Below the pieces are notes generated by a model. It searched no databases, was not told the DNA's origin, and was given only the letters and a program-made list of their open reading frames with translations. DNA of 64,000 bases from positions 33,492 to 97,491 of the forward strand of contig CAWAGQ010000001.1 of the NCBI GenBank assembly GCA_963781585.1, given 5' to 3'. The DNA comes from an uncultured Gemmatimonadaceae bacterium. Lineage in GTDB: Bacteria > Gemmatimonadota > Gemmatimonadetes > Gemmatimonadales > Gemmatimonadaceae. This document shows positions 1-64,000 of this stretch, in pieces (position 1 is the first letter of the stretch; the number at the start of each line of letters is the position of its first letter). Made by a program: the position numbers and the translations under genes.

Positions 1-3
1 TCG

Positions 4-237
4 GTGCAGGCGGAGGACGGCGATCCGCAGTACGCGGTGCAGCCGCGCGGGCTGACGGTGCGCAACCGCGGCCTGGTCGCCTCGTACCTGGTCACGGTGC
101 CGAACGCCATGCGGCGACTGCGGATCCGGGTCGGCGGCGCGACGGTGCTGGACCGGATCGGCGGCCGCATGACCCCCGCACTCACGCCGGACAGCGCGGG
201 CGACTTCGTGCTCGCCCTTTCGGCACCGCGCCGGTGA
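4..237 (+). CDS. Partial hypothetical protein (C-terminal end; begins upstream of the window)
   Basis: Open frame from the window edge; its TGA overlaps the GTG start of the next gene (GTGA at 234-237). Confidence 0.6.
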   Translation: MQAEDGDPQYAVQPRGLTVRNRGLVASYLVTVPNAMRRLRIRVGGATVLDRIGGRMTPALTPDSAGDFVLALSAPRR

Positions 238-1577
238 CGCCGCCCCGGCGCGGACGTGGCGTCGGCTACCTGCTCGCGGCGTCCGGCCTGGTCGGCGTGC
301 CCGCCCTGTTCGCCGTTTCGCCGCTGCGCAATGCCGTTACGGGGGCGCCGGTCGCGGCGTCGCTCCACCTTCCCGCCGGCTATCTGCTGCTCGCGCCCCT
401 GTCGGACCTGTTCGACGAGATATCCCTGCTCTCGGTCCGGCAGCATGTCGCGTTAGGCGTGACGATTCTGGTTGCGTATGTCGGGGTGCGCTGGTGGCGG
501 CGACGCCGGGATCCTCGGCCGTCGGTGTGGGCCGAGCTGGGTGGAGGGGCGGCACTGGCGGCGCTGGTATTCGCGCTCTATGCGGGCGTGACCCGCGCAC
601 CGCGCCCGATGGCGTCGCTGGCGGTGGACTCGGCCGAGCAGGTGGTGGTGGATTTTCACAGCCACACCAACGCGTCGCACGACGTGCGGCGAGATTTCAC
701 GCTGGCGCGAAATCGTGACTGGCACCGTGACGCGGGGTTCGACGTGGCGTTCGTTACCGACCACGTGGTGCCTAACGCGGACCGGCATCTGCCACCGCGG
801 CTGGCGGCGCCGGCCGGCCGCCCGGTCGTGCTGTATGGCGCGGAACGTGCCTGCCACGGCTCCCACCTGCTCCTGCTCGGCGCGGGGGTACGGGGCGCCG
901 CGCCGGACTGTGGCGATGCGGCGGAGCCGGAACTCGATGGGTGGGAGGAGGCCCCGGGGCCCTCGATCGCGCCCGTCACCATTCTCACCCTGCCGGACGG
1001 ACAGCCGGCGCAAAGCGCCCGGCGGGGTGTGCAAGGCATGGAACTGGTGGATGCGGCGCCGCGCGGACTCAATCAGCTCGACCGGGACCGCCCAGCGATT
1101 CTCCAGGCCGCGGAGCGAAGCGGCCTTGTTCTCCTCGCCGGCTCCAACAATCACGGCTGGGGACGCACCGCGGCCGCGTGGAATGTCATGACGATCCCGG
1201 GCTGGCGGTCGATGTCGGCGGACGCGCTGGAATCCGAGATACTCACCCGGTTGGCTGCCCGGTCACCGGATGCAGTCGAGGTCATCCAACGCCGCCGCGT
1301 GGCGGCCGGTGGATCCGCGATCCAGCTTGGTCTGACCGTGCCTGCGCTGGCGACCAATACCCTCCTGACGATGTTGCCGGCCGAACGGGTGTCGTGGTTG
1401 TGTTGGATCTGGGCCGCCTTCGCTCTGCCGTGGCTCGTCAGGCAGGCGCGCCGGATGCTGACCCTGGTGGGCAGGCGCCAGGTCAGGCTGGTCGCGGGGT
1501 GGCGGCCCGTCGCGGACCGACGCCCGGTTCGGGGAACCGTGAGGCCGCCCGCGGCGGGACCTGGCGCGATCGGGTAG
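234..1577 (+). CDS. Membrane-anchored PHP-domain (polymerase/histidinol phosphatase-like) metallo-phosphoesterase
   Basis: N-terminal TM helices, then PHP motifs DFHSHT, AFVTDH and GSNNHG (variant of GSDxH); C-terminal TM segment. Confidence 0.75.
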   Translation: MTPPRRGRGVGYLLAASGLVGVPALFAVSPLRNAVTGAPVAASLHLPAGYLLLAPLSDLFDEISLLSVRQHVALGVTILVAYVGVRWWRRRRDPRPSVWAELGGGAALAALVFALYAGVTRAPRPMASLAVDSAEQVVVDFHSHTNASHDVRRDFTLARNRDWHRDAGFDVAFVTDHVVPNADRHLPPRLAAPAGRPVVLYGAERACHGSHLLLLGAGVRGAAPDCGDAAEPELDGWEEAPGPSIAPVTILTLPDGQPAQSARRGVQGMELVDAAPRGLNQLDRDRPAILQAAERSGLVLLAGSNNHGWGRTAAAWNVMTIPGWRSMSADALESEILTRLAARSPDAVEVIQRRRVAAGGSAIQLGLTVPALATNTLLTMLPAERVSWLCWIWAAFALPWLVRQARRMLTLVGRRQVRLVAGWRPVADRRPVRGTVRPPAAGPGAIG

Positions 1578-1629
1578 TGCATCCCGATCGGCTGGGCTAA
1601 CATGCGAAGTCATCCCACAGGAGGCTTCG

Positions 1630-2235
1630 ATGAACAGCCGTCAGGCCGCCGCTGCCGCATTCCTTGCGACAGGATTTGCCATTGTGTCCGCGATTCTTCT
1701 CTTTGTGGAACCCGGCATGGGATTCTCGCAATTCGCGGACTACTTCGACCCAGCCAAAGTCGTCCCCAATCTGAATTCCACCCCGTGGCTCCTCGGTGAC
1801 CTGCTGTACCTTGGATTCGGCCTGGTCCTGACGTATCTCACCCTCGGCAGCGACGACCGCGTCCTTCGCGTGTCGGGCGCTGCTGCCGCCGTGTTGTTCT
1901 TCCTCATCGGCTGCATCGGCCGCATCCTGGCGCAGCTGCCGATCTTCATCAGCAGCGCCGATGCGCTGGACGTGGCGGTCCTGGGCGTGCTGGGGGTGCG
2001 GTTCGCCGTTCTCAAGACGACCGTCTTCGCGTTAGGCGTGTTTGCCTGGCGTACCACGGTGCCGGGCTCCGCCCTGGAGCGGGTCTCGCCGATCGGACGC
2101 GGCCTCGGCTACCTCGTCCTGGCCGCCAGCGCCGTGTTCGTGTTCATCTTCGTTCCGATTCCGCTGCTCATCATGGTATGGGCCGCGTGGCTGGCTGTGC
2201 AATTCGGGAGGATGCGCACGCCCGCGCCCGTCTGA
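1630..2235 (+). CDS. Hypothetical integral membrane protein (about 6 TM, possibly DUF4386-like)
   Basis: 201 aa, strongly hydrophobic; GAGG RBS-like motif at 1621-1625. Confidence 0.7.
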   Translation: MNSRQAAAAAFLATGFAIVSAILLFVEPGMGFSQFADYFDPAKVVPNLNSTPWLLGDLLYLGFGLVLTYLTLGSDDRVLRVSGAAAAVLFFLIGCIGRILAQLPIFISSADALDVAVLGVLGVRFAVLKTTVFALGVFAWRTTVPGSALERVSPIGRGLGYLVLAASAVFVFIFVPIPLLIMVWAAWLAVQFGRMRTPAPV

Positions 2236-2401
2236 GGCGACGCCGGACCAATACACTCGACCCGGAGCTCAGGGCGGGCGGATTCGTCGGAAGGGGGAGA
2301 TCCGGCGGGCGAGCACTCCGGCCAGCCATCGGGTTTCGCTCGCACGCGCGCGCAGGTTTCGCCCGCCCGCCCGCGTAGATTGCGGGTGAACGTCTGCCCA
2401 C

Positions 2402-3817
2402 ATGTCCGACCTCCTCGCCGCCCGCACCCAGATGGCGGTCTCGCTCGGCTTTCACATCGTCTTCGCCGAGATCGGGATCGCCATGCCCCTCATGATGGTG
2501 CTCGCCGAGTGGCGGGCGCGGCGCACGGGCGACCCTGCATACCTCGAACTCGCGAAGCGGTGGGCGAGGGGTACCGCGATCCTCTTCGCCGTCGGTGCCG
2601 TGTCCGGAACGGTGCTCTCGTTCGAACTCGGGCTGCTCTGGCCCGCGTTCATGCGCTTCTCGGGCGCCCTCATCGGCATGCCCTTCTCGCTCGAGGGCTT
2701 TGCGTTCTTCACCGAGGCGATCTTCCTCGGCGTCTATCTATATGGATGGGACCGGGTCTCTCCGCGGGCTCACATGGGGGCCGGAGTGATCGTCGCGGCG
2801 AGCGGGGCGGCGTCGGCGATCTTCGTGGTGATGGTAAACGCGTGGATGAACACGCCCACCGGATACGAGCTCGCGGTCGGCGGCCGACTGACCGGGATCG
2901 ATCCGATCGCGGGGATGATGAGCCCGGCCACCGCACCGCAGGCGGTGCACATGCTGCTCGCTGCCTACGCTTCGACCGGACTGGCGGTGGCCGGGATCCA
3001 CGCGGCCATGATCCGGCGTGGGGCGGCGTCACGCTTTCATCGCTACGCACTCACTACGGCGCTGGCGGTGGGTGCTCCGGCGGCCGTGCTGCAGCCGATC
3101 TCCGGCGATTTCAGCGCGCGTCTGGTGGCCCGCACACAGCCGGTGAAGCTGGCGGCGCTCGAGGGGCAGTTCGAGAGCGAGCGCGGCGCTCCGTTGCGTA
3201 TCGGCGGATGGGCGGACGAGAAACACGAAGAGACGCGGTGGGCGATAGAGATTCCGCACGGTCTGTCGTTGCTGGCGTTTCACCGGTTGAACGCGGAGGT
3301 CCAGGGATTGAAAGCGTTCCCGCGCGACCTGCGGCCCCCGGTGCGGCCGGTTCACGTGAGTTTTCAGGTGATGGTCGGACTGGGATTGGCGGCTGCGGCG
3401 GCAAGCCTGTGGGCCATGTGGACCGCATTCCGACGCCGGGATATCACGGCCAATCGGTCGCTCCTCGGCGCCCTGGCGCTCGTCACGCCATTCGGATTCA
3501 TCGCCACCGAAGCCGGATGGACGGTCACCGAAGTCGGTCGCCAGCCGTGGGTGGTGCAGGGACTCCTGCTCACCCGTGACGCAGTGACGCCGATGCCGGG
3601 GCTGGTAGTCCCGATGCTTGCGATCATGCTGCTCTATCTGGGGCTGGCCGCTGTGGTGGTGGTGCTCATCGGGTCGATGGTGCGGGAAACGGCGGTGCGC
3701 GTGGTTCCCACGGGGGACGCCGCACCATCGGTTGAGCGCGACGCGGATGCCGGGGGACGGGGAGGTGGCAGGGGGAAACGAGGGCGGGGGGCGCAGGGCG
3801 TGAGCGACCAGCCATGA
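2402..3817 (+). CDS. cydA: Cytochrome bd ubiquinol oxidase subunit I (short Q-loop type)
   Basis: LAARTQMAVSLGFHIVF N-terminus, EGFAFFTEAIFLG, QPVKLAALEG, EVGRQPW; heme-ligand His/His/Met motifs present. Confidence 0.96.
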   Translation: MSDLLAARTQMAVSLGFHIVFAEIGIAMPLMMVLAEWRARRTGDPAYLELAKRWARGTAILFAVGAVSGTVLSFELGLLWPAFMRFSGALIGMPFSLEGFAFFTEAIFLGVYLYGWDRVSPRAHMGAGVIVAASGAASAIFVVMVNAWMNTPTGYELAVGGRLTGIDPIAGMMSPATAPQAVHMLLAAYASTGLAVAGIHAAMIRRGAASRFHRYALTTALAVGAPAAVLQPISGDFSARLVARTQPVKLAALEGQFESERGAPLRIGGWADEKHEETRWAIEIPHGLSLLAFHRLNAEVQGLKAFPRDLRPPVRPVHVSFQVMVGLGLAAAAASLWAMWTAFRRRDITANRSLLGALALVTPFGFIATEAGWTVTEVGRQPWVVQGLLLTRDAVTPMPGLVVPMLAIMLLYLGLAAVVVVLIGSMVRETAVRVVPTGDAAPSVERDADAGGRGGGRGKRGRGAQGVSDQP

Positions 3818-4860
3818 GCGCGACGGTTGACGGCATCGGATTGCCCGAGGTGCTGGCGGGGGTCGTGGTGCTGGCGCTCAACGCCTACGTCCTCACGGGC
3901 GGCGCGGACTTCGGCGGCGGGGTGTGGGATCTGCTCGCGACAGGGTCACGGAAGCAGCGGCAGCGTGATCTGGTGGCGCGTGCGATCGGGCCGATCTGGG
4001 AAGCGAATCATGTCTGGCTGATCGTCGCGATCGTGGTACTGTTCACCGCCTTCCCTGGTGCCTTCGCGGCGATCACCGTCGTGCTGCACATCCCACTGAC
4101 GATCATGCTGATCGGCATCGTCCTGCGAGGTGCGGCGTTCGTTTTCCGGAACTACGGCAGCCGGGAGACCGCGTCGCAGCGCCGGTGGGAGCGGGTGTTC
4201 GCGGTGACGAGCACCCTCGCGCCGGTTTTCCTCGGCGTGAACGTGGGCGCGATCGCGTCGGGCGCGGTGGGGGCGCGGATCGGTTCCGACGGATTGCCGG
4301 TGAGTAGTGGATCATTTGTCGCGGGGTACGTGTGGCCGTGGCTGGCGCCGTTCCCGATTGCGGTGGGTGCGCTGTCGCTCGCGCTGTTCGCGATGCTGGC
4401 CGCGGTGTACCTCACCATCGAGGCGGACGAACCGGCCTTGCGCGCCGACTTCCGGCGCCGCGCGCTGGGCGCGGCGGGCGCGGTGATGGTGGTCGCGTTA
4501 GGCGGCCTGGCGGTGGCGCGGTCGGAGGCGCCGCGAATGCACCTCGGGCTGACCGGCGCCGCCTGGGCGCTTCCACTCCAGCTCCTGGTCGGACTGAGTG
4601 CGTGCACGACCCTGTTCGCACTCCTGGGACGGCGCTGGGCCCTGGCCCGCGTGGCCGCCGCGGTCCAGGCCTCACTGATGCTCTGGGGGTGGGCGCTGGC
4701 GCAGTATCCCTATCTCGTCCCCTCCGCAATCGGCATCCGGCCGGCGGCAGCGCCGGCTGTTACGCTGCGCCTCCTGTCGCTGGCTCTGCTCGGCGGCGCG
4801 GCGGTGCTGGTGCCCTCGTTGCTCTACCTCTTCCGCACCTTCGCGGCGGCGAAACGGTGA
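3814..4860 (+). CDS. cydB: Cytochrome bd ubiquinol oxidase subunit II
   Basis: GGADFGGG and IGPIWEANHVWLI motifs; ATGA overlap with cydA. Confidence 0.95.
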   Translation: MSATVDGIGLPEVLAGVVVLALNAYVLTGGADFGGGVWDLLATGSRKQRQRDLVARAIGPIWEANHVWLIVAIVVLFTAFPGAFAAITVVLHIPLTIMLIGIVLRGAAFVFRNYGSRETASQRRWERVFAVTSTLAPVFLGVNVGAIASGAVGARIGSDGLPVSSGSFVAGYVWPWLAPFPIAVGALSLALFAMLAAVYLTIEADEPALRADFRRRALGAAGAVMVVALGGLAVARSEAPRMHLGLTGAAWALPLQLLVGLSACTTLFALLGRRWALARVAAAVQASLMLWGWALAQYPYLVPSAIGIRPAAAPAVTLRLLSLALLGGAAVLVPSLLYLFRTFAAAKR

Positions 4861-4915
4861 GCGGGCGGGGGTGTTCGGTTACGCTCGAATCGTGCAGGGA
4901 CTAGGTTGACCACCC

Positions 4916-7042
<2,127 letters not shown>

Positions 7043-7067
7043 CCAGCCGGTCACATCCCACGGCGGA

Positions 7068-10023
7068 ATGAGCCCACCCTCTTCCACCTATCGCCTCCAG
7101 CTCAGCCGGGAATTCCCATTCGCCCGCGTTGAGGACTTGATCCCCTACCTCAAGGAGCTGGGCGTCGGAGCCGTGTATCTCAGCCCCATCCTGCTGGCGC
7201 GCCCCGGCAGCACCCACGGATACGACATCTGCGACCACAACCGCATCAATCCGGAGCTGGGTGCCGAGGAGGGCTTCGAGGCGTTGTCCCGAGTGCTCCG
7301 CGCGGTGGACATGGGGTGCATTCTGGATTTCGTGCCTAACCATATGGGCGCGGATCCGCTCACCAACCCATGGTGGTGGGACGTGCTCGAAGAACGGACC
7401 CTCGTCTCCCTTCGGTCGCTACTTCGACATCGACTGGGAGCCGGTGAAGCCGGACCTCAAGGGCAAGGTGCTCCTCCCCGTACTGGGAGACCAGTATGGC
7501 CGCGTGCTGGAGCGGGGAGAGCTGCGGCTGGAATTCGCGCAGGGCTCCCCGGTCGTGCGCTACTTCGAGCATCGCTTTCCCATCAACCCGCGCATGGCGC
7601 CCATGGTGCTGGGTTACGGCGTCGAGAAGGGCCGCCTGCCCGGGTCGGAGAGCGAACCGCACACCATCGAGTTCCTGAGCATCCTCACCGCGCTGCGGAA
7701 CCTTCCCGGCTATCTGGAAACCGACGCGGCCAAGATCCGTGAACGGCAGCGCGAGAAGGAAGTCGCCCGGCGACGCTTGGCAGTACTGGCCGAGGAATCG
7801 ATTCCGGTGCGGACGTTCATCGACGCCAACCTGGCCGCGTTCAACGGAACGCCGGGCAACGCACGAAGCTTCGATCTGCTGCACGCGCTCCTCGAGAGCC
7901 AGGCGTATCGCCTCGCCTACTGGCGCACCGCCGGCCACGAGATCAACTACCGCCGGTTCTTCGACATCAACGGCTTGCTCGCGATTCGCGTGGAGCTGCC
8001 GGAAGTGCGGGAGGCCACCCATGGGCTGCTGCTGGATCTGATCCGCCGCGGCCGAGCGACCGGTGTGCGACTCGACCACGTGGACGGACTGTACGATCCC
8101 AAGGGATACCTGCACGCGTTGCGCGCGATGACGGCCGACGCGACGCGCGGCGGTAATGCGAAGCCGGAACAGGTCCCGGGCGACACCACCTATATGGTTG
8201 TGGAGAAGATCCTCTGCGGCGACGAGCGGTTGCGCGCCGACTGGCCGGTCGACGGGACCACCGGCTACGAGTTCCTGAACGATCTGAACGGCCTGTTCGT
8301 GGACCACGAAGGAGTGACGCGGCTGCAGCGACTGTACACGCGCTTCACCGGCCGAAGCGAGGCGCCGGACCGGGAGACCCGCGAATGCAAGCGACTCATC
8401 CTCGACACATCGATGGGCAGCGAGCTGAACGTCCTCGCCAATCTTCTGGACCGTCTGTCGGAGACCGACCGAACCAGCCGGGACTTCACCCTGGACACGC
8501 TCCGCGATGTCCTGCGCGAGACCATCGCGTCGTTCCCCAACTACCGCACGTACGGACGACGCGAGGGCTTCGCACTGGAAGACGTGGATACGGTGGACGC
8601 CGCGCTTGTCGATGCCATGCGGGAAAACCCCGCCATGGAAACGTCGAGCTTCGCCTTTCTTCGATCGATGCTGTTGCCCTTCGAGCCCGCATCGGAGCAG
8701 CCGCCCGGATCCTCGCTGTCGCGCGACGCGCGGCTGGACTTCGCGATGAAGTTCCAGCAACTCACCGGACCCGTGCAGGCGAAGGGAGTGGAGGATACCG
8801 CCTTCTATCGAGACGGTGCGCTCCTCTCGCTGTGCGAGGTTGGCGGGGATCCGTCGTCGACCGGCATGGATATCGGTGCGTTCCATCGGCGCCTGGATGG
8901 ACGACAGCGCGCCTTCCCCCGGGGGATGACGACAACCGCTACGCACGACACCAAGCGAGGTGAGGATGCGCGCGCCCGGCTCAATGTGTTGACCGAGATG
9001 CCCGAAGCCTGGCGGCGGGTCGTTCTCCGCCTGGCTCGGCTCATGACGCCGTGCCGCGCGTCGCTGCCCCCGGAAATTCCCACGCGCAACGACGAGTACA
9101 TCCTGTATCAATCCCTGGTGGGGTGCTGGCCGCTCGCGGCCGATGGCAAGCCCGTACCCGCCGACACGGAGCTGGTGGCGCGCGTGCGCCAATTCCTGCT
9201 CAAGGCAGCACGCGAAGCCAAGCTGCAGACCAGCTGGATCAACCAGAATCTCGAGTACGAGCGTGCGCTGGCGGACTTCCTGGATACGCTGTTGGGAGAG
9301 CGCCTGCGGTCGCGGTTTCAGCGGATCTTCTTCCCGTTCCTCACCACCTGCGCGCAGCTTGGAGCCGCCAACTCGCTCGCGCAGGTGGTGGCCAGGTGCA
9401 GCGCCCCTGGCGTACCGGATGTATTCCAGGGCACCGAAATCTGGGATCTGTCGCTCGTGGATCCGGACAACCGGCGGCCGGTGGACTACGCCCTGCGGAC
9501 GCGGTCGCTGGAGTCCTTCCGGATCTGGCTGGATCCGGCCGCGGACCCACCAGGGCGTAGCGAATTCGCCAGGGAGCTCCTCGCCGCCTGGCCGGACGGT
9601 CGCATCAAGCAGTATTTGCTCGGACGGTGTTTACGCTGGCGAGCGCACCATCCCGCGCTGTTTCTGTCGGGCGCGTACCGCCCCCTTGAATTCGAGAGCG
9701 GCGCCTCGTCTCCATGGATTGCCTGGGCGCGGGAGCACGGTGATGAGGCACTGGTCAACTGTTTCTGCACGCGGGCGACAGAGGTGAGCAGGGCTCTCGC
9801 GGGCGGCAATGACCGGCAGCCTCCACGGGCTCCGATGCTCGGTGACGCCCTGCAGGTGCCTGTGGAGTGGGCTGGCCGGGACGTCGTGCACCTCTTCACC
9901 GGCGCGCGCCATACCCTGCGGAGGGACGGAACCAGTTGCCGGGTGCCGTTCGAGTGGCTGACCGCGGAGTTTCCGGTGGCCTGGCTGTGGCTGGCGTCGC
10001 CCGGATCCCGATCCGGAGCCTGA
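7068..10023 (+). CDS. treY: Malto-oligosyltrehalose synthase, interrupted by a +1 frameshift at about 7390
   Basis: STYRLQ...GSTHGYD...DFVPNHM...WWWDVLE in one frame continues as [15 protein letters not shown]...NYRRFFDI...RLDHVDGL...VEKIL...THDTKRGED in the next. Removing one A from CTCGAAGAACGGA restores WDVLENG. Confidence 0.93.
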
Positions 10024-10033
10024 CGTTGCTGCG

Positions 10034-11899
10034 CTACTTGCTCCCGCTGTCCGCTTTCACTGCGCGCCGCGGTGCCAGGTCGACCTCCGTCAGGGCGCGC
10101 ACCGTGTGCGCCACCAGTGAGTCCGCGCCGGCCAGCGGCGTGTCAGCCGGCGCACGCGCCGACGCACCACGCGCCGAATAGGCACCGATCGCGCCGAGAT
10201 CACGCACGGTCACGGACCAGACGACCGAGCTGTCGCGCGCAAAGCCGACGTACAGCGAGACAAAGAGGTCGACGTTCATCAGGTCGGCGATCGCGTCGAT
10301 GGAGCGCGTCTTCTGCAGCGCGGCGCGCGAGCTGTCGGCGTCGATCGGGAGGAAGCGGGGATTCCGCGCGATGGCCTGTCGGAGACTGTCAACGAGCGTC
10401 AGCACCGTCGGTTCGAGGGATCGGGCGCGTGGGCTCATCACCGGCCAGGAGACGAACGTGCGCCGGGGCGGTCCGAGGTTTGCGCGACGCTCGGCGAACG
10501 CCTCACGCGAGAGCTGGCGCGAACCGCCGACGATCACCGGCGGCGCTGGGGGCTCCACGCGCGGCCCGGTTCCGAAGCGGAGTACGCGCAGCGACTCGAA
10601 CGCCGCGGCACCGCGCACCAGGGCCTGTACGTCCGGCACGCCGCGGACGCGCGCCACCGAGTCGAGCACCGCCCGCTGGATCTCGCCCCGCAGGGAATCG
10701 GCAAGCCGGATGACCTGCTGCGAGGTCTCCACGCCGGGGCTGGGCGACGGCGCCGTCGACGGACGCTCCTTCGTGCGGGCAGAGTCCTGCCGCGCGCGTG
10801 TCGCCGCGCGCTGCTCCTGCAGTTTCTGCTCGATGGCCCGGGCGATTGCCATCGAGTCGTCATGGGTGAGCAGCACCGGTTGCGAGACGGCGGAATCTCC
10901 GGTCGCCAGGCGGGGGGGCGGGGCCGCGACCTGGCGGCGCTGCATCCAGATCGCGGCGAGCGCGATCGCCGCCAATCCGAACGCGGCCGCGATGATCCAG
11001 CGATGAGACCGCTGCCCCGTGGTCCGATAGGGCGCCGCGCTCCCGGTCGAGACATCCATCTCGCCGAGCGTCGCGGCCACCTCGGCTGCGGTCTGCGGCC
11101 GGTCGGCTGGGTTCTTCGCGAGACAGCGAGCGAGCAGCGTGGCGAGTGCGGGCGGCACGTCCGGCCTCGTGCGTGAGATCGGCTCGGGAATCCGCGTGAG
11201 CTGCGCCGCCATCGTTTCCTGCGGCGAGGGGGCCTTGAAGGGCGCCTCGCCCGCAAGCAGCTCGTAGCCCAGGAGCCCCAGCGCGTAGATGTCGACGCGA
11301 TGGTCCGCGGCCGGATCGCCCGCCAGCTGTTCGGGCGCCATGTATTGCGGGGTGCCGATGGCCATTCCGCTGGACGTCGTCCCGACCTTGGGAAGCGACG
11401 CCGAGATCGCCTTGGCGACCCCGAAGTCCGTGACCATCGCGTGCGATCCGCTGCGCAGTACGTTCCCGGGCTTGATGTCGCGGTGGATGACGCCGCGGGC
11501 GTGTGCGTAGGCGAGCGCATCCGCCACGTCATGCAGTATGCGAACGACGTCTCGCGGGGAGAACCGCACCCCTTCGTGCACCGCCTGACGCAGCGACTCG
11601 CCCTCGATGAAGGGCATGGTGAAGAAAAGGAGGTCGCCGTGCATGCCCGCGGTGTGGAGCGGCACGATGTGCGGGTGCTGGAGCTGAGCGGCCAGCTGGA
11701 TCTCGCGCCGGAAGCGTTCCCGGTTGACTCCGGCCGCGAGTTCCGGCGGGAGGACCTTGATCACGACCTGGCGGTTCAGCGCGCGCTCGATGGCGACGAA
11801 GACGCGGCTCATCCCGCTTCCGGCCAGCTCGCGTTCGATCTGGTACGCGTCTCCCAGCGCCGCGCGGAGATCGGAATCGAAGTCGTGGGTCTCGGACAT
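10034..11899 (-). CDS. Hanks-type Ser/Thr protein kinase with TM helix and unassigned C-terminal domain
   Basis: VVIKVL, HRDIKPGN, DFG and YMAPE motifs; TM segment WIIAAAFGLAAIALAAIW; likely ATG at 11899. Confidence 0.93.
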   Translation of the reverse strand: MSETHDFDSDLRAALGDAYQIERELAGSGMSRVFVAIERALNRQVVIKVLPPELAAGVNRERFRREIQLAAQLQHPHIVPLHTAGMHGDLLFFTMPFIEGESLRQAVHEGVRFSPRDVVRILHDVADALAYAHARGVIHRDIKPGNVLRSGSHAMVTDFGVAKAISASLPKVGTTSSGMAIGTPQYMAPEQLAGDPAADHRVDIYALGLLGYELLAGEAPFKAPSPQETMAAQLTRIPEPISRTRPDVPPALATLLARCLAKNPADRPQTAAEVAATLGEMDVSTGSAAPYRTTGQRSHRWIIAAAFGLAAIALAAIWMQRRQVAAPPPRLATGDSAVSQPVLLTHDDSMAIARAIEQKLQEQRAATRARQDSARTKERPSTAPSPSPGVETSQQVIRLADSLRGEIQRAVLDSVARVRGVPDVQALVRGAAAFESLRVLRFGTGPRVEPPAPPVIVGGSRQLSREAFAERRANLGPPRRTFVSWPVMSPRARSLEPTVLTLVDSLRQAIARNPRFLPIDADSSRAALQKTRSIDAIADLMNVDLFVSLYVGFARDSSVVWSVTVRDLGAIGAYSARGASARAPADTPLAGADSLVAHTVRALTEVDLAPRRAVKADSGSK

Positions 11900-12142
11900 C
11901 AGATAGTCGGCGTGTGATCGGAACCTACGCGTCCCCACCCGGCGGGAACAGCGGCAGTGTCGCCCGTCGGTTAGACACGCGCCATCCGGGATTGGCTCAC
12001 ATACCTGCGAGTCCTGGCTGCGCACGGAATCGCCGGGGCCCAAACCGCGGCGCCGGCGAGGAAGGTCTGGCGATACCGCTCTTGCCGCACTTGTTGACCG
12101 GTGACCTCGTCATATCGCTCCCGACGGGTCTCAAGGAGTTCG

Positions 12143-12799
12143 TCAGGGCGGCCGTCGATACCGCCTGACGTACGTGGGTGTCGCGATGCCGGGTTTCACG
12201 CGAGGGTCGCCGATCGGCTTCCCTGGTTGGAGCGACAGGGGCAGGACGCCGGCCCATGTCGCGAGCGCGTAGTCCTCTTCTTCGTCCAGGGGCGGTCCGG
12301 TGCGGACCTTGGCGGACGCGGACGAGATCGGGACCGCGACCACGCTGGTCGCATTCAGTTCCTGCCGGCTCGGCGGACGCACGTCGCGCCAACGGCCGCG
12401 GGCGATGTGGTCGGCAAATGCCTCGAGCGCGGCCAGCTTTTCCTCGTTCGACTCGACCAGACGCCCCGTTCCGAAGAGCACCACTGACCGATAGTTCATG
12501 GAGTGATGGAAGATCGATCGGGCGAGGACGATTCCATCCAGCAGCGTGATCGCGACCGATACGGGATTGCCATCGGCGACGTGACGCAGCAGTCTGCTGG
12601 TCCGTGCGCCGTGCAGCAGCAGCACGTCGTCCATGCGGGCGTGAAGCGTGGGAATGACGATGGGATGTCCGTCGGCGACGATCCCGACGTGGCAGACGAG
12701 GGCCTCGTCGATGATCGCGTACACGCTCGTGCGATCGTATCGGCCGCGCCCGGGAAGGCGCCTGACGCGATTGCGTGGCGTAACGGGGAAGTGAGGCAT
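12143..12799 (-). CDS. Pyridoxamine 5'-phosphate oxidase-family (split-barrel flavin-binding) protein
   Basis: CHVG...PIVIPT...LHGA...LDGIVLARSIFHHSMNYRSVV...KVRTGPP; ATG at 12799. Confidence 0.9.
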   Translation of the reverse strand: MPHFPVTPRNRVRRLPGRGRYDRTSVYAIIDEALVCHVGIVADGHPIVIPTLHARMDDVLLLHGARTSRLLRHVADGNPVSVAITLLDGIVLARSIFHHSMNYRSVVLFGTGRLVESNEEKLAALEAFADHIARGRWRDVRPPSRQELNATSVVAVPISSASAKVRTGPPLDEEEDYALATWAGVLPLSLQPGKPIGDPRVKPGIATPTYVRRYRRPP

Positions 12800-12968
12800 T
12801 GGGAGACCAGAGACCAGAGGTCGGGCGTGGGTGTTCGGGAGGTCGGAACTTCGCAGCGTTGTTCCGCGCGTCAAGCGCCGGCTCCCCGGTCTGCCGGAGA
12901 ATGACGCGAGTTGTTGCGTCGTGGCTTCCGGGACAGGAGCTCCGGGACGACCACTCGCACCAGCCGTC

Positions 12969-14645
12969 TCAGGGGAGCCCGTACGACACCGGTGGCACCG
13001 ACGCGCCGTGGCACCCTCTCGCCGGCCGCGGGGGCACGCGCAGATTGGCCACGGGCTGCACACCGGCCGAGTCGGCGGCAGAGCCGTCTGTCAGATCGTA
13101 GAGCCAGGCACCGACAGATCCGTCGTCGAGTTGCATGTCATGGTTCGCGCGCTCCACGTGGTAGAGCTCGTGCCCGATCTGGTTGGCACGGTGGAGGATG
13201 ATTGCTGGGTCGTTGAGCCGTCCCGCGGGGACGAAGACGATCCACACGCGGCGATGCCCATGCAGCAGATCGAGCTCGCGACCATACATATCGAGGTCGC
13301 GGGCGTGACAGGTACCGAGCAAGGTCGGAAAACCGGCGAGGCCGGCGCGCGGGCCGTACCGCGTCCAGACGTGCCAGCTGCTGTAGGGCACGTAGAACAC
13401 GTCGCCCGCCCGCGCGCGCTGGGCGACCGCTTCGAACACCGGTCGCACATCCTGGACGTAGTAGGGTGGGCGATGAATCACCAGCCAGCCTAACGAGGGC
13501 AGGGCGGCGAGCGATGCGACCGCCGTCGCGCGCCACAGGCGCTCCTGCCCGAACGTCAGCTGAATCCCTGCCGCAATGCCAGCCGCGAGAAGAAGGGCGA
13601 GCTGCGGCGCCAGGAAGACGCTCAGCCGGCCCCCGAAGGGATACTGCCGGAACGCCGCGGCCAGCAGCGCGATCGCCAGCGGACCGAGCAGGAGCATCAC
13701 CGAGCGCCGGTCGCGACGCCAGAGCTGCACCGCGCCCAGCGCGGCCACAAAGACGCACACGCGACCGATCGGGGCGTTCATCAGCCCGTCAAACTCGACG
13801 CGGATCATGTAGAACGGCCAGCGCAAGTCGGCGACGGACGTGGGCGGAATGGTCGGGAAACTGGCGCGCCAGGTGTTACTCAGGAATGCCAATGTGTCCG
13901 GTGCGACGTGGGCGCGCGCAAACAGGACTGACGCGACGGCAGAGGCCGCCCAGGTTGCGACAATCGTCAGGAGCCGCGCGCGCTCGTTGCCGCGCACGTG
14001 GACGGAGTCGAGTAGCAACACTGCGCCCGCGGCCGCGAGCACGAACACCGCGGGTAGCGAGAACCAGGGCGCCGCGACACCGCACACCGCAAGGGCGACC
14101 CGCGCCCGGGTGCTCCGCGCCCGCGGAATGAGCACGGCCAGCAGCGTGACGCCCGCCGAAATGGCGAGATCTCCCGCGTACTGCTTCCCTTGGGCGGCCC
14201 ACCAGATGGTGCGCGCCGAGAGCCCGAGCAGCAGAACGGGAAGAAACGCCAGGCTCGGCGCGAAATACGTCCGGGCCAGTCGTGCCGTGAAGATGAGGCC
14301 GGCGATCGTCATGGCGAGCGCGTAGGCGCGCAGCGCCAACTCGGCGGGACCGAACATCGCCACGGCGAGTTTCTCGATGGCGAGGAATCCGGGTGGGGCT
14401 ACCTGATCGAAGTCCAGGGGACGGTGCAGCAGCCCGCCCAGCGATCGGTCGACCACGTTCCGGGCGATCGCCATTTCGTCCACCCAGAGCGACGGATCGG
14501 AGAAGTACTGCCAGGCCGCCAGGGCGATCCCGATCAGGACCGCAACGACCAGGAGCCGATTCCCGTCGACCCACGAGCCGGACTGTTCCCGTTCGGCGGG
14601 AGCGGTCACCCCGTTCACGGGCGACACATTGCCTTCGACCTGCAC
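12969..14645 (-). CDS. GT-C-fold (ArnT/PMT-like) membrane glycosyltransferase
   Basis: SLWVDE motif after the first TM, then APPGF, ELALR and YPFGGR; multi-TM body with a soluble C-terminal domain. Start uncertain. Confidence 0.7.
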   Translation of the reverse strand: MQVEGNVSPVNGVTAPAEREQSGSWVDGNRLLVVAVLIGIALAAWQYFSDPSLWVDEMAIARNVVDRSLGGLLHRPLDFDQVAPPGFLAIEKLAVAMFGPAELALRAYALAMTIAGLIFTARLARTYFAPSLAFLPVLLLGLSARTIWWAAQGKQYAGDLAISAGVTLLAVLIPRARSTRARVALAVCGVAAPWFSLPAVFVLAAAGAVLLLDSVHVRGNERARLLTIVATWAASAVASVLFARAHVAPDTLAFLSNTWRASFPTIPPTSVADLRWPFYMIRVEFDGLMNAPIGRVCVFVAALGAVQLWRRDRRSVMLLLGPLAIALLAAAFRQYPFGGRLSVFLAPQLALLLAAGIAAGIQLTFGQERLWRATAVASLAALPSLGWLVIHRPPYYVQDVRPVFEAVAQRARAGDVFYVPYSSWHVWTRYGPRAGLAGFPTLLGTCHARDLDMYGRELDLLHGHRRVWIVFVPAGRLNDPAIILHRANQIGHELYHVERANHDMQLDDGSVGAWLYDLTDGSAADSAGVQPVANLRVPPRPARGCHGASVPPVSYGLP

Positions 14646-14746
14646 ACGAGCGAAATCATGCCGTCCTCAAGACCGCTGCGTGGTGAGCGCCGTCATTCGC
14701 GCGACGTGCGCGGTGATTTCTGAGCGTGTGCGGAGCTCCTGGTCGC

Positions 14747-16993
14747 CTACCGCAGTCCGATCCGCTCCACCATCGCCTTGAATCGCGGATCGCCGCGCAG
14801 CGGCTCGTAGCCGGGATCGAGGTGGAGATAGATCAGGCCCGCCGACCGCGCCTGATACGCGCGGTCGAGCGCCACGAACGCCTTGTCGAGGTCGCCCACG
14901 GCGGCGTGACCCATCGCCAGGTACTCGGCTCGGATGTATTGCTGCCGTGACTGGTCCTCCAGCCGACTGAGAATCTCCTCAGCCTCATCGCGGCGGCCCA
15001 GTGTGGCCAGCGCTCGCACGATCATGGCGTCGTACGTGCGAACCGCGCTGTCGATCGACTGGCCGCGCTGAAACCAGTCGAGCGCCACCTCCGCTTCGCC
15101 TTGAGCCAGATGCGCGCACCCGATCCACAGGAAGGCGCGCACGTATTCATCGTCCAGCTCGAGCGTCCGATGTCCCTGCGCGATCGCGCCGGTGGGATCG
15201 CGTGCGTACAGGAGGAACCGCGCCACCCACCCGCTGTAGTGCACGTCCAACGGGTCCAGGACGAGCGCCCTTCGTATCTCGCCGATTGCCTCACCGAGAC
15301 GCCCAACGCATGGCAGCGCCGATCCCAGCACGAAATGCGCCTCCGCGTAGTTCGGCCCCACCTGCACGGCGCGCTCGAGCTCGCGAGCACCTGCGTCGAA
15401 CTTCCACTCGTGCCAGCAGAGCACCTTGCCGATCGAAGTCATCGCCTCGGCCAGCTGCGCATCGCGCAGCAGCGCCTGTTCGGCCGCTGCCTTGCCGCGG
15501 GGATACGCATCGCTCGGCGCCACCCAGTCGTCGGCGAGGTTGCACCAGACGTCGGCGATGCCCGCGTAGGCGCGCGCGAACCCGGGGTCCTGGAGCAACG
15601 CACTCTGAAACAGATCGAGCGCCTTGCGCAGTCCGGTTTCCGTGAACTTGTGGAAATGAAATCGCCCTTTGAGGTAGGTCGTGTACGCGTCGAGGTTCTT
15701 GGTCGGAGCGACCACCTGAGTCGCGTCGACCAGCTTGAGCTTCAGGGCCTCGACGATCGAGCGGGAGATCTCGTCCTGCACCGCGAAGATGTCCTCGAGT
15801 TGGCGATCGTACGTCTCGGACCAGAGCTGATAGCCGTTCTCCACACTGACCAGCTGCGCTGCGATGCGGATGCGGTTGCCGACCTTGCGAACGCTTCCCT
15901 CCAGCACCGTGGTCACCCCCAGCTTGTCTCCGATCTCACGCACGTCCACGTCCTTCTTTCCCTTGAAGGCGAACGACGACGAGCGCGACGCGACCTGCAC
16001 GCCTGGTACCTTGGCCAGCGCGTTGATGATCTCCTCGGTCATCCCGTCGCTGAAGTACTCGTTCTCCGGATCGGCGCTCATGTTGGCCAGCGGAAGGACC
16101 GCGATGGCCTTCAGCGCCGTGGCGCTCTTCGCTTCGGGCGGCGTGCGCCCACCACCGTTCGTATCACGCACAATGGCGCGCAACGCCTCGGCGAATTCGG
16201 CCCCGGTGCGGAAGCGATCGACCGGCGTCCGCGAAAGAGCCCGGGCCAGCGTCGTGTCCACCGACTCCGGCACGTCGCGGGTGACACGGACCTTGGGAAT
16301 CGGCGAGACGAATCGCTTGGCGATGACGGCCTGCGCCGTCGGACCCGTGAACGGTGGCTCGCCGCTCAGCATCTCGTACAGCACGCAGCCGAGGCTATAG
16401 AGGTCGCTCCGCCCGTCCACCTCGCCCTCGCCACTCGCCTGCTCCGGGCTCATGTAGGTCGGCGTGCCGACCATCATGCCGGTCTGGGTCACGCTCTTGC
16501 CGCCGCTCAGGGCCTTGCCGATGCCGAAGTCGGCGACCAGCGCGGCCCCTTCGTGGAGCAGGATGTTCTCGGGCTTCACGTCACGGTGCACGACCTGGTG
16601 CCGGTGCGCGTAGTCGAGCGCCGACGCGACCTCGCCGGTGATGCGCAGCGCCTCGGGGAGCGGGAGCTGGCGCTCCCGCTCGAGCATCTGACGCAGCGAT
16701 TGCCCTTCCATGTTGGGCATCACATAGAAGAGCAATCCGCCGGCGTCGCCGGAATCGAAGACGGGCAGGATATGCGGATGCGTGAGTCGCGCAGCCATCT
16801 TGATCTCGCGCAGAAAGCGCTCGGCGCCGATCTCCGCCGCGATCTCGGGGCGGAGCACCTTGAGGGCGACGAGCCGGTCGTGGCGCAGGTCCCTCGCGAG
16901 GAAGACGACCGCCATGCCCCCTTCGCCGAGCTGTCGCTCGACCGTGTAGCGGCCCGGTAGTCCGGTCTCGAGGCGTTCCTGCAGGGCGGTCAC
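14747..16993 (-). CDS. Ser/Thr kinase with TolB-N-like and TPR domains (no TM)
   Basis: GEGGMA, VALK, HRDVKPEN, DFG, YMSPE; then IAVLPLANMS..ENEYFSDGMTEEII..LEGSVRK and TPR repeats ending LRGDPRF. Likely GTG start at 16993. Confidence 0.93.
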   Translation of the reverse strand: MTALQERLETGLPGRYTVERQLGEGGMAVVFLARDLRHDRLVALKVLRPEIAAEIGAERFLREIKMAARLTHPHILPVFDSGDAGGLLFYVMPNMEGQSLRQMLERERQLPLPEALRITGEVASALDYAHRHQVVHRDVKPENILLHEGAALVADFGIGKALSGGKSVTQTGMMVGTPTYMSPEQASGEGEVDGRSDLYSLGCVLYEMLSGEPPFTGPTAQAVIAKRFVSPIPKVRVTRDVPESVDTTLARALSRTPVDRFRTGAEFAEALRAIVRDTNGGGRTPPEAKSATALKAIAVLPLANMSADPENEYFSDGMTEEIINALAKVPGVQVASRSSSFAFKGKKDVDVREIGDKLGVTTVLEGSVRKVGNRIRIAAQLVSVENGYQLWSETYDRQLEDIFAVQDEISRSIVEALKLKLVDATQVVAPTKNLDAYTTYLKGRFHFHKFTETGLRKALDLFQSALLQDPGFARAYAGIADVWCNLADDWVAPSDAYPRGKAAAEQALLRDAQLAEAMTSIGKVLCWHEWKFDAGARELERAVQVGPNYAEAHFVLGSALPCVGRLGEAIGEIRRALVLDPLDVHYSGWVARFLLYARDPTGAIAQGHRTLELDDEYVRAFLWIGCAHLAQGEAEVALDWFQRGQSIDSAVRTYDAMIVRALATLGRRDEAEEILSRLEDQSRQQYIRAEYLAMGHAAVGDLDKAFVALDRAYQARSAGLIYLHLDPGYEPLRGDPRFKAMVERIGLR

Positions 16994-17145
16994 AGAGCCA
17001 AGATGGGCCCCGGATGGGACTGCTGCCAGCCCTTGCCCAGGGCTGCGCCTATGCACAGGTGGTGGATCATCCTGCGCGCACTCCTGCGGCGTGGGACAAT
17101 GGCGAGCGCTGGCAGCGAGGTCGTGCGTAGCGCAGCTTTCTCCCC

Positions 17146-19803
17146 ATGAGGGACGAAGCCGCAGACCGCTCCACGTCCGCCGCCTCGCGGCTCGGTGAGG
17201 CGCTGGCCGGTCGCTACGCCATCGAGCGCGAGCTGGGCGAAGGCGGGATGGCGACGGTCTACCTGGCCCGCGACCTCAAGCACAACCGACACGTCGCGCT
17301 GAAGGTGCTCAAGCCGGAGCTGGCAGCGGTGCTGGGTTCGGAGCGCTTCCTCGCCGAGATCCAGGTGACGGCGAACCTGCGGCATCCGCACCTTCTGCCG
17401 CTGTTCGATTCGGGCGAGGCCGGAGGGCTGCTCTTCTACGTGATGCCATACGTGGAGGGCGAGAGCCTCCGCGCGCGGCTCGACCGCGAGAAGCAGCTGC
17501 CGGTGGACGCGGCGGTGAAGATCGCGGTCGCAATCGCCGGGGCGCTCGACTACGCCCACCGGAACGGCGTGATCCATCGTGACCTCAAGCCGGCCAATAT
17601 CCTGCTCGAGGACGGGGAGCCGGTGCTGGCGGACTTCGGCATCGCGCTGGCGATCTCGAACGCCGGCGGCGAGCGGGTCACCCAGACCGGACTCTCGTTA
17701 GGCACGCCGCAGTACATGAGCCCCGAGCAGGCGACCGGCGACCGGGTCATCGACGGCCGGTCGGATCTCTATTCGCTGACCGCGGTGCTGTACGAGATGC
17801 TGGTGGGCGACGCCCCGCACATCGGCAGCACGGCGCAGACGATCATCGCCAAGGTGATCTCCGAGCGGCCCACCAGCGTGCGGGTGTTGCGACCAGCGGT
17901 GCCGCCGGCGCTGGCGGCCGTGATCGAGCGGGGGCTGGAGAAGCTTCCGGCCGATCGCTGGGCCACCGCGCACGAATTCGCCGACGCGCTCAAGGCGGCG
18001 GCCGCGCTCCAGACCGGAGCCATCGCGAGCGCCCCGGCGCTGTCGTCACCTCGCCGCCGCCAGACGAACTGGATTCCGTGGGCGGTCGTGGCCGCGGTCA
18101 TTGTCGCCGCCGTGCTCTGGAACCGGTTTTCCTCTCGCGGCGGCGAACCGCGGAGCGCGGTGCGCTTCCCGCTCACCCTGGCCCCCAACGAACGCATCGC
18201 CACCACCATGGGAAGCACGGTGACGATCTCGCCCGACGGCAGGTTGATTGCGTACAGCGGCGTGGGGAGCGACGGACTGCAGCGGCTGTTCGTGCGCACG
18301 CTCAGCGAGATCCGCGCGCGTCCGGTCCCCGGGACGGAGGACGCCGAGCGTCCGTTTTTTTCGCCCGACGGCCGGTGGATCGGTTTCTTCGCGCGGGGTC
18401 AGCTGGGCAAGGTCCCCGTGAGCGGCGGGGCGCCGGTAGCGATGCCGTCCCTCCGCCTCATGAACGGCGCAAGCTGGGGTCCGAACGATATGATCGTCGT
18501 CTCGACCGCCGATCACCTCAGCGTGCTGTCCGCCAATGGCGGGGCGCCGCGCCAGCTCACCCAGCTCGATTCCGCCGCCGGGGAGACGAGCCAGCGGTGG
18601 CCTCGCGTGCTCGACGACGGCAAGACCATCCTGTACACGAGCTGGCGCACGAATCTCGCCGACGCCCGCATCGCCGTCGCCTCGATTGAGGGAGGCCCGA
18701 CGACGATCCTGGACCTCCCGGGAACCTTCCCGTTAGGCGTGCTCGACGGCCAGCTGGTGTACGCCAGCGCCACCGGCGCGCTGATGGCGGTCCCGTTCGA
18801 TACCCGCCGGATGCGCCCGAGCGGTGCGCCGGTCGTGGTCGGGGACGCGGTGGTGCTCGATTCCGACGGCGCCGCCAAGGCCGAGCTCTCCCCGAGCGGA
18901 TCGCTCATCTACCAGATCGGTCGGGCCACCATGCAGATCGTCCTCGCCGACCGCAACGGCCAGAGCCGGACCGTGATCGCCGAGGCGCGGCGCTACGAGT
19001 TCCCGCGCTTCTCGCCCGACGGCAAGCGCGTGGCCTTGACCGTCACGACCGATACGTCTGCCGACGTGTGGATCGTCGACCTGGCCAGCGGAATCCGCAC
19101 GCGGCTCACCACCAGCGGGACCGCCAACGATCGTCCCGAATGGTCGGCCGACGGACAGCGCGTGCTCTACGATTCCAATCGCAGCGGGGCGTACGCCCTC
19201 TGGTGGCAGCCCGCCGACGGAACGGGCGCGCCGCAAGTACTGCTCGGCCTGCCCGGCACCGACATCCTGGAAGGCGTGGTGTCGCACGACGGCCGCTACC
19301 TTGTCTATCGGACCGGCCCCGGCGACATCTGGTATCGGCGGCTCGACGGCGACACGACGTCGCATCCGATCGCAGCGTCCGCCGGCGCGGAGTACGGGCC
19401 CCGCTTGTCGCCGGACGATCGCTGGGTGGCGTATTCATCGGACGAGTCCGGCGAACAGCAGGTGTACGTGCGACCATTTCCGTCGTTAGGTGCGCGGTAC
19501 CAGGTTTCGGTGGACGGCGGCTCGGAGCCGGTCTGGTCGGCCGACGGCAAGCGATTGTACTATCGGCGCAACCGGCTGCTCAAGGCGGCGACGTTCACCA
19601 CCACGCCGGCGTTCGCGGTGACCTCGCGCGAGGAGCTGTTCGAGGGCGACTTCATCTTCCAGGCGGTGCACGCCGAGTACGACGTGGCGCCCGACGGCGC
19701 GCACTTTCTGCTGCTCAAACTGGCCGGCTCGGACGTACAGACGATCGTGGTGCAGAACTGGATCGCCGAACTGCGTGCGCGGACTGCCGCGGGTCCGGGC
19801 TGA
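17146..19803 (+). CDS. Ser/Thr kinase with TM and PD40/TolB-like beta-propeller sensor
   Basis: Kinase motifs (HRDLKPAN, DFG, YMSPE), TM segment WIPWAVVAAVIVAAVLW, repeated SPDG/WSADG units. Confidence 0.93.
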   Translation: MRDEAADRSTSAASRLGEALAGRYAIERELGEGGMATVYLARDLKHNRHVALKVLKPELAAVLGSERFLAEIQVTANLRHPHLLPLFDSGEAGGLLFYVMPYVEGESLRARLDREKQLPVDAAVKIAVAIAGALDYAHRNGVIHRDLKPANILLEDGEPVLADFGIALAISNAGGERVTQTGLSLGTPQYMSPEQATGDRVIDGRSDLYSLTAVLYEMLVGDAPHIGSTAQTIIAKVISERPTSVRVLRPAVPPALAAVIERGLEKLPADRWATAHEFADALKAAAALQTGAIASAPALSSPRRRQTNWIPWAVVAAVIVAAVLWNRFSSRGGEPRSAVRFPLTLAPNERIATTMGSTVTISPDGRLIAYSGVGSDGLQRLFVRTLSEIRARPVPGTEDAERPFFSPDGRWIGFFARGQLGKVPVSGGAPVAMPSLRLMNGASWGPNDMIVVSTADHLSVLSANGGAPRQLTQLDSAAGETSQRWPRVLDDGKTILYTSWRTNLADARIAVASIEGGPTTILDLPGTFPLGVLDGQLVYASATGALMAVPFDTRRMRPSGAPVVVGDAVVLDSDGAAKAELSPSGSLIYQIGRATMQIVLADRNGQSRTVIAEARRYEFPRFSPDGKRVALTVTTDTSADVWIVDLASGIRTRLTTSGTANDRPEWSADGQRVLYDSNRSGAYALWWQPADGTGAPQVLLGLPGTDILEGVVSHDGRYLVYRTGPGDIWYRRLDGDTTSHPIAASAGAEYGPRLSPDDRWVAYSSDESGEQQVYVRPFPSLGARYQVSVDGGSEPVWSADGKRLYYRRNRLLKAATFTTTPAFAVTSREELFEGDFIFQAVHAEYDVAPDGAHFLLLKLAGSDVQTIVVQNWIAELRARTAAGPG

Positions 19804-19813
19804 CGAGATCTCG

Positions 19814-22511
19814 TTACTCCGCTCGCAACGCCTCGGTCGGACTGATCTGCACCGCCCGCCGAGCGGGAAGCACGCCGGCCAGCAGCGCCACCACGAGCAG
19901 CGCGACCGCCACGCCGCCCAGCACGAGGGGATCGACGGCGCTGGTCTCGAACAGCCAGGGCTCGATCCAGTGCCCGCCGGCGATGACCAGCGCCAGACCT
20001 AATGCGACCCCCGTCGCCGCGAGGGACGTGCCGCTGGCCACCACCATGCGCACGATCTGAGCGTCAGTCGCGCCGATGGCGTGCCGGATCCCGATCTCGC
20101 GCGTGCGCCAGGCGACCATGCTGGACATCAGGCTGTAGAGCCCGAGCAGCGCCACAACGAGCGCCAGTCCGCTGCTCAGGCCGAAGGTCACCATGCCGAG
20201 GCGCAGCGGATGCATCTCGCCGTCGAGGGACTCGCGCAGCCCCTTCACGTCGACCGAGCGGATCGAGGGATCGACGCGCAACATCGTCTGCTGCAGGGTC
20301 GACGACGACACCGGCGATGACCGCGTCGGCCTGACGAGTAGCGTGGCGCCGCCGAACAGATGCTGCTGCCCCAGTGGCATGTAGTACTGGAGCGACGGCT
20401 TGTCGCGCAGCCCTACGCGGTGCACGTCCTCCACCACCCCGACCACGCGGGCGCACGGCGCGGTCCTGAGCCCGATGCCCGCGCACTGTCCGATCGCGTC
20501 GCCGTTCGGCCAGAGCGAGCGCGCCATCGTCTCGCCGACAATGAGGACCGGCTCCGTTCCCTCGCGATCCTGCGCGGTGAACACCCGGCCGCGCAGCAGA
20601 CGGGTGCCGATGGTCGCGAAGTAATCCGGTCCCACGGTGCTGGCGAACGGCCCGCCTCCCGGCAGCGTGGGAATCGAGTCGCGCCCCGATATCCACACGG
20701 TCGCCGAGAACGTCCCGCCGTCGAGGGGCAGGCCGATCGCAATCGCAGCGCGCTCGACGCCCGGCAGGTGGCGCACGGCATCGACCAGCCGCCGATACAC
20801 GTCACGCTCGTTGTCGAGGTACCGGACAATCGCAGCCGAGGTATATGTCGTCCAGGGCGGCAGCTGGGCGTTCGCGGTGAGCACGCGGTCCCGGTCCACG
20901 CCGAGGTGGAGCGCGCCCACGCGCTCCAGACTGCGCAGGAAGAGCCCCGCGCACACCAGCAGCACCACCGAGAACGATGCCTGCACGAGGGTGAGTGCCG
21001 CGCGCGTGCGCGTACTTCCGGCGCCACCCGCCTGCGTCCCGGCGCGCAGCATCGCGACGAGTCGCGGATTGACTCCCTGCACAGCGGGGACAATGCCGAT
21101 GCATAGCGCCGTCGCGCCCACGAGCAGCACCGCGGCAATGAGCAACCTGGCGTCGAGGAGCGAGAAGCTCCAGGTCGCGTCGCCGGCGAACAGCGCGTGC
21201 TGCACCAGTGGCGCCGTGATCTGCACCACCCACAGGCCCACGGCCCCTCCGGCGACCGCGAGGAATGCACCTTCGAACGCGAACAGCCGCACCAGACGCC
21301 CCCGGCCCGAGCCGAGGGCGATGCGGACCGCCAGCTCGCGCCGGCGCCGCGCGAGGCGCACCAGCAACAGGTTCACCACGTTGGCGAGCGCGATCAGCAG
21401 GATCACCAGCGACACGCCGGCCAGCCAGCGCGCCATCGTCGCCTCGAACGGCTCGCGACCCGTGTCGTCATACCGGATGGGAGCCGCTCGGAGCGCAGCT
21501 TCGCGGTACCACTTCGGCGCGGCGTCGCTCGTGCGTCGGAACACGGCGGCTGCCTCCGCGCTCGCCGCGCCAAGGGTGACGCCGGGGCGCAGGCGGCCGA
21601 GGATGTTCCAGTTCGTCGTACCGGCTCGGCGCGAATCGGCGAGCGTCCAGACGTCGACGCGCCGCAGCTCGGTGCCCGAGAAGTCGTCAGGCAGGACGCC
21701 CACCACGGTAGAATGCGCGTCGCCGACGTCGATGGTCCGTCCCAGTACGTCAGGGTCGCCGCCGAACTGCCGGCGCCACACGGTCTCGCTGATCACTGCC
21801 AGCGGTCCGGCGCTCGCCGCGTCGTCGTCGGCCGAGAAGAGGCGTCCGAGGAGCGGCTGGGCGCCGAGCAAGGGGAAGAATGCGCCCATCGTGGCGCCCG
21901 CGCGGAGCCGTCGCGCGGACGTGCCTCGACCCACCAGCTCGGGAACCACGCGGTACGCGGCCACGGTCTGGAAGCTCTGCATGCCATCACGCAGGGCGAG
22001 ATACACGGGGTAAGGGATCCACGACGACGTGCGCTCGCCCGTGACCGGCTCCGTCACGGTGCCGTATATCCGTGCCAGGGTTCGACGGTTGCGTGATATG
22101 AGCGGGGTCCCGCAGCAGCAGGCGGTCCACGAGGTTGAACGCAGTCACGTTCGCCCCCACCGCCAGGCCTAACGTCAGTACGATGAAGAACGAGGGCAGG
22201 GGATCGCGCGCCAGACCACGGACCGCGTATCGTGCGTCCTGCAGGAGTGCCTCCCATCGCTCGCGCATGCGCATGACCTGGTTCCTCTCTCTGGCGGTGG
22301 AATAGAGTGCCCGCACTGTCCCGGCCTCCTGCGCGAAGAGCCGCAGCGCCTCGGCGCGCGCGGTGGCCTCGCTGGAGCCCTCGGACATGAGTTGCGCCGC
22401 GCGGAGCTCGACGTGGAGCCGCATCTCGTCATCGACGTCCCGCGCCGCGTCGCGCCAGCGGAAGTCGGTGAGTCGAAACAGCCGGCGGATGCCGGGTCTG
22501 AGCGGTGCCAT
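19814..22511 (-). CDS. ADOP-family duplicated orphan ABC permease (MacB/FtsX-like), +1 frameshift at about 22079
   Basis: N-terminal prefix domain DVDDEMRLHVE..QDARYAVRGL, then ANVVNLLL..RRRELAVRIALG and RTREIGIRHAIGA..PTEALRAE. Removing one base from the GGG at 22078-22080 joins the halves (QPSNLARIYGTVTEP). Confidence 0.9.
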
Positions 22512-22517
22512 GGTGCG

Positions 22518-22859
22518 CTACGCCGTCCGCGGGGTCTTCGACAGGATCTCCGTCACGGTCGCCGCGTACCGCATCCATTGCGCGGTCTGCTGCGTGAGGT
22601 GACGGCGGCCGGTGGCGGTGATGCGGTAGTAGCGCGCCCGGCGGTTCTGTTCGGTCACTCCCCACGCCGCGGATACGAGCCCGCGTTTCTCCATGCGGTA
22701 GAGCGCCTGATAGAGCGCGGCGTCTTCGAGGGCGAGGCGCTGGCGGGACTCGCGCTCGAGCCAGGCGGTGAGCTCGAAGCCGTGCATCGGCTGCCAGGAG
22801 AGGGCCTTCAGCACGAGCACGTCCAGCGTTCCTTTGATGACGGCGAGGGCTTCGCTCAT
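22518..22859 (-). CDS. PadR-family transcriptional regulator (acidobacterial type)
   Basis: KGTLDVLVLKAL..HGF..LYQALYRME..WGVTEQNRRARYY; directly upstream of the ADOP permease. Confidence 0.93.
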   Translation of the reverse strand: MSEALAVIKGTLDVLVLKALSWQPMHGFELTAWLERESRQRLALEDAALYQALYRMEKRGLVSAAWGVTEQNRRARYYRITATGRRHLTQQTAQWMRYAATVTEILSKTPRTA

Positions 22860-22873
22860 GCGGGCTCCGGTTA

Positions 22874-22888
22874 TCTAAGAGTCTTAGA
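22874..22888. promoter_or_regulatory. Perfect inverted repeat TCTAAGA-G-TCTTAGA, putative PadR operator
   Basis: AT-rich dyad 15 bp upstream of the padR start, in a GC-rich background. Confidence 0.6.
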
Positions 22889-23106
22889 CATTGGCCGGCG
22901 GAAGATGGTTGGCAGCGGGTAGCGTGGCAATGGGACAGGGACCGAGCCGACGGAACCTGCGGTTGGGGATTCCCGCGGCCGGAGGGGCACGAACGTCGCG
23001 TCGTGGTACCACTCCCCGGTCGGGCGCCGGAGCCTGGTGTGACCAGCCGCGCTCACGCGCCGCGCCTGCCCGGATAGATTGCGGATCCGTTTCCCGGAGC
23101 AGACGC

Positions 23107-23484
23107 GTGTCAGACCCCGCCGATTACCCGTACGAGACCCACCTCGACGTCCTGTTCCCCGCGCTCGAGGTGGTCGACGTCCAGCGGCTCGCCGACGCCG
23201 CCACGCATCCGTGGTACAACCAGACGCTATGCCGGGTGAATGACTCGGTGGTTCGGCTCGGTGTCCTCAAGGGTGAATACCACTGGCACAAGCACGACGC
23301 CGACGACGAGTTCTTCTATGTGGTCGAGGGACGATTCCTCATCGACCTGCAAGGCCGTTCGGTGACGCTGGAGCCGCGGCAGGGCTTCGTGGTGCCGCAT
23401 GGGGTGGTGCACCGCACGCGGGCGCCGGAGCGCTGCATTGTGCTGATGGTCGAGACCGCGGGCATCGTGCCGACCGGGAGCTGA
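23107..23484 (+). CDS. Cupin-domain protein
   Basis: GEYHWHKHDADDEFFYVVEG and VPHGVVHRTRA cupin motifs; GGAG upstream of GTG at 23107. Confidence 0.9.
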   Translation: MSDPADYPYETHLDVLFPALEVVDVQRLADAATHPWYNQTLCRVNDSVVRLGVLKGEYHWHKHDADDEFFYVVEGRFLIDLQGRSVTLEPRQGFVVPHGVVHRTRAPERCIVLMVETAGIVPTGS

Positions 23485-23627
23485 TCACGCGCGTGCCAGC
23501 GCGCGTCGACCGTCGCTCAGGATTTCCGTAGCCATGCGACGGCCGAGTCGACGACTGTCCGCGGATTGGTGATGACCAGATCCGGCGGAACCGGAACTCC
23601 AGAGCCCCCCTTGTCCCGATCCGCCAT

Positions 23628-24506
23628 CTAACGTCTCGAGCCCACCTCCGCGAGGAACGCTTCGAGCGTGGAGTCGAACCGCGCCGGCACGTCGAAGTGC
23701 ACCCCGTGACCGCCGCCCGGGACGAGCACCTTTCTAGCGTGCGGCATCCAAGTCACGAGGGAATCCGACACGACCATCCAGCGCCGCCCCTCGTGTTCGC
23801 CGGAGATGAAGAGCGTCGGCATCGTCCACTGCCGCATCGCGTCGAGCTGCGCCCGCGGGAATGTCCCTGACTCGGGGTGGTCCTCCAGGAGGTCGCGTCC
23901 ATTGTACTCCGCGATGATCGAATCCAGACGGGCGGCCATCGCGGGTGTGCGATCAGGCCCCGGCACGAACTGCGGCATCGCCGACACGAGCTTGAATACG
24001 GAATCGAGTCCGTATTGGCGCGCGATCGGTGCGGCCGCCGCGAGCCCTGCCCCGGGAGGTTGGGGGATGGGAAAGCCCGCAGGTTCGCCGCCGCCGTACA
24101 GGACCAGAGCCACCACGCGCTCCGGCATCGCGGCCGCGAACCGGGTCGCGACGTCCCCACCGGCCGAATGTCCCACGAGGATCGCCGACTGGATGTGGAG
24201 CGTGTCGAGCAGGGCCCGCAAATCACCGGGATCCGCCGAGGGATCGGCGTAACCGGTGGACTTGCCGTAACCGCGGCGGTCGTACGCCACGACCCGGTAG
24301 CGCGGAGACAGGGCGGCAATCTGATCGACCCATTCCCGCTGACTCAGCGCCCAGCCGTGAATGAGCACCACGGCCGGTCCGGACCCAGCGACTGTGTAAT
24401 AGATGTGGGCGTCGCCGACGTCGAGGGTTCCCGACTGTGGCGCCGTCGTGGTGCAGGCCAGCGACGCGGCGGAGAGCAGGAATGCGAGACGGGACAGTTG
24501 GCGCAT
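23628..24506 (-). CDS. Alpha/beta hydrolase, probable lipoprotein
   Basis: SLAC lipobox-like signal, LIHGW, DRRGYGKS, GHSAGG nucleophile elbow, GGGHG; GGAGG RBS upstream. Confidence 0.9.
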   Translation of the reverse strand: MRQLSRLAFLLSAASLACTTTAPQSGTLDVGDAHIYYTVAGSGPAVVLIHGWALSQREWVDQIAALSPRYRVVAYDRRGYGKSTGYADPSADPGDLRALLDTLHIQSAILVGHSAGGDVATRFAAAMPERVVALVLYGGGEPAGFPIPQPPGAGLAAAAPIARQYGLDSVFKLVSAMPQFVPGPDRTPAMAARLDSIIAEYNGRDLLEDHPESGTFPRAQLDAMRQWTMPTLFISGEHEGRRWMVVSDSLVTWMPHARKVLVPGGGHGVHFDVPARFDSTLEAFLAEVGSRR

Positions 24507-24571
24507 CGCGCACCTCCAATGACGGTGGTGGTACGGGGAGGGGAAGACGAGGTCAGGAAAACGGGCGAATA

Positions 24572-24650
24572 AATGGGGTCAGACTCGAATCACCAGGGCG
24601 GCAATTCCAGTCTGACCCCATTTTCCTGGAAATTCGAATCTGACCCCAAT
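24572..24650. repeat. Three copies of a 19-bp GGGGTCAGA-type repeat (one forward, two inverted)
   Basis: AATGGGGTCAGACTCGAAT (24572-24590), ATTCCAGTCTGACCCCATT (24604-24622), ATTCGAATCTGACCCCAAT (24632-24650). Confidence 0.85.
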
Positions 24651-24658
24651 GGAGCATT

Positions 24659-27100
24659 TCATTTCGGCCGGCCACCCCTCGGCGAAGTGAACAGCGCGAC
24701 ATCAAGACCCACCCTCCGCAGCAGCGCCGCAAAACGCGGGTTACCGCGGACAGGATCGAGAATGGGATTCGCCGCGAACGGTGCGCTGGGCCAGAACTCG
24801 CCGGCATCGGTCGCGCGCTCGAACTCGTCGAGCGCACGCCCGGTGTCATTGAGCGCAAGCGCCACCTCCGCGAGCGACGAATGGCCGAAGGACCTCGACC
24901 GCGTCGCGGTCTGCACGTACTGCGCGACCTGCCTCAACATCTGGCTGTCGCCGATTGCCGCGTACAGCAACGCTGCGCCGGCCGGCCACGGCGCCGGCCG
25001 GGGGATGCCGTTGGGTCGCCACATGATCTCGGTGAGGGCGCGCGCGCGCTCCGTCTGGCCTCGATCGAGGGCAATCTGGGCTCCCATGTACGCGATCGGC
25101 ACGCTCGTCGAGTCCAGCTCGAGCGCCCGCTCGATCTCGGTGAAGGCGTCAGAACGCCGCCCTACCAGTGACAGGAGCTCGGCGAGCCACCCACCGATCA
25201 CCGGCGAAGTCGGGTCGAGGTCTTTCGCACGCACGAATTCGCCGACCGCGTCGCTCAGCCGCCCGACATAGGTCAGATATCGTCCATAGTGCATGTGGGT
25301 GAAGGCGTCGTTCGGGTCCAGCGTCAGCGCGAGCCGGAACTCCGAATCCGCCTCCGCCCACCGGAAGGCGTGCATCGACACCAGCGCCAGCGACGCCTCC
25401 GCTTGTGCGAGCGAGGGGTCGAGGTCGAGCGCCCGGCGCGCCGCCGTGGTCGCCCGCGCCGCGAGCTCCTGGTTGGTGGTGTCGGCGAAGTTCGGCAGAA
25501 TGGTGAGCGCGGCGCTCAACGCCGAGTGGGCGCGCGCGAACCCGGGATCGCGCGCGATCGCCTGCTCGAAGAGCTGCGCGGCCCGGAGCACGCCGTTACC
25601 GCGGCTGCGCAGCAGGACCTGCCCTCGCAGGTACAGTTCGTACGCGGCGGTGTCCGAGGTGCCGCGCAGCAAGCCCGGTGCCGCCGCCAGCTCCGACGGC
25701 GCTCGGCCGAGCACATCCGGGGGCACGGCGCTCGTGATCCCACTCGTTATGCTGTCGAGGGTCGCCAGAATGTCCTCGGCACCGTGATCGAACGTGTCAC
25801 TCCAGACGACGCTGTCGTCGGCACTGCGAGTGAGCCACGCCTGCACCCGCACCCGGTCGCCAACGGGCCAGAAGGTGCCATGGACCAGATAACTCACCTG
25901 CAGCGCGCGGCCGGCCTCGCCGGCATTCACGTTCCGCTGTCCACGAAACCGCTCCACCGACGTTCGGCTCGCGAGCCGCAGGCCGCGCACTCGAGCCAGC
26001 GCGGTGGTTACCTCGTCGGTGAGGCCGTCGGCCCAGAGGTCCTTCGATGTGTCGCCGCCGATGTTCACGAACGGCAGGACGCCAAGGGACGCCATCTGCA
26101 GGGCGCCGCCTTGCGGGCCGCGTGCCTGACGGATCAGGAGCCCCGCCGCGACGGCGACCGCGACGGCGGCAAGAACGACCGCACCGACCCGTTGGCGGCG
26201 CGAGAGGCGATTGCGCAACCGGCTCAAGGCCGAGGACGACACGGTGACGCCGTCGAGCACGCGCAGGATCTCGCCGGCGCTCTGTGGACGTCGCTCCGCC
26301 TCTTTTTCCAGGCACTGCATGACGAGCCGCACCAGCACCGGCGGGCATTCGGGGCACCGCTCTCCCAGGGGAACGGACTGTTCGCCGAGGTGGGACGCGA
26401 GGATCTGGTGGGCGGCCCGATCGCCGAACGGGGTTCGGCCCGCCAGCACCTCGTAGGCGAGACACCCGAAGGAATACAGGTCAGCCCGGTGATCCATCTG
26501 CGGATCGGACGTGATCTGCTCGGGCGACATGTAGGCCGGAGTGCCGAGGGCCATCCCTGCCTGCGTGTAGGTCGTCGACGCGTCGTGTGGCGATTCGTCG
26601 CCGTCGCGCGCGGCACTGATCGCCTTGGCGATCCCGAAATCGGTCACCATCGCGGTGCCGCCGGAGAGCAGCACGTTGCCCGGCTTGATGTCGCGATGCA
26701 CCACGCCGCGGTCGTGTGCGTACGCCAGCGCGCGCGCCACGTCGCGCAGGATGCCGATCGCTTCGGTCAGCGGAATCCGGTCGCCCTGCGCGAGTCGCTC
26801 ACGAAGGGAGAGGCCGTCCACCAGAGGCATCGTGTACAGCGGGACGCCCGCGGCCTCCCCGGCGGAGAGCACGGGGACGATGTTCGCCTGCTGGAGCGAC
26901 GCGGCGAGCTTGATCTCGCGCTCGAACCGCTTGGCGGAGAGCCCGGCGGCGAGATCGGGCGACAGGACCTTGATGACGACCTGGCGCGCCAGGGTCGTGT
27001 CGCGGGCGACGAATACGCGCGCCATACCCCCGCCGCCGAGCTCACGCTCGATCCGGTACTGTTCGCCGAGGGCCTCTTGCAGTTGCTGGAGAACTTCCAT
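24659..27100 (-). CDS. Ser/Thr kinase with TM, TolB-N-like and TPR domains
   Basis: GGGGMA, HRDIKPGN, DFG, YMSPE; TM segment; LGVLPFVN..ADGLTDEV; TPR repeats ending VRGNPRF. Likely ATG at 27100. Confidence 0.92.
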   Translation of the reverse strand: MEVLQQLQEALGEQYRIERELGGGGMARVFVARDTTLARQVVIKVLSPDLAAGLSAKRFEREIKLAASLQQANIVPVLSAGEAAGVPLYTMPLVDGLSLRERLAQGDRIPLTEAIGILRDVARALAYAHDRGVVHRDIKPGNVLLSGGTAMVTDFGIAKAISAARDGDESPHDASTTYTQAGMALGTPAYMSPEQITSDPQMDHRADLYSFGCLAYEVLAGRTPFGDRAAHQILASHLGEQSVPLGERCPECPPVLVRLVMQCLEKEAERRPQSAGEILRVLDGVTVSSSALSRLRNRLSRRQRVGAVVLAAVAVAVAAGLLIRQARGPQGGALQMASLGVLPFVNIGGDTSKDLWADGLTDEVTTALARVRGLRLASRTSVERFRGQRNVNAGEAGRALQVSYLVHGTFWPVGDRVRVQAWLTRSADDSVVWSDTFDHGAEDILATLDSITSGITSAVPPDVLGRAPSELAAAPGLLRGTSDTAAYELYLRGQVLLRSRGNGVLRAAQLFEQAIARDPGFARAHSALSAALTILPNFADTTNQELAARATTAARRALDLDPSLAQAEASLALVSMHAFRWAEADSEFRLALTLDPNDAFTHMHYGRYLTYVGRLSDAVGEFVRAKDLDPTSPVIGGWLAELLSLVGRRSDAFTEIERALELDSTSVPIAYMGAQIALDRGQTERARALTEIMWRPNGIPRPAPWPAGAALLYAAIGDSQMLRQVAQYVQTATRSRSFGHSSLAEVALALNDTGRALDEFERATDAGEFWPSAPFAANPILDPVRGNPRFAALLRRVGLDVALFTSPRGGRPK

Positions 27101-27370
27101 CGGTGCTCCGGGGGCCACCAGAGGGAAGGAGCGTCATCCGCAACCTAGGACGATTCCTGCAGCGCGGCCAGACGTCAACCAGCACGATCCGCGTCCGGAC
27201 CACGAGAGAAAGGGTTGCGTCCGCGGTGCATGGCAGCGACCATAGCAGAAACCACACCGGCTTCCGCCTCGTGTCCCGACGCCACCCTCGGCGCGCGGCG
27301 CTGCCTCTCCCGCTGTCGCCACGAGGCACGACACCAGGAAGCCGGATACCATGCGACCACGGAGGTCCCG

Positions 27371-27721
27371 ATGGCTTCACATGTCCTGATGTTCGGCTGG
27401 AACCGGGCGATACCGGGCCGGGAGAGAATCAGTGCGGCGCACTTCGGCGAATTCGTCACCTACCTCGGTGCGCTGAAGCAGAAGGGGGTCATCGAGATGT
27501 TCCAACCGGTCTTCCTGGAAGCCCACGGGGGCGATCTGAACGGGTTCTTTCTGCTTTCGGGCGAGGGCAGCAAGCTCGATGCCCTGACTGCCACGACGGA
27601 GTGGATCACGCACCTCACGCGCGCCGCACTGCACCTCGAAGGCGCAGGAGCCATTCGCGGCGTCACCGGTGATGAGATCGCGACGCGAATGGAGATGTGG
27701 ACCCAGGCTATTCCGGCCTAG
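27371..27721 (+). CDS. Small hypothetical protein (116 aa)
   Basis: GGAGG RBS at 27361-27365; protein-like composition (LMFGWNRAIPGRE..HGGDLNGFFLL). Confidence 0.8.
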   Translation: MASHVLMFGWNRAIPGRERISAAHFGEFVTYLGALKQKGVIEMFQPVFLEAHGGDLNGFFLLSGEGSKLDALTATTEWITHLTRAALHLEGAGAIRGVTGDEIATRMEMWTQAIPA

Positions 27722-27858
27722 CTCGCGACGGGTCTCGTGGCGGGGAGCCGAGAACTCCGGATTGCGAAGAAGCAGCTGCCGGCCGAGCTGACTGGCGAGA
27801 GCGGTCGTCAGCACGGAATGCTCCTCGCCGTGGTGTGTTGGCGGTCGGCTGCTGCATC

Positions 27859-27999
27859 TTGGAAAAGGGCGACACGTCCAGGGCCGCGTCGAACTACCAG
27901 AAGTTCATCGAGTTGTGGAAGGACGCCGACCCCGAGCTGCAGCCCAGGGTGCGCGAGGTGCGCGAGCGGCTCGCGCGGCTGCAGCGCGGAAAGGGGTAG
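27859..27999 (+). pseudogene. Orphan C-terminal TPR-protein fragment
   Basis: Encodes LEKGDTSRAASNYQKFIELWKDADPELQPRVREVRERLARLQRGKG*, resembling the tail of TPR-containing kinases/regulators; the upstream sequence does not look coding. Confidence 0.65.
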
Positions 28000-28049
28000 G
28001 CGCGTGGGCGGTCGTGGGCGGTGATCACCCGATCGCCCGACCCCGACGC

Positions 28050-29783
28050 CTAACGACTATCGGGACGGGGTACCGCCCCTGTCGTGGTGCGCCGAAATAC
28101 GTCGATGCGAGATGGTGGATCGACGATGGCTCGCGTCTCCGCCGCGCTGAATCCGGCCTTCGCGAGTGACGGCAGGAAAAACGGCAGCCGGTACGTCCCC
28201 GAGCTGTCCGCCGGCGTGATCGCTACCACGCTGACGAACCGCCCCGTCGTCAGGGCTTCGTCGAAGGCCCTCAACGCGTCGGCCGAATCCGCGCTCGAAG
28301 TCGGTCTGCCGAACGCGATCGACCGTGTGATCCCAGGTCGCTCGTATCGCGTAAGCGCGTCGACGAGGTCAGAGCGCACCGCGCCCGGCAGAGACCAGCG
28401 GGCCATGACACCGGCCAGCCGCCGCTCATGCGGCACGTCTACGATCTCGTTGATTGCCCCCGATTGCTCCGGCGACAGCAGCCTTTCGCGGCTCGCCAGG
28501 TACCAGTCGATGCTCGGACCGGGGAATCGCCCGCCGGTCGTGGCGACGACCAACGTGGGCGCGCCCGCGCGTACCGCCGCCGCGATGATGACGAGCGACT
28601 CCGCCGCCCCCGCCGGCAACGCCTGTGTCGCGGCCTGACGGGCAATGGCGCGACCCTGCGCAACCACGATCGCGACGATCGACAACACCATCGCCGTGCG
28701 CGGGATGATCGCGGCGCGACCCGATTTACCGCTGACCCAACGCCGCCAGCCCGCGGCGAGCACGCAACCCGCCAGCATGAACATCGCCGGAAGCAGCGGA
28801 AACAGGTGCCGCTCCACCTTCGTGTGGTGCACTTCACCAATGGCGAACTGGATCGCGATCACGAGCAGCAGCAGGCGCACATTCGGATCGCTTCGAAGCC
28901 GCCAGGCGCCGACTACGGCAGCAACCAGGAGCACGAAGACCGGGAAGGAGCCCGACAGGTGGACGAGGGCGCGCGGATAGTACAGGAGGCCCTCCGCGGT
29001 CCACGGCGACGCCGTTCCGTAGCGCTGGTTGACCAGCATCGTCCAGGTCGCCCCCAGCTTGGGGAGGTATGCGAACCACACCGCGCTCGTCACGACCACC
29101 GGCACCAGCGCGTACCCATACTCCCGGCGGAACAGCCCCCGAAGGCGACCCCGGGCCTCGATGGCCGCGTCAACGGCGAACACGATCAGGAGCAGGATGC
29201 CATAGTTCGCCTTGAGAAAGTACGTGACCATGAGCATCGCGCCGAGGAGCCAGTACGCCGGCGGACGCGCGCCGCGTTGTCGCAGCGAAAATCGCACGTA
29301 CAGCGTCGCGACGAAGGCGGCGAGCGCCGGGATTTCGAGCATGACGTTGGTGGCGAATCCCAGCAGCGGTGGTGAGGTGAGCGAGAGCACCGCTGCGATG
29401 AGCCCGCACGCCTCGCCGTCCCGCGCCGCCACCGCGCGGCCGCCGCCCATCGCCCGCGCGGCGAGAAAGACCGCAACGACGAGAAGCACGAAGCCAACGA
29501 GACTCACCGAGCGCGCCGGCACCGTTCCCGGACCGACAGAGAGGAACGCGATCGCGGTCAGCCAGGAATGGAGGAACGGCCAGTACACCTGCTTGTAGCT
29601 GTCGAGCAGCACGGCCAGCCAGTCGCCGCTCCGGGCGTCGGAGGCGATCAACAGGCCGTGCAATGCGTGGGCGGACTGGTCCCAATCGAGTCCGCCGGCG
29701 GACTGGACCTGATACACGAAGAGCAGCCAGGCGGTGACCAGCGCGGCCAGCACAACACCCGGCAATGCGAGTCGTCGGCTCAC
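28050..29783 (-). CDS. GT-C-fold (PMT/ArnT-like) membrane glycosyltransferase
   Basis: WDQSAH after TM1, YWPFL, VMLEIP, LKANYG, ERHLFP; about 10 TM plus a C-terminal soluble domain. Confidence 0.7.
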   Translation of the reverse strand: MSRRLALPGVVLAALVTAWLLFVYQVQSAGGLDWDQSAHALHGLLIASDARSGDWLAVLLDSYKQVYWPFLHSWLTAIAFLSVGPGTVPARSVSLVGFVLLVVAVFLAARAMGGGRAVAARDGEACGLIAAVLSLTSPPLLGFATNVMLEIPALAAFVATLYVRFSLRQRGARPPAYWLLGAMLMVTYFLKANYGILLLIVFAVDAAIEARGRLRGLFRREYGYALVPVVVTSAVWFAYLPKLGATWTMLVNQRYGTASPWTAEGLLYYPRALVHLSGSFPVFVLLVAAVVGAWRLRSDPNVRLLLLVIAIQFAIGEVHHTKVERHLFPLLPAMFMLAGCVLAAGWRRWVSGKSGRAAIIPRTAMVLSIVAIVVAQGRAIARQAATQALPAGAAESLVIIAAAVRAGAPTLVVATTGGRFPGPSIDWYLASRERLLSPEQSGAINEIVDVPHERRLAGVMARWSLPGAVRSDLVDALTRYERPGITRSIAFGRPTSSADSADALRAFDEALTTGRFVSVVAITPADSSGTYRLPFFLPSLAKAGFSAAETRAIVDPPSRIDVFRRTTTGAVPRPDSR

Positions 29784-29838
29784 GGCGCGCTGCGGTCCAG
29801 CGGGTGGGGCGGACGGGGCGTAATTAGCACGGGGTTGA

Positions 29839-29901
29839 GAGTCCAGAGTTCAGCGTCCGGAGTGCGGAGGCCAGAGGGTGGAGTCCAGAACCCATAACCT
29901 G
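29839..29901. repeat. Degenerate heptamer tandem array (consensus GAGTCCA, about 9 units)
   Basis: GAGTCCA GAGTTCA GCGTCCG GAGTGCG GAGGCCA GAGGGTG GAGTCCA GAACCCA TAACCTG. Confidence 0.75.
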
Positions 29902-29973
29902 CGTCGCATGCGCATTGCTTGATTAGTGAGCTGCTGAGAACTGGCTGCTGTAAGCTGTCCACAGCTCGCGTTA

Positions 29974-30034
29974 CTTGACCGCTGACCGCTGACCGCTATT
30001 GCTGACTGCTGACCGCTATTGCTGACCGCTGACC
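29974..30034. repeat. GCTGACC tandem array with a 20-bp higher-order unit
   Basis: (GCTGACY GCTGACC GCTATT) x2 followed by GCTGACC x2. Confidence 0.85.
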
Positions 30035-30072
30035 GCCGCAAGCCAAGGTCCTGACAACTGATGGAGCCCCGC

Positions 30073-32802
30073 ATGTATCGCACCAACGCCTGGTTCCGGA
30101 GTGCATCCTGCAGCATCCTTGCCACCGCAGGCCTTTTGCTTGCCGTCGCCCTGCCGCTCGGGGCGCAGGCCGCCGCCACGCCGCAGGGATGGAATCCAGA
30201 CGCGATTCTCAAGGCCGAGACCTACGTCCGTCCCCCCGCGGTCGTGGAGCGCATCATCACCGCGCCGCGCACCGACATCTCGTTCACCAACCCGAGTCCT
30301 GATCGCAAGTGGTTTCTGCGCTCGGTCGGCCCCGATCGCGGGGACGTCAAGTACTATGGGAAAGGCCATATCTACCTCGCCGGGCTCCAGGTCGACACCG
30401 TGGCGAATCGCTCCCGCGCGCTCACCGATCACGGCGCCACGTCCTTGTTGCTGGTCGACCCGCGCACCGGTTCCACCAGGACGATCGCGGCGCCCCCGGG
30501 CGCACTGATCGTTTCTCCGGTCTGGTCGCCGAGCGGGACGCAGATCGCCTACGTGGCGGACTTCGACGGGGCGTCGCAGCTCTTCCTCGCCGACGTGAGC
30601 AGCGGAAAGTCGACGCCGCTCACGAAGACGCCGGTCCTCGCCACACTCGTCACCTCGATCGACTGGACCGCCGACGGCAAGTCGATCGTGTCGGTGCTGG
30701 TGCCCGAAGGCCGCGGCCCCGCGCCCACGCATGGTGCCGGCGGGATCGAGGACGGACCCCAGGTGCGGCTCACCGAAGGGCGGATCATCCCCCAGGTGAT
30801 TCACGCCAGCCTCCTCGAGGACCCGCACGACAAGGCATTGCTCAAATACTATACGACCGGCCAACTCGCGGTCATCGAGGTGAGGTCGAAGGCGGTAAGG
30901 AAGGTTGGCGCGCCAGCGATGATCCGGTCGGTCGACGTCTCGCCCGACGGGCAGTATCTGCGGGTGACGCGGATGGTGGAGCCGTTCTCGTACCGGGTAC
31001 CGATGGCCAACTTCGGCTCGGTGCAGGAACTGTGGGATGCGAGCGGCCGGGTTGTCGCCACGCTGAGCACGATACCGCTTCGCGAGGGCGAGCGCACCGA
31101 CGACGCCGACGTCCCGGCGTTCGGCGGCCGGGGGGGACCGCAGCAGTCCGCGTCGGATACCGGCAAGCGCAATCTGCAGTGGAATCCGGTGGGACCGGGG
31201 ATGGTCTATCTCGAGTCGGTCTTCGCCCCGAATGCCGGCGCCGGCGGAAGGTCGGGTCGTGGAGCGCCTAACGCCGGTCGAGGCGCGACCAACGCGGGCC
31301 GCGGCAGCCAGCAGCGTCCACAGCCCTCCAGCGTGCGATACATGCGCTGGATGCCTCCGTACGGACCGGGGGACACCAGCCTCGTGTACGAGGGAAGCGG
31401 GCGCCTGACGAGTGTCGCCTACAGCGCCGACGGCAGGATCATGTTCGCGGCCGACAGCGGCGCGGTGTTCGCGATCCGCACCGGCGACCCGTCGAAGCGA
31501 TTCAACCTGGGGCGCGGAGTCACCCTTCCCGGCGGCGGATTCGGAGGCTTTGGGGGACGGGGAGGGGGCCGCGGTGGCGCGTTCGGCGGCGGCACCGATT
31601 CCTCGGCGGTTGGTGGCGCGCTCGCGATACGCCGCGGGGCGAACGGTGAGCCGGAGGTGGTCGTCGGCACCGATAACAAGACCGTCTACCTCTCGGGCAC
31701 GCGGGCACCGGGCGCCGACTGGAACACCCAGGCGCCACGTCCGTGGGTGGACAAACTCGACTTCGAGAGTGGCCAGCGATCGCGTCTCTTCGAGAGCCCG
31801 GCCGATGCGTATGACGAATTCGTCACCGCGCTCGACGACGACTACGCGCAGTACATCTACACCCACGAGACGCCGACCGTCATCGCCGACGCGTACCTGC
31901 GCGACGAACGCGCGGGAACGAGCCGGAAACTCACCACTAATGTCGACGTAGCACCCGAAGTCACCCAGGCGCAGCACAAGCGCTTCCAGGTGACCCGGCT
32001 GCGCGACGGCGTGAAGTTCTGGGTCGACGTCCTGCTCCCCCGCGACTGGAAGCCGGGCACGCGGCTGCCCGGGATCATCTGGTTCTATCCGCGCGAATAC
32101 ACCACCCAGGCCGAGTACGACCGGTCGAAGTACAACACCAACATCAATCGCTTCCCCGAGGTACCGGCGGTCCGCCCGGCATCGGCCACGCGCATCTGGG
32201 TCTCACAGGGCTACGCCTACATCGAGCCCGACAGCCCGATCATGGGCGACAGCGGCCGGATGAACGACAACTACACGCAGGACCTCCGGGAAAACCTCGA
32301 CGCGGTGGTCGATGCCGTGGTCGATTCCGGATGGGTCGATCGCGACCGCATGGGCGTGGGTGGGCACAGCTACGGCGCCTTCAGCACGGTGAACGCGATG
32401 ACGCTGGTGCCGTACTTCAAGGCCGGCATCGCCGGGGACGGGATGTACAATCGCTCGCTCACGCCGTTCGGCTTCCAGAGCGAGCGCCGCAGCTTCTTCG
32501 AGGCCCAGGACACGTATCTCGACATGTCGCCGTTCTACCGGGCCGACCGGCTGAGTGGCGCGCTGCTCATGTACCACTCGCTGGAAGATCAGAATGTCGG
32601 CACCGCGCCCATCAGCTCGATCCGCATGCTGCACGCGCTGCAGGGGCTGGGGAAGACGGCGGCGCTGTTCATGTATCCGTACGAGGACCACAGCGTGGCC
32701 ACGTATCAGACCGATCTGGACCAGTGGGCGCGATGGCTCGCCTGGTTCGACGTGTACGTCAGGAATCCCAGGAAGGACACGAAGGCGGTGACGCAACCGT
32801 AG
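30073..32802 (+). CDS. Secreted S9 (prolyl oligopeptidase-family) peptidase
   Basis: Signal peptide, propeller repeats (WSPSG, VSPDG), GGHSYG nucleophile, DQNVG and YEDH catalytic motifs; GGAG before ATG at 30073. Confidence 0.92.
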   Translation: MYRTNAWFRSASCSILATAGLLLAVALPLGAQAAATPQGWNPDAILKAETYVRPPAVVERIITAPRTDISFTNPSPDRKWFLRSVGPDRGDVKYYGKGHIYLAGLQVDTVANRSRALTDHGATSLLLVDPRTGSTRTIAAPPGALIVSPVWSPSGTQIAYVADFDGASQLFLADVSSGKSTPLTKTPVLATLVTSIDWTADGKSIVSVLVPEGRGPAPTHGAGGIEDGPQVRLTEGRIIPQVIHASLLEDPHDKALLKYYTTGQLAVIEVRSKAVRKVGAPAMIRSVDVSPDGQYLRVTRMVEPFSYRVPMANFGSVQELWDASGRVVATLSTIPLREGERTDDADVPAFGGRGGPQQSASDTGKRNLQWNPVGPGMVYLESVFAPNAGAGGRSGRGAPNAGRGATNAGRGSQQRPQPSSVRYMRWMPPYGPGDTSLVYEGSGRLTSVAYSADGRIMFAADSGAVFAIRTGDPSKRFNLGRGVTLPGGGFGGFGGRGGGRGGAFGGGTDSSAVGGALAIRRGANGEPEVVVGTDNKTVYLSGTRAPGADWNTQAPRPWVDKLDFESGQRSRLFESPADAYDEFVTALDDDYAQYIYTHETPTVIADAYLRDERAGTSRKLTTNVDVAPEVTQAQHKRFQVTRLRDGVKFWVDVLLPRDWKPGTRLPGIIWFYPREYTTQAEYDRSKYNTNINRFPEVPAVRPASATRIWVSQGYAYIEPDSPIMGDSGRMNDNYTQDLRENLDAVVDAVVDSGWVDRDRMGVGGHSYGAFSTVNAMTLVPYFKAGIAGDGMYNRSLTPFGFQSERRSFFEAQDTYLDMSPFYRADRLSGALLMYHSLEDQNVGTAPISSIRMLHALQGLGKTAALFMYPYEDHSVATYQTDLDQWARWLAWFDVYVRNPRKDTKAVTQP

Positions 32803-32827
32803 GCAACCGGCGACGCGGACCGAGCGG

Positions 32828-34813
32828 CTACTCCGGCGGCGTCCGGGTGGGCGTTTGCGGCTGCGCCGGCCAGACGTTGTTGCGCGGGTCGATGTCGGGC
32901 AGCAGGTGCTCGGGGTCGATCTCGATCCGCGTCAGGCGCTTGCCCTCGAACACATACTGACGCACGTAGCGTTCGGGACGGGCCAGCCACGCCTCCACCG
33001 GATAGCGAACGTCCTCGGTGGTGCTGTCGGCAAAAGTGAATCGCACGATCAGCGGAAGCACACCGCGCTGGAGGTTCGCGTAGCGCACGGTGACCGAATC
33101 CCCGCCGCGTGACGCCACCACCGTGTCGATGGCCTGATCGAAGCGATAGTCGTCGATGAACCACTCGCGCCAGAACCAGTCGAGGCGCTTTCCGCCCACG
33201 TCCTCCATCGTCCGGAAAAAGTCGGCCGGGGTGGGATGCTTGTACGCCCACCGGCGGATGTAGGTGCGGAAGGCGTCGTCGAAGGCATCGGGCCCAAGGA
33301 CCTGGGTGCGCAGGATCTGGAGCCCGACCGACGGCTTGTAGTACTCCACGTAGCCCAGCAGCACCTGATTGATGCGGTCGCCGGGGACGTCGACCGTGAG
33401 GTCGACGTTGGCGCGCATCGCGAGCAAGACCTGATTCCGCTCCTCCGCCGCCCGCGCCATCTGATCCCCGTTCTGCGGATAACGGCGCGCCTCCGAGAAC
33501 GTGTTGATGAAGGTGTTGAGCCCTTCGTCCATCCAGAAGTGCAGCCGCTCGTTGGAGCCGACGATCATCGGGAACCAGTTATGCCCCACCTCGTGGGTAA
33601 TCACGTTGTACAGGTCGGGCTTGTCGTGGCCCTTCGCCTCCATGGCCACCATCGGGTACTCCATCCCGCTCACCGGCCCTTCGACGACCGTCACCTGCGG
33701 ATACGGATACGGGAACCATCGCTCCGAGTATTCCATGATGGACATGCGCGCCTGATCCGCGGCGTCCACCCAGGTGGTGTCGGCGCTGGGGCGGTAGTAC
33801 GCGTTGGCGATGATTCCTTTCCAGCTGGTGGCGTCCCACCGGTACTCGGGCGAGCAGGCCCACGCCACGTCACGCACGTTCTTCGCGCTGAACTTCCAGG
33901 TGGCCATTCCCGACTTCACGGGCCGCGCCGCGCCGCTCTGCAGATCGGCCGCCGACACGATCGGCACCACCGAATCGGCCTTCGCCGCGACGGCGAGTCG
34001 TGCCACCTCGGCGCTCGTCAACACCTCCTTCGGGTTGTCGAGCGTCCCGGTGCCGGCCACGATGTACCCGGCCGGGACGGTCACCTCATAATGGAAGTCG
34101 CCGTACTCGAGGTAGAATTCGGACTGCCCGAGGTAGGGGTCGGTGTTCCAGCCGCTCACATCGTCGTACACGGCCGCCCGTGGGTACCACTGGGCGAGCT
34201 CGTAGAGCGATCCGTCGCGTCCCATGCGGTCGGCGCCGTGCTCGGGGACGGCAAAGTGGTAGGCGATGTCGATCACGGCCACGCCCCGCGGCGGAAGGGG
34301 GTCCGCCAGATCGACCTTCATCATGGTGCCCTCGACCCGGTGCGGGGCGACCACCGATTTCGTCGTGGGCTTGGCGCCGGCCCGCGCACGCTCGGTGAGC
34401 ACCTGCTCCACGTGTTCCAGCTCGAGGCCGCCCTCGAATCCGCGGAAGCCGAACCGGGCGTTCTGGGGAAAGACGTAGGTCCCCAGCGCGTCGTGCCGGA
34501 AGGCGTTCTGCTCCACCTGGATCCAGAGAAACCGAAGGGTGTCGGGCGAGTTGTTGGTGTACCGCATGGTCACCCGCCCCGAGAGCGTGGTGGTCGCGGT
34601 ATCGAGCTGCGCGGTGATGGTGTAGTCGGCCCGGTTCTGCCAGTAGGCGTGGCCCGGGGCGCCGCTCGCCTCGCGGTATTCGTTAGGCGTTGCGAGGGGC
34701 AGGCGGGCGAAGACCGAGCTGTCACCCCCAACGCGTACCGGACGCTGGGCGCCGAGGATCGCGGGCACCACCGACAGCACGGCGAGAACACGAAGGGTCG
34801 GAAACGCAGACAT
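32828..34813 (-). CDS. Secreted M1-family metalloaminopeptidase
   Basis: Signal peptide, YWQNRADY, SGMEYP, HEVGHNWF..WMDEG zinc motif. Confidence 0.93.
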   Translation of the reverse strand: MSAFPTLRVLAVLSVVPAILGAQRPVRVGGDSSVFARLPLATPNEYREASGAPGHAYWQNRADYTITAQLDTATTTLSGRVTMRYTNNSPDTLRFLWIQVEQNAFRHDALGTYVFPQNARFGFRGFEGGLELEHVEQVLTERARAGAKPTTKSVVAPHRVEGTMMKVDLADPLPPRGVAVIDIAYHFAVPEHGADRMGRDGSLYELAQWYPRAAVYDDVSGWNTDPYLGQSEFYLEYGDFHYEVTVPAGYIVAGTGTLDNPKEVLTSAEVARLAVAAKADSVVPIVSAADLQSGAARPVKSGMATWKFSAKNVRDVAWACSPEYRWDATSWKGIIANAYYRPSADTTWVDAADQARMSIMEYSERWFPYPYPQVTVVEGPVSGMEYPMVAMEAKGHDKPDLYNVITHEVGHNWFPMIVGSNERLHFWMDEGLNTFINTFSEARRYPQNGDQMARAAEERNQVLLAMRANVDLTVDVPGDRINQVLLGYVEYYKPSVGLQILRTQVLGPDAFDDAFRTYIRRWAYKHPTPADFFRTMEDVGGKRLDWFWREWFIDDYRFDQAIDTVVASRGGDSVTVRYANLQRGVLPLIVRFTFADSTTEDVRYPVEAWLARPERYVRQYVFEGKRLTRIEIDPEHLLPDIDPRNNVWPAQPQTPTRTPPE

Positions 34814-34983
34814 TGGTCAGCAGGAAAGAGGAGCCAGCAGGGACCGCGCGTGCAGGCAGCGCGAGGGATACGAGAATGCGGTGGACGAGCGAAGTCCGCC
34901 AGCGGGGCCGGACTCACGCCAGACGATTCCGGCGTCGATCGGCGCCGGACCGGATGATACCCACCAGGCCGCCGGCGGTGGCA

Positions 34984-36021
34984 TCACGCGTCCAGGGCGA
35001 GCACCGCGAACGTCGCCAGCCAGTGCTCTCCCATGTAGTCACCGGCTACGTGCGGGAGGCTGGCGGCGAGGTGAAGGTCGGCGGCGTCGAGCGCGCGGCC
35101 ACGCCGCGCGTCGGAGCCGCGCATCGTCCGCGCGATCGAGCGCCAGCACCAGGCCCGGCTCAGATTCAGACCGTCGAGGTGGGCGATCTTGCCGTCGCCG
35201 CGGTCGCTCACGTGCGCCGGCACGAACAACGTCACCGGCTTGCCTTGCCCGATGCGGGGAAGGAAACGCCTGAGCCAGGCGTCGTAGGCGACCGGCGTCA
35301 GACTGCGCCGCATGCACTCCGCCTCGATCAGCGCCGGTGAGAGAAAGTCGTCGCCACCGGGCTCCCAGCACTGACAGTCGGTGTCATTGGCGTACCACGC
35401 GCCGGCCTTCTCCCGGAGCAGACCGGTGAAGCCCGGGTCGTCCACCGCTGCCGCGTAGTCCAGCGCCAGCGTGAGGGCGAACGCGCTGTTGAAGTGCGTG
35501 CCCGCGCGGATCGGATACGTGGCTTTGGGCAGGAATGTGCGAAACCGCCAGACAAATTCAGCGGCCAGGGGCTGAAGGGCCGCCGCCCAGCGCCGTCCCT
35601 CGCTGCTCTCGTGCCGGGCCAGCTCGCCGGCAAGCATGAGCAGCCACGCCCACCCGTAGGGCCGCTCGAATCCGGCACGCGACGGTTGTGAGAGATATGA
35701 CAGCTCGCCCGCAACGCGATCGTCGGTGAACTGCCGGTCGAGCAGGTCGCGGATGCGTGGCGCGTCGGGAAGTGACGGGAACCTCCGGTAGAGGTTCGCC
35801 AGCATCCAATGGCCATGCACGCACGAGTGCCAGTCGAAGCTCCCGTGGAAGATTGGATGCAACTCGCCGGGACTGCGGACGTCTTCCGGACCGTTCAGGA
35901 CGTGGTCGAGCTTGTTCGGGTACTCGCGCGTGACGTGCGCGAGCGCAAGCGCTGCGAAGCGAGAGGCGAGCGATTCGGTCAGCCCGCCTCCGGTCGGCGC
36001 CGGAACGGCTTCGCGCGGCAT
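34984..36021 (-). CDS. DUF2891-family protein
   Basis: EYPNK, HPIFHGSFDWHSCVHGHW, FERPYGWAW, HLDGLNLSRAW and YMGEHWLATFA; ATG at 36021. Confidence 0.88.
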   Translation of the reverse strand: MPREAVPAPTGGGLTESLASRFAALALAHVTREYPNKLDHVLNGPEDVRSPGELHPIFHGSFDWHSCVHGHWMLANLYRRFPSLPDAPRIRDLLDRQFTDDRVAGELSYLSQPSRAGFERPYGWAWLLMLAGELARHESSEGRRWAAALQPLAAEFVWRFRTFLPKATYPIRAGTHFNSAFALTLALDYAAAVDDPGFTGLLREKAGAWYANDTDCQCWEPGGDDFLSPALIEAECMRRSLTPVAYDAWLRRFLPRIGQGKPVTLFVPAHVSDRGDGKIAHLDGLNLSRAWCWRSIARTMRGSDARRGRALDAADLHLAASLPHVAGDYMGEHWLATFAVLALDA

Positions 36022-36023
36022 GG

Positions 36024-36980
36024 TCAGAAGCGAAAGACGAGGAAGTACATCAGCAGTGTGTTGGCAATCAGGAGTGGAATGCCCGTCGGAATTTGTACCT
36101 TGATCACCGCGTGCTGGTCGGGCAGCTCGAGCAGCGCGGCCGGGACGATGTTGAAGTTGGCGGCCATGGGCGTCATCAGGGTGCCGCAGTACCCGGAGAG
36201 CATGCCTATCGCGGCCATGATGGCGGGGTCTCCGCCGAATCGCTGCACGATGAGCGGCAGCCCGATGCCTGCCGTCATGACGGGAAACGCGGCGAACGCG
36301 TTCCCCATGATGATCGTAAACAGCGCCATTCCGACCGTGTAGGTCGCCACCGCCACGATCGCGGTGTCGAGCGGGATCCACCGGTTCACCAGGGTGGAGA
36401 TCACGCCGCCCACACCCGCGATGGCGAACAGCGCGCCAAGGGCCGCCAGCATCTGCGGGAGGACCGCCGCCCATCCCACCGAATCCATGAGCCGGCGCGC
36501 CTCCTGGATCGGCGCCCGCCATGGAGCGCGCAGCATCGCCATGCCGACGACGAGGGCAACGATCGTGGCGATGCCGAGTGAAATCACGGTCACCTGTCCG
36601 GCCTCGATCAGCGGAACGTCGCCGATACGGATCCGCTTGAGGACGGTCGTGCCGAACAAGGTCACTGCGGGAATGAGGAGGGCCGGAACGAACAACCTGT
36701 TGCCCAGACGGAGGGCGCTGGCTTCACGCGCCTCGCGCGACACCGACTCCGGTCCGCCGCGCCCGAGTCCGCGCACGCTCGAGACGAGCACCATGCCGAT
36801 CACCAGGACGCCATTGGTGAAATCCGACAGGTGGCTGCCGAAGAGAAACGTGGCGCCGTAGAGCCCCCAGAAGGCGGCCTTGTTGACGCGTCGCGGATCG
36901 CCGCGGTCGAGCAGGTTCGCCAGGGAAATGCCGGCGAGCATCAGGCCCATCAGCAGGTAGATCGCCTCGAGCCCGATCAT
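36024..36980 (-). CDS. DUF979-family membrane protein (putative 5-oxoproline transporter subunit)
   Basis: GMALFTIIMGNAFAAFPV and GYCGTLMTPMAANFNIVPAALLEL. Confidence 0.9.
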   Translation of the reverse strand: MIGLEAIYLLMGLMLAGISLANLLDRGDPRRVNKAAFWGLYGATFLFGSHLSDFTNGVLVIGMVLVSSVRGLGRGGPESVSREAREASALRLGNRLFVPALLIPAVTLFGTTVLKRIRIGDVPLIEAGQVTVISLGIATIVALVVGMAMLRAPWRAPIQEARRLMDSVGWAAVLPQMLAALGALFAIAGVGGVISTLVNRWIPLDTAIVAVATYTVGMALFTIIMGNAFAAFPVMTAGIGLPLIVQRFGGDPAIMAAIGMLSGYCGTLMTPMAANFNIVPAALLELPDQHAVIKVQIPTGIPLLIANTLLMYFLVFRF

Positions 36981-37747
36981 TCTCCGGCTGCGTCAGAGGC
37001 GGGGGCTGCGGTGTGGTTCGCCGGCGCCGCCGGTCGCGCCGGGCCGTTGTCCGGTGCCACGGTCGGGGCCGGCAACGTCGTAAGTTCCCGCCGCAGACTC
37101 CGGTCGAGCGCTACCAGGCGAAGAAAGTGAATCGCCAGGGCGCACGCGGCTGTCGGAATCGACCAGGCGGCCAGGGTGGTCGGCGCCACGTCGATGCCAT
37201 TCTGCGCGAGGAATCCTTGGATGAGCAGAATCGAGCCGATGGCAATGAAGATGTCCTCGCCGAAGAAGACCGCCACGTTGTCCACGGCCGCCGCATGCGC
37301 GCGGATGCGATGGCGCGTTGCATCCGGAATCTCGCCGAACCGATTCTCGGCGGCCCCCTCGGCCATCGGCGCGATCAGGGGTCGGACCATCTGGGCGTGA
37401 CCGCCTAACGACGTCAGCCCCAGCGCGGCGGTGGTCTGGCGCAGTGCGAAGTACATGATCAGCACACGCCCGGTGGTCGCGGCATGCACCCGCGCGATCA
37501 GCGCCCGCGCGCGCTCCTTGAGCCCGCTCCGCTCGAGGAGTCCGATGACCGGGAGCACCAGCCAGACAATCCCGACGAAGCGATTGGCGGTGAACCCCCG
37601 GCCGAAGTCGGCGACCAGCGCGTGCGGACTCAGCCCGGCGGCAAGCCCGGTGGCAATGCCTGCGCACGTCACCACCAGCAGCGCGTTCAGCCGGAGCGCG
37701 AAGCCGATGACGACGACAAGAACCCCGATCAGCGGAAGGAGCGACAC
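36977..37747 (-). CDS. DUF969-family membrane protein
   Basis: LPVIGLLERSGLKE, LGGHAQMVRPLIAPMAEGA, FFGEDIFIA; ATGA overlap with the DUF979 gene. Confidence 0.9.
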   Translation of the reverse strand: MSLLPLIGVLVVVIGFALRLNALLVVTCAGIATGLAAGLSPHALVADFGRGFTANRFVGIVWLVLPVIGLLERSGLKERARALIARVHAATTGRVLIMYFALRQTTAALGLTSLGGHAQMVRPLIAPMAEGAAENRFGEIPDATRHRIRAHAAAVDNVAVFFGEDIFIAIGSILLIQGFLAQNGIDVAPTTLAAWSIPTAACALAIHFLRLVALDRSLRRELTTLPAPTVAPDNGPARPAAPANHTAAPASDAAGE

Positions 37748-37769
37748 GGCGGATGCGAAGCGCGCCGCG

Positions 37770-40700
37770 TCAGCGCTCGTTGAGCCAGCGGTCCTCGAGG
37801 ACCTCCACCGTCTTCGTGTAGTCGCGTCCGCCCACGGTGAGCTTCACCAGATAGGTGCCGGCCGCGACCGTGCTGCCCCCGCCTCCCCGTCCGCCGGCAG
37901 TGCCCGCGCAGCCGGTGTCTGGCGCGTTGCCTCCGCGCCCGCCGCCGCCGCCGCCCCCGGCGGCTTCAGCTGCGGCGCCGGCCCCGCCGCCACCGCCCCC
38001 GCCGCCACCACCGCCAGCGCCGCCCGCGCCACCGCCGCGACCGCCACGACCACCGCCGGCCGTGAGGGGCGCGATCAGGGTCCACTGCATCCGATGGATG
38101 CCGGGCGTCGCGGGACCGTCGGAGGTGCACAGCGTGCGGCCGCGCACGTCGATGATCGACACCTTCGCGGGGCCCGGCGCCGCTGCCTTCAGGTAGTACT
38201 GGATCGCGGCGCCCTTGGGTGGATTCTCGCCCTCGAACGCCTTGTCCCCGCCGGTGAACACATCACCGCGATAGTCGAACACGTACGCGATCGCGGGCCG
38301 GATGTCGAACAACACCACATCCTGCGACGCCACCGCGGGCGTGAACTCCTGGAGCGGGGTGATGTCGTCGGCGATCCAGAGGCTTCGTCCGTGCGAGGCG
38401 ACGATCAGGTCCCCGTCCCGCGGGTGCACGAGAATGTCGTCAGTGCGGACCGTGGGATAGCCGTTCATGAACCTGTCCCAGTGTTTCCCCGCGTCGAGCG
38501 ATACGAACAGGCCGAACTCGGTGCCCGCATACAACAGGTCGCGGTTCTTGGGATCTTCGCGGACGACCTGGACGTTGCCGTATTCCGGAAGATTACCGGA
38601 GACGCTCGCGAAGGTGTTGCCGTAGTCGTGGGTGACGAAGATGTAGGGGTGCAGATCGTCGGAGCGGTGTCCGTCCACGGCGACGTAGGCGCCGCCGGCC
38701 TCGAAGTGGGACGCCTCGATGCGCGAGATCCAGTAGGGGCTCGATCCGGTGAGTGCGCCGGCGGGCAGGCCGGCAAGGTGCGCGCCGACCTCGGTGAACG
38801 ACGCGCCGCCGTCCCGGCTCGCCTGGAGCAGGCCATCGTCGGTACCCGCCCAGATCACGTCCGGCATGACCGGCGATTCGGAGATCGCGGTGATGGTGCT
38901 GTAGGCGCTGACGCCGTCGTTCTTCGACAGCTGTGGCTTGGTCCCCGCCACGCCCATCAGGTCCACCGAACAGCGGTCCACCTGCCTGGTGAGGTCTGCG
39001 CTGGCCACCCAGGTGTTCCCCTGATCGTACGACTTGAAGAGACGATTGCCGCCTAACCACACGATGTGCGGGTTGTGCGGCGAGAGCATCAACGGGGTGT
39101 TCCAGTTGAACCGGTAGCTGTCGCCCGGTTCGGCATTGATGACGTTAGGCTGGCCGCCTCCGCGCCCGCCGCCACCGCCCCCTCCACCGCGCCCGCCGCC
39201 GCCGGCCGCGATGATCCGGCCATCCACGCAGCTCCCGGCCTCCGGAACCGCGCCGCCACCCGCAACCGCGCCCCCACCCGCGCCTCCGCCCCGCGCCCCA
39301 CCGCGACCGGCGGACGGCGCAACCGGACGAATGGTCTGCTGGTGACCGGTACGGAGATCGGTACGCACGACGTTGCCGTCCTGCGACTCGGAGTACACAA
39401 GTCCCACCTGCGACGGATCGGCCGCGGTCTGGAAGCCGTCGCCTCCGCTCAGGTGATACCAATCCTGGCTCCGAATGCCGATGCGCCCACGGGTCGCGCT
39501 CGGCCCGCCCCAGCTGTCGTTGTCCTGGAGGCCCGCGAAGACGTGATAGGGATGACCCATGTCGGCCGACACCCAGTAGGCAAGCGCGGTAGCCATGATG
39601 TGCACGTATTCCCAGGTCTCGCCCTGATCCCAGCTCACGGCGAGGCCGGCATCGCTCCCCCGCAGCAGGTGATCCGGGTTGCGCGGGTCGATCCAGAAGG
39701 CGTGGTTGTCCTCGGTCTCGTTGTCGAAGCCGCTTCCACGATCCATCGTGGCGAACGTCTTCCCGCCGTCGGTCGACTTCGACACGCGCACGCCGCCGAC
39801 GTAGATCCGCTGGTCGCTCGAGGGGTCGACACGCAGCTGGCTGAAGTAGAGCGGACGCGAATTGCAGTTGCTCACCACCTGCCACGACCGACCCCGATTG
39901 TCGGAGCGATACAGGCCCGAGCGGTCGGCATCGACCTTCGGTGGCTCGCGGGTCGTGTCGCTGCCGGCCGCGCCGCCGCGTCCCCCGAAGCCACGGCCAG
40001 GCCCGCCGTTGTTGCACCAGTCGTAGCCGCCGCGACCGCCGAAGCCCGCGCCGCCACCGGCCGCGGCCTCGGCGCCGCCGTCGGTCTCGATCTGCGCGTA
40101 CACCACGTTCGGGTTCGACTGCGACACGTCGAGCGCGATGCGACCGTACGTGCCCTCCGGGAGCCCGCTGCCGGTGAGTCGAGTCCAGTTCTTCCCACCA
40201 TCCTCGGTCTTCCAGAGGGCGCTTCCCGGGCCGCCGCCGTTGAAGCAGCAGCTGCTGCGGCGCCGCTGGTAGCTCGCGGCGTACAGCACGTTCGGATTCG
40301 AGGGGTCGAGCGCGATATCCGTGAAGCCGGTGTTCTCATCCACGTACTTCACCTTGTTCCACGACCTTCCGCCGTCGGTCGACTTGAACACGCCGCGATC
40401 GGGGCTCGGTCCGAACAAGTGGCCCGGTGCCGCGACGTAGACCGTCTCAGGATGCTTCGGATCGATCACGATCCGCCCGATCGTCTGCGTCTCGCGGAGT
40501 CCCACCTGGGTGAACGTCTTTCCGCCATCAGTCGACTTGTAGATGCCATCGCCGAACGACGACGTCTGGCGGTTGTTGGGTTCGCCGGTGCCCACGTAGA
40601 CGACGTTCGGATTCGTGGGGTCGATGGCGATGTCGCCGACGGACGCCGAGCTGTAGGTCTCGAAGACCGGCTCGAAGGTGGTCCCGTTGTTCACCGACCT

Positions 40701-40934
40701 GAAGACGCCACCCGTGGCATATCCGATGTAGATGACGTTGGGATTCGACGCGGCGACCGCGATGTCGTCGATCCTGCCTCCCATGCTCGCTGGTCCGATC
40801 GAGCGGAAACGAAAGCCGTCGAGCAGCGGGTTCGTGGATTGGTTGACGACGACCGAGTCGTGGCGCCAGACGTTGCCCTGGGCGAGTGCAGTCGACGTCG
40901 AACACACGAGAATGAGAAGCGATCGGGCGCGCAC
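37770..40934 (-). CDS. Secreted BNR/Asp-box (VPS10/sortilin-like propeller) protein with Gly-rich inserts
   Basis: FRSIGPASMGGRI, repeated SxDGGxTW/F boxes, GLQDN, GGDGF, YRFNWNTP, SHGRSLWI; likely GTG start at 40934 with signal peptide. Confidence 0.88.
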   Translation of the reverse strand: MRARSLLILVCSTSTALAQGNVWRHDSVVVNQSTNPLLDGFRFRSIGPASMGGRIDDIAVAASNPNVIYIGYATGGVFRSVNNGTTFEPVFETYSSASVGDIAIDPTNPNVVYVGTGEPNNRQTSSFGDGIYKSTDGGKTFTQVGLRETQTIGRIVIDPKHPETVYVAAPGHLFGPSPDRGVFKSTDGGRSWNKVKYVDENTGFTDIALDPSNPNVLYAASYQRRRSSCCFNGGGPGSALWKTEDGGKNWTRLTGSGLPEGTYGRIALDVSQSNPNVVYAQIETDGGAEAAAGGGAGFGGRGGYDWCNNGGPGRGFGGRGGAAGSDTTREPPKVDADRSGLYRSDNRGRSWQVVSNCNSRPLYFSQLRVDPSSDQRIYVGGVRVSKSTDGGKTFATMDRGSGFDNETEDNHAFWIDPRNPDHLLRGSDAGLAVSWDQGETWEYVHIMATALAYWVSADMGHPYHVFAGLQDNDSWGGPSATRGRIGIRSQDWYHLSGGDGFQTAADPSQVGLVYSESQDGNVVRTDLRTGHQQTIRPVAPSAGRGGARGGGAGGGAVAGGGAVPEAGSCVDGRIIAAGGGGRGGGGGGGGRGGGQPNVINAEPGDSYRFNWNTPLMLSPHNPHIVWLGGNRLFKSYDQGNTWVASADLTRQVDRCSVDLMGVAGTKPQLSKNDGVSAYSTITAISESPVMPDVIWAGTDDGLLQASRDGGASFTEVGAHLAGLPAGALTGSSPYWISRIEASHFEAGGAYVAVDGHRSDDLHPYIFVTHDYGNTFASVSGNLPEYGNVQVVREDPKNRDLLYAGTEFGLFVSLDAGKHWDRFMNGYPTVRTDDILVHPRDGDLIVASHGRSLWIADDITPLQEFTPAVASQDVVLFDIRPAIAYVFDYRGDVFTGGDKAFEGENPPKGAAIQYYLKAAAPGPAKVSIIDVRGRTLCTSDGPATPGIHRMQWTLIAPLTAGGGRGGRGGGAGGAGGGGGGGGGGGAGAAAEAAGGGGGGGRGGNAPDTGCAGTAGGRGGGGSTVAAGTYLVKLTVGGRDYTKTVEVLEDRWLNER

Positions 40935-41002
40935 GGAGTTCTCCGGGGAGGAAGCGAGAGGCGAATAGGGTACGCTGGGGGAGGGCCACTGGCCATAGGG
41001 GC

Positions 41003-41058
41003 AAAGGCCAAAGGTCACAGGCCAAGGGTCAGAGGCCGAAGGTCAAAGGCCAAAGGGT
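41003..41058. repeat. Heptamer tandem array alternating AAAGGCC/AAAGGTC (8 units)
   Basis: AAAGGCC AAAGGTC ACAGGCC AAGGGTC AGAGGCC GAAGGTC AAAGGCC AAAGGGT. Confidence 0.85.
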
Positions 41059-41133
41059 CGCTTGCCTTGCTCCGACGCTGGCGCGCCGCAAATTGGCCAG
41101 ATGCCCTCAAACCATTCCGCACGACCGTCGCGC

Positions 41134-42612
41134 ATGAGCCAGCGGGCCGCTGGTACGCCAGCACCGCGACTCATCGCGGTTGTGCTCTCCATGCTCGTGG
41201 CACAGCTGCCCGGGATCCCGACAGCGCACGCGCAAGGCGCGCCCGTGTACGTCCCCGAGACCGATTCGCTGGTCGTGCGCAAGCTGGCGCGGTGGCAGGA
41301 CCTGAAGCTCGGGCTGCTGATGCACTGGGGGACGTATTCGCAGTGGGGAATCGTCGAGTCCTGGTCGCTCTGTTCCGAGGATGAGCCGTGGTGCCGCCGG
41401 TCGATGGACGACTATGGCGAATACAAGAAGGCATACGAAGCGCTCCAGACGACCTTCAACCCCGTGAAGTTCGACCCGGAGCGCTGGGCCCGGGCGGCCG
41501 CCGACGCGGGCATGAAGTACGTGGTGTTCACCACCAAGCACCACGACGGGTTCAGCATGTTCGACACGAAGCAGACAGACTACCGCATCACCTCGCCCAG
41601 GACGCCGTTCCACACCAACCCGCACGCCGACGTCACGCGCGCCATCTTCGACGCCTTTCGCGCGCGCGGGTTCATGATCGGGGCGTACTTCTCCAAGCCC
41701 GATTGGCACAGCCCGGATTACTGGTGGCAGTACTTTGCCACGCCCGATCGCAACCCGAACTACGATCTGAAGAAGTATCCCGAACGCTGGGCGCGCTTCG
41801 TGGCGTTCACGCACGCGCAGATCGGGGAACTGATGTCGAACTACGGGCCGGTCGACATTCTCTGGCTCGACGGCGGCTGGGTGCGGATCCGCAGCGACCA
41901 GGAGATCCGGGCCGAGATGAACGCGCCGGACTACAAGTTCATGCATCTGCAGAGCCAGGACATCGACATGCCCGGACTGGTCGCCGACGCGCGGAGCCTG
42001 CAGCCGGGGCTGATCGTGGTGGACCGCGCCGTGCCCGGCCCGTACCAGGACTACCTCACGCCCGAAGCACGCGTCCCGGACCGGGCGCTCCCGTATCCGT
42101 GGGAGGTGCCGATGCCGATGGCACGGAGCTGGTCCTACGTGCCGAACGACGTGTACAAGTCGCCCCGGACGCTGATCCAGATGCTGGTCGATGTCGTCTC
42201 GAAGGGCGGGAACCTGCTGCTCAACATCGGCCCCGGACCCGACGGAACGTGGGCCGATGCGGCGTATGATCGCCTGGCCGCGCTCGGCGCCTGGATGAAG
42301 GTGAATGGGGAGGCGATCTACGACACGCGCCCGATTGCCCCGTACGCCGACGGGAAGCTCCGGCTCACCCAGGGAAAGGACAGCGCCGTGTATGCGATCT
42401 ACCTGCCTGACGAGGGAGAGACAGCGCTGCCGCAGTACCTCACGGCGTCGCGGATCGCGCCGGCAGCCGGTGCCACGGTCACGCTCCTGGGATCCGTCCG
42501 GCCGATCCGCTGGGAGCGCTCCGGGAGCGGCTTCGTGGCTCGCATCCCTCCCGGGCTCAGCCCACCGAACGCGGACGCCTGGGTGTTCCGTATCTCGCGG
42601 CTGGCGCGGTAG
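41134..42612 (+). CDS. Secreted alpha-L-fucosidase (GH29)
   Basis: LLMHWG, FNPVKFDP, TTKHHDGF, ILWLDGGW, GGNLLLNIGP, NGEAIY; signal peptide. Start could be 41101. Confidence 0.94.
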   Translation: MSQRAAGTPAPRLIAVVLSMLVAQLPGIPTAHAQGAPVYVPETDSLVVRKLARWQDLKLGLLMHWGTYSQWGIVESWSLCSEDEPWCRRSMDDYGEYKKAYEALQTTFNPVKFDPERWARAAADAGMKYVVFTTKHHDGFSMFDTKQTDYRITSPRTPFHTNPHADVTRAIFDAFRARGFMIGAYFSKPDWHSPDYWWQYFATPDRNPNYDLKKYPERWARFVAFTHAQIGELMSNYGPVDILWLDGGWVRIRSDQEIRAEMNAPDYKFMHLQSQDIDMPGLVADARSLQPGLIVVDRAVPGPYQDYLTPEARVPDRALPYPWEVPMPMARSWSYVPNDVYKSPRTLIQMLVDVVSKGGNLLLNIGPGPDGTWADAAYDRLAALGAWMKVNGEAIYDTRPIAPYADGKLRLTQGKDSAVYAIYLPDEGETALPQYLTASRIAPAAGATVTLLGSVRPIRWERSGSGFVARIPPGLSPPNADAWVFRISRLAR

Positions 42613-42963
42613 AGCGCCGGACGTTCGGCGCAGCAACGACGCGGGAGCCCGGTACCCCACCGAGGACCCGCGTCGCCTGCTCAGGTGCTCATCGTGCCTT
42701 CAGGCTGCTACCGCTGTGCCAGACTGCTCAGGTCTTGCGGAGTCAGACACACAACCCCGCGCGACCCCCTGACACGGGGACGGCAAGCCAGTGCCACCCT
42801 CGACGACGCCTGACCCGGGTGGCGGTCGCGAGGGCCACAGTCGGTGATGCCTGACGCGAAATTAACGCCGGCCCTGTCGGAGACGTCCGACAGGCTGCCA
42901 GCTCAGGTCTCTTCGTCAATCGAGTTCGTTCACCAGTACCTCATTTGATGGGGAGGATGTCAC

Positions 42964-43716
42964 ATGCAATACCGCACGCTGACAGGGGCCCTCGCGTTGC
43001 TCTTCGGCGCAGCCGCCTGTTCGAAGGACAGCAGCACCGAGCCGGCATCGGCAGACGCCCTGCTGAATGCGGACGTGGCGACCATCGCCGCCGACGCCAC
43101 AGCGCAGGACGTCGAAGTCATGCAGGGCCCGGGCGGCGCGTTCGCCATGGGATTGCACTTCGATCCCGCCCGGTTCGACTGTACGCGCGAGTTTCCCGAA
43201 CGCCTCACCGTCGATCGGACCTGCGTATTCAAGGACGCCGATGGCAATGTCCAGGCGGCGTATGATCCGGCCACCACGGCGTCGGTCACCATATCAACCA
43301 CGATCGACGGATCGATCGACCGCGACTACCTGCAGGCCACCCTCCACCGGGAATCGCAGTATGAGGTGACCGGCCTCGAAGGCGCGGAAACCACCCGCAC
43401 CTGGAACGGCTCGGGAAGCAGCACGCTGAGCGCCGTTCACGAGAAATCGGATGGGGGAACGCGGAGCTACCAGGCCAGCGCCGCTTCAACCGTGACCGAC
43501 GTGGTGATTCCGGTGCCACGCGGCAGCAGTTCGTGGCCGCTGTCGGGGACGATCCACCGCACCATCACGATCACCCGTTCCAACGGCAAGACGGTGACGC
43601 GCGATGTGACGATCAGGTTCAACGGCACCGAGTTCATCACCATCGTGGTCAACGGCGAGAGCTACGACTTCGATCTCGCGCTGCGGAAGCGCCCCCACCG
43701 TCACAACGGAGGCTGA
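42964..43716 (+). CDS. Hypothetical beta-rich lipoprotein
   Basis: GGAGG RBS; AAAC lipobox-like signal; Thr/Ser-rich beta-strand pattern. Confidence 0.82.
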   Translation: MQYRTLTGALALLFGAAACSKDSSTEPASADALLNADVATIAADATAQDVEVMQGPGGAFAMGLHFDPARFDCTREFPERLTVDRTCVFKDADGNVQAAYDPATTASVTISTTIDGSIDRDYLQATLHRESQYEVTGLEGAETTRTWNGSGSSTLSAVHEKSDGGTRSYQASAASTVTDVVIPVPRGSSSWPLSGTIHRTITITRSNGKTVTRDVTIRFNGTEFITIVVNGESYDFDLALRKRPHRHNGG

Positions 43717-43731
43717 GCTGGGCAGAAGAAC

Positions 43732-43748
43732 GCGCGACCCCGTCGCGC
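43732..43748. terminator. Hairpin between convergent genes, possible terminator
   Basis: GCGCGAC-CCC-GTCGCGC; followed by GTTCTTCT on the minus strand. Confidence 0.35.
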
Positions 43749-43764
43749 AAACCGCAAGTTGCCG

Positions 43765-43913
43765 GCTCTTGTGTCATTTCGAGCCCAGGGGGAGAGGAAC
43801 AGCAGTCGCAGATGCCCCGTGGGCGAGGCCTGGCTGGAGCAGCTCCTGGACAGTCCAGCGCATTCGGCGAGCACCTGCAGACCGAGGCCGCTCCCTCGAA
43901 GTGGCACAAGAGC
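43765..43913 (+). other. 149-nt intergenic element bounded by a 19-bp inverted repeat (candidate ncRNA or MITE)
   Basis: GCTCTTGTGTCATTTCGAG (43765-43783) pairs with CTCGAAGTGGCACAAGAGC (43895-43913); both mismatches are G-U on the + strand. Confidence 0.5.
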
Positions 43914-43960
43914 ATCAGACTGGAGAACCAGAGGGCGGATGAGGGATCGCTGATCCCCGC

Positions 43961-44295
43961 CTAACGCCCCAATTCGTAGATGCGCTCCATCAACACCCAT
44001 TTCGCGCCGCGCGCGGCCCAGGGCAGCGCCTGCTGATACCGCCACATCAGCGTCTCCCACTCCTGCACCCGCGGGTTCGCGCGGTCGGCCGCCGCTTTCG
44101 CCTCGAACGAAAACGGGTCGGACACCTCCATGATCATGAACACACGGTTGCCGGTCCGGTAGATCGAAAGTTGTTCGATCCCCGCGTCGCGCAGACTGCG
44201 CTCGATTTCCGGCCAGACGCGGACATGATGGCGCTCGTATTCGGCGATCAGCGCCGGATCGTCCTTGAGGTCGAGCGCCAGGCAATAGCGTCGCA

Positions 44296-44296
<1 letters not shown>
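43961..44296 (-). CDS. L-rhamnose/L-fucose mutarotase (RhaM family)
   Basis: MRRYCLALDLKDDP..YERHH..VWPE..WETLM; overlaps the fucP stop. Confidence 0.9.
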
Positions 44297-47251
<2,955 letters not shown>

Positions 47252-47312
47252 GCCTGCGCCGCGTGCGGGGGTGCCGGGACCGCGGAACCGCGGGGCGCCG
47301 GAAGTCGGAGCG

Positions 47313-48098
47313 TCATCCGTGCAAGCGCAGGAATCCGCCGTCCAGCGGATAGTCCGTCCCGGTCACGAAGCTCGCCGCGTCCGAACAGAGGTAGACCGCG
47401 AGCTCAGCGACCTCCTGCGGCGTGCCCATCCGGCCGATCGGCTGCGTCGCCGACAGCCCGTCGAACATCTCGGCCTCCCGTCCGGGGTAGTGATCGCGCA
47501 GGAATCCGTCCACGAAGGGAGTGTGGATGCGCGCCGGGGAAATCGAGACACAGCGCACGCCGTGCGCCACGTAGTCGCGGGCCACCGAGTAGGTCATCGC
47601 CCGCACCGCGCCCTTGGTCATCGAGTACGCGAACCGGTTCGCCAGCCCGGCCGACGCCGCGATCGACGCCAGATTGACGATCACGCCGGTGCGCCGCGCC
47701 TTCATCGCGCCGATCACCGCGCGCGTGCAGTGGAATACACCCTTCACGTTCACGCCGTACAGGCGATCGAGGTCGGATTCGGTCGTCTCCTCCACGGTAC
47801 CGACGTGTGCGACCCCCGCGTTGTTGATCAGGAGGTCGATCGGGCCACGCGCGAGAATGACGCCGAAGACCCGATCGACCTCACCCGCCGACGTGACATC
47901 GCAGCGGTGCGCGTGCACCGGCACGCCTGATCCGCTGATGGCGCGCGCGGTGGCCTCGGCTGCGTCGCCACGGACGTCAAGGAGATGTACAGTGGCGCCG
48001 TTGGCGCAGAACGCCTCGGCGATGGCCCTGCCGATTCCGCTCGCGCCTCCAGTGACGACGGCGATCTTGCCGCCAAGTCGGTGTGGGGTTCCGCTCAT
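47313..48098 (-). CDS. SDR oxidoreductase, probable 2-keto-3-deoxy-L-fuconate dehydrogenase
   Basis: TGGASGIG, NNAG, RFAYSMTKGAV, SPARIHTPFVDG, QPIGRMG. Confidence 0.85.
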   Translation of the reverse strand: MSGTPHRLGGKIAVVTGGASGIGRAIAEAFCANGATVHLLDVRGDAAEATARAISGSGVPVHAHRCDVTSAGEVDRVFGVILARGPIDLLINNAGVAHVGTVEETTESDLDRLYGVNVKGVFHCTRAVIGAMKARRTGVIVNLASIAASAGLANRFAYSMTKGAVRAMTYSVARDYVAHGVRCVSISPARIHTPFVDGFLRDHYPGREAEMFDGLSATQPIGRMGTPQEVAELAVYLCSDAASFVTGTDYPLDGGFLRLHG

Positions 48099-48343
48099 CT
48101 CGATCCGTGGCAGCCGTTGGCGCAATTCTGCCGCCGTGGTATCGGTTCGTCAAACGGCGTCGCGGACTGATTGCAGTCGCAGACTGGCGTCATGTCCCGG
48201 TGGACGGCGACGCACGACGCGCACCCGCGCGTCGTCCGCACCGCCGACCTCGGTCCACAGCGTGCCGCGACTGGCGGTGCCTGATCGGCGTCCGCACCTT
48301 CCATCTCCCCTTCGATCACACCGCAATCCAGGGAGTCTATCGC

Positions 48344-48838
48344 ATGAGTCTAGCCCAGACCCTCCTGCCCGAATTCGAGCAGGAAATGGCCACCACGCGG
48401 CGCCTTCTCGAACGCGTGCCCGGTGACAAAGCGCAATGGAAGCCACATCCCAGGTCTTTCGCCCTGGGACATCTCGCGCAGCTCGTATCGTGGATGCCCG
48501 GATGGATCAGCCAGACCCTCCGCCAGACCGAGCTGAATCTGGGACAAGCCAGCGGCTACAGCTTCGAGAAGACGGAAGCACTCCTGGCTCTCTTCGACCG
48601 GAATGTGCGCGACGCGCGCGAGGCAATCACCGCAGCACAGGACGCCGACCTTGCTGTGCCATGGTCACTCAAGCACGGGGATCGCGTGCTGTTCACTTCC
48701 CCGCGGGGCGTCGTCGTGCGGACGCACCTCAATCACCTGATTCACCATCGGGGTCAACTGACGGTGTATCTGCGCCTGGTCGACGTGCCGCTGCCCTCGA
48801 TCTACGGGCCGACGGCCGACGAGGGCTGGGGGGGATAG
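48344..48838 (+). CDS. DinB-family protein
   Basis: EFEQEMATTRRLLERVP..WKPH..NHLIHHRGQLTVYLR..IYGPTADE; GGAG RBS. Confidence 0.92.
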   Translation: MSLAQTLLPEFEQEMATTRRLLERVPGDKAQWKPHPRSFALGHLAQLVSWMPGWISQTLRQTELNLGQASGYSFEKTEALLALFDRNVRDAREAITAAQDADLAVPWSLKHGDRVLFTSPRGVVVRTHLNHLIHHRGQLTVYLRLVDVPLPSIYGPTADEGWGG

Positions 48839-48969
48839 GACCGACCGGTGACACCGGGCGCAGGCCTCGCCGACCCGGTTCGATCGCGATGGTCGCTGTT
48901 ACTGGGCCAGCTTCTGCCAAGTCCTTTACCTGAGCCCGCCTAACCCGGTCCGGTTACCAAGGCACTCGC

Positions 48970-50958
48970 GTGGGAAAGGACGCACCTCCAGAAAGATCCT
49001 CGTCGCCCCTCGGCGACCTTGCCGCGATCGTTCCACTGGGACCAGTCGCGCCGCGGATGCGCGCCGAAAGCGCCGCACGGAGGACCGGCCGGGCGGCCTT
49101 CCGGCGCGCAGCGTCCCGCGTGCAGGCGATCATTGACGCCCTGTCCCGGCGTGCCTGGGCAGCCGGTGGACGTGCCGCGCGCGTCACGATCGCGGATTCC
49201 GAGGGACCTTTTCGCGCGATCTTCGAGCGGTCCGCCGTCGGGCTGGCGCTGCTCGAAAGCGGGTCCAACATCGTTGCCGCCAATGCGGCGTTGGAGGCCT
49301 TTCTGGGTTTCGGACGAGGTGGACTTCGCGGTCGCAGACTCAGGGACTTCGCGGTTCAGGATGATGCGGGCATCGTCGGCAGCATCGTGGCCGATGTGGG
49401 CACGGGGACGCGAAAGAGCGGCACTTCGGAACTGCGGTTCGTCCAGCGCGACGGCGGAATGGCGTGGGGTGCCCTCACTGTCTCGCCCGCCAGCGATGAC
49501 TGGAGCCGGGGTCTGATCGCGGTGCTGCTGGACGTGACGGAGCGCAAACGACTCGAAGCCGCGCTCGTGCATCAGGCGTTCCACGACCCGCTCACGGAGC
49601 TGGCCAACCGCGCGCTCTTCCGTGACCGCGTGGAACACGCGCTATCACGCACTTCACGTCGACCGGGACGGATCGCGGCTTTGATCCTCGATCTCGACAA
49701 CTTCAAGGCCGCGAACGACACCGAGGGCCATGCAGCCGGTGACCGGATCCTGCAGCAGGTCGCAGGTCTTCTCCTGAATGCCACGCGTGGATGCGATACG
49801 GTCGCGCGACTGGGCGGTGACGAGTTCGGCGTACTCCTCGAGGATCGCGAACCGGAAGAGGGCGCGCAGGTTGTCGCGCAGCGCATGATCGGCGCGCTGC
49901 GGCGACCGGTGCAGCTGCCCGGCGGTCGCACGATGTCCGTGAGCGCGAGCATCGGGATCGCCGTGCACGAGGAGGGCCAGACCAGCGATGAGCTGCTGCG
50001 CAACGCGGATCTTGCGATGTACGAAGCCAAGTTCAACGATCCCGGCCGCTGGGTTGTCTTCGACCAGGAAATGCACGCGGCGCTCACCGAACGCGTCACG
50101 CTGGAAGCGGACCTCCGGCGCGCGCTGGAACGCTGCCAGCTCGCGGATCGTCCCCGACTCGCAAATACTGGCACGTTCCCGTCGCTCGAGTCCCGCGGAG
50201 CACCGCAGACGGAATTCACCGTTGCCTACCAGCCGATCGTCGACCTGCGGTCAGGACGCATTACCGGCGTCGAGGCGCTGGCGCGGTGGACACATCCCGA
50301 ACGGGGCCCGATCCCTCCAGACGTCTTCATTCCGGTGGCGCAGCGGAGCGGTCTGATCTTCATCCTGGGGCGCTGGCTCCTCAGCGTGGCCTGCCGCCAG
50401 ACCGCCGTCTGGAATGCCAGGCGCAAGCGCGACCCGCTGACCCTGGCGGTGAATCTGTCCGGTCAGCAATTCGACCACGAGGGGCTCCCTGCGGAAATCG
50501 ACGCGGCACTGCGTGAAGCGGGCCTGCCATCAGAGTGTCTCGTCCTGGAGATCACCGAAACGGTGATCATGCAGAACGCGGAAGCGACCCTGGCCCTTCT
50601 TCGCGAGCTGAAGCAGCGCGGAATGCGAGTAGCCATCGACGATTTCGGAACCGGGTACTCCTCGCTGTCCTACCTTCAGCAGTTCCCCGTCGACGTGGTA
50701 AAGATCGATCGGACGTTCACGGAGGGGCTCCGGCACGGCGTCAGCGGCACGGCGCTCGTTCGCACCATTATCGCGCTTGCCAAGACGCTTTCCCTGCGCA
50801 CGATCGCCGAAGGCGTCGAGGACCATGTCCAGCTCGATCGTCTGCGGGAACTCGGCTGCGATGCGGCACAGGGCTATCTCTTCGGACATCCTGTGGCGGC
50901 CGAGGACATCGGCCCGCTGCTTGCCGCGCGTCCCAGGAACAGACTCCGGCGTCCCTGA
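48970..50958 (+). CDS. PAS-GGDEF-EAL diguanylate cyclase/phosphodiesterase
   Basis: PAS domain (IFERSAVG..DVTERK), DPLTEL, RGCD I-site plus GGDEF, EAL, DDFGTGYSS, AEGVE, QGY. Start uncertain. Confidence 0.93.
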   Translation: MGKDAPPERSSSPLGDLAAIVPLGPVAPRMRAESAARRTGRAAFRRAASRVQAIIDALSRRAWAAGGRAARVTIADSEGPFRAIFERSAVGLALLESGSNIVAANAALEAFLGFGRGGLRGRRLRDFAVQDDAGIVGSIVADVGTGTRKSGTSELRFVQRDGGMAWGALTVSPASDDWSRGLIAVLLDVTERKRLEAALVHQAFHDPLTELANRALFRDRVEHALSRTSRRPGRIAALILDLDNFKAANDTEGHAAGDRILQQVAGLLLNATRGCDTVARLGGDEFGVLLEDREPEEGAQVVAQRMIGALRRPVQLPGGRTMSVSASIGIAVHEEGQTSDELLRNADLAMYEAKFNDPGRWVVFDQEMHAALTERVTLEADLRRALERCQLADRPRLANTGTFPSLESRGAPQTEFTVAYQPIVDLRSGRITGVEALARWTHPERGPIPPDVFIPVAQRSGLIFILGRWLLSVACRQTAVWNARRKRDPLTLAVNLSGQQFDHEGLPAEIDAALREAGLPSECLVLEITETVIMQNAEATLALLRELKQRGMRVAIDDFGTGYSSLSYLQQFPVDVVKIDRTFTEGLRHGVSGTALVRTIIALAKTLSLRTIAEGVEDHVQLDRLRELGCDAAQGYLFGHPVAAEDIGPLLAARPRNRLRRP

Positions 50959-50981
50959 TCATCCCGGACATCGCGGGATCG

Positions 50982-52287
50982 TCATCCGGCGTGCCAGATC
51001 GCCCCATCGGGGAACGCATACGCCGCGAGCGACTCCGGCTTCATGGCAATGCTGTATCCGGGGCGGGTGGGCACCACGTAGCGCCCCCGCCTGACGACCA
51101 CCGGATCGACAAAGTGCTCGTGCAGGTGATCGACGTACTCCACCACCCGATTCTCCAGCGAGCCGCTCACCGCGATGTAGTCGAAGAGGGCGAGATGCTG
51201 CACGTACTCGCATAATCCGACGCCGCCGGCGTGCGGACAAACCGGGATACCGAACTTCGCGGCCATCAGCAGCACCGCCAGCACTTCATTCACGCCGCCC
51301 AGCCGGCAGCTGTCGATCTGGCAAAACTGCATCGCCCCGGCCTGCATGAACTGCTTGAACAGCACGCGGTTCTGACACTGCTCGCCGGTGGCCACACCGA
51401 TCGGCGCGATCGCGCGCGCGATAGCGGCGTGCCCGAGCACGTCATCGGGACTGGTGGGCTCCTCGATCCACCAGGGATCGAACGGCGCGAGCCGGCGCAT
51501 CCAGGCGATCGCCTCGTCCACATCCCACCGTCCGTTGGCGTCCATCATCAGCTTGCGGCCCGGCCCGATCGCCGATCGCACGAGCGCGGCGCGGCGCATG
51601 TCCTGATCGGGATCACCGCCCACCTTCATCTTGAAATGGGACCATCCGGCGGCGATCGCATCGCGGCACCGGCGGATGATCTCGTCTTCCGGGTAACCGA
51701 GCCAGCCCGACTGACGTCGTGTACGCCGGATAGCCGTCGCGCCGCATTTCGGCCTCGCGTGCCGCTCGACCGTCCGCGCGCGCGCGCAGAAGCGAGACCG
51801 CCTCGTCAGGCGTGAGGGCGTCGGTGATGTACCGGAAATCGATGCAGGCAACGAGCGCTTCGGGCGACATGTCCGCCAGCAGTTTCCAGAGCGGCTTCTC
51901 CTCCAGTTTCGCGATCAGGTCCCAGACGGCGTTGACCAGCGCGGCCGTGGAGAGATGGATCACGCCCTTCTCGGGCCCGATCCACCGAAGCTGCGAGTCC
52001 GACGTGAGCCGGCGCCAGAATCCCGCCATGTCGGCGCGGATCTCCTCCACCGTGACGCCGATGACCAGCGGCGCCAGCGCGTGCACGCCAGCGACGCAAA
52101 GCTCGGTGCCGCGACCCAGCGTGAAGGTGAGTCCGTGGCCCGTGAGCCCGCCCCGATGGTCGGTGTGCAGGATGACGTACGCCGCGGAATAGTCCGGATC
52201 GGGATGCATCGCATCGGATCCGTGCCGGCCGCGCGACGTGGGAAAGCGGACGTCGAGGACTTCGACGCGCGAAATCCGGGTGGCCAC
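50982..52287 (-). CDS. fucD: L-fuconate dehydratase (enolase superfamily), +1 frameshift at about 51707
   Basis: DVRFPTS..GSDAMHPDPDYSAAY..WIGPEKGVIHL..YPAYTTS then GWLGY..KMKVG..MDAN..IEEPTSPDD..CPHAGGVGLCE. Removing one base from CCC at 51706-51708 restores TTSVGWLGY. Confidence 0.92.
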
Positions 52288-52303
52288 CGAGGACCGGCCG
52301 CCG

Positions 52304-52856
52304 CTACTTCTGGGTCGACTCGGCCAACCGCGCCTGCACCGCGGCCACGAGCCGCTTCGCGTCGTCCGGAGGAAAGCTCTCCAGCACCGGACGATTCCCA
52401 TCGACCTTCATGTTCTCGAACGAGAAGGTCGGCTTCGACCGATACGCAATGTCGATCCGCCCGTCGCGATAGTCTATCGACTGGATGGCGGCAATGCGGC
52501 TGCTCGATGCGCCGGTTGACCAGGTTGCCCACTCCGCGCTTCACCGCGCGCTCGATCATCGCGCCGAACCGGCTCCTGCTGCTGTCCACCTTGCTGGTGT
52601 CCAGCTGCTCGTGAAGCTTGCGCTGCACCTTCTCTCCAAACCGCAGCACCAGGTGGTCTCCCACGAGCGCCAGGTCCATCGAACTGTCGGTATTGGTGAT
52701 CAGCACGTCCCCCGCGCCGAGCACGAGTGGCACCGTGTCGGGCTTGGCGTTGGCGAAGAACCCACTTCGGGAATCGCCGCGCCCGCAGGCTGCGAGTAGC
52801 GCGAGGCCGAGGCCGAGGCCGAGTGCGAGCGGGGCGGCGCGAGTAGTGCGTGTCAT
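52304..52856 (-). CDS. Hypothetical lipoprotein, +1 frameshift at about 52497
   Basis: LAAC lipobox; the frame is protein-like to RRIEQ, then continues in another frame as IAAIQSIDYRDGRIDIAY..FPPDDAKRLVAAVQARLAESTQK*. Confidence 0.72.
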
Positions 52857-53122
52857 GGGAAGGCGAATCCTCGTGATCGCGGTGCGCGTCAATAATCGGC
52901 CGGCTGGTAACCGGGTCGCAAATCCGGCGACTCGTGGATCCCTCTGCCCTCCGATCGATTCTCCACGAGCTCTGCAATGGCGCCCTCCGGGCGTCGACGG
53001 AATGTACTTCGGAACCTAGGCAATGCTGGTACCGGGATCGTTCTTAACATCAGCCGGCTACAACGCGCCTCACAACAGGTTTGGCCTCGCTGCGCCGCGT
53101 GTGCGTCGCTTCGTACCCGGAA

Positions 53123-53182
53123 ATCGGGGTCAGACTCGATTTACCAAATCGATTGGCGCGAGACATCGGGGTCAGAGTCGAT
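53123..53182. repeat. Two direct copies of the GGGGTCAGA-type repeat
   Basis: ATCGGGGTCAGACTCGAT (53123-53140) and ATCGGGGTCAGAGTCGAT (53165-53182); same core as 24572-24650. Confidence 0.8.
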
Positions 53183-53255
53183 CATTCCGCGCGGACACGA
53201 TCGAGACGGCTCTTGCAGGCGCCAGATCGTCAGCGAACACACGTTCTGCCGCGTT

Positions 53256-55007
53256 ATGCAGCAGCAGGACGTCCCACCCGATCCCCAGCCTGGATCAAAA
53301 TTGGCGGAGCAGCACCCGAGTCGCACCGACCCTGAGGACGAGGTCCCGAGCGGAGTCAGCCGGCGGCAGTTCCTCCACTCCGCAGCGCTTCTGGGAGCCG
53401 CCGCCGCCACTGGCATTCGCTCCGACGGCGGAGTGGGCCGTGCCGCTGTTGCCTCTGCCACTCGGACGTCGCGCCTGCGAGCCCTCGGAACGGTCGATTC
53501 GTTCGAACTGGAAGAAGTAACCGTCGGAGTGCTTCAGGAATGGATGCGCACCGGCAGGTACACCGCTCGGTCCGCCTGCGAGGCATATCTCGAGCGTATT
53601 GCTGCGATCGACAGCAGCGGACCCAAGCTCAATTCGATCATCGAGATCAACCCCGACGCGCTCAAGATCGCCTCGGACCTGGACGTCGAGCGGAAGGCGA
53701 AGGGGCCGCGTGGTCCGCTTCACGGGATTCCCGTGCTCCTGAAGGACGTGGTCGATACGGCAGATCGCATGCGGACTACGGCCGGGTCGCTCGCGTTGAT
53801 GGAGTCATTCCCTTCGCGAGACGCCTTCATCGTCGAGCGGCTGCGGGCTGCCGGCGCGGTGATCCTCGGGAAGACGAACCTGAGCGAGTGGTCGTACGTG
53901 CGGTCCACGGAGGGTACCAGCGGCTGGAGCGCGCGTGGCGGACTCACCGTGAATCCATACGTGCTGGACCGGACGGCCTCGGGCTCCAGTTCCGGTACGG
54001 CAGTCGCGATCGCGGCGAATCTGGCGACGCTCGGTATCGGCGCCGAGACCGATGGATCCATCGTCACTCCGTCGAGCTCCAGCGGGATGGTGGGCATGAA
54101 ACCAACCGTGGGATTGTGGAGTCGCTCCGGGCTCATTCCGGTTTCGTATTCGCAGGATTCGCCCGGACCGATGTGCCGTACCGTGCAGGACGTCGCCATT
54201 CTGTTGAGCGCGCTGGCCGGTGTCGACCCGCGGGACCCGGCGACGCTGGCTGGGCGTGACCACGCGCGAACGGACTACACCGCTGCGCTCGATCCTCGCG
54301 GGTTGGCGGGTGCGCGAATCGGCGTTCTCCGAAGGAACGACGACCCCGAATCGATGACCCACCATGTGCTGGAGGATGCGATCGGAGCCATGCGGGATGC
54401 AGGAGCGATCATCGTGGACCCGGTCGACGTCCCCAGCATGGACCATCTCTCGGCGCAGGAGACGCGGGTCCTGATGTGCGAGTTCAAGGACGCGATACAG
54501 GAGTACCTCGCGACTCGCGGCCCGCAGGAGCGTCACAGGACGTTGGCCGACCTGATCCGGTTCAACATCGAGCACGCGGACGATGAGCTGCGATATTTCG
54601 GTCAGGAGTGGTTCGAGTACTCCGAAGCAACCAACGGGCGCAACACGCCCACGTATCCGGCCGCGCTTGCCGAAGCACATCGATTGACGCGCACGGAAGG
54701 CGTCGATCGCGTGGTGCAGGCGAACAGGCTCGACGCGATCGCGACCCTGACCACTCCGCCCGCGTTCCCGATCGATCTCGTGAACGGGGATCCCCACGGG
54801 TACGTCGACACCGCGCTGGCGGCTGTCTCCGGATATCCGAGCATCTCGGTGCCGGCCGGAGACGTCTTCGGACTCCCGGTGGGCCTGCTGTTCATCGGCC
54901 CGGCCTGGAGCGAGGCCACGCTCCTGCGGCTGGCCTACGCCTTCGAGCGTCAGGTGCACGCTCGCCGGATTCCGCAGTTTCTGCCGACGCTGGCGATAGA
55001 CCGGTAG
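53256..55007 (+). CDS. Tat-exported amidase (amidase signature family)
   Basis: SRRQFL twin-arginine signal, GPLHGIPVLLKD, GKTNLSEW, SGSSSG, ETDGSI. Start uncertain. Confidence 0.92.
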   Translation: MQQQDVPPDPQPGSKLAEQHPSRTDPEDEVPSGVSRRQFLHSAALLGAAAATGIRSDGGVGRAAVASATRTSRLRALGTVDSFELEEVTVGVLQEWMRTGRYTARSACEAYLERIAAIDSSGPKLNSIIEINPDALKIASDLDVERKAKGPRGPLHGIPVLLKDVVDTADRMRTTAGSLALMESFPSRDAFIVERLRAAGAVILGKTNLSEWSYVRSTEGTSGWSARGGLTVNPYVLDRTASGSSSGTAVAIAANLATLGIGAETDGSIVTPSSSSGMVGMKPTVGLWSRSGLIPVSYSQDSPGPMCRTVQDVAILLSALAGVDPRDPATLAGRDHARTDYTAALDPRGLAGARIGVLRRNDDPESMTHHVLEDAIGAMRDAGAIIVDPVDVPSMDHLSAQETRVLMCEFKDAIQEYLATRGPQERHRTLADLIRFNIEHADDELRYFGQEWFEYSEATNGRNTPTYPAALAEAHRLTRTEGVDRVVQANRLDAIATLTTPPAFPIDLVNGDPHGYVDTALAAVSGYPSISVPAGDVFGLPVGLLFIGPAWSEATLLRLAYAFERQVHARRIPQFLPTLAIDR

Positions 55008-55117
55008 CGATCAGCCCTCAGCCTTCAGATCTCAAGTAGAGCGAACAGGGTTCGCCGACCGCTGAACGCTCCTCGCTGCCAGCGTCTACTCGTTCACTGT
55101 CAGCCGTCAGCGGAGGG

Positions 55118-56911
55118 CTACTTGAGTCTCGGATTCGTCGACCGCGGCGCCTTCTCGCATTCCGGCCACGTGCCGCCGCCACGGCCGCCCCGCCCCCCGC
55201 GACCGAACGCGGCCGCCTGAGCGGCCAGGTCCACGCGATCGAGCGGAATGCGCGTGGGATCCTCCGAAGCGAGATAGACCAGCATTGCGGTCAACGTGGC
55301 GTTGTACTCGAGGTCGTCGAACACGACCTTGTCATAGGTGTCGCGCTCGGTGTGCCAGGTAACGGTGCTGTAATCCCACGGCGTGGCACCCAATCCGAAG
55401 GCCGGCAGGCCGTGGCAGCCGAACGAGAAGTCGTCGCTTCCGCCGCCGGCCGGGCGTCCCGATTGCACCGGATTCCCGCCGTTGATCTGTTCGCGGAACT
55501 CGGTCGGAATCTTCGACAGCCAGTCGTTGATGTGCTCGGGTGCGTGCACCAGCCCCGCGCCGCCGACGCTCCGGATGCGCCCCGTGCCATTGTCCTGGTT
55601 GAACAGCGCCTGGAGCCCCTTGAGCACCTCTGGGTGATCCTCGGTGAACGCCTTGGAGCCCACCTCGCCTTCTTCCTCACCGCTCCAATGACCCACCAGG
55701 ATGGTGCGCTTCGGGTGGGGATAGACCTTCTTCAGGATGCGCATCGCCTCGAGCATGGTGAGCGTGCCGGTGCCGTTGTCGGTGGCGCCTGACGAGCCGT
55801 CCCACGAATCGAAGTGGGCCGACATCATCACGTACTCATCCGGATGCTCGGTCCCGCGCATGCTGGCAATCACGTTGTAGACGGGCTGCTCGCCCAGCAG
55901 CTTCCCGTCGAGGTTGAGTCGGAGCCTGGGCCTGTCGCCCTGTTCGGTGAGCCGGGCCACGAGGCCATAGTCCTCGCAGTCGAGGGCGATGGCCGGAGTC
56001 TTCGTGTTGTAGGTCTCGAAGACCTCCATTGCCCCCCACCCGGTATTGAGCGCGCCGCCGCCGAACCCCCCGCCAAACCCGCCGCGCCCTCCGCCAGCCT
56101 GTGGATTCTGCAGCGCTTCCACCATCTGCGCGGGCGACGTGCCGCCGCCCATCCGCCAGGCGAGCTTCGGCCGCGAGGTGATGATTCCACCCGCGCCCCC
56201 CTGCTCGAGGCGGACGCCGAGCTCGCCGCCGCCTAACGCGGACGAATATCCGGTGCCGCGTACGCCGGCCCGGGCGCCGCTCGACGGATCACTGGGATCA
56301 GCGCGGAAACTGGCCCAGTCACGCTGGATGGAGACCATCAGCGAATCCATCCGCGCCTTCGATTCCGGCGTTGCGTTCGCCGCCCAGTCGTCCTGGGGCC
56401 GGCACGTCGGCAGCGGCGCCGAGATCATGACGAGCTTTCCCTTCGCCTGCGGCAGCCACTGCACGAACTCGGTGCTGTCCTTGAAACGAGGCAGGATGAT
56501 CGTCTCGAGCGTGACGTCCCTGCCGCCGGTGCCCGGACTGTACCCCACCATCTGTCCCTGCAGCGTCCGCAGCCGCGGCGCCACCAGGTCGATGTGCGAG
56601 GGGCCGCGATCCCATCCGCGCCAGGTACCGTACTGCTCCTCCTTCGCGTCCACGCCCCACGTCTTATAGAGACTCACCAGCCAGTCCTGGGCGCGTTTGA
56701 TGTTGGGCGTGCCCATGAGGCGTGGTCCGAGCGAGTCGAAGAGCGCGTGCGCCTCGGCAAAGAGGTGCGTGCTGTCCATGCCCACCGCGTAGATCTGCCT
56801 GAGCACGGGATCGCTGGTGGGGAAAGACTGCGCCGCAAGCGGCGTGATCGAGCCGGCGACGAACGCTGTCGCGGCCGTGACGGAGAGGAGCGATCGATTC
56901 ATACTGAGCAT
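55118..56911 (-). CDS. Secreted M28-family metallopeptidase
   Basis: Signal peptide, SAHFDSW, GATDNGTG, GEEEG, NQDNG, GSDD, WHTERDT. Confidence 0.92.
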   Translation of the reverse strand: MLSMNRSLLSVTAATAFVAGSITPLAAQSFPTSDPVLRQIYAVGMDSTHLFAEAHALFDSLGPRLMGTPNIKRAQDWLVSLYKTWGVDAKEEQYGTWRGWDRGPSHIDLVAPRLRTLQGQMVGYSPGTGGRDVTLETIILPRFKDSTEFVQWLPQAKGKLVMISAPLPTCRPQDDWAANATPESKARMDSLMVSIQRDWASFRADPSDPSSGARAGVRGTGYSSALGGGELGVRLEQGGAGGIITSRPKLAWRMGGGTSPAQMVEALQNPQAGGGRGGFGGGFGGGALNTGWGAMEVFETYNTKTPAIALDCEDYGLVARLTEQGDRPRLRLNLDGKLLGEQPVYNVIASMRGTEHPDEYVMMSAHFDSWDGSSGATDNGTGTLTMLEAMRILKKVYPHPKRTILVGHWSGEEEGEVGSKAFTEDHPEVLKGLQALFNQDNGTGRIRSVGGAGLVHAPEHINDWLSKIPTEFREQINGGNPVQSGRPAGGGSDDFSFGCHGLPAFGLGATPWDYSTVTWHTERDTYDKVVFDDLEYNATLTAMLVYLASEDPTRIPLDRVDLAAQAAAFGRGGRGGRGGGTWPECEKAPRSTNPRLK

Positions 56912-57004
56912 CCAGCCGTTGGGTGTTCGTGGAAAAGTGCGACCACATCAATTCTAGCCCCCGGTGCACCGCGATGGGACGGACAGCGGGTGCGCCTCGT
57001 TCTC

Positions 57005-58243
57005 TCATACCGCCGCGGCGTCGGTGGCCTCCCGCAGTCGCGCCAGTGTGCCGTGAGCCACGAAGCCCGCGACCAGACACGAGATGCCGCCAAGGCCCAT
57101 CGCGTAGCGAGGGCCGACATGTTCGCCGATCCAGCCGATGATCGGGCCCCCCACCGGGGTCGATCCGAGGAACGCCACGCCCCAGAGCGCCATCACGCGC
57201 CCACGCATCGCGGAATCGGTCGCCAGCTGAAGCGTCGCATTGCCCAGCGCGAGAAACGCGATGCTGGTCGCCCCGACCACCGTCATGACCACCACTTCGA
57301 TCCACATGGTCGGCGCAATTGCCCCCGCGAGCATTGCGATCCCGAACACGATCGCCGACCGGGCGAGCGCGGTCGGCTCGCGTCGGTGACGCGTCGCGAC
57401 GAAGAGCCCGCCCGCGACCGCGCCGGTCCCCATGGATGACGACAGGAGGCTGAACGTACCGGCATCGCCATGGAACGTGAATCGGGCGAGCAGCGGCAGC
57501 ACCACCTGGAACTCGAACGCCAGTGTCCCGATCACCGCCATCATCAACAGGGGCGCAAGCAGAGCGGGTGTGGAGCGTACATACCGCAGACCCTCGAGCA
57601 GTTGTCCGCGCCTGCGGGGCTGCGGCGGCACGCGGTGCAGATCGCTCTCGCGCATCAGGAAGAGCGCCGCCACGATTGCGAGATAGGACGCTGCGTTCAA
57701 CAGGAAACAGGGCCCGAGGCCAAGCGTGGTAATCAGCAGGCCGGCGCCGGCCGGCCCGAAGATCCGCGCCAGGTTCACCATCACCGAATTGAGGCTCACG
57801 GCGTTGGGGAGCTGATCCCGCCCGACCATCTCGAGCACGAACGACTGGCGCGTGGGAGTATCCAGCGTGTTGACCAGCCCGAGCGCGGTGGCAAGCGCGT
57901 AGACCATCCAGAGCCGCACCACGCCGGTTTCAACGAGCAGACCGAGCGCCAGCGCGAGCAGCCCGGCCGCCACCTGCGTGACGAAGAGCATCCGCCGCTT
58001 GTCAATGCGGTCGGCAATCACGCCCCCGAGCGGCCCGAGCAGCAGCACCGGAAGGAATTGCAGTGCCGACACCACGCCCAGCGACGTACCGCTGTCGGTG
58101 AGCTTGAGCACCAGCCACGCCTGTGCCACCCGCTGCATCCAGGTGCCGGTTAGCGAGACCATCTGGCCGCCGATGTAGAGGCGGTAGTTGCGGACCTGGA
58201 GGGAGGAGAAAGTGCGGCCGAGCGTGGAGAGGAGAAAGCTCAC
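57005..58243 (-). CDS. MFS transporter (MFS_3-like)
   Basis: NYRLYIGGQMVSLTGTWMQ, GGVIADRIDKRR, PTRQSF, MRGRVM. Confidence 0.92.
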   Translation of the reverse strand: MSFLLSTLGRTFSSLQVRNYRLYIGGQMVSLTGTWMQRVAQAWLVLKLTDSGTSLGVVSALQFLPVLLLGPLGGVIADRIDKRRMLFVTQVAAGLLALALGLLVETGVVRLWMVYALATALGLVNTLDTPTRQSFVLEMVGRDQLPNAVSLNSVMVNLARIFGPAGAGLLITTLGLGPCFLLNAASYLAIVAALFLMRESDLHRVPPQPRRRGQLLEGLRYVRSTPALLAPLLMMAVIGTLAFEFQVVLPLLARFTFHGDAGTFSLLSSSMGTGAVAGGLFVATRHRREPTALARSAIVFGIAMLAGAIAPTMWIEVVVMTVVGATSIAFLALGNATLQLATDSAMRGRVMALWGVAFLGSTPVGGPIIGWIGEHVGPRYAMGLGGISCLVAGFVAHGTLARLREATDAAAV

Positions 58244-58473
58244 GCGAGACTCGAGGGGAGGCTGAACGCCGACGACATGTACTGGGCTCCTGTGAAGATG
58301 ACGGCGTGCGCCCGAAAGGGGGAACGCGGAGTTCGCGGACGGACGCGAAAAAACGCTGAGAAATGCGGGCCGGCTTCAGACGCAAGGGCAACGGCATGAG
58401 CGAAGACGACGTGCTGTTCGGCTGGCGCGTCAACTCGACACGACCTATTGCGTTCCCATACGAGGGGACCTAG

Positions 58474-58498
58474 GTTCCTATGGCAAAGCAATAGGAAC
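58474..58498. promoter_or_regulatory. Inverted repeat GTTCCTATGGC-AAA-GCAATAGGAAC, putative operator
   Basis: 11-bp arms with one mismatch between divergent genes; extra half-site CCTATTGC at 58444-58451. Confidence 0.45.
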
Positions 58499-58511
58499 GA
58501 GGGCTGCCGAC

Positions 58512-59490
58512 ATGCCGACTCGTGATCGTAATCCCGGGCGTCGCCTGCGCCGCAGCGCGCTCCTCCTGCTGCTCCTCCTCGCGCCGCGGCTGGCTGCCCA
58601 GGCGCGTCACGAGCTGATCCGCGGCCGCGTCACGACCGACAGCGGCACGGCGATCGCGGAGGCGGAGGTCCTGGCGACGATGGCGCCGAATCGCGACGTC
58701 TTTCGTGGGTCGACGGACTCGACCGGCCGCTACGAAATCGACGTGCCACAGGGCATGGGCGACTACCTGCTGTACATTCGGGCCGAAGGACGGAAGACGT
58801 TTCGCCGGCGCGTCACACGGAGCGGCGCCGACTCGGTCTTCATCGTGGATGCTGTGCTGGGGCCTCCCGGCGTCGCCCGACCCGGTGCTCTACTACGTGC
58901 GCGGGTTCGACCCGTCGTCGCGCCGCTTCGAGTATGCAGTGAACCCGCGCTTCGGCGACTCCCGTCCGCAGGTCACCGCGTCCTCCCAGCCGTTTCGTGT
59001 CTCGATCGACATATCGTTAGGCCTGACCGGCAACATCCAGAACCAGCAGGCGGCGTACTACCTGCGGCCACTGCGCAGCGCCCCCGGCCGACGCGCCCCC
59101 GCCGACTCGATCCTGGCACGGATCCGCTCGACGGGCGCCAGTGCCCTTGCCCCCTACTATTGGCTCCTCCAGAACGCCGACTCGCTCCTCCTCTCCCCGG
59201 AGCAGTACGCCGCACTGGTCGATGCCAACGCGCGCTATCAGCGCATGGTGGATTCCACTTGGATGGCGCTGGCGACCGACCTGGCGGCCGTGCCCGACGA
59301 ATTCGATCCGGCCGGCGTGCTGGCGCGGATCAGCAAGGGACAGCGTGACGCGTTCGCAGTGGCGAGGGAATTCGAGGTCGTCGGCGGCATCCTGAATCCG
59401 ATCCAGCTCCGCCTGGTTCCGGAGTTCATCTCGCGTGGCGTCGAGCAGGCGCGAAAGAACCCGGCTGGGACGCCGCCCCGGCCGCCGTAA
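58512..59490 (+). pseudogene. Carboxypeptidase-regulatory-like-domain protein; N- and C-terminal parts joined out of frame
   Basis: Signal peptide plus IRGRVT..TDSTGRY..GDYLL domain to about 58860, then a different frame WGLPASPDPVLYYVRGFDP..VNPRFG..PFRVSIDISL to the stop at 59490. Confidence 0.65.
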
Positions 59491-59556
59491 CCGCAGCTCC
59501 ATTGACGGGCGCGTGACGCGCGCGATGATCAGTCCGTGCTGACGGGAGACGACGGA

Positions 59557-59901
59557 ATGTCCGGTAAGGTCGATGTCTGGCAGGGCACGCTCGCCCTCAT
59601 GGTCCTCAAGACGCTCGACGCGCACGGCGCCGAGCACGGTTATGGTATCGCGCGCCAGATCGAGAGCACGAGTCGAAACATGCTCGCGCTCAACTACGGC
59701 ACGCTGTATCCCGCGCTCCTCAAGCTCGAGCAGCATGGCTTCATCAAGGGCGAGTGGCGGCCGTCCGAGAACAACCGGCGGGCCAAGTATTACAGCCTCA
59801 CGCGCGGCGGGCAGCGACACCTCGCACGCGAGGCCGAGCAATGGCGCCAGACGAGCCGCATCATCGATCTCTTTCTCTCGCCTTCGCCAGAGGCAGGATG
59901 A
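59557..59901 (+). CDS. PadR-family transcriptional regulator (acidobacterial type)
   Basis: QGTLALMVLKTL..HGYGIARQIE..GTLYPAL..SENNRRAKYY; GGGAG RBS. Confidence 0.94.
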   Translation: MSGKVDVWQGTLALMVLKTLDAHGAEHGYGIARQIESTSRNMLALNYGTLYPALLKLEQHGFIKGEWRPSENNRRAKYYSLTRGGQRHLAREAEQWRQTSRIIDLFLSPSPEAG

Positions 59902-62513
59902 GCGCCCTGCGCATGTGGCTGGCCCGGCTGGCGGGATCGTTCGGTCGTGCGCGCCGCGAGCGTGACCTGGCCGACGAGCTCGAGGCACACCTGCAGCTGG
60001 AGATCGACGAGTACCTGCGCGCGGGGTTGAGTCCCGCCGAGGCGAGGCGGCGCGCCCTCATCCACTCGGGCGGTATGGAAGCCGCGAAGGAGGCCTACCG
60101 CGACCAGCGCAGCCTCCCTGTGGCCGAACGGCTGGTCCGTTCGCTGCAACATGCCGGCCGCGCGCTGCGGCGCAGTCCGGGCTTTTCGAGCGCCGTCATC
60201 GTGTCGCTCGCGCTGGGAGTGGGGGCCAACACGTCGCTGTTCACCATCTTCCAGGCGGTGCTCCTTCGGCCGTTGCCGTTCGGCGACCCGCAGGAGCTGG
60301 TGTCGGTCGGAACAACGTTCCTCGGCTGGCAGGTGATCAGCCCTGATGTTGATGCCTGGCGGCGCGAGAGCCGAAGCATCACGGAACTCGCCACGGTCAG
60401 CTCCCACCCCGCCGCGGTGTCCGGCCATGCCCTCACGGAGTTCGTCGACGGCGCGATCGCGTCATCCAACCTGCTGCAGGTTCTGCGCATCCGGACGGCG
60501 CTCGGGCGATGGTTCTCTGAGGACGAGGAGAGGGATTCTGCGCGCGTTGTGGTCCTGAGCCAGGCTCTGTGGCGGCGTCAGTTTGCCGGCGACACCGGCG
60601 TAATAGGCCAGATGCTTCGCGTCGACGGGAGCCCGCGAACGGTAGTCGGAGTGCTGGCCGAAGGAACCGGGCTCCCCCTGGACGCTCAGCTGTGGCTGCC
60701 GGGTAACGCGATGCTAACGGAGGTCGTCGCGCGCCGTCACAGTGGACTTCCGCGAGACGCAGCGAGGAACGAGCTCGAACGGCTGTCGCCTAGCATCGCC
60801 AACCTCCGAAAGCACGGAACCGAATCGCAGGTTGTGGTGACATCACTGCACGACCGACTGTACGGCACAGCGCGCCCCGCGCTGCGACTGCTGTTCGGCG
60901 CTGTGCTCCTCCTGCTCCTGCTCGCCTGCGTGAACGTCGCGAATCTCTCCCTCGCGCGAACACTGGAACGGCGTCGTGAGTTGGCAATGCGCGCAACGCT
61001 GGGCGCCAGCCGCTGGTCGCTCACCCTGGACGTGCTTGCCGAGAACGTCCTGCTCGCGACCGGCGGCGCCGGGCTGGGCGCATTGGCAGCGCTGTGGACG
61101 ACACGATTCTTCGTGCGACTGAGTCCCGCGGACATTACGCAGGCCGGGCCAATCGCGGTAAACGCCGGATCGTTGCTGTTCGCGGGAATCACCGGTGCCC
61201 TGGTCTCGCTTCTGGTGAGCGTTGGTCCCGCCGTCGCGGCACTGCGGATGGACCTGCAGCTGGTGCTGGGGCAGGGCGGTGCGCGGGCTGGTCGGGGTCG
61301 TGTGGCGCGGCGCGTGCGCCGAACGCTCGTGGTCGGTCAGCTTGCCCTCGCGCTCCTGCTGATCGTCGGCGCGGGCCTGCTGTTGCGGAGCATGAGCCGA
61401 CTGATGCGCGCGGATCTCGGCTTCCGTGCCGGCGGCGTTGCGGTCGCGAGCATCACGACCGCTGCCAGCGACCGCTATGAGACGACATCCAGCGCACGGC
61501 GCCTGTTCGACGACCTGGAAGAGCGTCTTCGTGGGCTTCCCGGCGTCCAGGAGGTCACGTTCGGCGAGGCTCCCCTCGTGGCGGGCACACAGGACGGGGT
61601 TCGCGAGGGATTCAGCATGATCTTTTCGATTCGCCGCGCGGGGCAGGATTCGGCCAACACGGTGATGTGGGCGAACTACGTCGATGCGGGATACCTGGCG
61701 ACCTTTCACATTCCGTTGCTAGCCGGTCGCGGGATTCTCGCGACCGATGACTCCACGGCACCGGCGGTGGCGGTGGTCACGGCAAGCGCGGCCAGAATCC
61801 TGTTCGGGACGGATCAGGCGGTGGGGCGTGCGCTCGATCACGTCCCGCCAAATATGAGCCGCGGGCGGGACATCACCGTGGTCGGCGTCGTTCGCGACGT
61901 GCGCCAGCGCGACGTGGCGGTGCCCGCGGTACCGGAAGTCCTGCTCCCGGTCGCTCAACAGGATGTGCTGCTCCGCCGCGGGTCCATTGCCCTGCGCACG
62001 ACCGGCGATCCCGACGGCCTCATTCGGAGTGTGCGGCGCCTCCTGCGGGAGGTGGACCCCGATCTCGCCACCACCAGGCTGACCACGATGCAGTCAGTAG
62101 TCGACGCGTCGCTGGCCCCGCGTCGCTTTCTCCTGTTGCTGATGGGCGCGTTTGCGGCACTCGCCATGGCGCTCGCGGTGCTCGGTCTCTACGCAGTGGT
62201 GTCGTACCTCGTCGCGCGGCGCACGCAGGAGATCGGGGTCCGGATGGCGCTCGGGGCCACGCGCGCGGATGTGCGGCGCCTGGTGCTGGGCGAGGGCGCG
62301 CGCCTGGTGGCGATCGGCATCGCCGTCGGCGCACCGGCGGCGTACGTGCTGAGCCAAGTGCTGACGAACTTCCTGTACGAGGTGGAGCCACACGACGGGT
62401 TCACGTTTGCCGTGGCACCGCTGGCGCTTGCCGCCGCTGCGCTCCTCGCCTCCTGGGGCCCGGCGCGGCGCGCCACGCGCGTCGATCCCGCGAGCACCCT
62501 GCGGCTGGACTGA
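59898..62513 (+). CDS. ADOP-family duplicated orphan ABC permease
   Basis: Prefix domain DLADELEAHL..EARRRAL..KEAYRDQR; ACVNVANL..RRRELAMRATLGA; RRTQEIGVRMALGA..VDPASTLRLD; ATGA overlap with padR. Confidence 0.93.
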   Translation: MSALRMWLARLAGSFGRARRERDLADELEAHLQLEIDEYLRAGLSPAEARRRALIHSGGMEAAKEAYRDQRSLPVAERLVRSLQHAGRALRRSPGFSSAVIVSLALGVGANTSLFTIFQAVLLRPLPFGDPQELVSVGTTFLGWQVISPDVDAWRRESRSITELATVSSHPAAVSGHALTEFVDGAIASSNLLQVLRIRTALGRWFSEDEERDSARVVVLSQALWRRQFAGDTGVIGQMLRVDGSPRTVVGVLAEGTGLPLDAQLWLPGNAMLTEVVARRHSGLPRDAARNELERLSPSIANLRKHGTESQVVVTSLHDRLYGTARPALRLLFGAVLLLLLLACVNVANLSLARTLERRRELAMRATLGASRWSLTLDVLAENVLLATGGAGLGALAALWTTRFFVRLSPADITQAGPIAVNAGSLLFAGITGALVSLLVSVGPAVAALRMDLQLVLGQGGARAGRGRVARRVRRTLVVGQLALALLLIVGAGLLLRSMSRLMRADLGFRAGGVAVASITTAASDRYETTSSARRLFDDLEERLRGLPGVQEVTFGEAPLVAGTQDGVREGFSMIFSIRRAGQDSANTVMWANYVDAGYLATFHIPLLAGRGILATDDSTAPAVAVVTASAARILFGTDQAVGRALDHVPPNMSRGRDITVVGVVRDVRQRDVAVPAVPEVLLPVAQQDVLLRRGSIALRTTGDPDGLIRSVRRLLREVDPDLATTRLTTMQSVVDASLAPRRFLLLLMGAFAALAMALAVLGLYAVVSYLVARRTQEIGVRMALGATRADVRRLVLGEGARLVAIGIAVGAPAAYVLSQVLTNFLYEVEPHDGFTFAVAPLALAAAALLASWGPARRATRVDPASTLRLD

Positions 62514-62523
62514 GCTCCTCCGG

Positions 62524-63780
62524 CTACCCGAGCTTCTCGTCCAGCCGCAGCACCGCGCCGAGCAGCACGTTCGCCCCGTTCACCACGTCCTCATCGCGCG
62601 TGAACTCGCGTGGCGAATGGCTGATGCCGCCCACGCTCGGCACGAACAGCATTCCGGCTGGACAGATCGTCGCCAGGTTCTGGGCATCGTGGCCGGCGCC
62701 GCTCGGCATGGTCAGCGACGAGAGCGCGAGCGCGGCGGCGGCGGCCGCGGTCGCTTCGCGAACCCGCGGATCGGTGTACGCAGCCACGGAGTTCATCGTC
62801 GGACGGAAGTCGACGATCGTCCGTGTTTCGGCCGCAATCCGCTCAGCCTCGGAGGTGATGGCCGCGAACAACGCCTCGACCCGCGCCGGATCGAGATCAC
62901 GAAGTTCCAGGGTGGCGGTGGCGCTGCCGGCGATCACGTTAGGCGCCGCCGGAGAGAGGGTGAGCCGGCCCACGGTCCCCACCTGGCGCCCGGGCATCGA
63001 CGTCACCACCTGGTTGACGGCGTCCACGAACCGCGCGGCGGCGAGCAGCGCGTCGTGGCGGTCGGCCATGGGCGTGGTCCCGGCGTGCGACGCGACTCCC
63101 TCGAACGTGACGTCCCAGTAGTGGATCCCGACGATGCCCTCCACGATCCCGATATCCGCGCCGCCGCGCTCCAGCGTCCGCCCCTGCTCGATGTGCAGCT
63201 CCAGATACGCGGCGATGCTTCCGGCGGGACGCACCGCACCGCGGAGCCTGCCGGGATCGCCCCCCAGACGCCGGATCCCGTCGCCGATTGTGTAGCCGCT
63301 GACCGCGGTGAGCGACAATTCGTCGACGGAGAGCTTGCCGGCCATCGCCTTGCTCCCGAGGATGCCTCCCTCCTCGTTCTGGAAGTTCACCACCTCGAAC
63401 GGGCGCCGGAGCCGGGTGGCGCGCTCCGCCAGGCGGCGGGCCACCTCGAGCGCCGCCAGAACACCTAACGACCCATCGAACCGGCCTCCATCGGGAACGG
63501 TGTCGGTGTGCGAGCCCATCATGATGGGCTTCGCGCGCTCCGGTGGCGCGCCGGGCAGGCGCCCGATGGTGTTTCCGGCGGCGTCCACGCGCACCGTCAG
63601 CCCGGCCTCGCGCATCCAGCTCATCACGACCTCGCGGGCGCGGACGTCTTCGTCGCCGTACGCCGGCCGGTTCACGCCGCCGCCTGGAGTGACGCCGATG
63701 GTCGCCAGTCGCCCCAGGTCGTCGAGCAGGCGCTCGCCGTTCACACGCGGGGCGTCAGGGAGGTCGGGCGGATTGGTCAT
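62524..63780 (-). CDS. M20-family Zn amidohydrolase (allantoate/N-carbamoyl-amino-acid hydrolase type)
   Basis: GSHTDTVPDGGRFDG, NEEG, ELHIEQG, HAGTTPM, SGAGHDA, GISHSP. Confidence 0.93.
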   Translation of the reverse strand: MTNPPDLPDAPRVNGERLLDDLGRLATIGVTPGGGVNRPAYGDEDVRAREVVMSWMREAGLTVRVDAAGNTIGRLPGAPPERAKPIMMGSHTDTVPDGGRFDGSLGVLAALEVARRLAERATRLRRPFEVVNFQNEEGGILGSKAMAGKLSVDELSLTAVSGYTIGDGIRRLGGDPGRLRGAVRPAGSIAAYLELHIEQGRTLERGGADIGIVEGIVGIHYWDVTFEGVASHAGTTPMADRHDALLAAARFVDAVNQVVTSMPGRQVGTVGRLTLSPAAPNVIAGSATATLELRDLDPARVEALFAAITSEAERIAAETRTIVDFRPTMNSVAAYTDPRVREATAAAAAALALSSLTMPSGAGHDAQNLATICPAGMLFVPSVGGISHSPREFTRDEDVVNGANVLLGAVLRLDEKLG

Positions 63781-63890
63781 GATCGGCGAGACCGCTTTCC
63801 CATGCCCCCGCCGCCGGCGCACAACCGCGGACGAACGCGGTGCCGGCCCAGGGGACGCGCTGCTTCGCGCATTCCAACCATCCGCACCGG

Positions 63891-63998
63891 TCAGGACACG
63901 GCGCCGACCGCTGTCTCGCTGGCGATGGCCCGTTCGCCCTGCCGCCGCGTGGCGAGCGAGACCAGCGCGAGCACCACCACGTTCACCACCAGCGCCAC
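63891..63998 (-). CDS. C-terminal end of a membrane transporter (possibly sodium:solute symporter), partial
   Basis: My translation: ..VALVVNVVVLALVSLATRRQGERAIASETAVGAVS*; the frame is open to the window edge. Confidence 0.55.
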   Translation of the reverse strand: MALVVNVVVLALVSLATRRQGERAIASETAVGAVS

Positions 63999-64000
63999 GA

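Follow-up and report, generated by a model that had tools for sequence, protein, structure and literature searches.

CGTTAGGC is a genome-wide DNA word common to an uncultured Gemmatimonadaceae bacterium and Gemmatirosa kalamazoonensis

The uptake words of the Neisseriaceae (DUS) and the Pasteurellaceae (USS) number hundreds to thousands of copies, about one per 1-1.5 kb, which greatly exceeds what base composition predicts. Competent Neisseria prefer word-bearing DNA, with ComP as the receptor, and inverted DUS pairs that act as terminators are typical of their gene ends. Chi and the FtsK/SpoIIIE-orienting words KOPS/SRS are read by a DNA-processing machine and are co-oriented with replication; the skew of KOPS/SRS exceeds 80% and changes direction at ori and at dif. 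The attC core of integrons, GTTRRRY, marks the borders of cassettes, where it is part of an imperfect inverted repeat and has an integrase gene nearby. The sites of restriction-modification and BREX systems are methylated, and the host genome usually either avoids them or is neutral towards them; very-short-patch (VSP) repair enriches CCWGG in E. coli. DUS and USS are reported to shape the proteome visibly (PMC2817400). The cyanobacterial octamer HIP1 (GCGATCGC), whose function was long unknown, is described as 15- to 300-fold over-represented, as overlapping the sites of two methyltransferases and as a proposed uptake recognition sequence linked to transformation; Xu et al. read it as selected, with a nucleoid-related role.

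We examined the octamer CGTTAGGC in the window, the whole 64-kb stretch of DNA analysed here from an uncultured Gemmatimonadaceae bacterium, and in the megaplasmids of one strain of Gemmatirosa kalamazoonensis (plasmid 2 in full, plasmid 1 as a single 50-kb piece). A sequence-only reading of the window had reported 18 exact copies, nine on each strand, and six more that keep the GTTAGG core but have one mismatch. All of these were recovered (Table 1), while the GC content, put at about 69%, was measured as 67.9%. The density is about 1 per 3.6 kb, and each of the window's 24 GTTAGG/CCTAAC hexamers is part of an octamer that differs from CGTTAGGC at one position at most. The over-representation beyond chance that had been claimed was borne out by two nulls. 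Dinucleotide-preserving shuffles gave a mean of 1.05 copies and a maximum of 5, with 0 of 100 reaching 18. When synonymous codons were permuted inside each gene, leaving proteins and per-gene codon usage unchanged, the mean was 1.93 and the maximum 6 over 2000 shuffles. Under Markov models of orders 1, 2 and 3, no other 8-mer in the window is as over-represented as CGTTAGGC, and once motif-like sites are masked from the background the expected number of copies is 0.33 (order 2) or 0.14 (order 3).

Table 1 Exact and one-mismatch copies of CGTTAGGC in the window
Copy	Positions	Strand	Context
exact	451..458	+	sense GCG-TTA-GGC (Ala-Leu-Gly), gene 234-1577(+)
exact	770..777	-	antisense G-CCT-AAC-G (Pro-Asn), gene 234-1577(+)
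exact	2030..2037	+	sense GCG-TTA-GGC, gene 1630-2235(+)
exact	4496..4503	+	sense GCG-TTA-GGC, cytochrome bd subunit II gene 3814-4860(+)
exact	13488..13495	-	sense TCG-TTA-GGC, gene 12969-14645(-)
exact	17696..17703	+	sense TCG-TTA-GGC, SLGTP motif of Ser/Thr kinase 17146-19803(+)
exact	18731..18738	+	sense CCG-TTA-GGC, kinase 17146-19803(+)
exact	22167..22174	-	sense ACG-TTA-GGC, ORF 21987-22511(-), N-terminal piece of split MacB-like permease
exact	28048..28055	-	stop codon (CGT-TAG) of gene 28050-29753(-)
exact	31266..31273	-	antisense G-CCT-AAC-G, S9 peptidase gene 30061-32802(+)
exact	34681..34688	+	antisense G-CCT-AAC-G, M1 peptidase gene 32828-34780(-)
exact	37403..37410	-	sense TCG-TTA-GGC, DUF969 gene 36977-37747(-)
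exact	39143..39150	+	antisense G-CCT-AAC-G, BNR/sortilin-like gene 37770-41018(-)
exact	43959..43966	-	stop codon (CGT-TAG) of rhamnose mutarotase gene 43961-44296(-)
exact	46245..46252	-	sense GCG-TTA-GGC, short-chain dehydrogenase gene 45606-46388(-)
exact	56231..56238	-	sense GCG-TTA-GGC (Ala-Leu-Gly), M28 peptidase gene 55118-56911(-)
exact	59015..59022	+	sense TCG-TTA-GGC, gene 58849-59490(+)
exact	62937..62944	+	antisense G-CCT-AAC-G, M20 peptidase gene 62524-63780(-)
one mismatch, CGTTAGGG (position 8)	5656..5663	-	
one mismatch, GGTTAGGC (position 1)	7334..7341	-	outside gene calls
one mismatch, CGTTAGGT (position 8)	19484..19491	+	sense TCG-TTA-GGT
one mismatch, GGTTAGGC (position 1)	39051..39058	-	sense TGG-TTA-GGC
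one mismatch, GGTTAGGC (position 1)	48938..48945	-	outside gene calls
one mismatch, CGTTAGGT (position 8)	63463..63470	-	sense TCG-TTA-GGT

The exact copies in the window comprise 11 sense NCG-TTA-GGC, five antisense G-CCT-AAC-G and two CGT-TAG stop codons, in agreement with the earlier count of 11 Leu-Gly, five Pro-Asn and two stop cases. Ten of the NCG-TTA-GGC copies are in gene calls, and the eleventh, at 22167, is in an ORF that was absent from the first gene model. None of the 18 is fully intergenic, as compared with 124 of 701 on plasmid 2, where the genic copies use every reading phase and orientation (299, 164, 43, 35, 21 and 15) and include 214 antisense and 58 stop-codon copies. The restriction to certain reading phases that was apparent in the window is thus refuted by plasmid 2. 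TTA codons were found concentrated in the word, as had been suspected: 14 of the 17 in called genes of the window are within TTA-GG[CT] and 372 of the 390 on plasmid 2 within NGTTAGGC, supporting that the rarest Leu codon is used almost exclusively within the word. At synonymously compatible sites on plasmid 2, TTA is chosen at 300 of 952 NCG-Leu-GGC, CCT at 164 of 300 G-Pro-AAC-G and CTA at 35 of 167 NGC-Leu-ACG sites, and the word fills 31-55% of compatible sites; the window has TTA at 10 of 22 NCG-Leu-GGC and CCT at 5 of 10 G-Pro-AAC-G sites. Since the excess survived the codon-aware null, both orientations and stop codons are used and TTA is nearly confined to the word, these data support CGTTAGGC as a DNA-level signal, neither a peptide nor a codon-usage artefact. 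The original statement that it is not a protein motif therefore stands.

Densities on the two Gemmatirosa megaplasmids are 33 and 37 copies in 50 kb. Plasmid 2 holds 701 in 1,040,503 bp, or 1 per 1.48 kb, with a masked-background expectation of 3.6 or 0.55, an enrichment of at least 200-fold; 701 of its 891 TTAG/CTAA tetramers belong to copies of CGTTAGGC. Among the matches listed, 13 other Gemmatimonadota-type loci, a thin sample, contain at least 3 copies in 177,984 bp, and all 80 loci scanned contain at least 11 in 1,368,912 bp. These counts support a word restricted to a lineage that includes the window's organism and Gemmatirosa, and not recurring at comparable density in this thin sample of 13 other loci. 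The proposal of a lineage-specific signal thus gained from a second Gemmatimonadaceae organism in which the word is denser. The proposal of a chromosome-wide site held as to a genome-wide word but not as to the chromosome, as two megaplasmids are filled with it. Our literature search found no report of CGTTAGGC, none on GTTAGGC in Gemmatimonadota, and no uptake, transformation or uptake-sequence data for the Gemmatimonadota lineage.

SMRT sequencing detects 5mC poorly. Only three m6A motifs, RGATCY, ATGCAC and CCAGN7TCA, appear in the SMRT methylome published for Gemmatirosa; none matches CGTTAGGC, and this weakens the modification reading as far as m6A is concerned. A restriction-modification or BREX target was rejected on the same ground and because the word, far from being avoided, exceeds its background at least 200-fold.

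The word is more exactly CGTTAGGCR, i.e. followed by a purine, and this purine is present at 102 of the 124 intergenic copies on plasmid 2. The TTA share of x-Leu-GGC sites on that replicon varies with the preceding dinucleotide: it is 31.5% for CG, 13.6% for TG, about 2.5% for GG or AG, and 0 for every dinucleotide without a final G. One-mismatch variants on plasmid 2 are at or below expectation, save TGTTAGGC (85) and CGTTGGGC (150), and central-position neighbours are depleted, CGCTAGGC with 13 against 33.5 expected and CGTAAGGC with 1 against 6.8. Judged from these sequences, the preference would be that of a protein, with position 1 graded C > T >> G/A, an obligatory G at position 2 and a purine at +1. 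The variant pattern fits strong per-site selection and drive equally.

On plasmid 2, 335 copies are on the + strand and 366 on the - strand. The leading strand carries 384 of 701 (54.8%), an excess accounted for by gene orientation: the sense:antisense ratio is alike in leading and lagging genes (218:122 and 145:92, Fisher p 0.48), and the weak cumulative motif skew runs parallel to the gene-orientation skew. The word shows no replication polarity beyond gene orientation on this replicon, so that the argument against polar Chi or KOPS from the strand balance of the window extends to a whole 1.04-Mb molecule. Another octamer of the window, GTTCACCA, has a strand split of 12:0; a polar word would thus have shown up there. 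Copies on plasmid 2 are distributed over genes by length in a near-Poisson manner (441 genes without a copy, 436 expected) and are spaced slightly more evenly than random (CV 0.908 vs 0.998 +/- 0.037), with close pairs at chance level (42 gaps below 100 bp, about 46 expected). The density of copies peaks in 3' (convergent) intergenic DNA, at 1 per 526 bp, as compared with 1 per 1584 bp in divergent spacers. Hairpin (inverted) pairs are few, for example at positions 220550 and 445821.

The effect of the word reaches the proteins. The M28 peptidase site at 56231..56238 reads GCC-ATC-GGC (Ala-Ile-Gly) in the 70%-identical plasmid-2 homologue, and residue changes at motif sites in this pair include ALG vs AIG, LPNA vs LVHA and an APN insertion. 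Pro-Asn is observed 598 times on plasmid 2 against 372 expected (1.61x), the 4th most over-used of 400 dipeptides. Within the window, the kinase at 17146-19803 has TCG-TTA-GGC in SLGTP while the kinase at 24659-27118 has GCC-CTC-GGC in ALGTP, just as had been pointed out; the plasmid-2 homologue of the former reads TCG-TTG-GGC at this site and shares only the site at 18731..18738, at 46% identity. Alignable homologues (46-70% identity) include 3 sites in the window and 8 on plasmid 2, and one of each set is shared. A sequence-specific force on the DNA itself, acting in either orientation, makes and maintains the word even where codon preference, and indeed the conservation of amino acids, runs counter to it.

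What exerts this force is a matter of weighing. All layout features would be expected to the same degree if the word were a highly abundant binding site inside the cell, and the sites could form an array for a DNA-binding protein that structures the nucleoid or has another role in the cell, each under ordinary selection. That the word is extremely enriched, shows no polarity, is spread evenly over genes and is spaced with slight regularity suits such an array as well as it suits uptake; the depletion of central neighbours is as expected under active maintenance, and one site is common to the kinase homologues despite their distance. Yet most sites are unshared between homologues, which points to turnover and not to site-specific conservation, albeit at high divergence; no candidate protein is known, and the density peak in 3' intergenic DNA has no obvious structural meaning. 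We regard the array as rather unlikely. It is more doubtful still that biased repair or gene conversion yields the word as a neutral by-product, with a sequence-specific mismatch enzyme correcting near-matches to CGTTAGGC. Depleted central neighbours beside an enriched full word, and a force that overrides amino acids, would be in keeping with this, but correction must go to A/T at three positions and to G/C at five and must deal with transitions as well as transversions, and we know of no repair enzyme that corrects in such mixed directions. Moreover, G-CCG-AAC-G persists beside G-CCT-AAC-G (104 vs 164 on plasmid 2, 5 vs 5 in the window), and an enrichment of 200-fold or more greatly exceeds what VSP repair is known to produce.

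A Chi-like recombination hotspot, or a self marker for a RecBCD/AddAB-type nuclease, would likewise be an asymmetric 8-mer within coding DNA, and the density in the window is near that of Chi in E. coli. The absence of polarity weakens this reading to the point of being very improbable: nine or fewer of 18 copies on one strand has P = 0.019 at 75% skew, the leading-strand share on plasmid 2 is explained by gene orientation, and the enrichment is far above that of known Chi sites. An origin by deamination, in which a methylated CGTTGGGC/GCCCAACG changes from G to A at position 5 and the product survives only if synonymous, was suggested by the window, where copies are present only if position 5 is a wobble base (15 of 74 compatible sites vs 0 of 69) and G-CCC-AAC-G, G-CCG-AAC-G and G-CCT-AAC-G number 0, 5 and 5. 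It is refuted by an equilibrium model that, even with an unlimited hotspot, allows at most 6.8% TTA at NCG-Leu-GGC as opposed to the 10 of 22 observed, and by plasmid 2, where the precursor is itself enriched (TTG at 99 of 952 sites vs about 1.7% elsewhere; CGTTGGGC 150 vs 44.6) and other phases are used (35 CTA-ACG and 21 GTT-AGG copies); we give it practically no credence. Equally negligible is an effect on translation or the peptide (TTA context, Leu-Gly or Pro-Asn) or an origin as integron attC core sites. Most copies are in-frame NCG-TTA-GGC, but the antisense, intergenic and stop-codon copies mean that the word cannot act via codon or peptide, and the +1 purine is kept in intergenic DNA. 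As for integrons, GTTAGGC is a literal match to GTTRRRY, which had been noted correctly, but its relevance did not hold up: the match is coincidental, because the copies are in frame inside ordinary genes with no cassette structure around them.

We tentatively favor, as a possible rather than a probable reading, that CGTTAGGC acts as an uptake or self-recognition word akin to DUS, USS and HIP1, read by a putative protein. Such a protein of a DNA-uptake or transformation route would bind duplex DNA bearing the word, and its binding specificity would be seen in the position-1 preference, the obligatory G and the +1 purine. Alleles gaining the word would enter cells and recombine more frequently than those without it, and we propose that for this reason copies would build up wherever coding constraints permit, at about 1 per 1.5-3.6 kb on both strands of every replicon. 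Counting against the uptake reading, no single per-site advantage accounts for every codon class: relative to its own baseline, the enrichment of the TTA class is about 10x that of the CCT, CTA or GTT-AGG classes (plasmid 2 counts). No competence gene or uptake receptor is among the genes of the 64-kb window. It is possible, on this analysis, that Gemmatirosa-related soil Gemmatimonadaceae are capable of natural transformation and use CGTTAGGCR as the tag of their own DNA, or that the word serves an unfamiliar self-recognition machine. If true, this would be a new uptake-sequence family with a receptor unrelated to ComP, and an uptake system in a phylum without any described genetic exchange mechanism.

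Embedded in unrelated genes both of the window and of Gemmatirosa, a cultured soil bacterium, the word resembles bacterial "self" tags most. The integron core is a degenerate heptamer that GTTAGGC happens to match, and the window has no integrase among its Pfam hits, no attC inverted-repeat structure and no cassette array. Chi (E. coli GCTGGTGG) and KOPS/SRS are likewise asymmetric 8-mers across coding DNA; unlike them, CGTTAGGC is not co-oriented with replication and is enriched one to two orders of magnitude more strongly. With HIP1 it shares being a hyper-abundant octamer inside and between genes that is phylum- or family-restricted. However, HIP1 is a palindrome and CGTTAGGC/GCCTAACG is not self-complementary, as the sequence-only reading had said; HIP1 overlaps methyltransferase sites whereas the Gemmatirosa methylome has no matching m6A motif; and the low site conservation of CGTTAGGC is between organisms far more diverged than the genomes that show HIP1 conservation. 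Compared with DUS and USS, it differs in its sequence and phylum, in its core of 8-9 bp rather than 9-12 bp, in that most one-mismatch variants are not enriched and, relative to Neisseria DUS, in the rarity of inverted terminator pairs. Like them, it is short, asymmetric, equal on both strands, family-restricted, present in several coding frames and enriched in 3' intergenic DNA. In particular, its abundance (1 per 1.48 kb on plasmid 2), strand balance, lineage sharing (in a thin sample), graded positional specificity and reshaping of proteins, as in the Pro-Asn excess, are features of CGTTAGGC as they are of DUS and USS.

The octamer CGTTAGGC was found nine times on each strand of the window, exactly where the sequence-only reading had placed it, and the six one-mismatch copies listed with it were all real. 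Dinucleotide-preserving shuffles of the window contained 1.05 copies with a maximum of 5, and none of 100 shuffles reached 18. The octamer was also the top over-represented 8-mer of the window under Markov models of order 1 to order 3. For a codon-aware comparison, we used our own approximate gene model based on codon log-odds (45 genes, 89% coding) and permuted synonymous codons within each gene. Since every protein and the codon usage of each gene are kept, this null is conservative; it gave 1.93 copies with a maximum of 6 in 2000 shuffles, and the claimed enrichment persisted against it. With motif-like sites masked in the background, the expectation was 0.33 copies (order 2) or 0.14 copies (order 3). 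None of the 24 GTTAGG/CCTAAC hexamers of the window sits more than one mismatch away from the octamer. Its flanks carry little signal other than that at +1, where 12 of the 18 copies have a G. The spacing CV was 0.69, and 8% of random placements were equally even.

Ten copies in the called genes of the window read NCG-TTA-GGC, five read G-CCT-AAC-G in antisense orientation and two form CGT-TAG stop codons. The copy at 22167 is intergenic in our gene model, yet it is an in-frame ACG-TTA-GGC of a minus-strand ORF that represents the N-terminal piece of a split MacB-like permease. With this copy so placed, the 11/5/2 division among frames proposed earlier is right, as is the example of a kinase with TTA-GGC where a paralog has CTC-GGC. 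TTA accounts for only 17 of 2009 leucine codons, 10 of them in the exact word and 14 in TTA-GG[CT], in agreement with the earlier suggestion that the word forces disfavoured codons. TTA is used at 10 of the 22 NCG-Leu-GGC sites and CCT at five of the 10 G-Pro-AAC-G sites. The Pfam matches of the window point to ordinary, unrelated genes, namely cytochrome bd, four Ser/Thr kinases, peptidases, PadR and MacB-like permeases as well as a sugar-utilisation cluster; no methyltransferase, integrase or competence gene was among them. The split permease lies downstream of PadR, and its upstream ORF encodes an N-terminal transmembrane helix followed by an unrelated tail.

A tblastn search of PLSDB with the BNR protein of the window led to two megaplasmids of Gemmatirosa kalamazoonensis KBS708, 50-kb samples of which held 33 and 37 copies of the word out of 39 and 42 TTAG/CTAA tetramers. 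The window itself was rejected as part of a PLSDB plasmid, as megablast of positions 30000-50000 returned two short matches only. The DNA sampled for the word overall was one 64-kb window, one complete megaplasmid (NZ_CP007130.1, hereafter plasmid 2) and a 50-kb piece of the other megaplasmid. Plasmid 2 (1,040,503 bp, 72.8% GC) contains 701 copies, 335 on the + strand and 366 on the - strand, or one per 1,484 bp. These make up 701 of its 891 TTAG/CTAA tetramers, and the masked-background expectation is 3.6 or 0.55 copies. The first 2,555 bases of this record match the last 2,554 over their full length at 90% identity or more, which looks like an untrimmed circular overlap; two word copies were therefore counted twice.

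The base at +1 on plasmid 2 is G in 320 copies, A in 268, C in 90 and T in 23. A purine is found there in 102 of the 124 intergenic copies, A being otherwise 15% of the bases in intergenic DNA, so that the word extends to CGTTAGGCR at the least; at +3 there is an excess of C (71 of the 124). At the 5′ end the specificity is graded, with TTA taking 31.5% of x-Leu-GGC sites after CG, 13.6% after TG, about 2.5% after GG or AG and none when the preceding dinucleotide does not end in G. The variant TGTTAGGC occurs 85 times, and central one-mismatch neighbours of the word are depleted. Among 952 NCG-Leu-GGC sites, 300 use TTA; the corresponding figures are 164 of 300 for CCT at G-Pro-AAC-G and 35 of 167 for CTA at NGC-Leu-ACG. 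Of the 390 TTA codons, 372 lie inside NGTTAGGC. The Pro-Asn dipeptide was observed 598 times vs 372 expected, rank 4 of 400. Before a GGC codon, CTC exceeds CTG as the codon for leucine about tenfold (e.g. 487:61 and 1283:112), although the overall CTG:CTC ratio is 12647:17466; this strong preference acts at the level of codon pairs and does not depend on the word. Two tandem arrays with units containing the word were also seen (see table).

Wherever the word occurs in the window, its positions 2, 5 and 8 coincide with wobble bases, whichever the orientation (15 of 74 synonymously compatible sites vs 0 of 69). A restriction on reading phase was rejected because other phases are used on plasmid 2. 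In our approximate model of 794 genes, 299 sense and 164 antisense copies have these positions at wobble sites, and there are also 21 sense GTT-AGG and 35 antisense CTA-ACG copies in a second phase and 58 stop-codon copies (43 CGT-TAG and 15 GCC-TAA). The pattern in the window therefore reflects sampling and differing codon cost. The wobble-only placement, together with the absence of G-CCC-AAC-G from the window while G-CCG-AAC-G persists, had raised the idea that a G-to-A (C-to-T) hotspot acts specifically at the site and that selection on the proteins filters its products. When the hotspot was given unlimited strength, a mutation-selection model yielded no more than 6.8% TTA vs the 10 of 22 observed in the window, and the supposed precursor with G at position 5 is enriched on plasmid 2 rather than depleted (TTG at 99 of 952 sites; CGTTGGGC 150 vs 44.6 expected). 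The hotspot idea was thus rejected, and it is very improbable that the word is a deamination product.

On plasmid 2, the cumulative skews of GC, gene orientation and motif follow one another and are all weak; the origin near 630 kb and the terminus near 80 kb were inferred from this weak skew. The leading strand carries 384 of the 701 copies. The sense:antisense ratio was equal in leading-strand (218:122) and lagging-strand genes (145:92; Fisher p 0.48), and the small leading-strand bias therefore follows gene orientation. The strand-balance argument made earlier against a polar Chi or KOPS site thus holds on plasmid 2. The window contains a polar word of its own, GTTCACCA, with 12 copies on the + strand and none on the - strand across genes of both orientations (pooled order-2 expectation 2.2), which is a candidate Chi/KOPS-type signal. 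Its complement TGGTGAAC has 36 leading vs 17 lagging copies on plasmid 2, where it does not show the strongest skew. Since GTTCACCA is distributed 12:0, the window probably lies within one replichore, so that the 9:9 balance of CGTTAGGC is informative. Chi and KOPS were rejected for lack of polarity in the window and on plasmid 2, and a Chi-like word is improbable.

The copies on plasmid 2 are spaced slightly more regularly than at random (CV 0.908 vs 0.998 ± 0.037) and their number per gene follows a Poisson distribution by length, with 441 genes lacking a copy where 436 would be predicted. Along the length of a gene, enrichment is confined to the final tenth and is due to the copies that supply stop codons. 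Intergenic density is one per 526 bp in convergent, one per 813 bp in tandem and one per 1,584 bp in divergent regions. Motif-free islands as foreign DNA were rejected, as random placement accounts for the longest gap on plasmid 2, of 10.2 kb (p 0.50). There is almost no repeated or IS-like DNA on plasmid 2, leaving little to compare for motif content. The palindrome CGAATTCG occurs in the window at about three times its order-2 expectation; its four sites on plasmid 2 represent no enrichment.

Coordinates of features in the window, plasmid 2 and one related locus
Feature	Coordinates	Strand or form	Location
GTTCACCA copies	19593, 21371, 30282, 36384, 41526, 42928, 46119, 57773, 60239, 62578, 63385, 63981	+	window
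CGAATTCG sites	9561, 16192, 17973, 25234, 27448, 31815, 48370, 59298	palindrome	window
Split MacB-like permease	19814-22057; 21987-22511	-	window
PadR	22518-22859		window
Split racemase/enolase ORFs	50982-51629; 51613-52287	-	window
Sugar-utilisation cluster	43961-52287		window
Matches to sugar-utilisation cluster	~31.8-39 kb		plasmid 2
Large motif-free gap	46245-56231		window
Large motif-free gap	36577-43239		plasmid 2
Array of 12-nt unit, inside a gene	108118-108166 (piece L085, 8118-8166)	tandem	plasmid 2
Array of 15-nt unit, between genes	697547-697592 (piece L096, 47547-47592)	tandem	plasmid 2
Repeated record ends	1-2555; 1037950-1040503 (pieces L083, L102/L103)		plasmid 2
Clustered intergenic repeats	9112-9184; 19018-19165	some inverted pairs	L047 (Gemmatimonas MAG)

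When the DUF979 protein of the window was used to scan GTDB species genomes, at least 80 loci were found, the closest match among those listed being only 72% identical. Twelve of the loci listed are labelled Gemmatimonadota and one 'unidentified bacterium' (68% identical); these 13 Gemmatimonadota-type loci hold three copies of the word in 177,984 bp, which supports the proposed restriction to a lineage, and the 80 loci listed hold 11 in 1,368,912 bp. No comparable 'dialect' octamer was found in these loci. One apparent match, at locus L012, is an Asp-Glu codon word, and the other, at L047, consists of clustered intergenic repeats built on ..TACTGGGGTCAGAG.., a REP-like element unrelated to CGTTAGGC.

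Homologues shared by the window and plasmid 2 indicate turnover of sites. The M28 peptidase pair (70% identical) shares none of three word sites, with ALG vs AIG, LPNA vs LVHA and an APN insertion at these positions. The kinase pair (46% identical) shares one site, CCG-TTA-GGC, and has TTA in one and TTG in the other at a second. Judged from these pairs at 46-70% identity, word sites appear to be gained and lost and to be able to override the protein. The sugar-utilisation cluster (amidohydrolase, dehydrogenases, racemase, fucosidase) has tblastn matches on plasmid 2 that include the highest identity of the window to it (78%), and it partly overlaps large motif-free gaps in both. Its mandelate racemase/enolase-superfamily gene is split into overlapping ORFs with one domain each (C-terminal, then N-terminal), the plasmid 2 homologue being a single ORF of 433 aa (69-78% identical by tblastn); the split is a frameshift, a pseudogene or a sequencing error.

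A sequence-specific force therefore acts on DNA in a manner indifferent to strand, replichore, gene and replicon; it fills a third to half of the compatible sites and changes proteins. Two Gemmatimonadaceae organisms have the word in common, and among the matches listed the others sampled lack it. Readings as a codon, peptide or integron feature are very improbable. Because the known systems with such a signature are uptake sequences and HIP1, we tentatively take an uptake or self-recognition word as the best explanation, without holding it to be probable. Against it, no evidence of competence was found, inverted pairs are rare, the window has no fully intergenic exact copy and the codon classes are unequally enriched, with TTA about ten times more favoured than others in the plasmid 2 counts. 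An abundant intracellular binding site under selection is possible though less likely than an uptake or self-recognition word, and neutral biased repair is unlikely. 5mC is poorly detected by SMRT kinetics. The published genome and methylome of G. kalamazoonensis describe three m6A motifs, RGATCY, ATGCAC and CCAGN7TCA, and do not mention the word (PMC3974934); it matches none of them and was rejected as an m6A target.

Gemmatimonadota abound in soil; they are seldom cultivated and resist genetic manipulation. Should the word prove to be an uptake tag, constructs carrying it could make Gemmatirosa transformable, and transformation would be shown to shape genomes in this phylum. Direct tests of the word are possible, since it is carried by a type strain that is in culture and has a finished genome. 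Irrespective of function, the word is useful as a marker that assigns contigs to the clade and flags foreign DNA. It also accounts for unusual local codon choice: almost every TTA codon, many of the CCT and CTA codons and, on plasmid 2, 58 of the 794 stop codons.

Literature searches found no report of the word or of an uptake sequence in Gemmatimonadota and no such word outside known families; a search on the octamer itself returned primers and unrelated sequences only. To our knowledge, hyper-abundant short words of comparable strength are known in few bacterial lineages, namely Neisseriaceae, Pasteurellaceae and cyanobacteria. In each of these, the word shed light on how cells distinguish self from foreign DNA. 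For HIP1, two reports describe 15- to 300-fold over-representation with conserved sites (PMC5861425) and a tie to methylation-dependent transformation, together with the proposal that HIP1 is an uptake sequence (PMC13756078).
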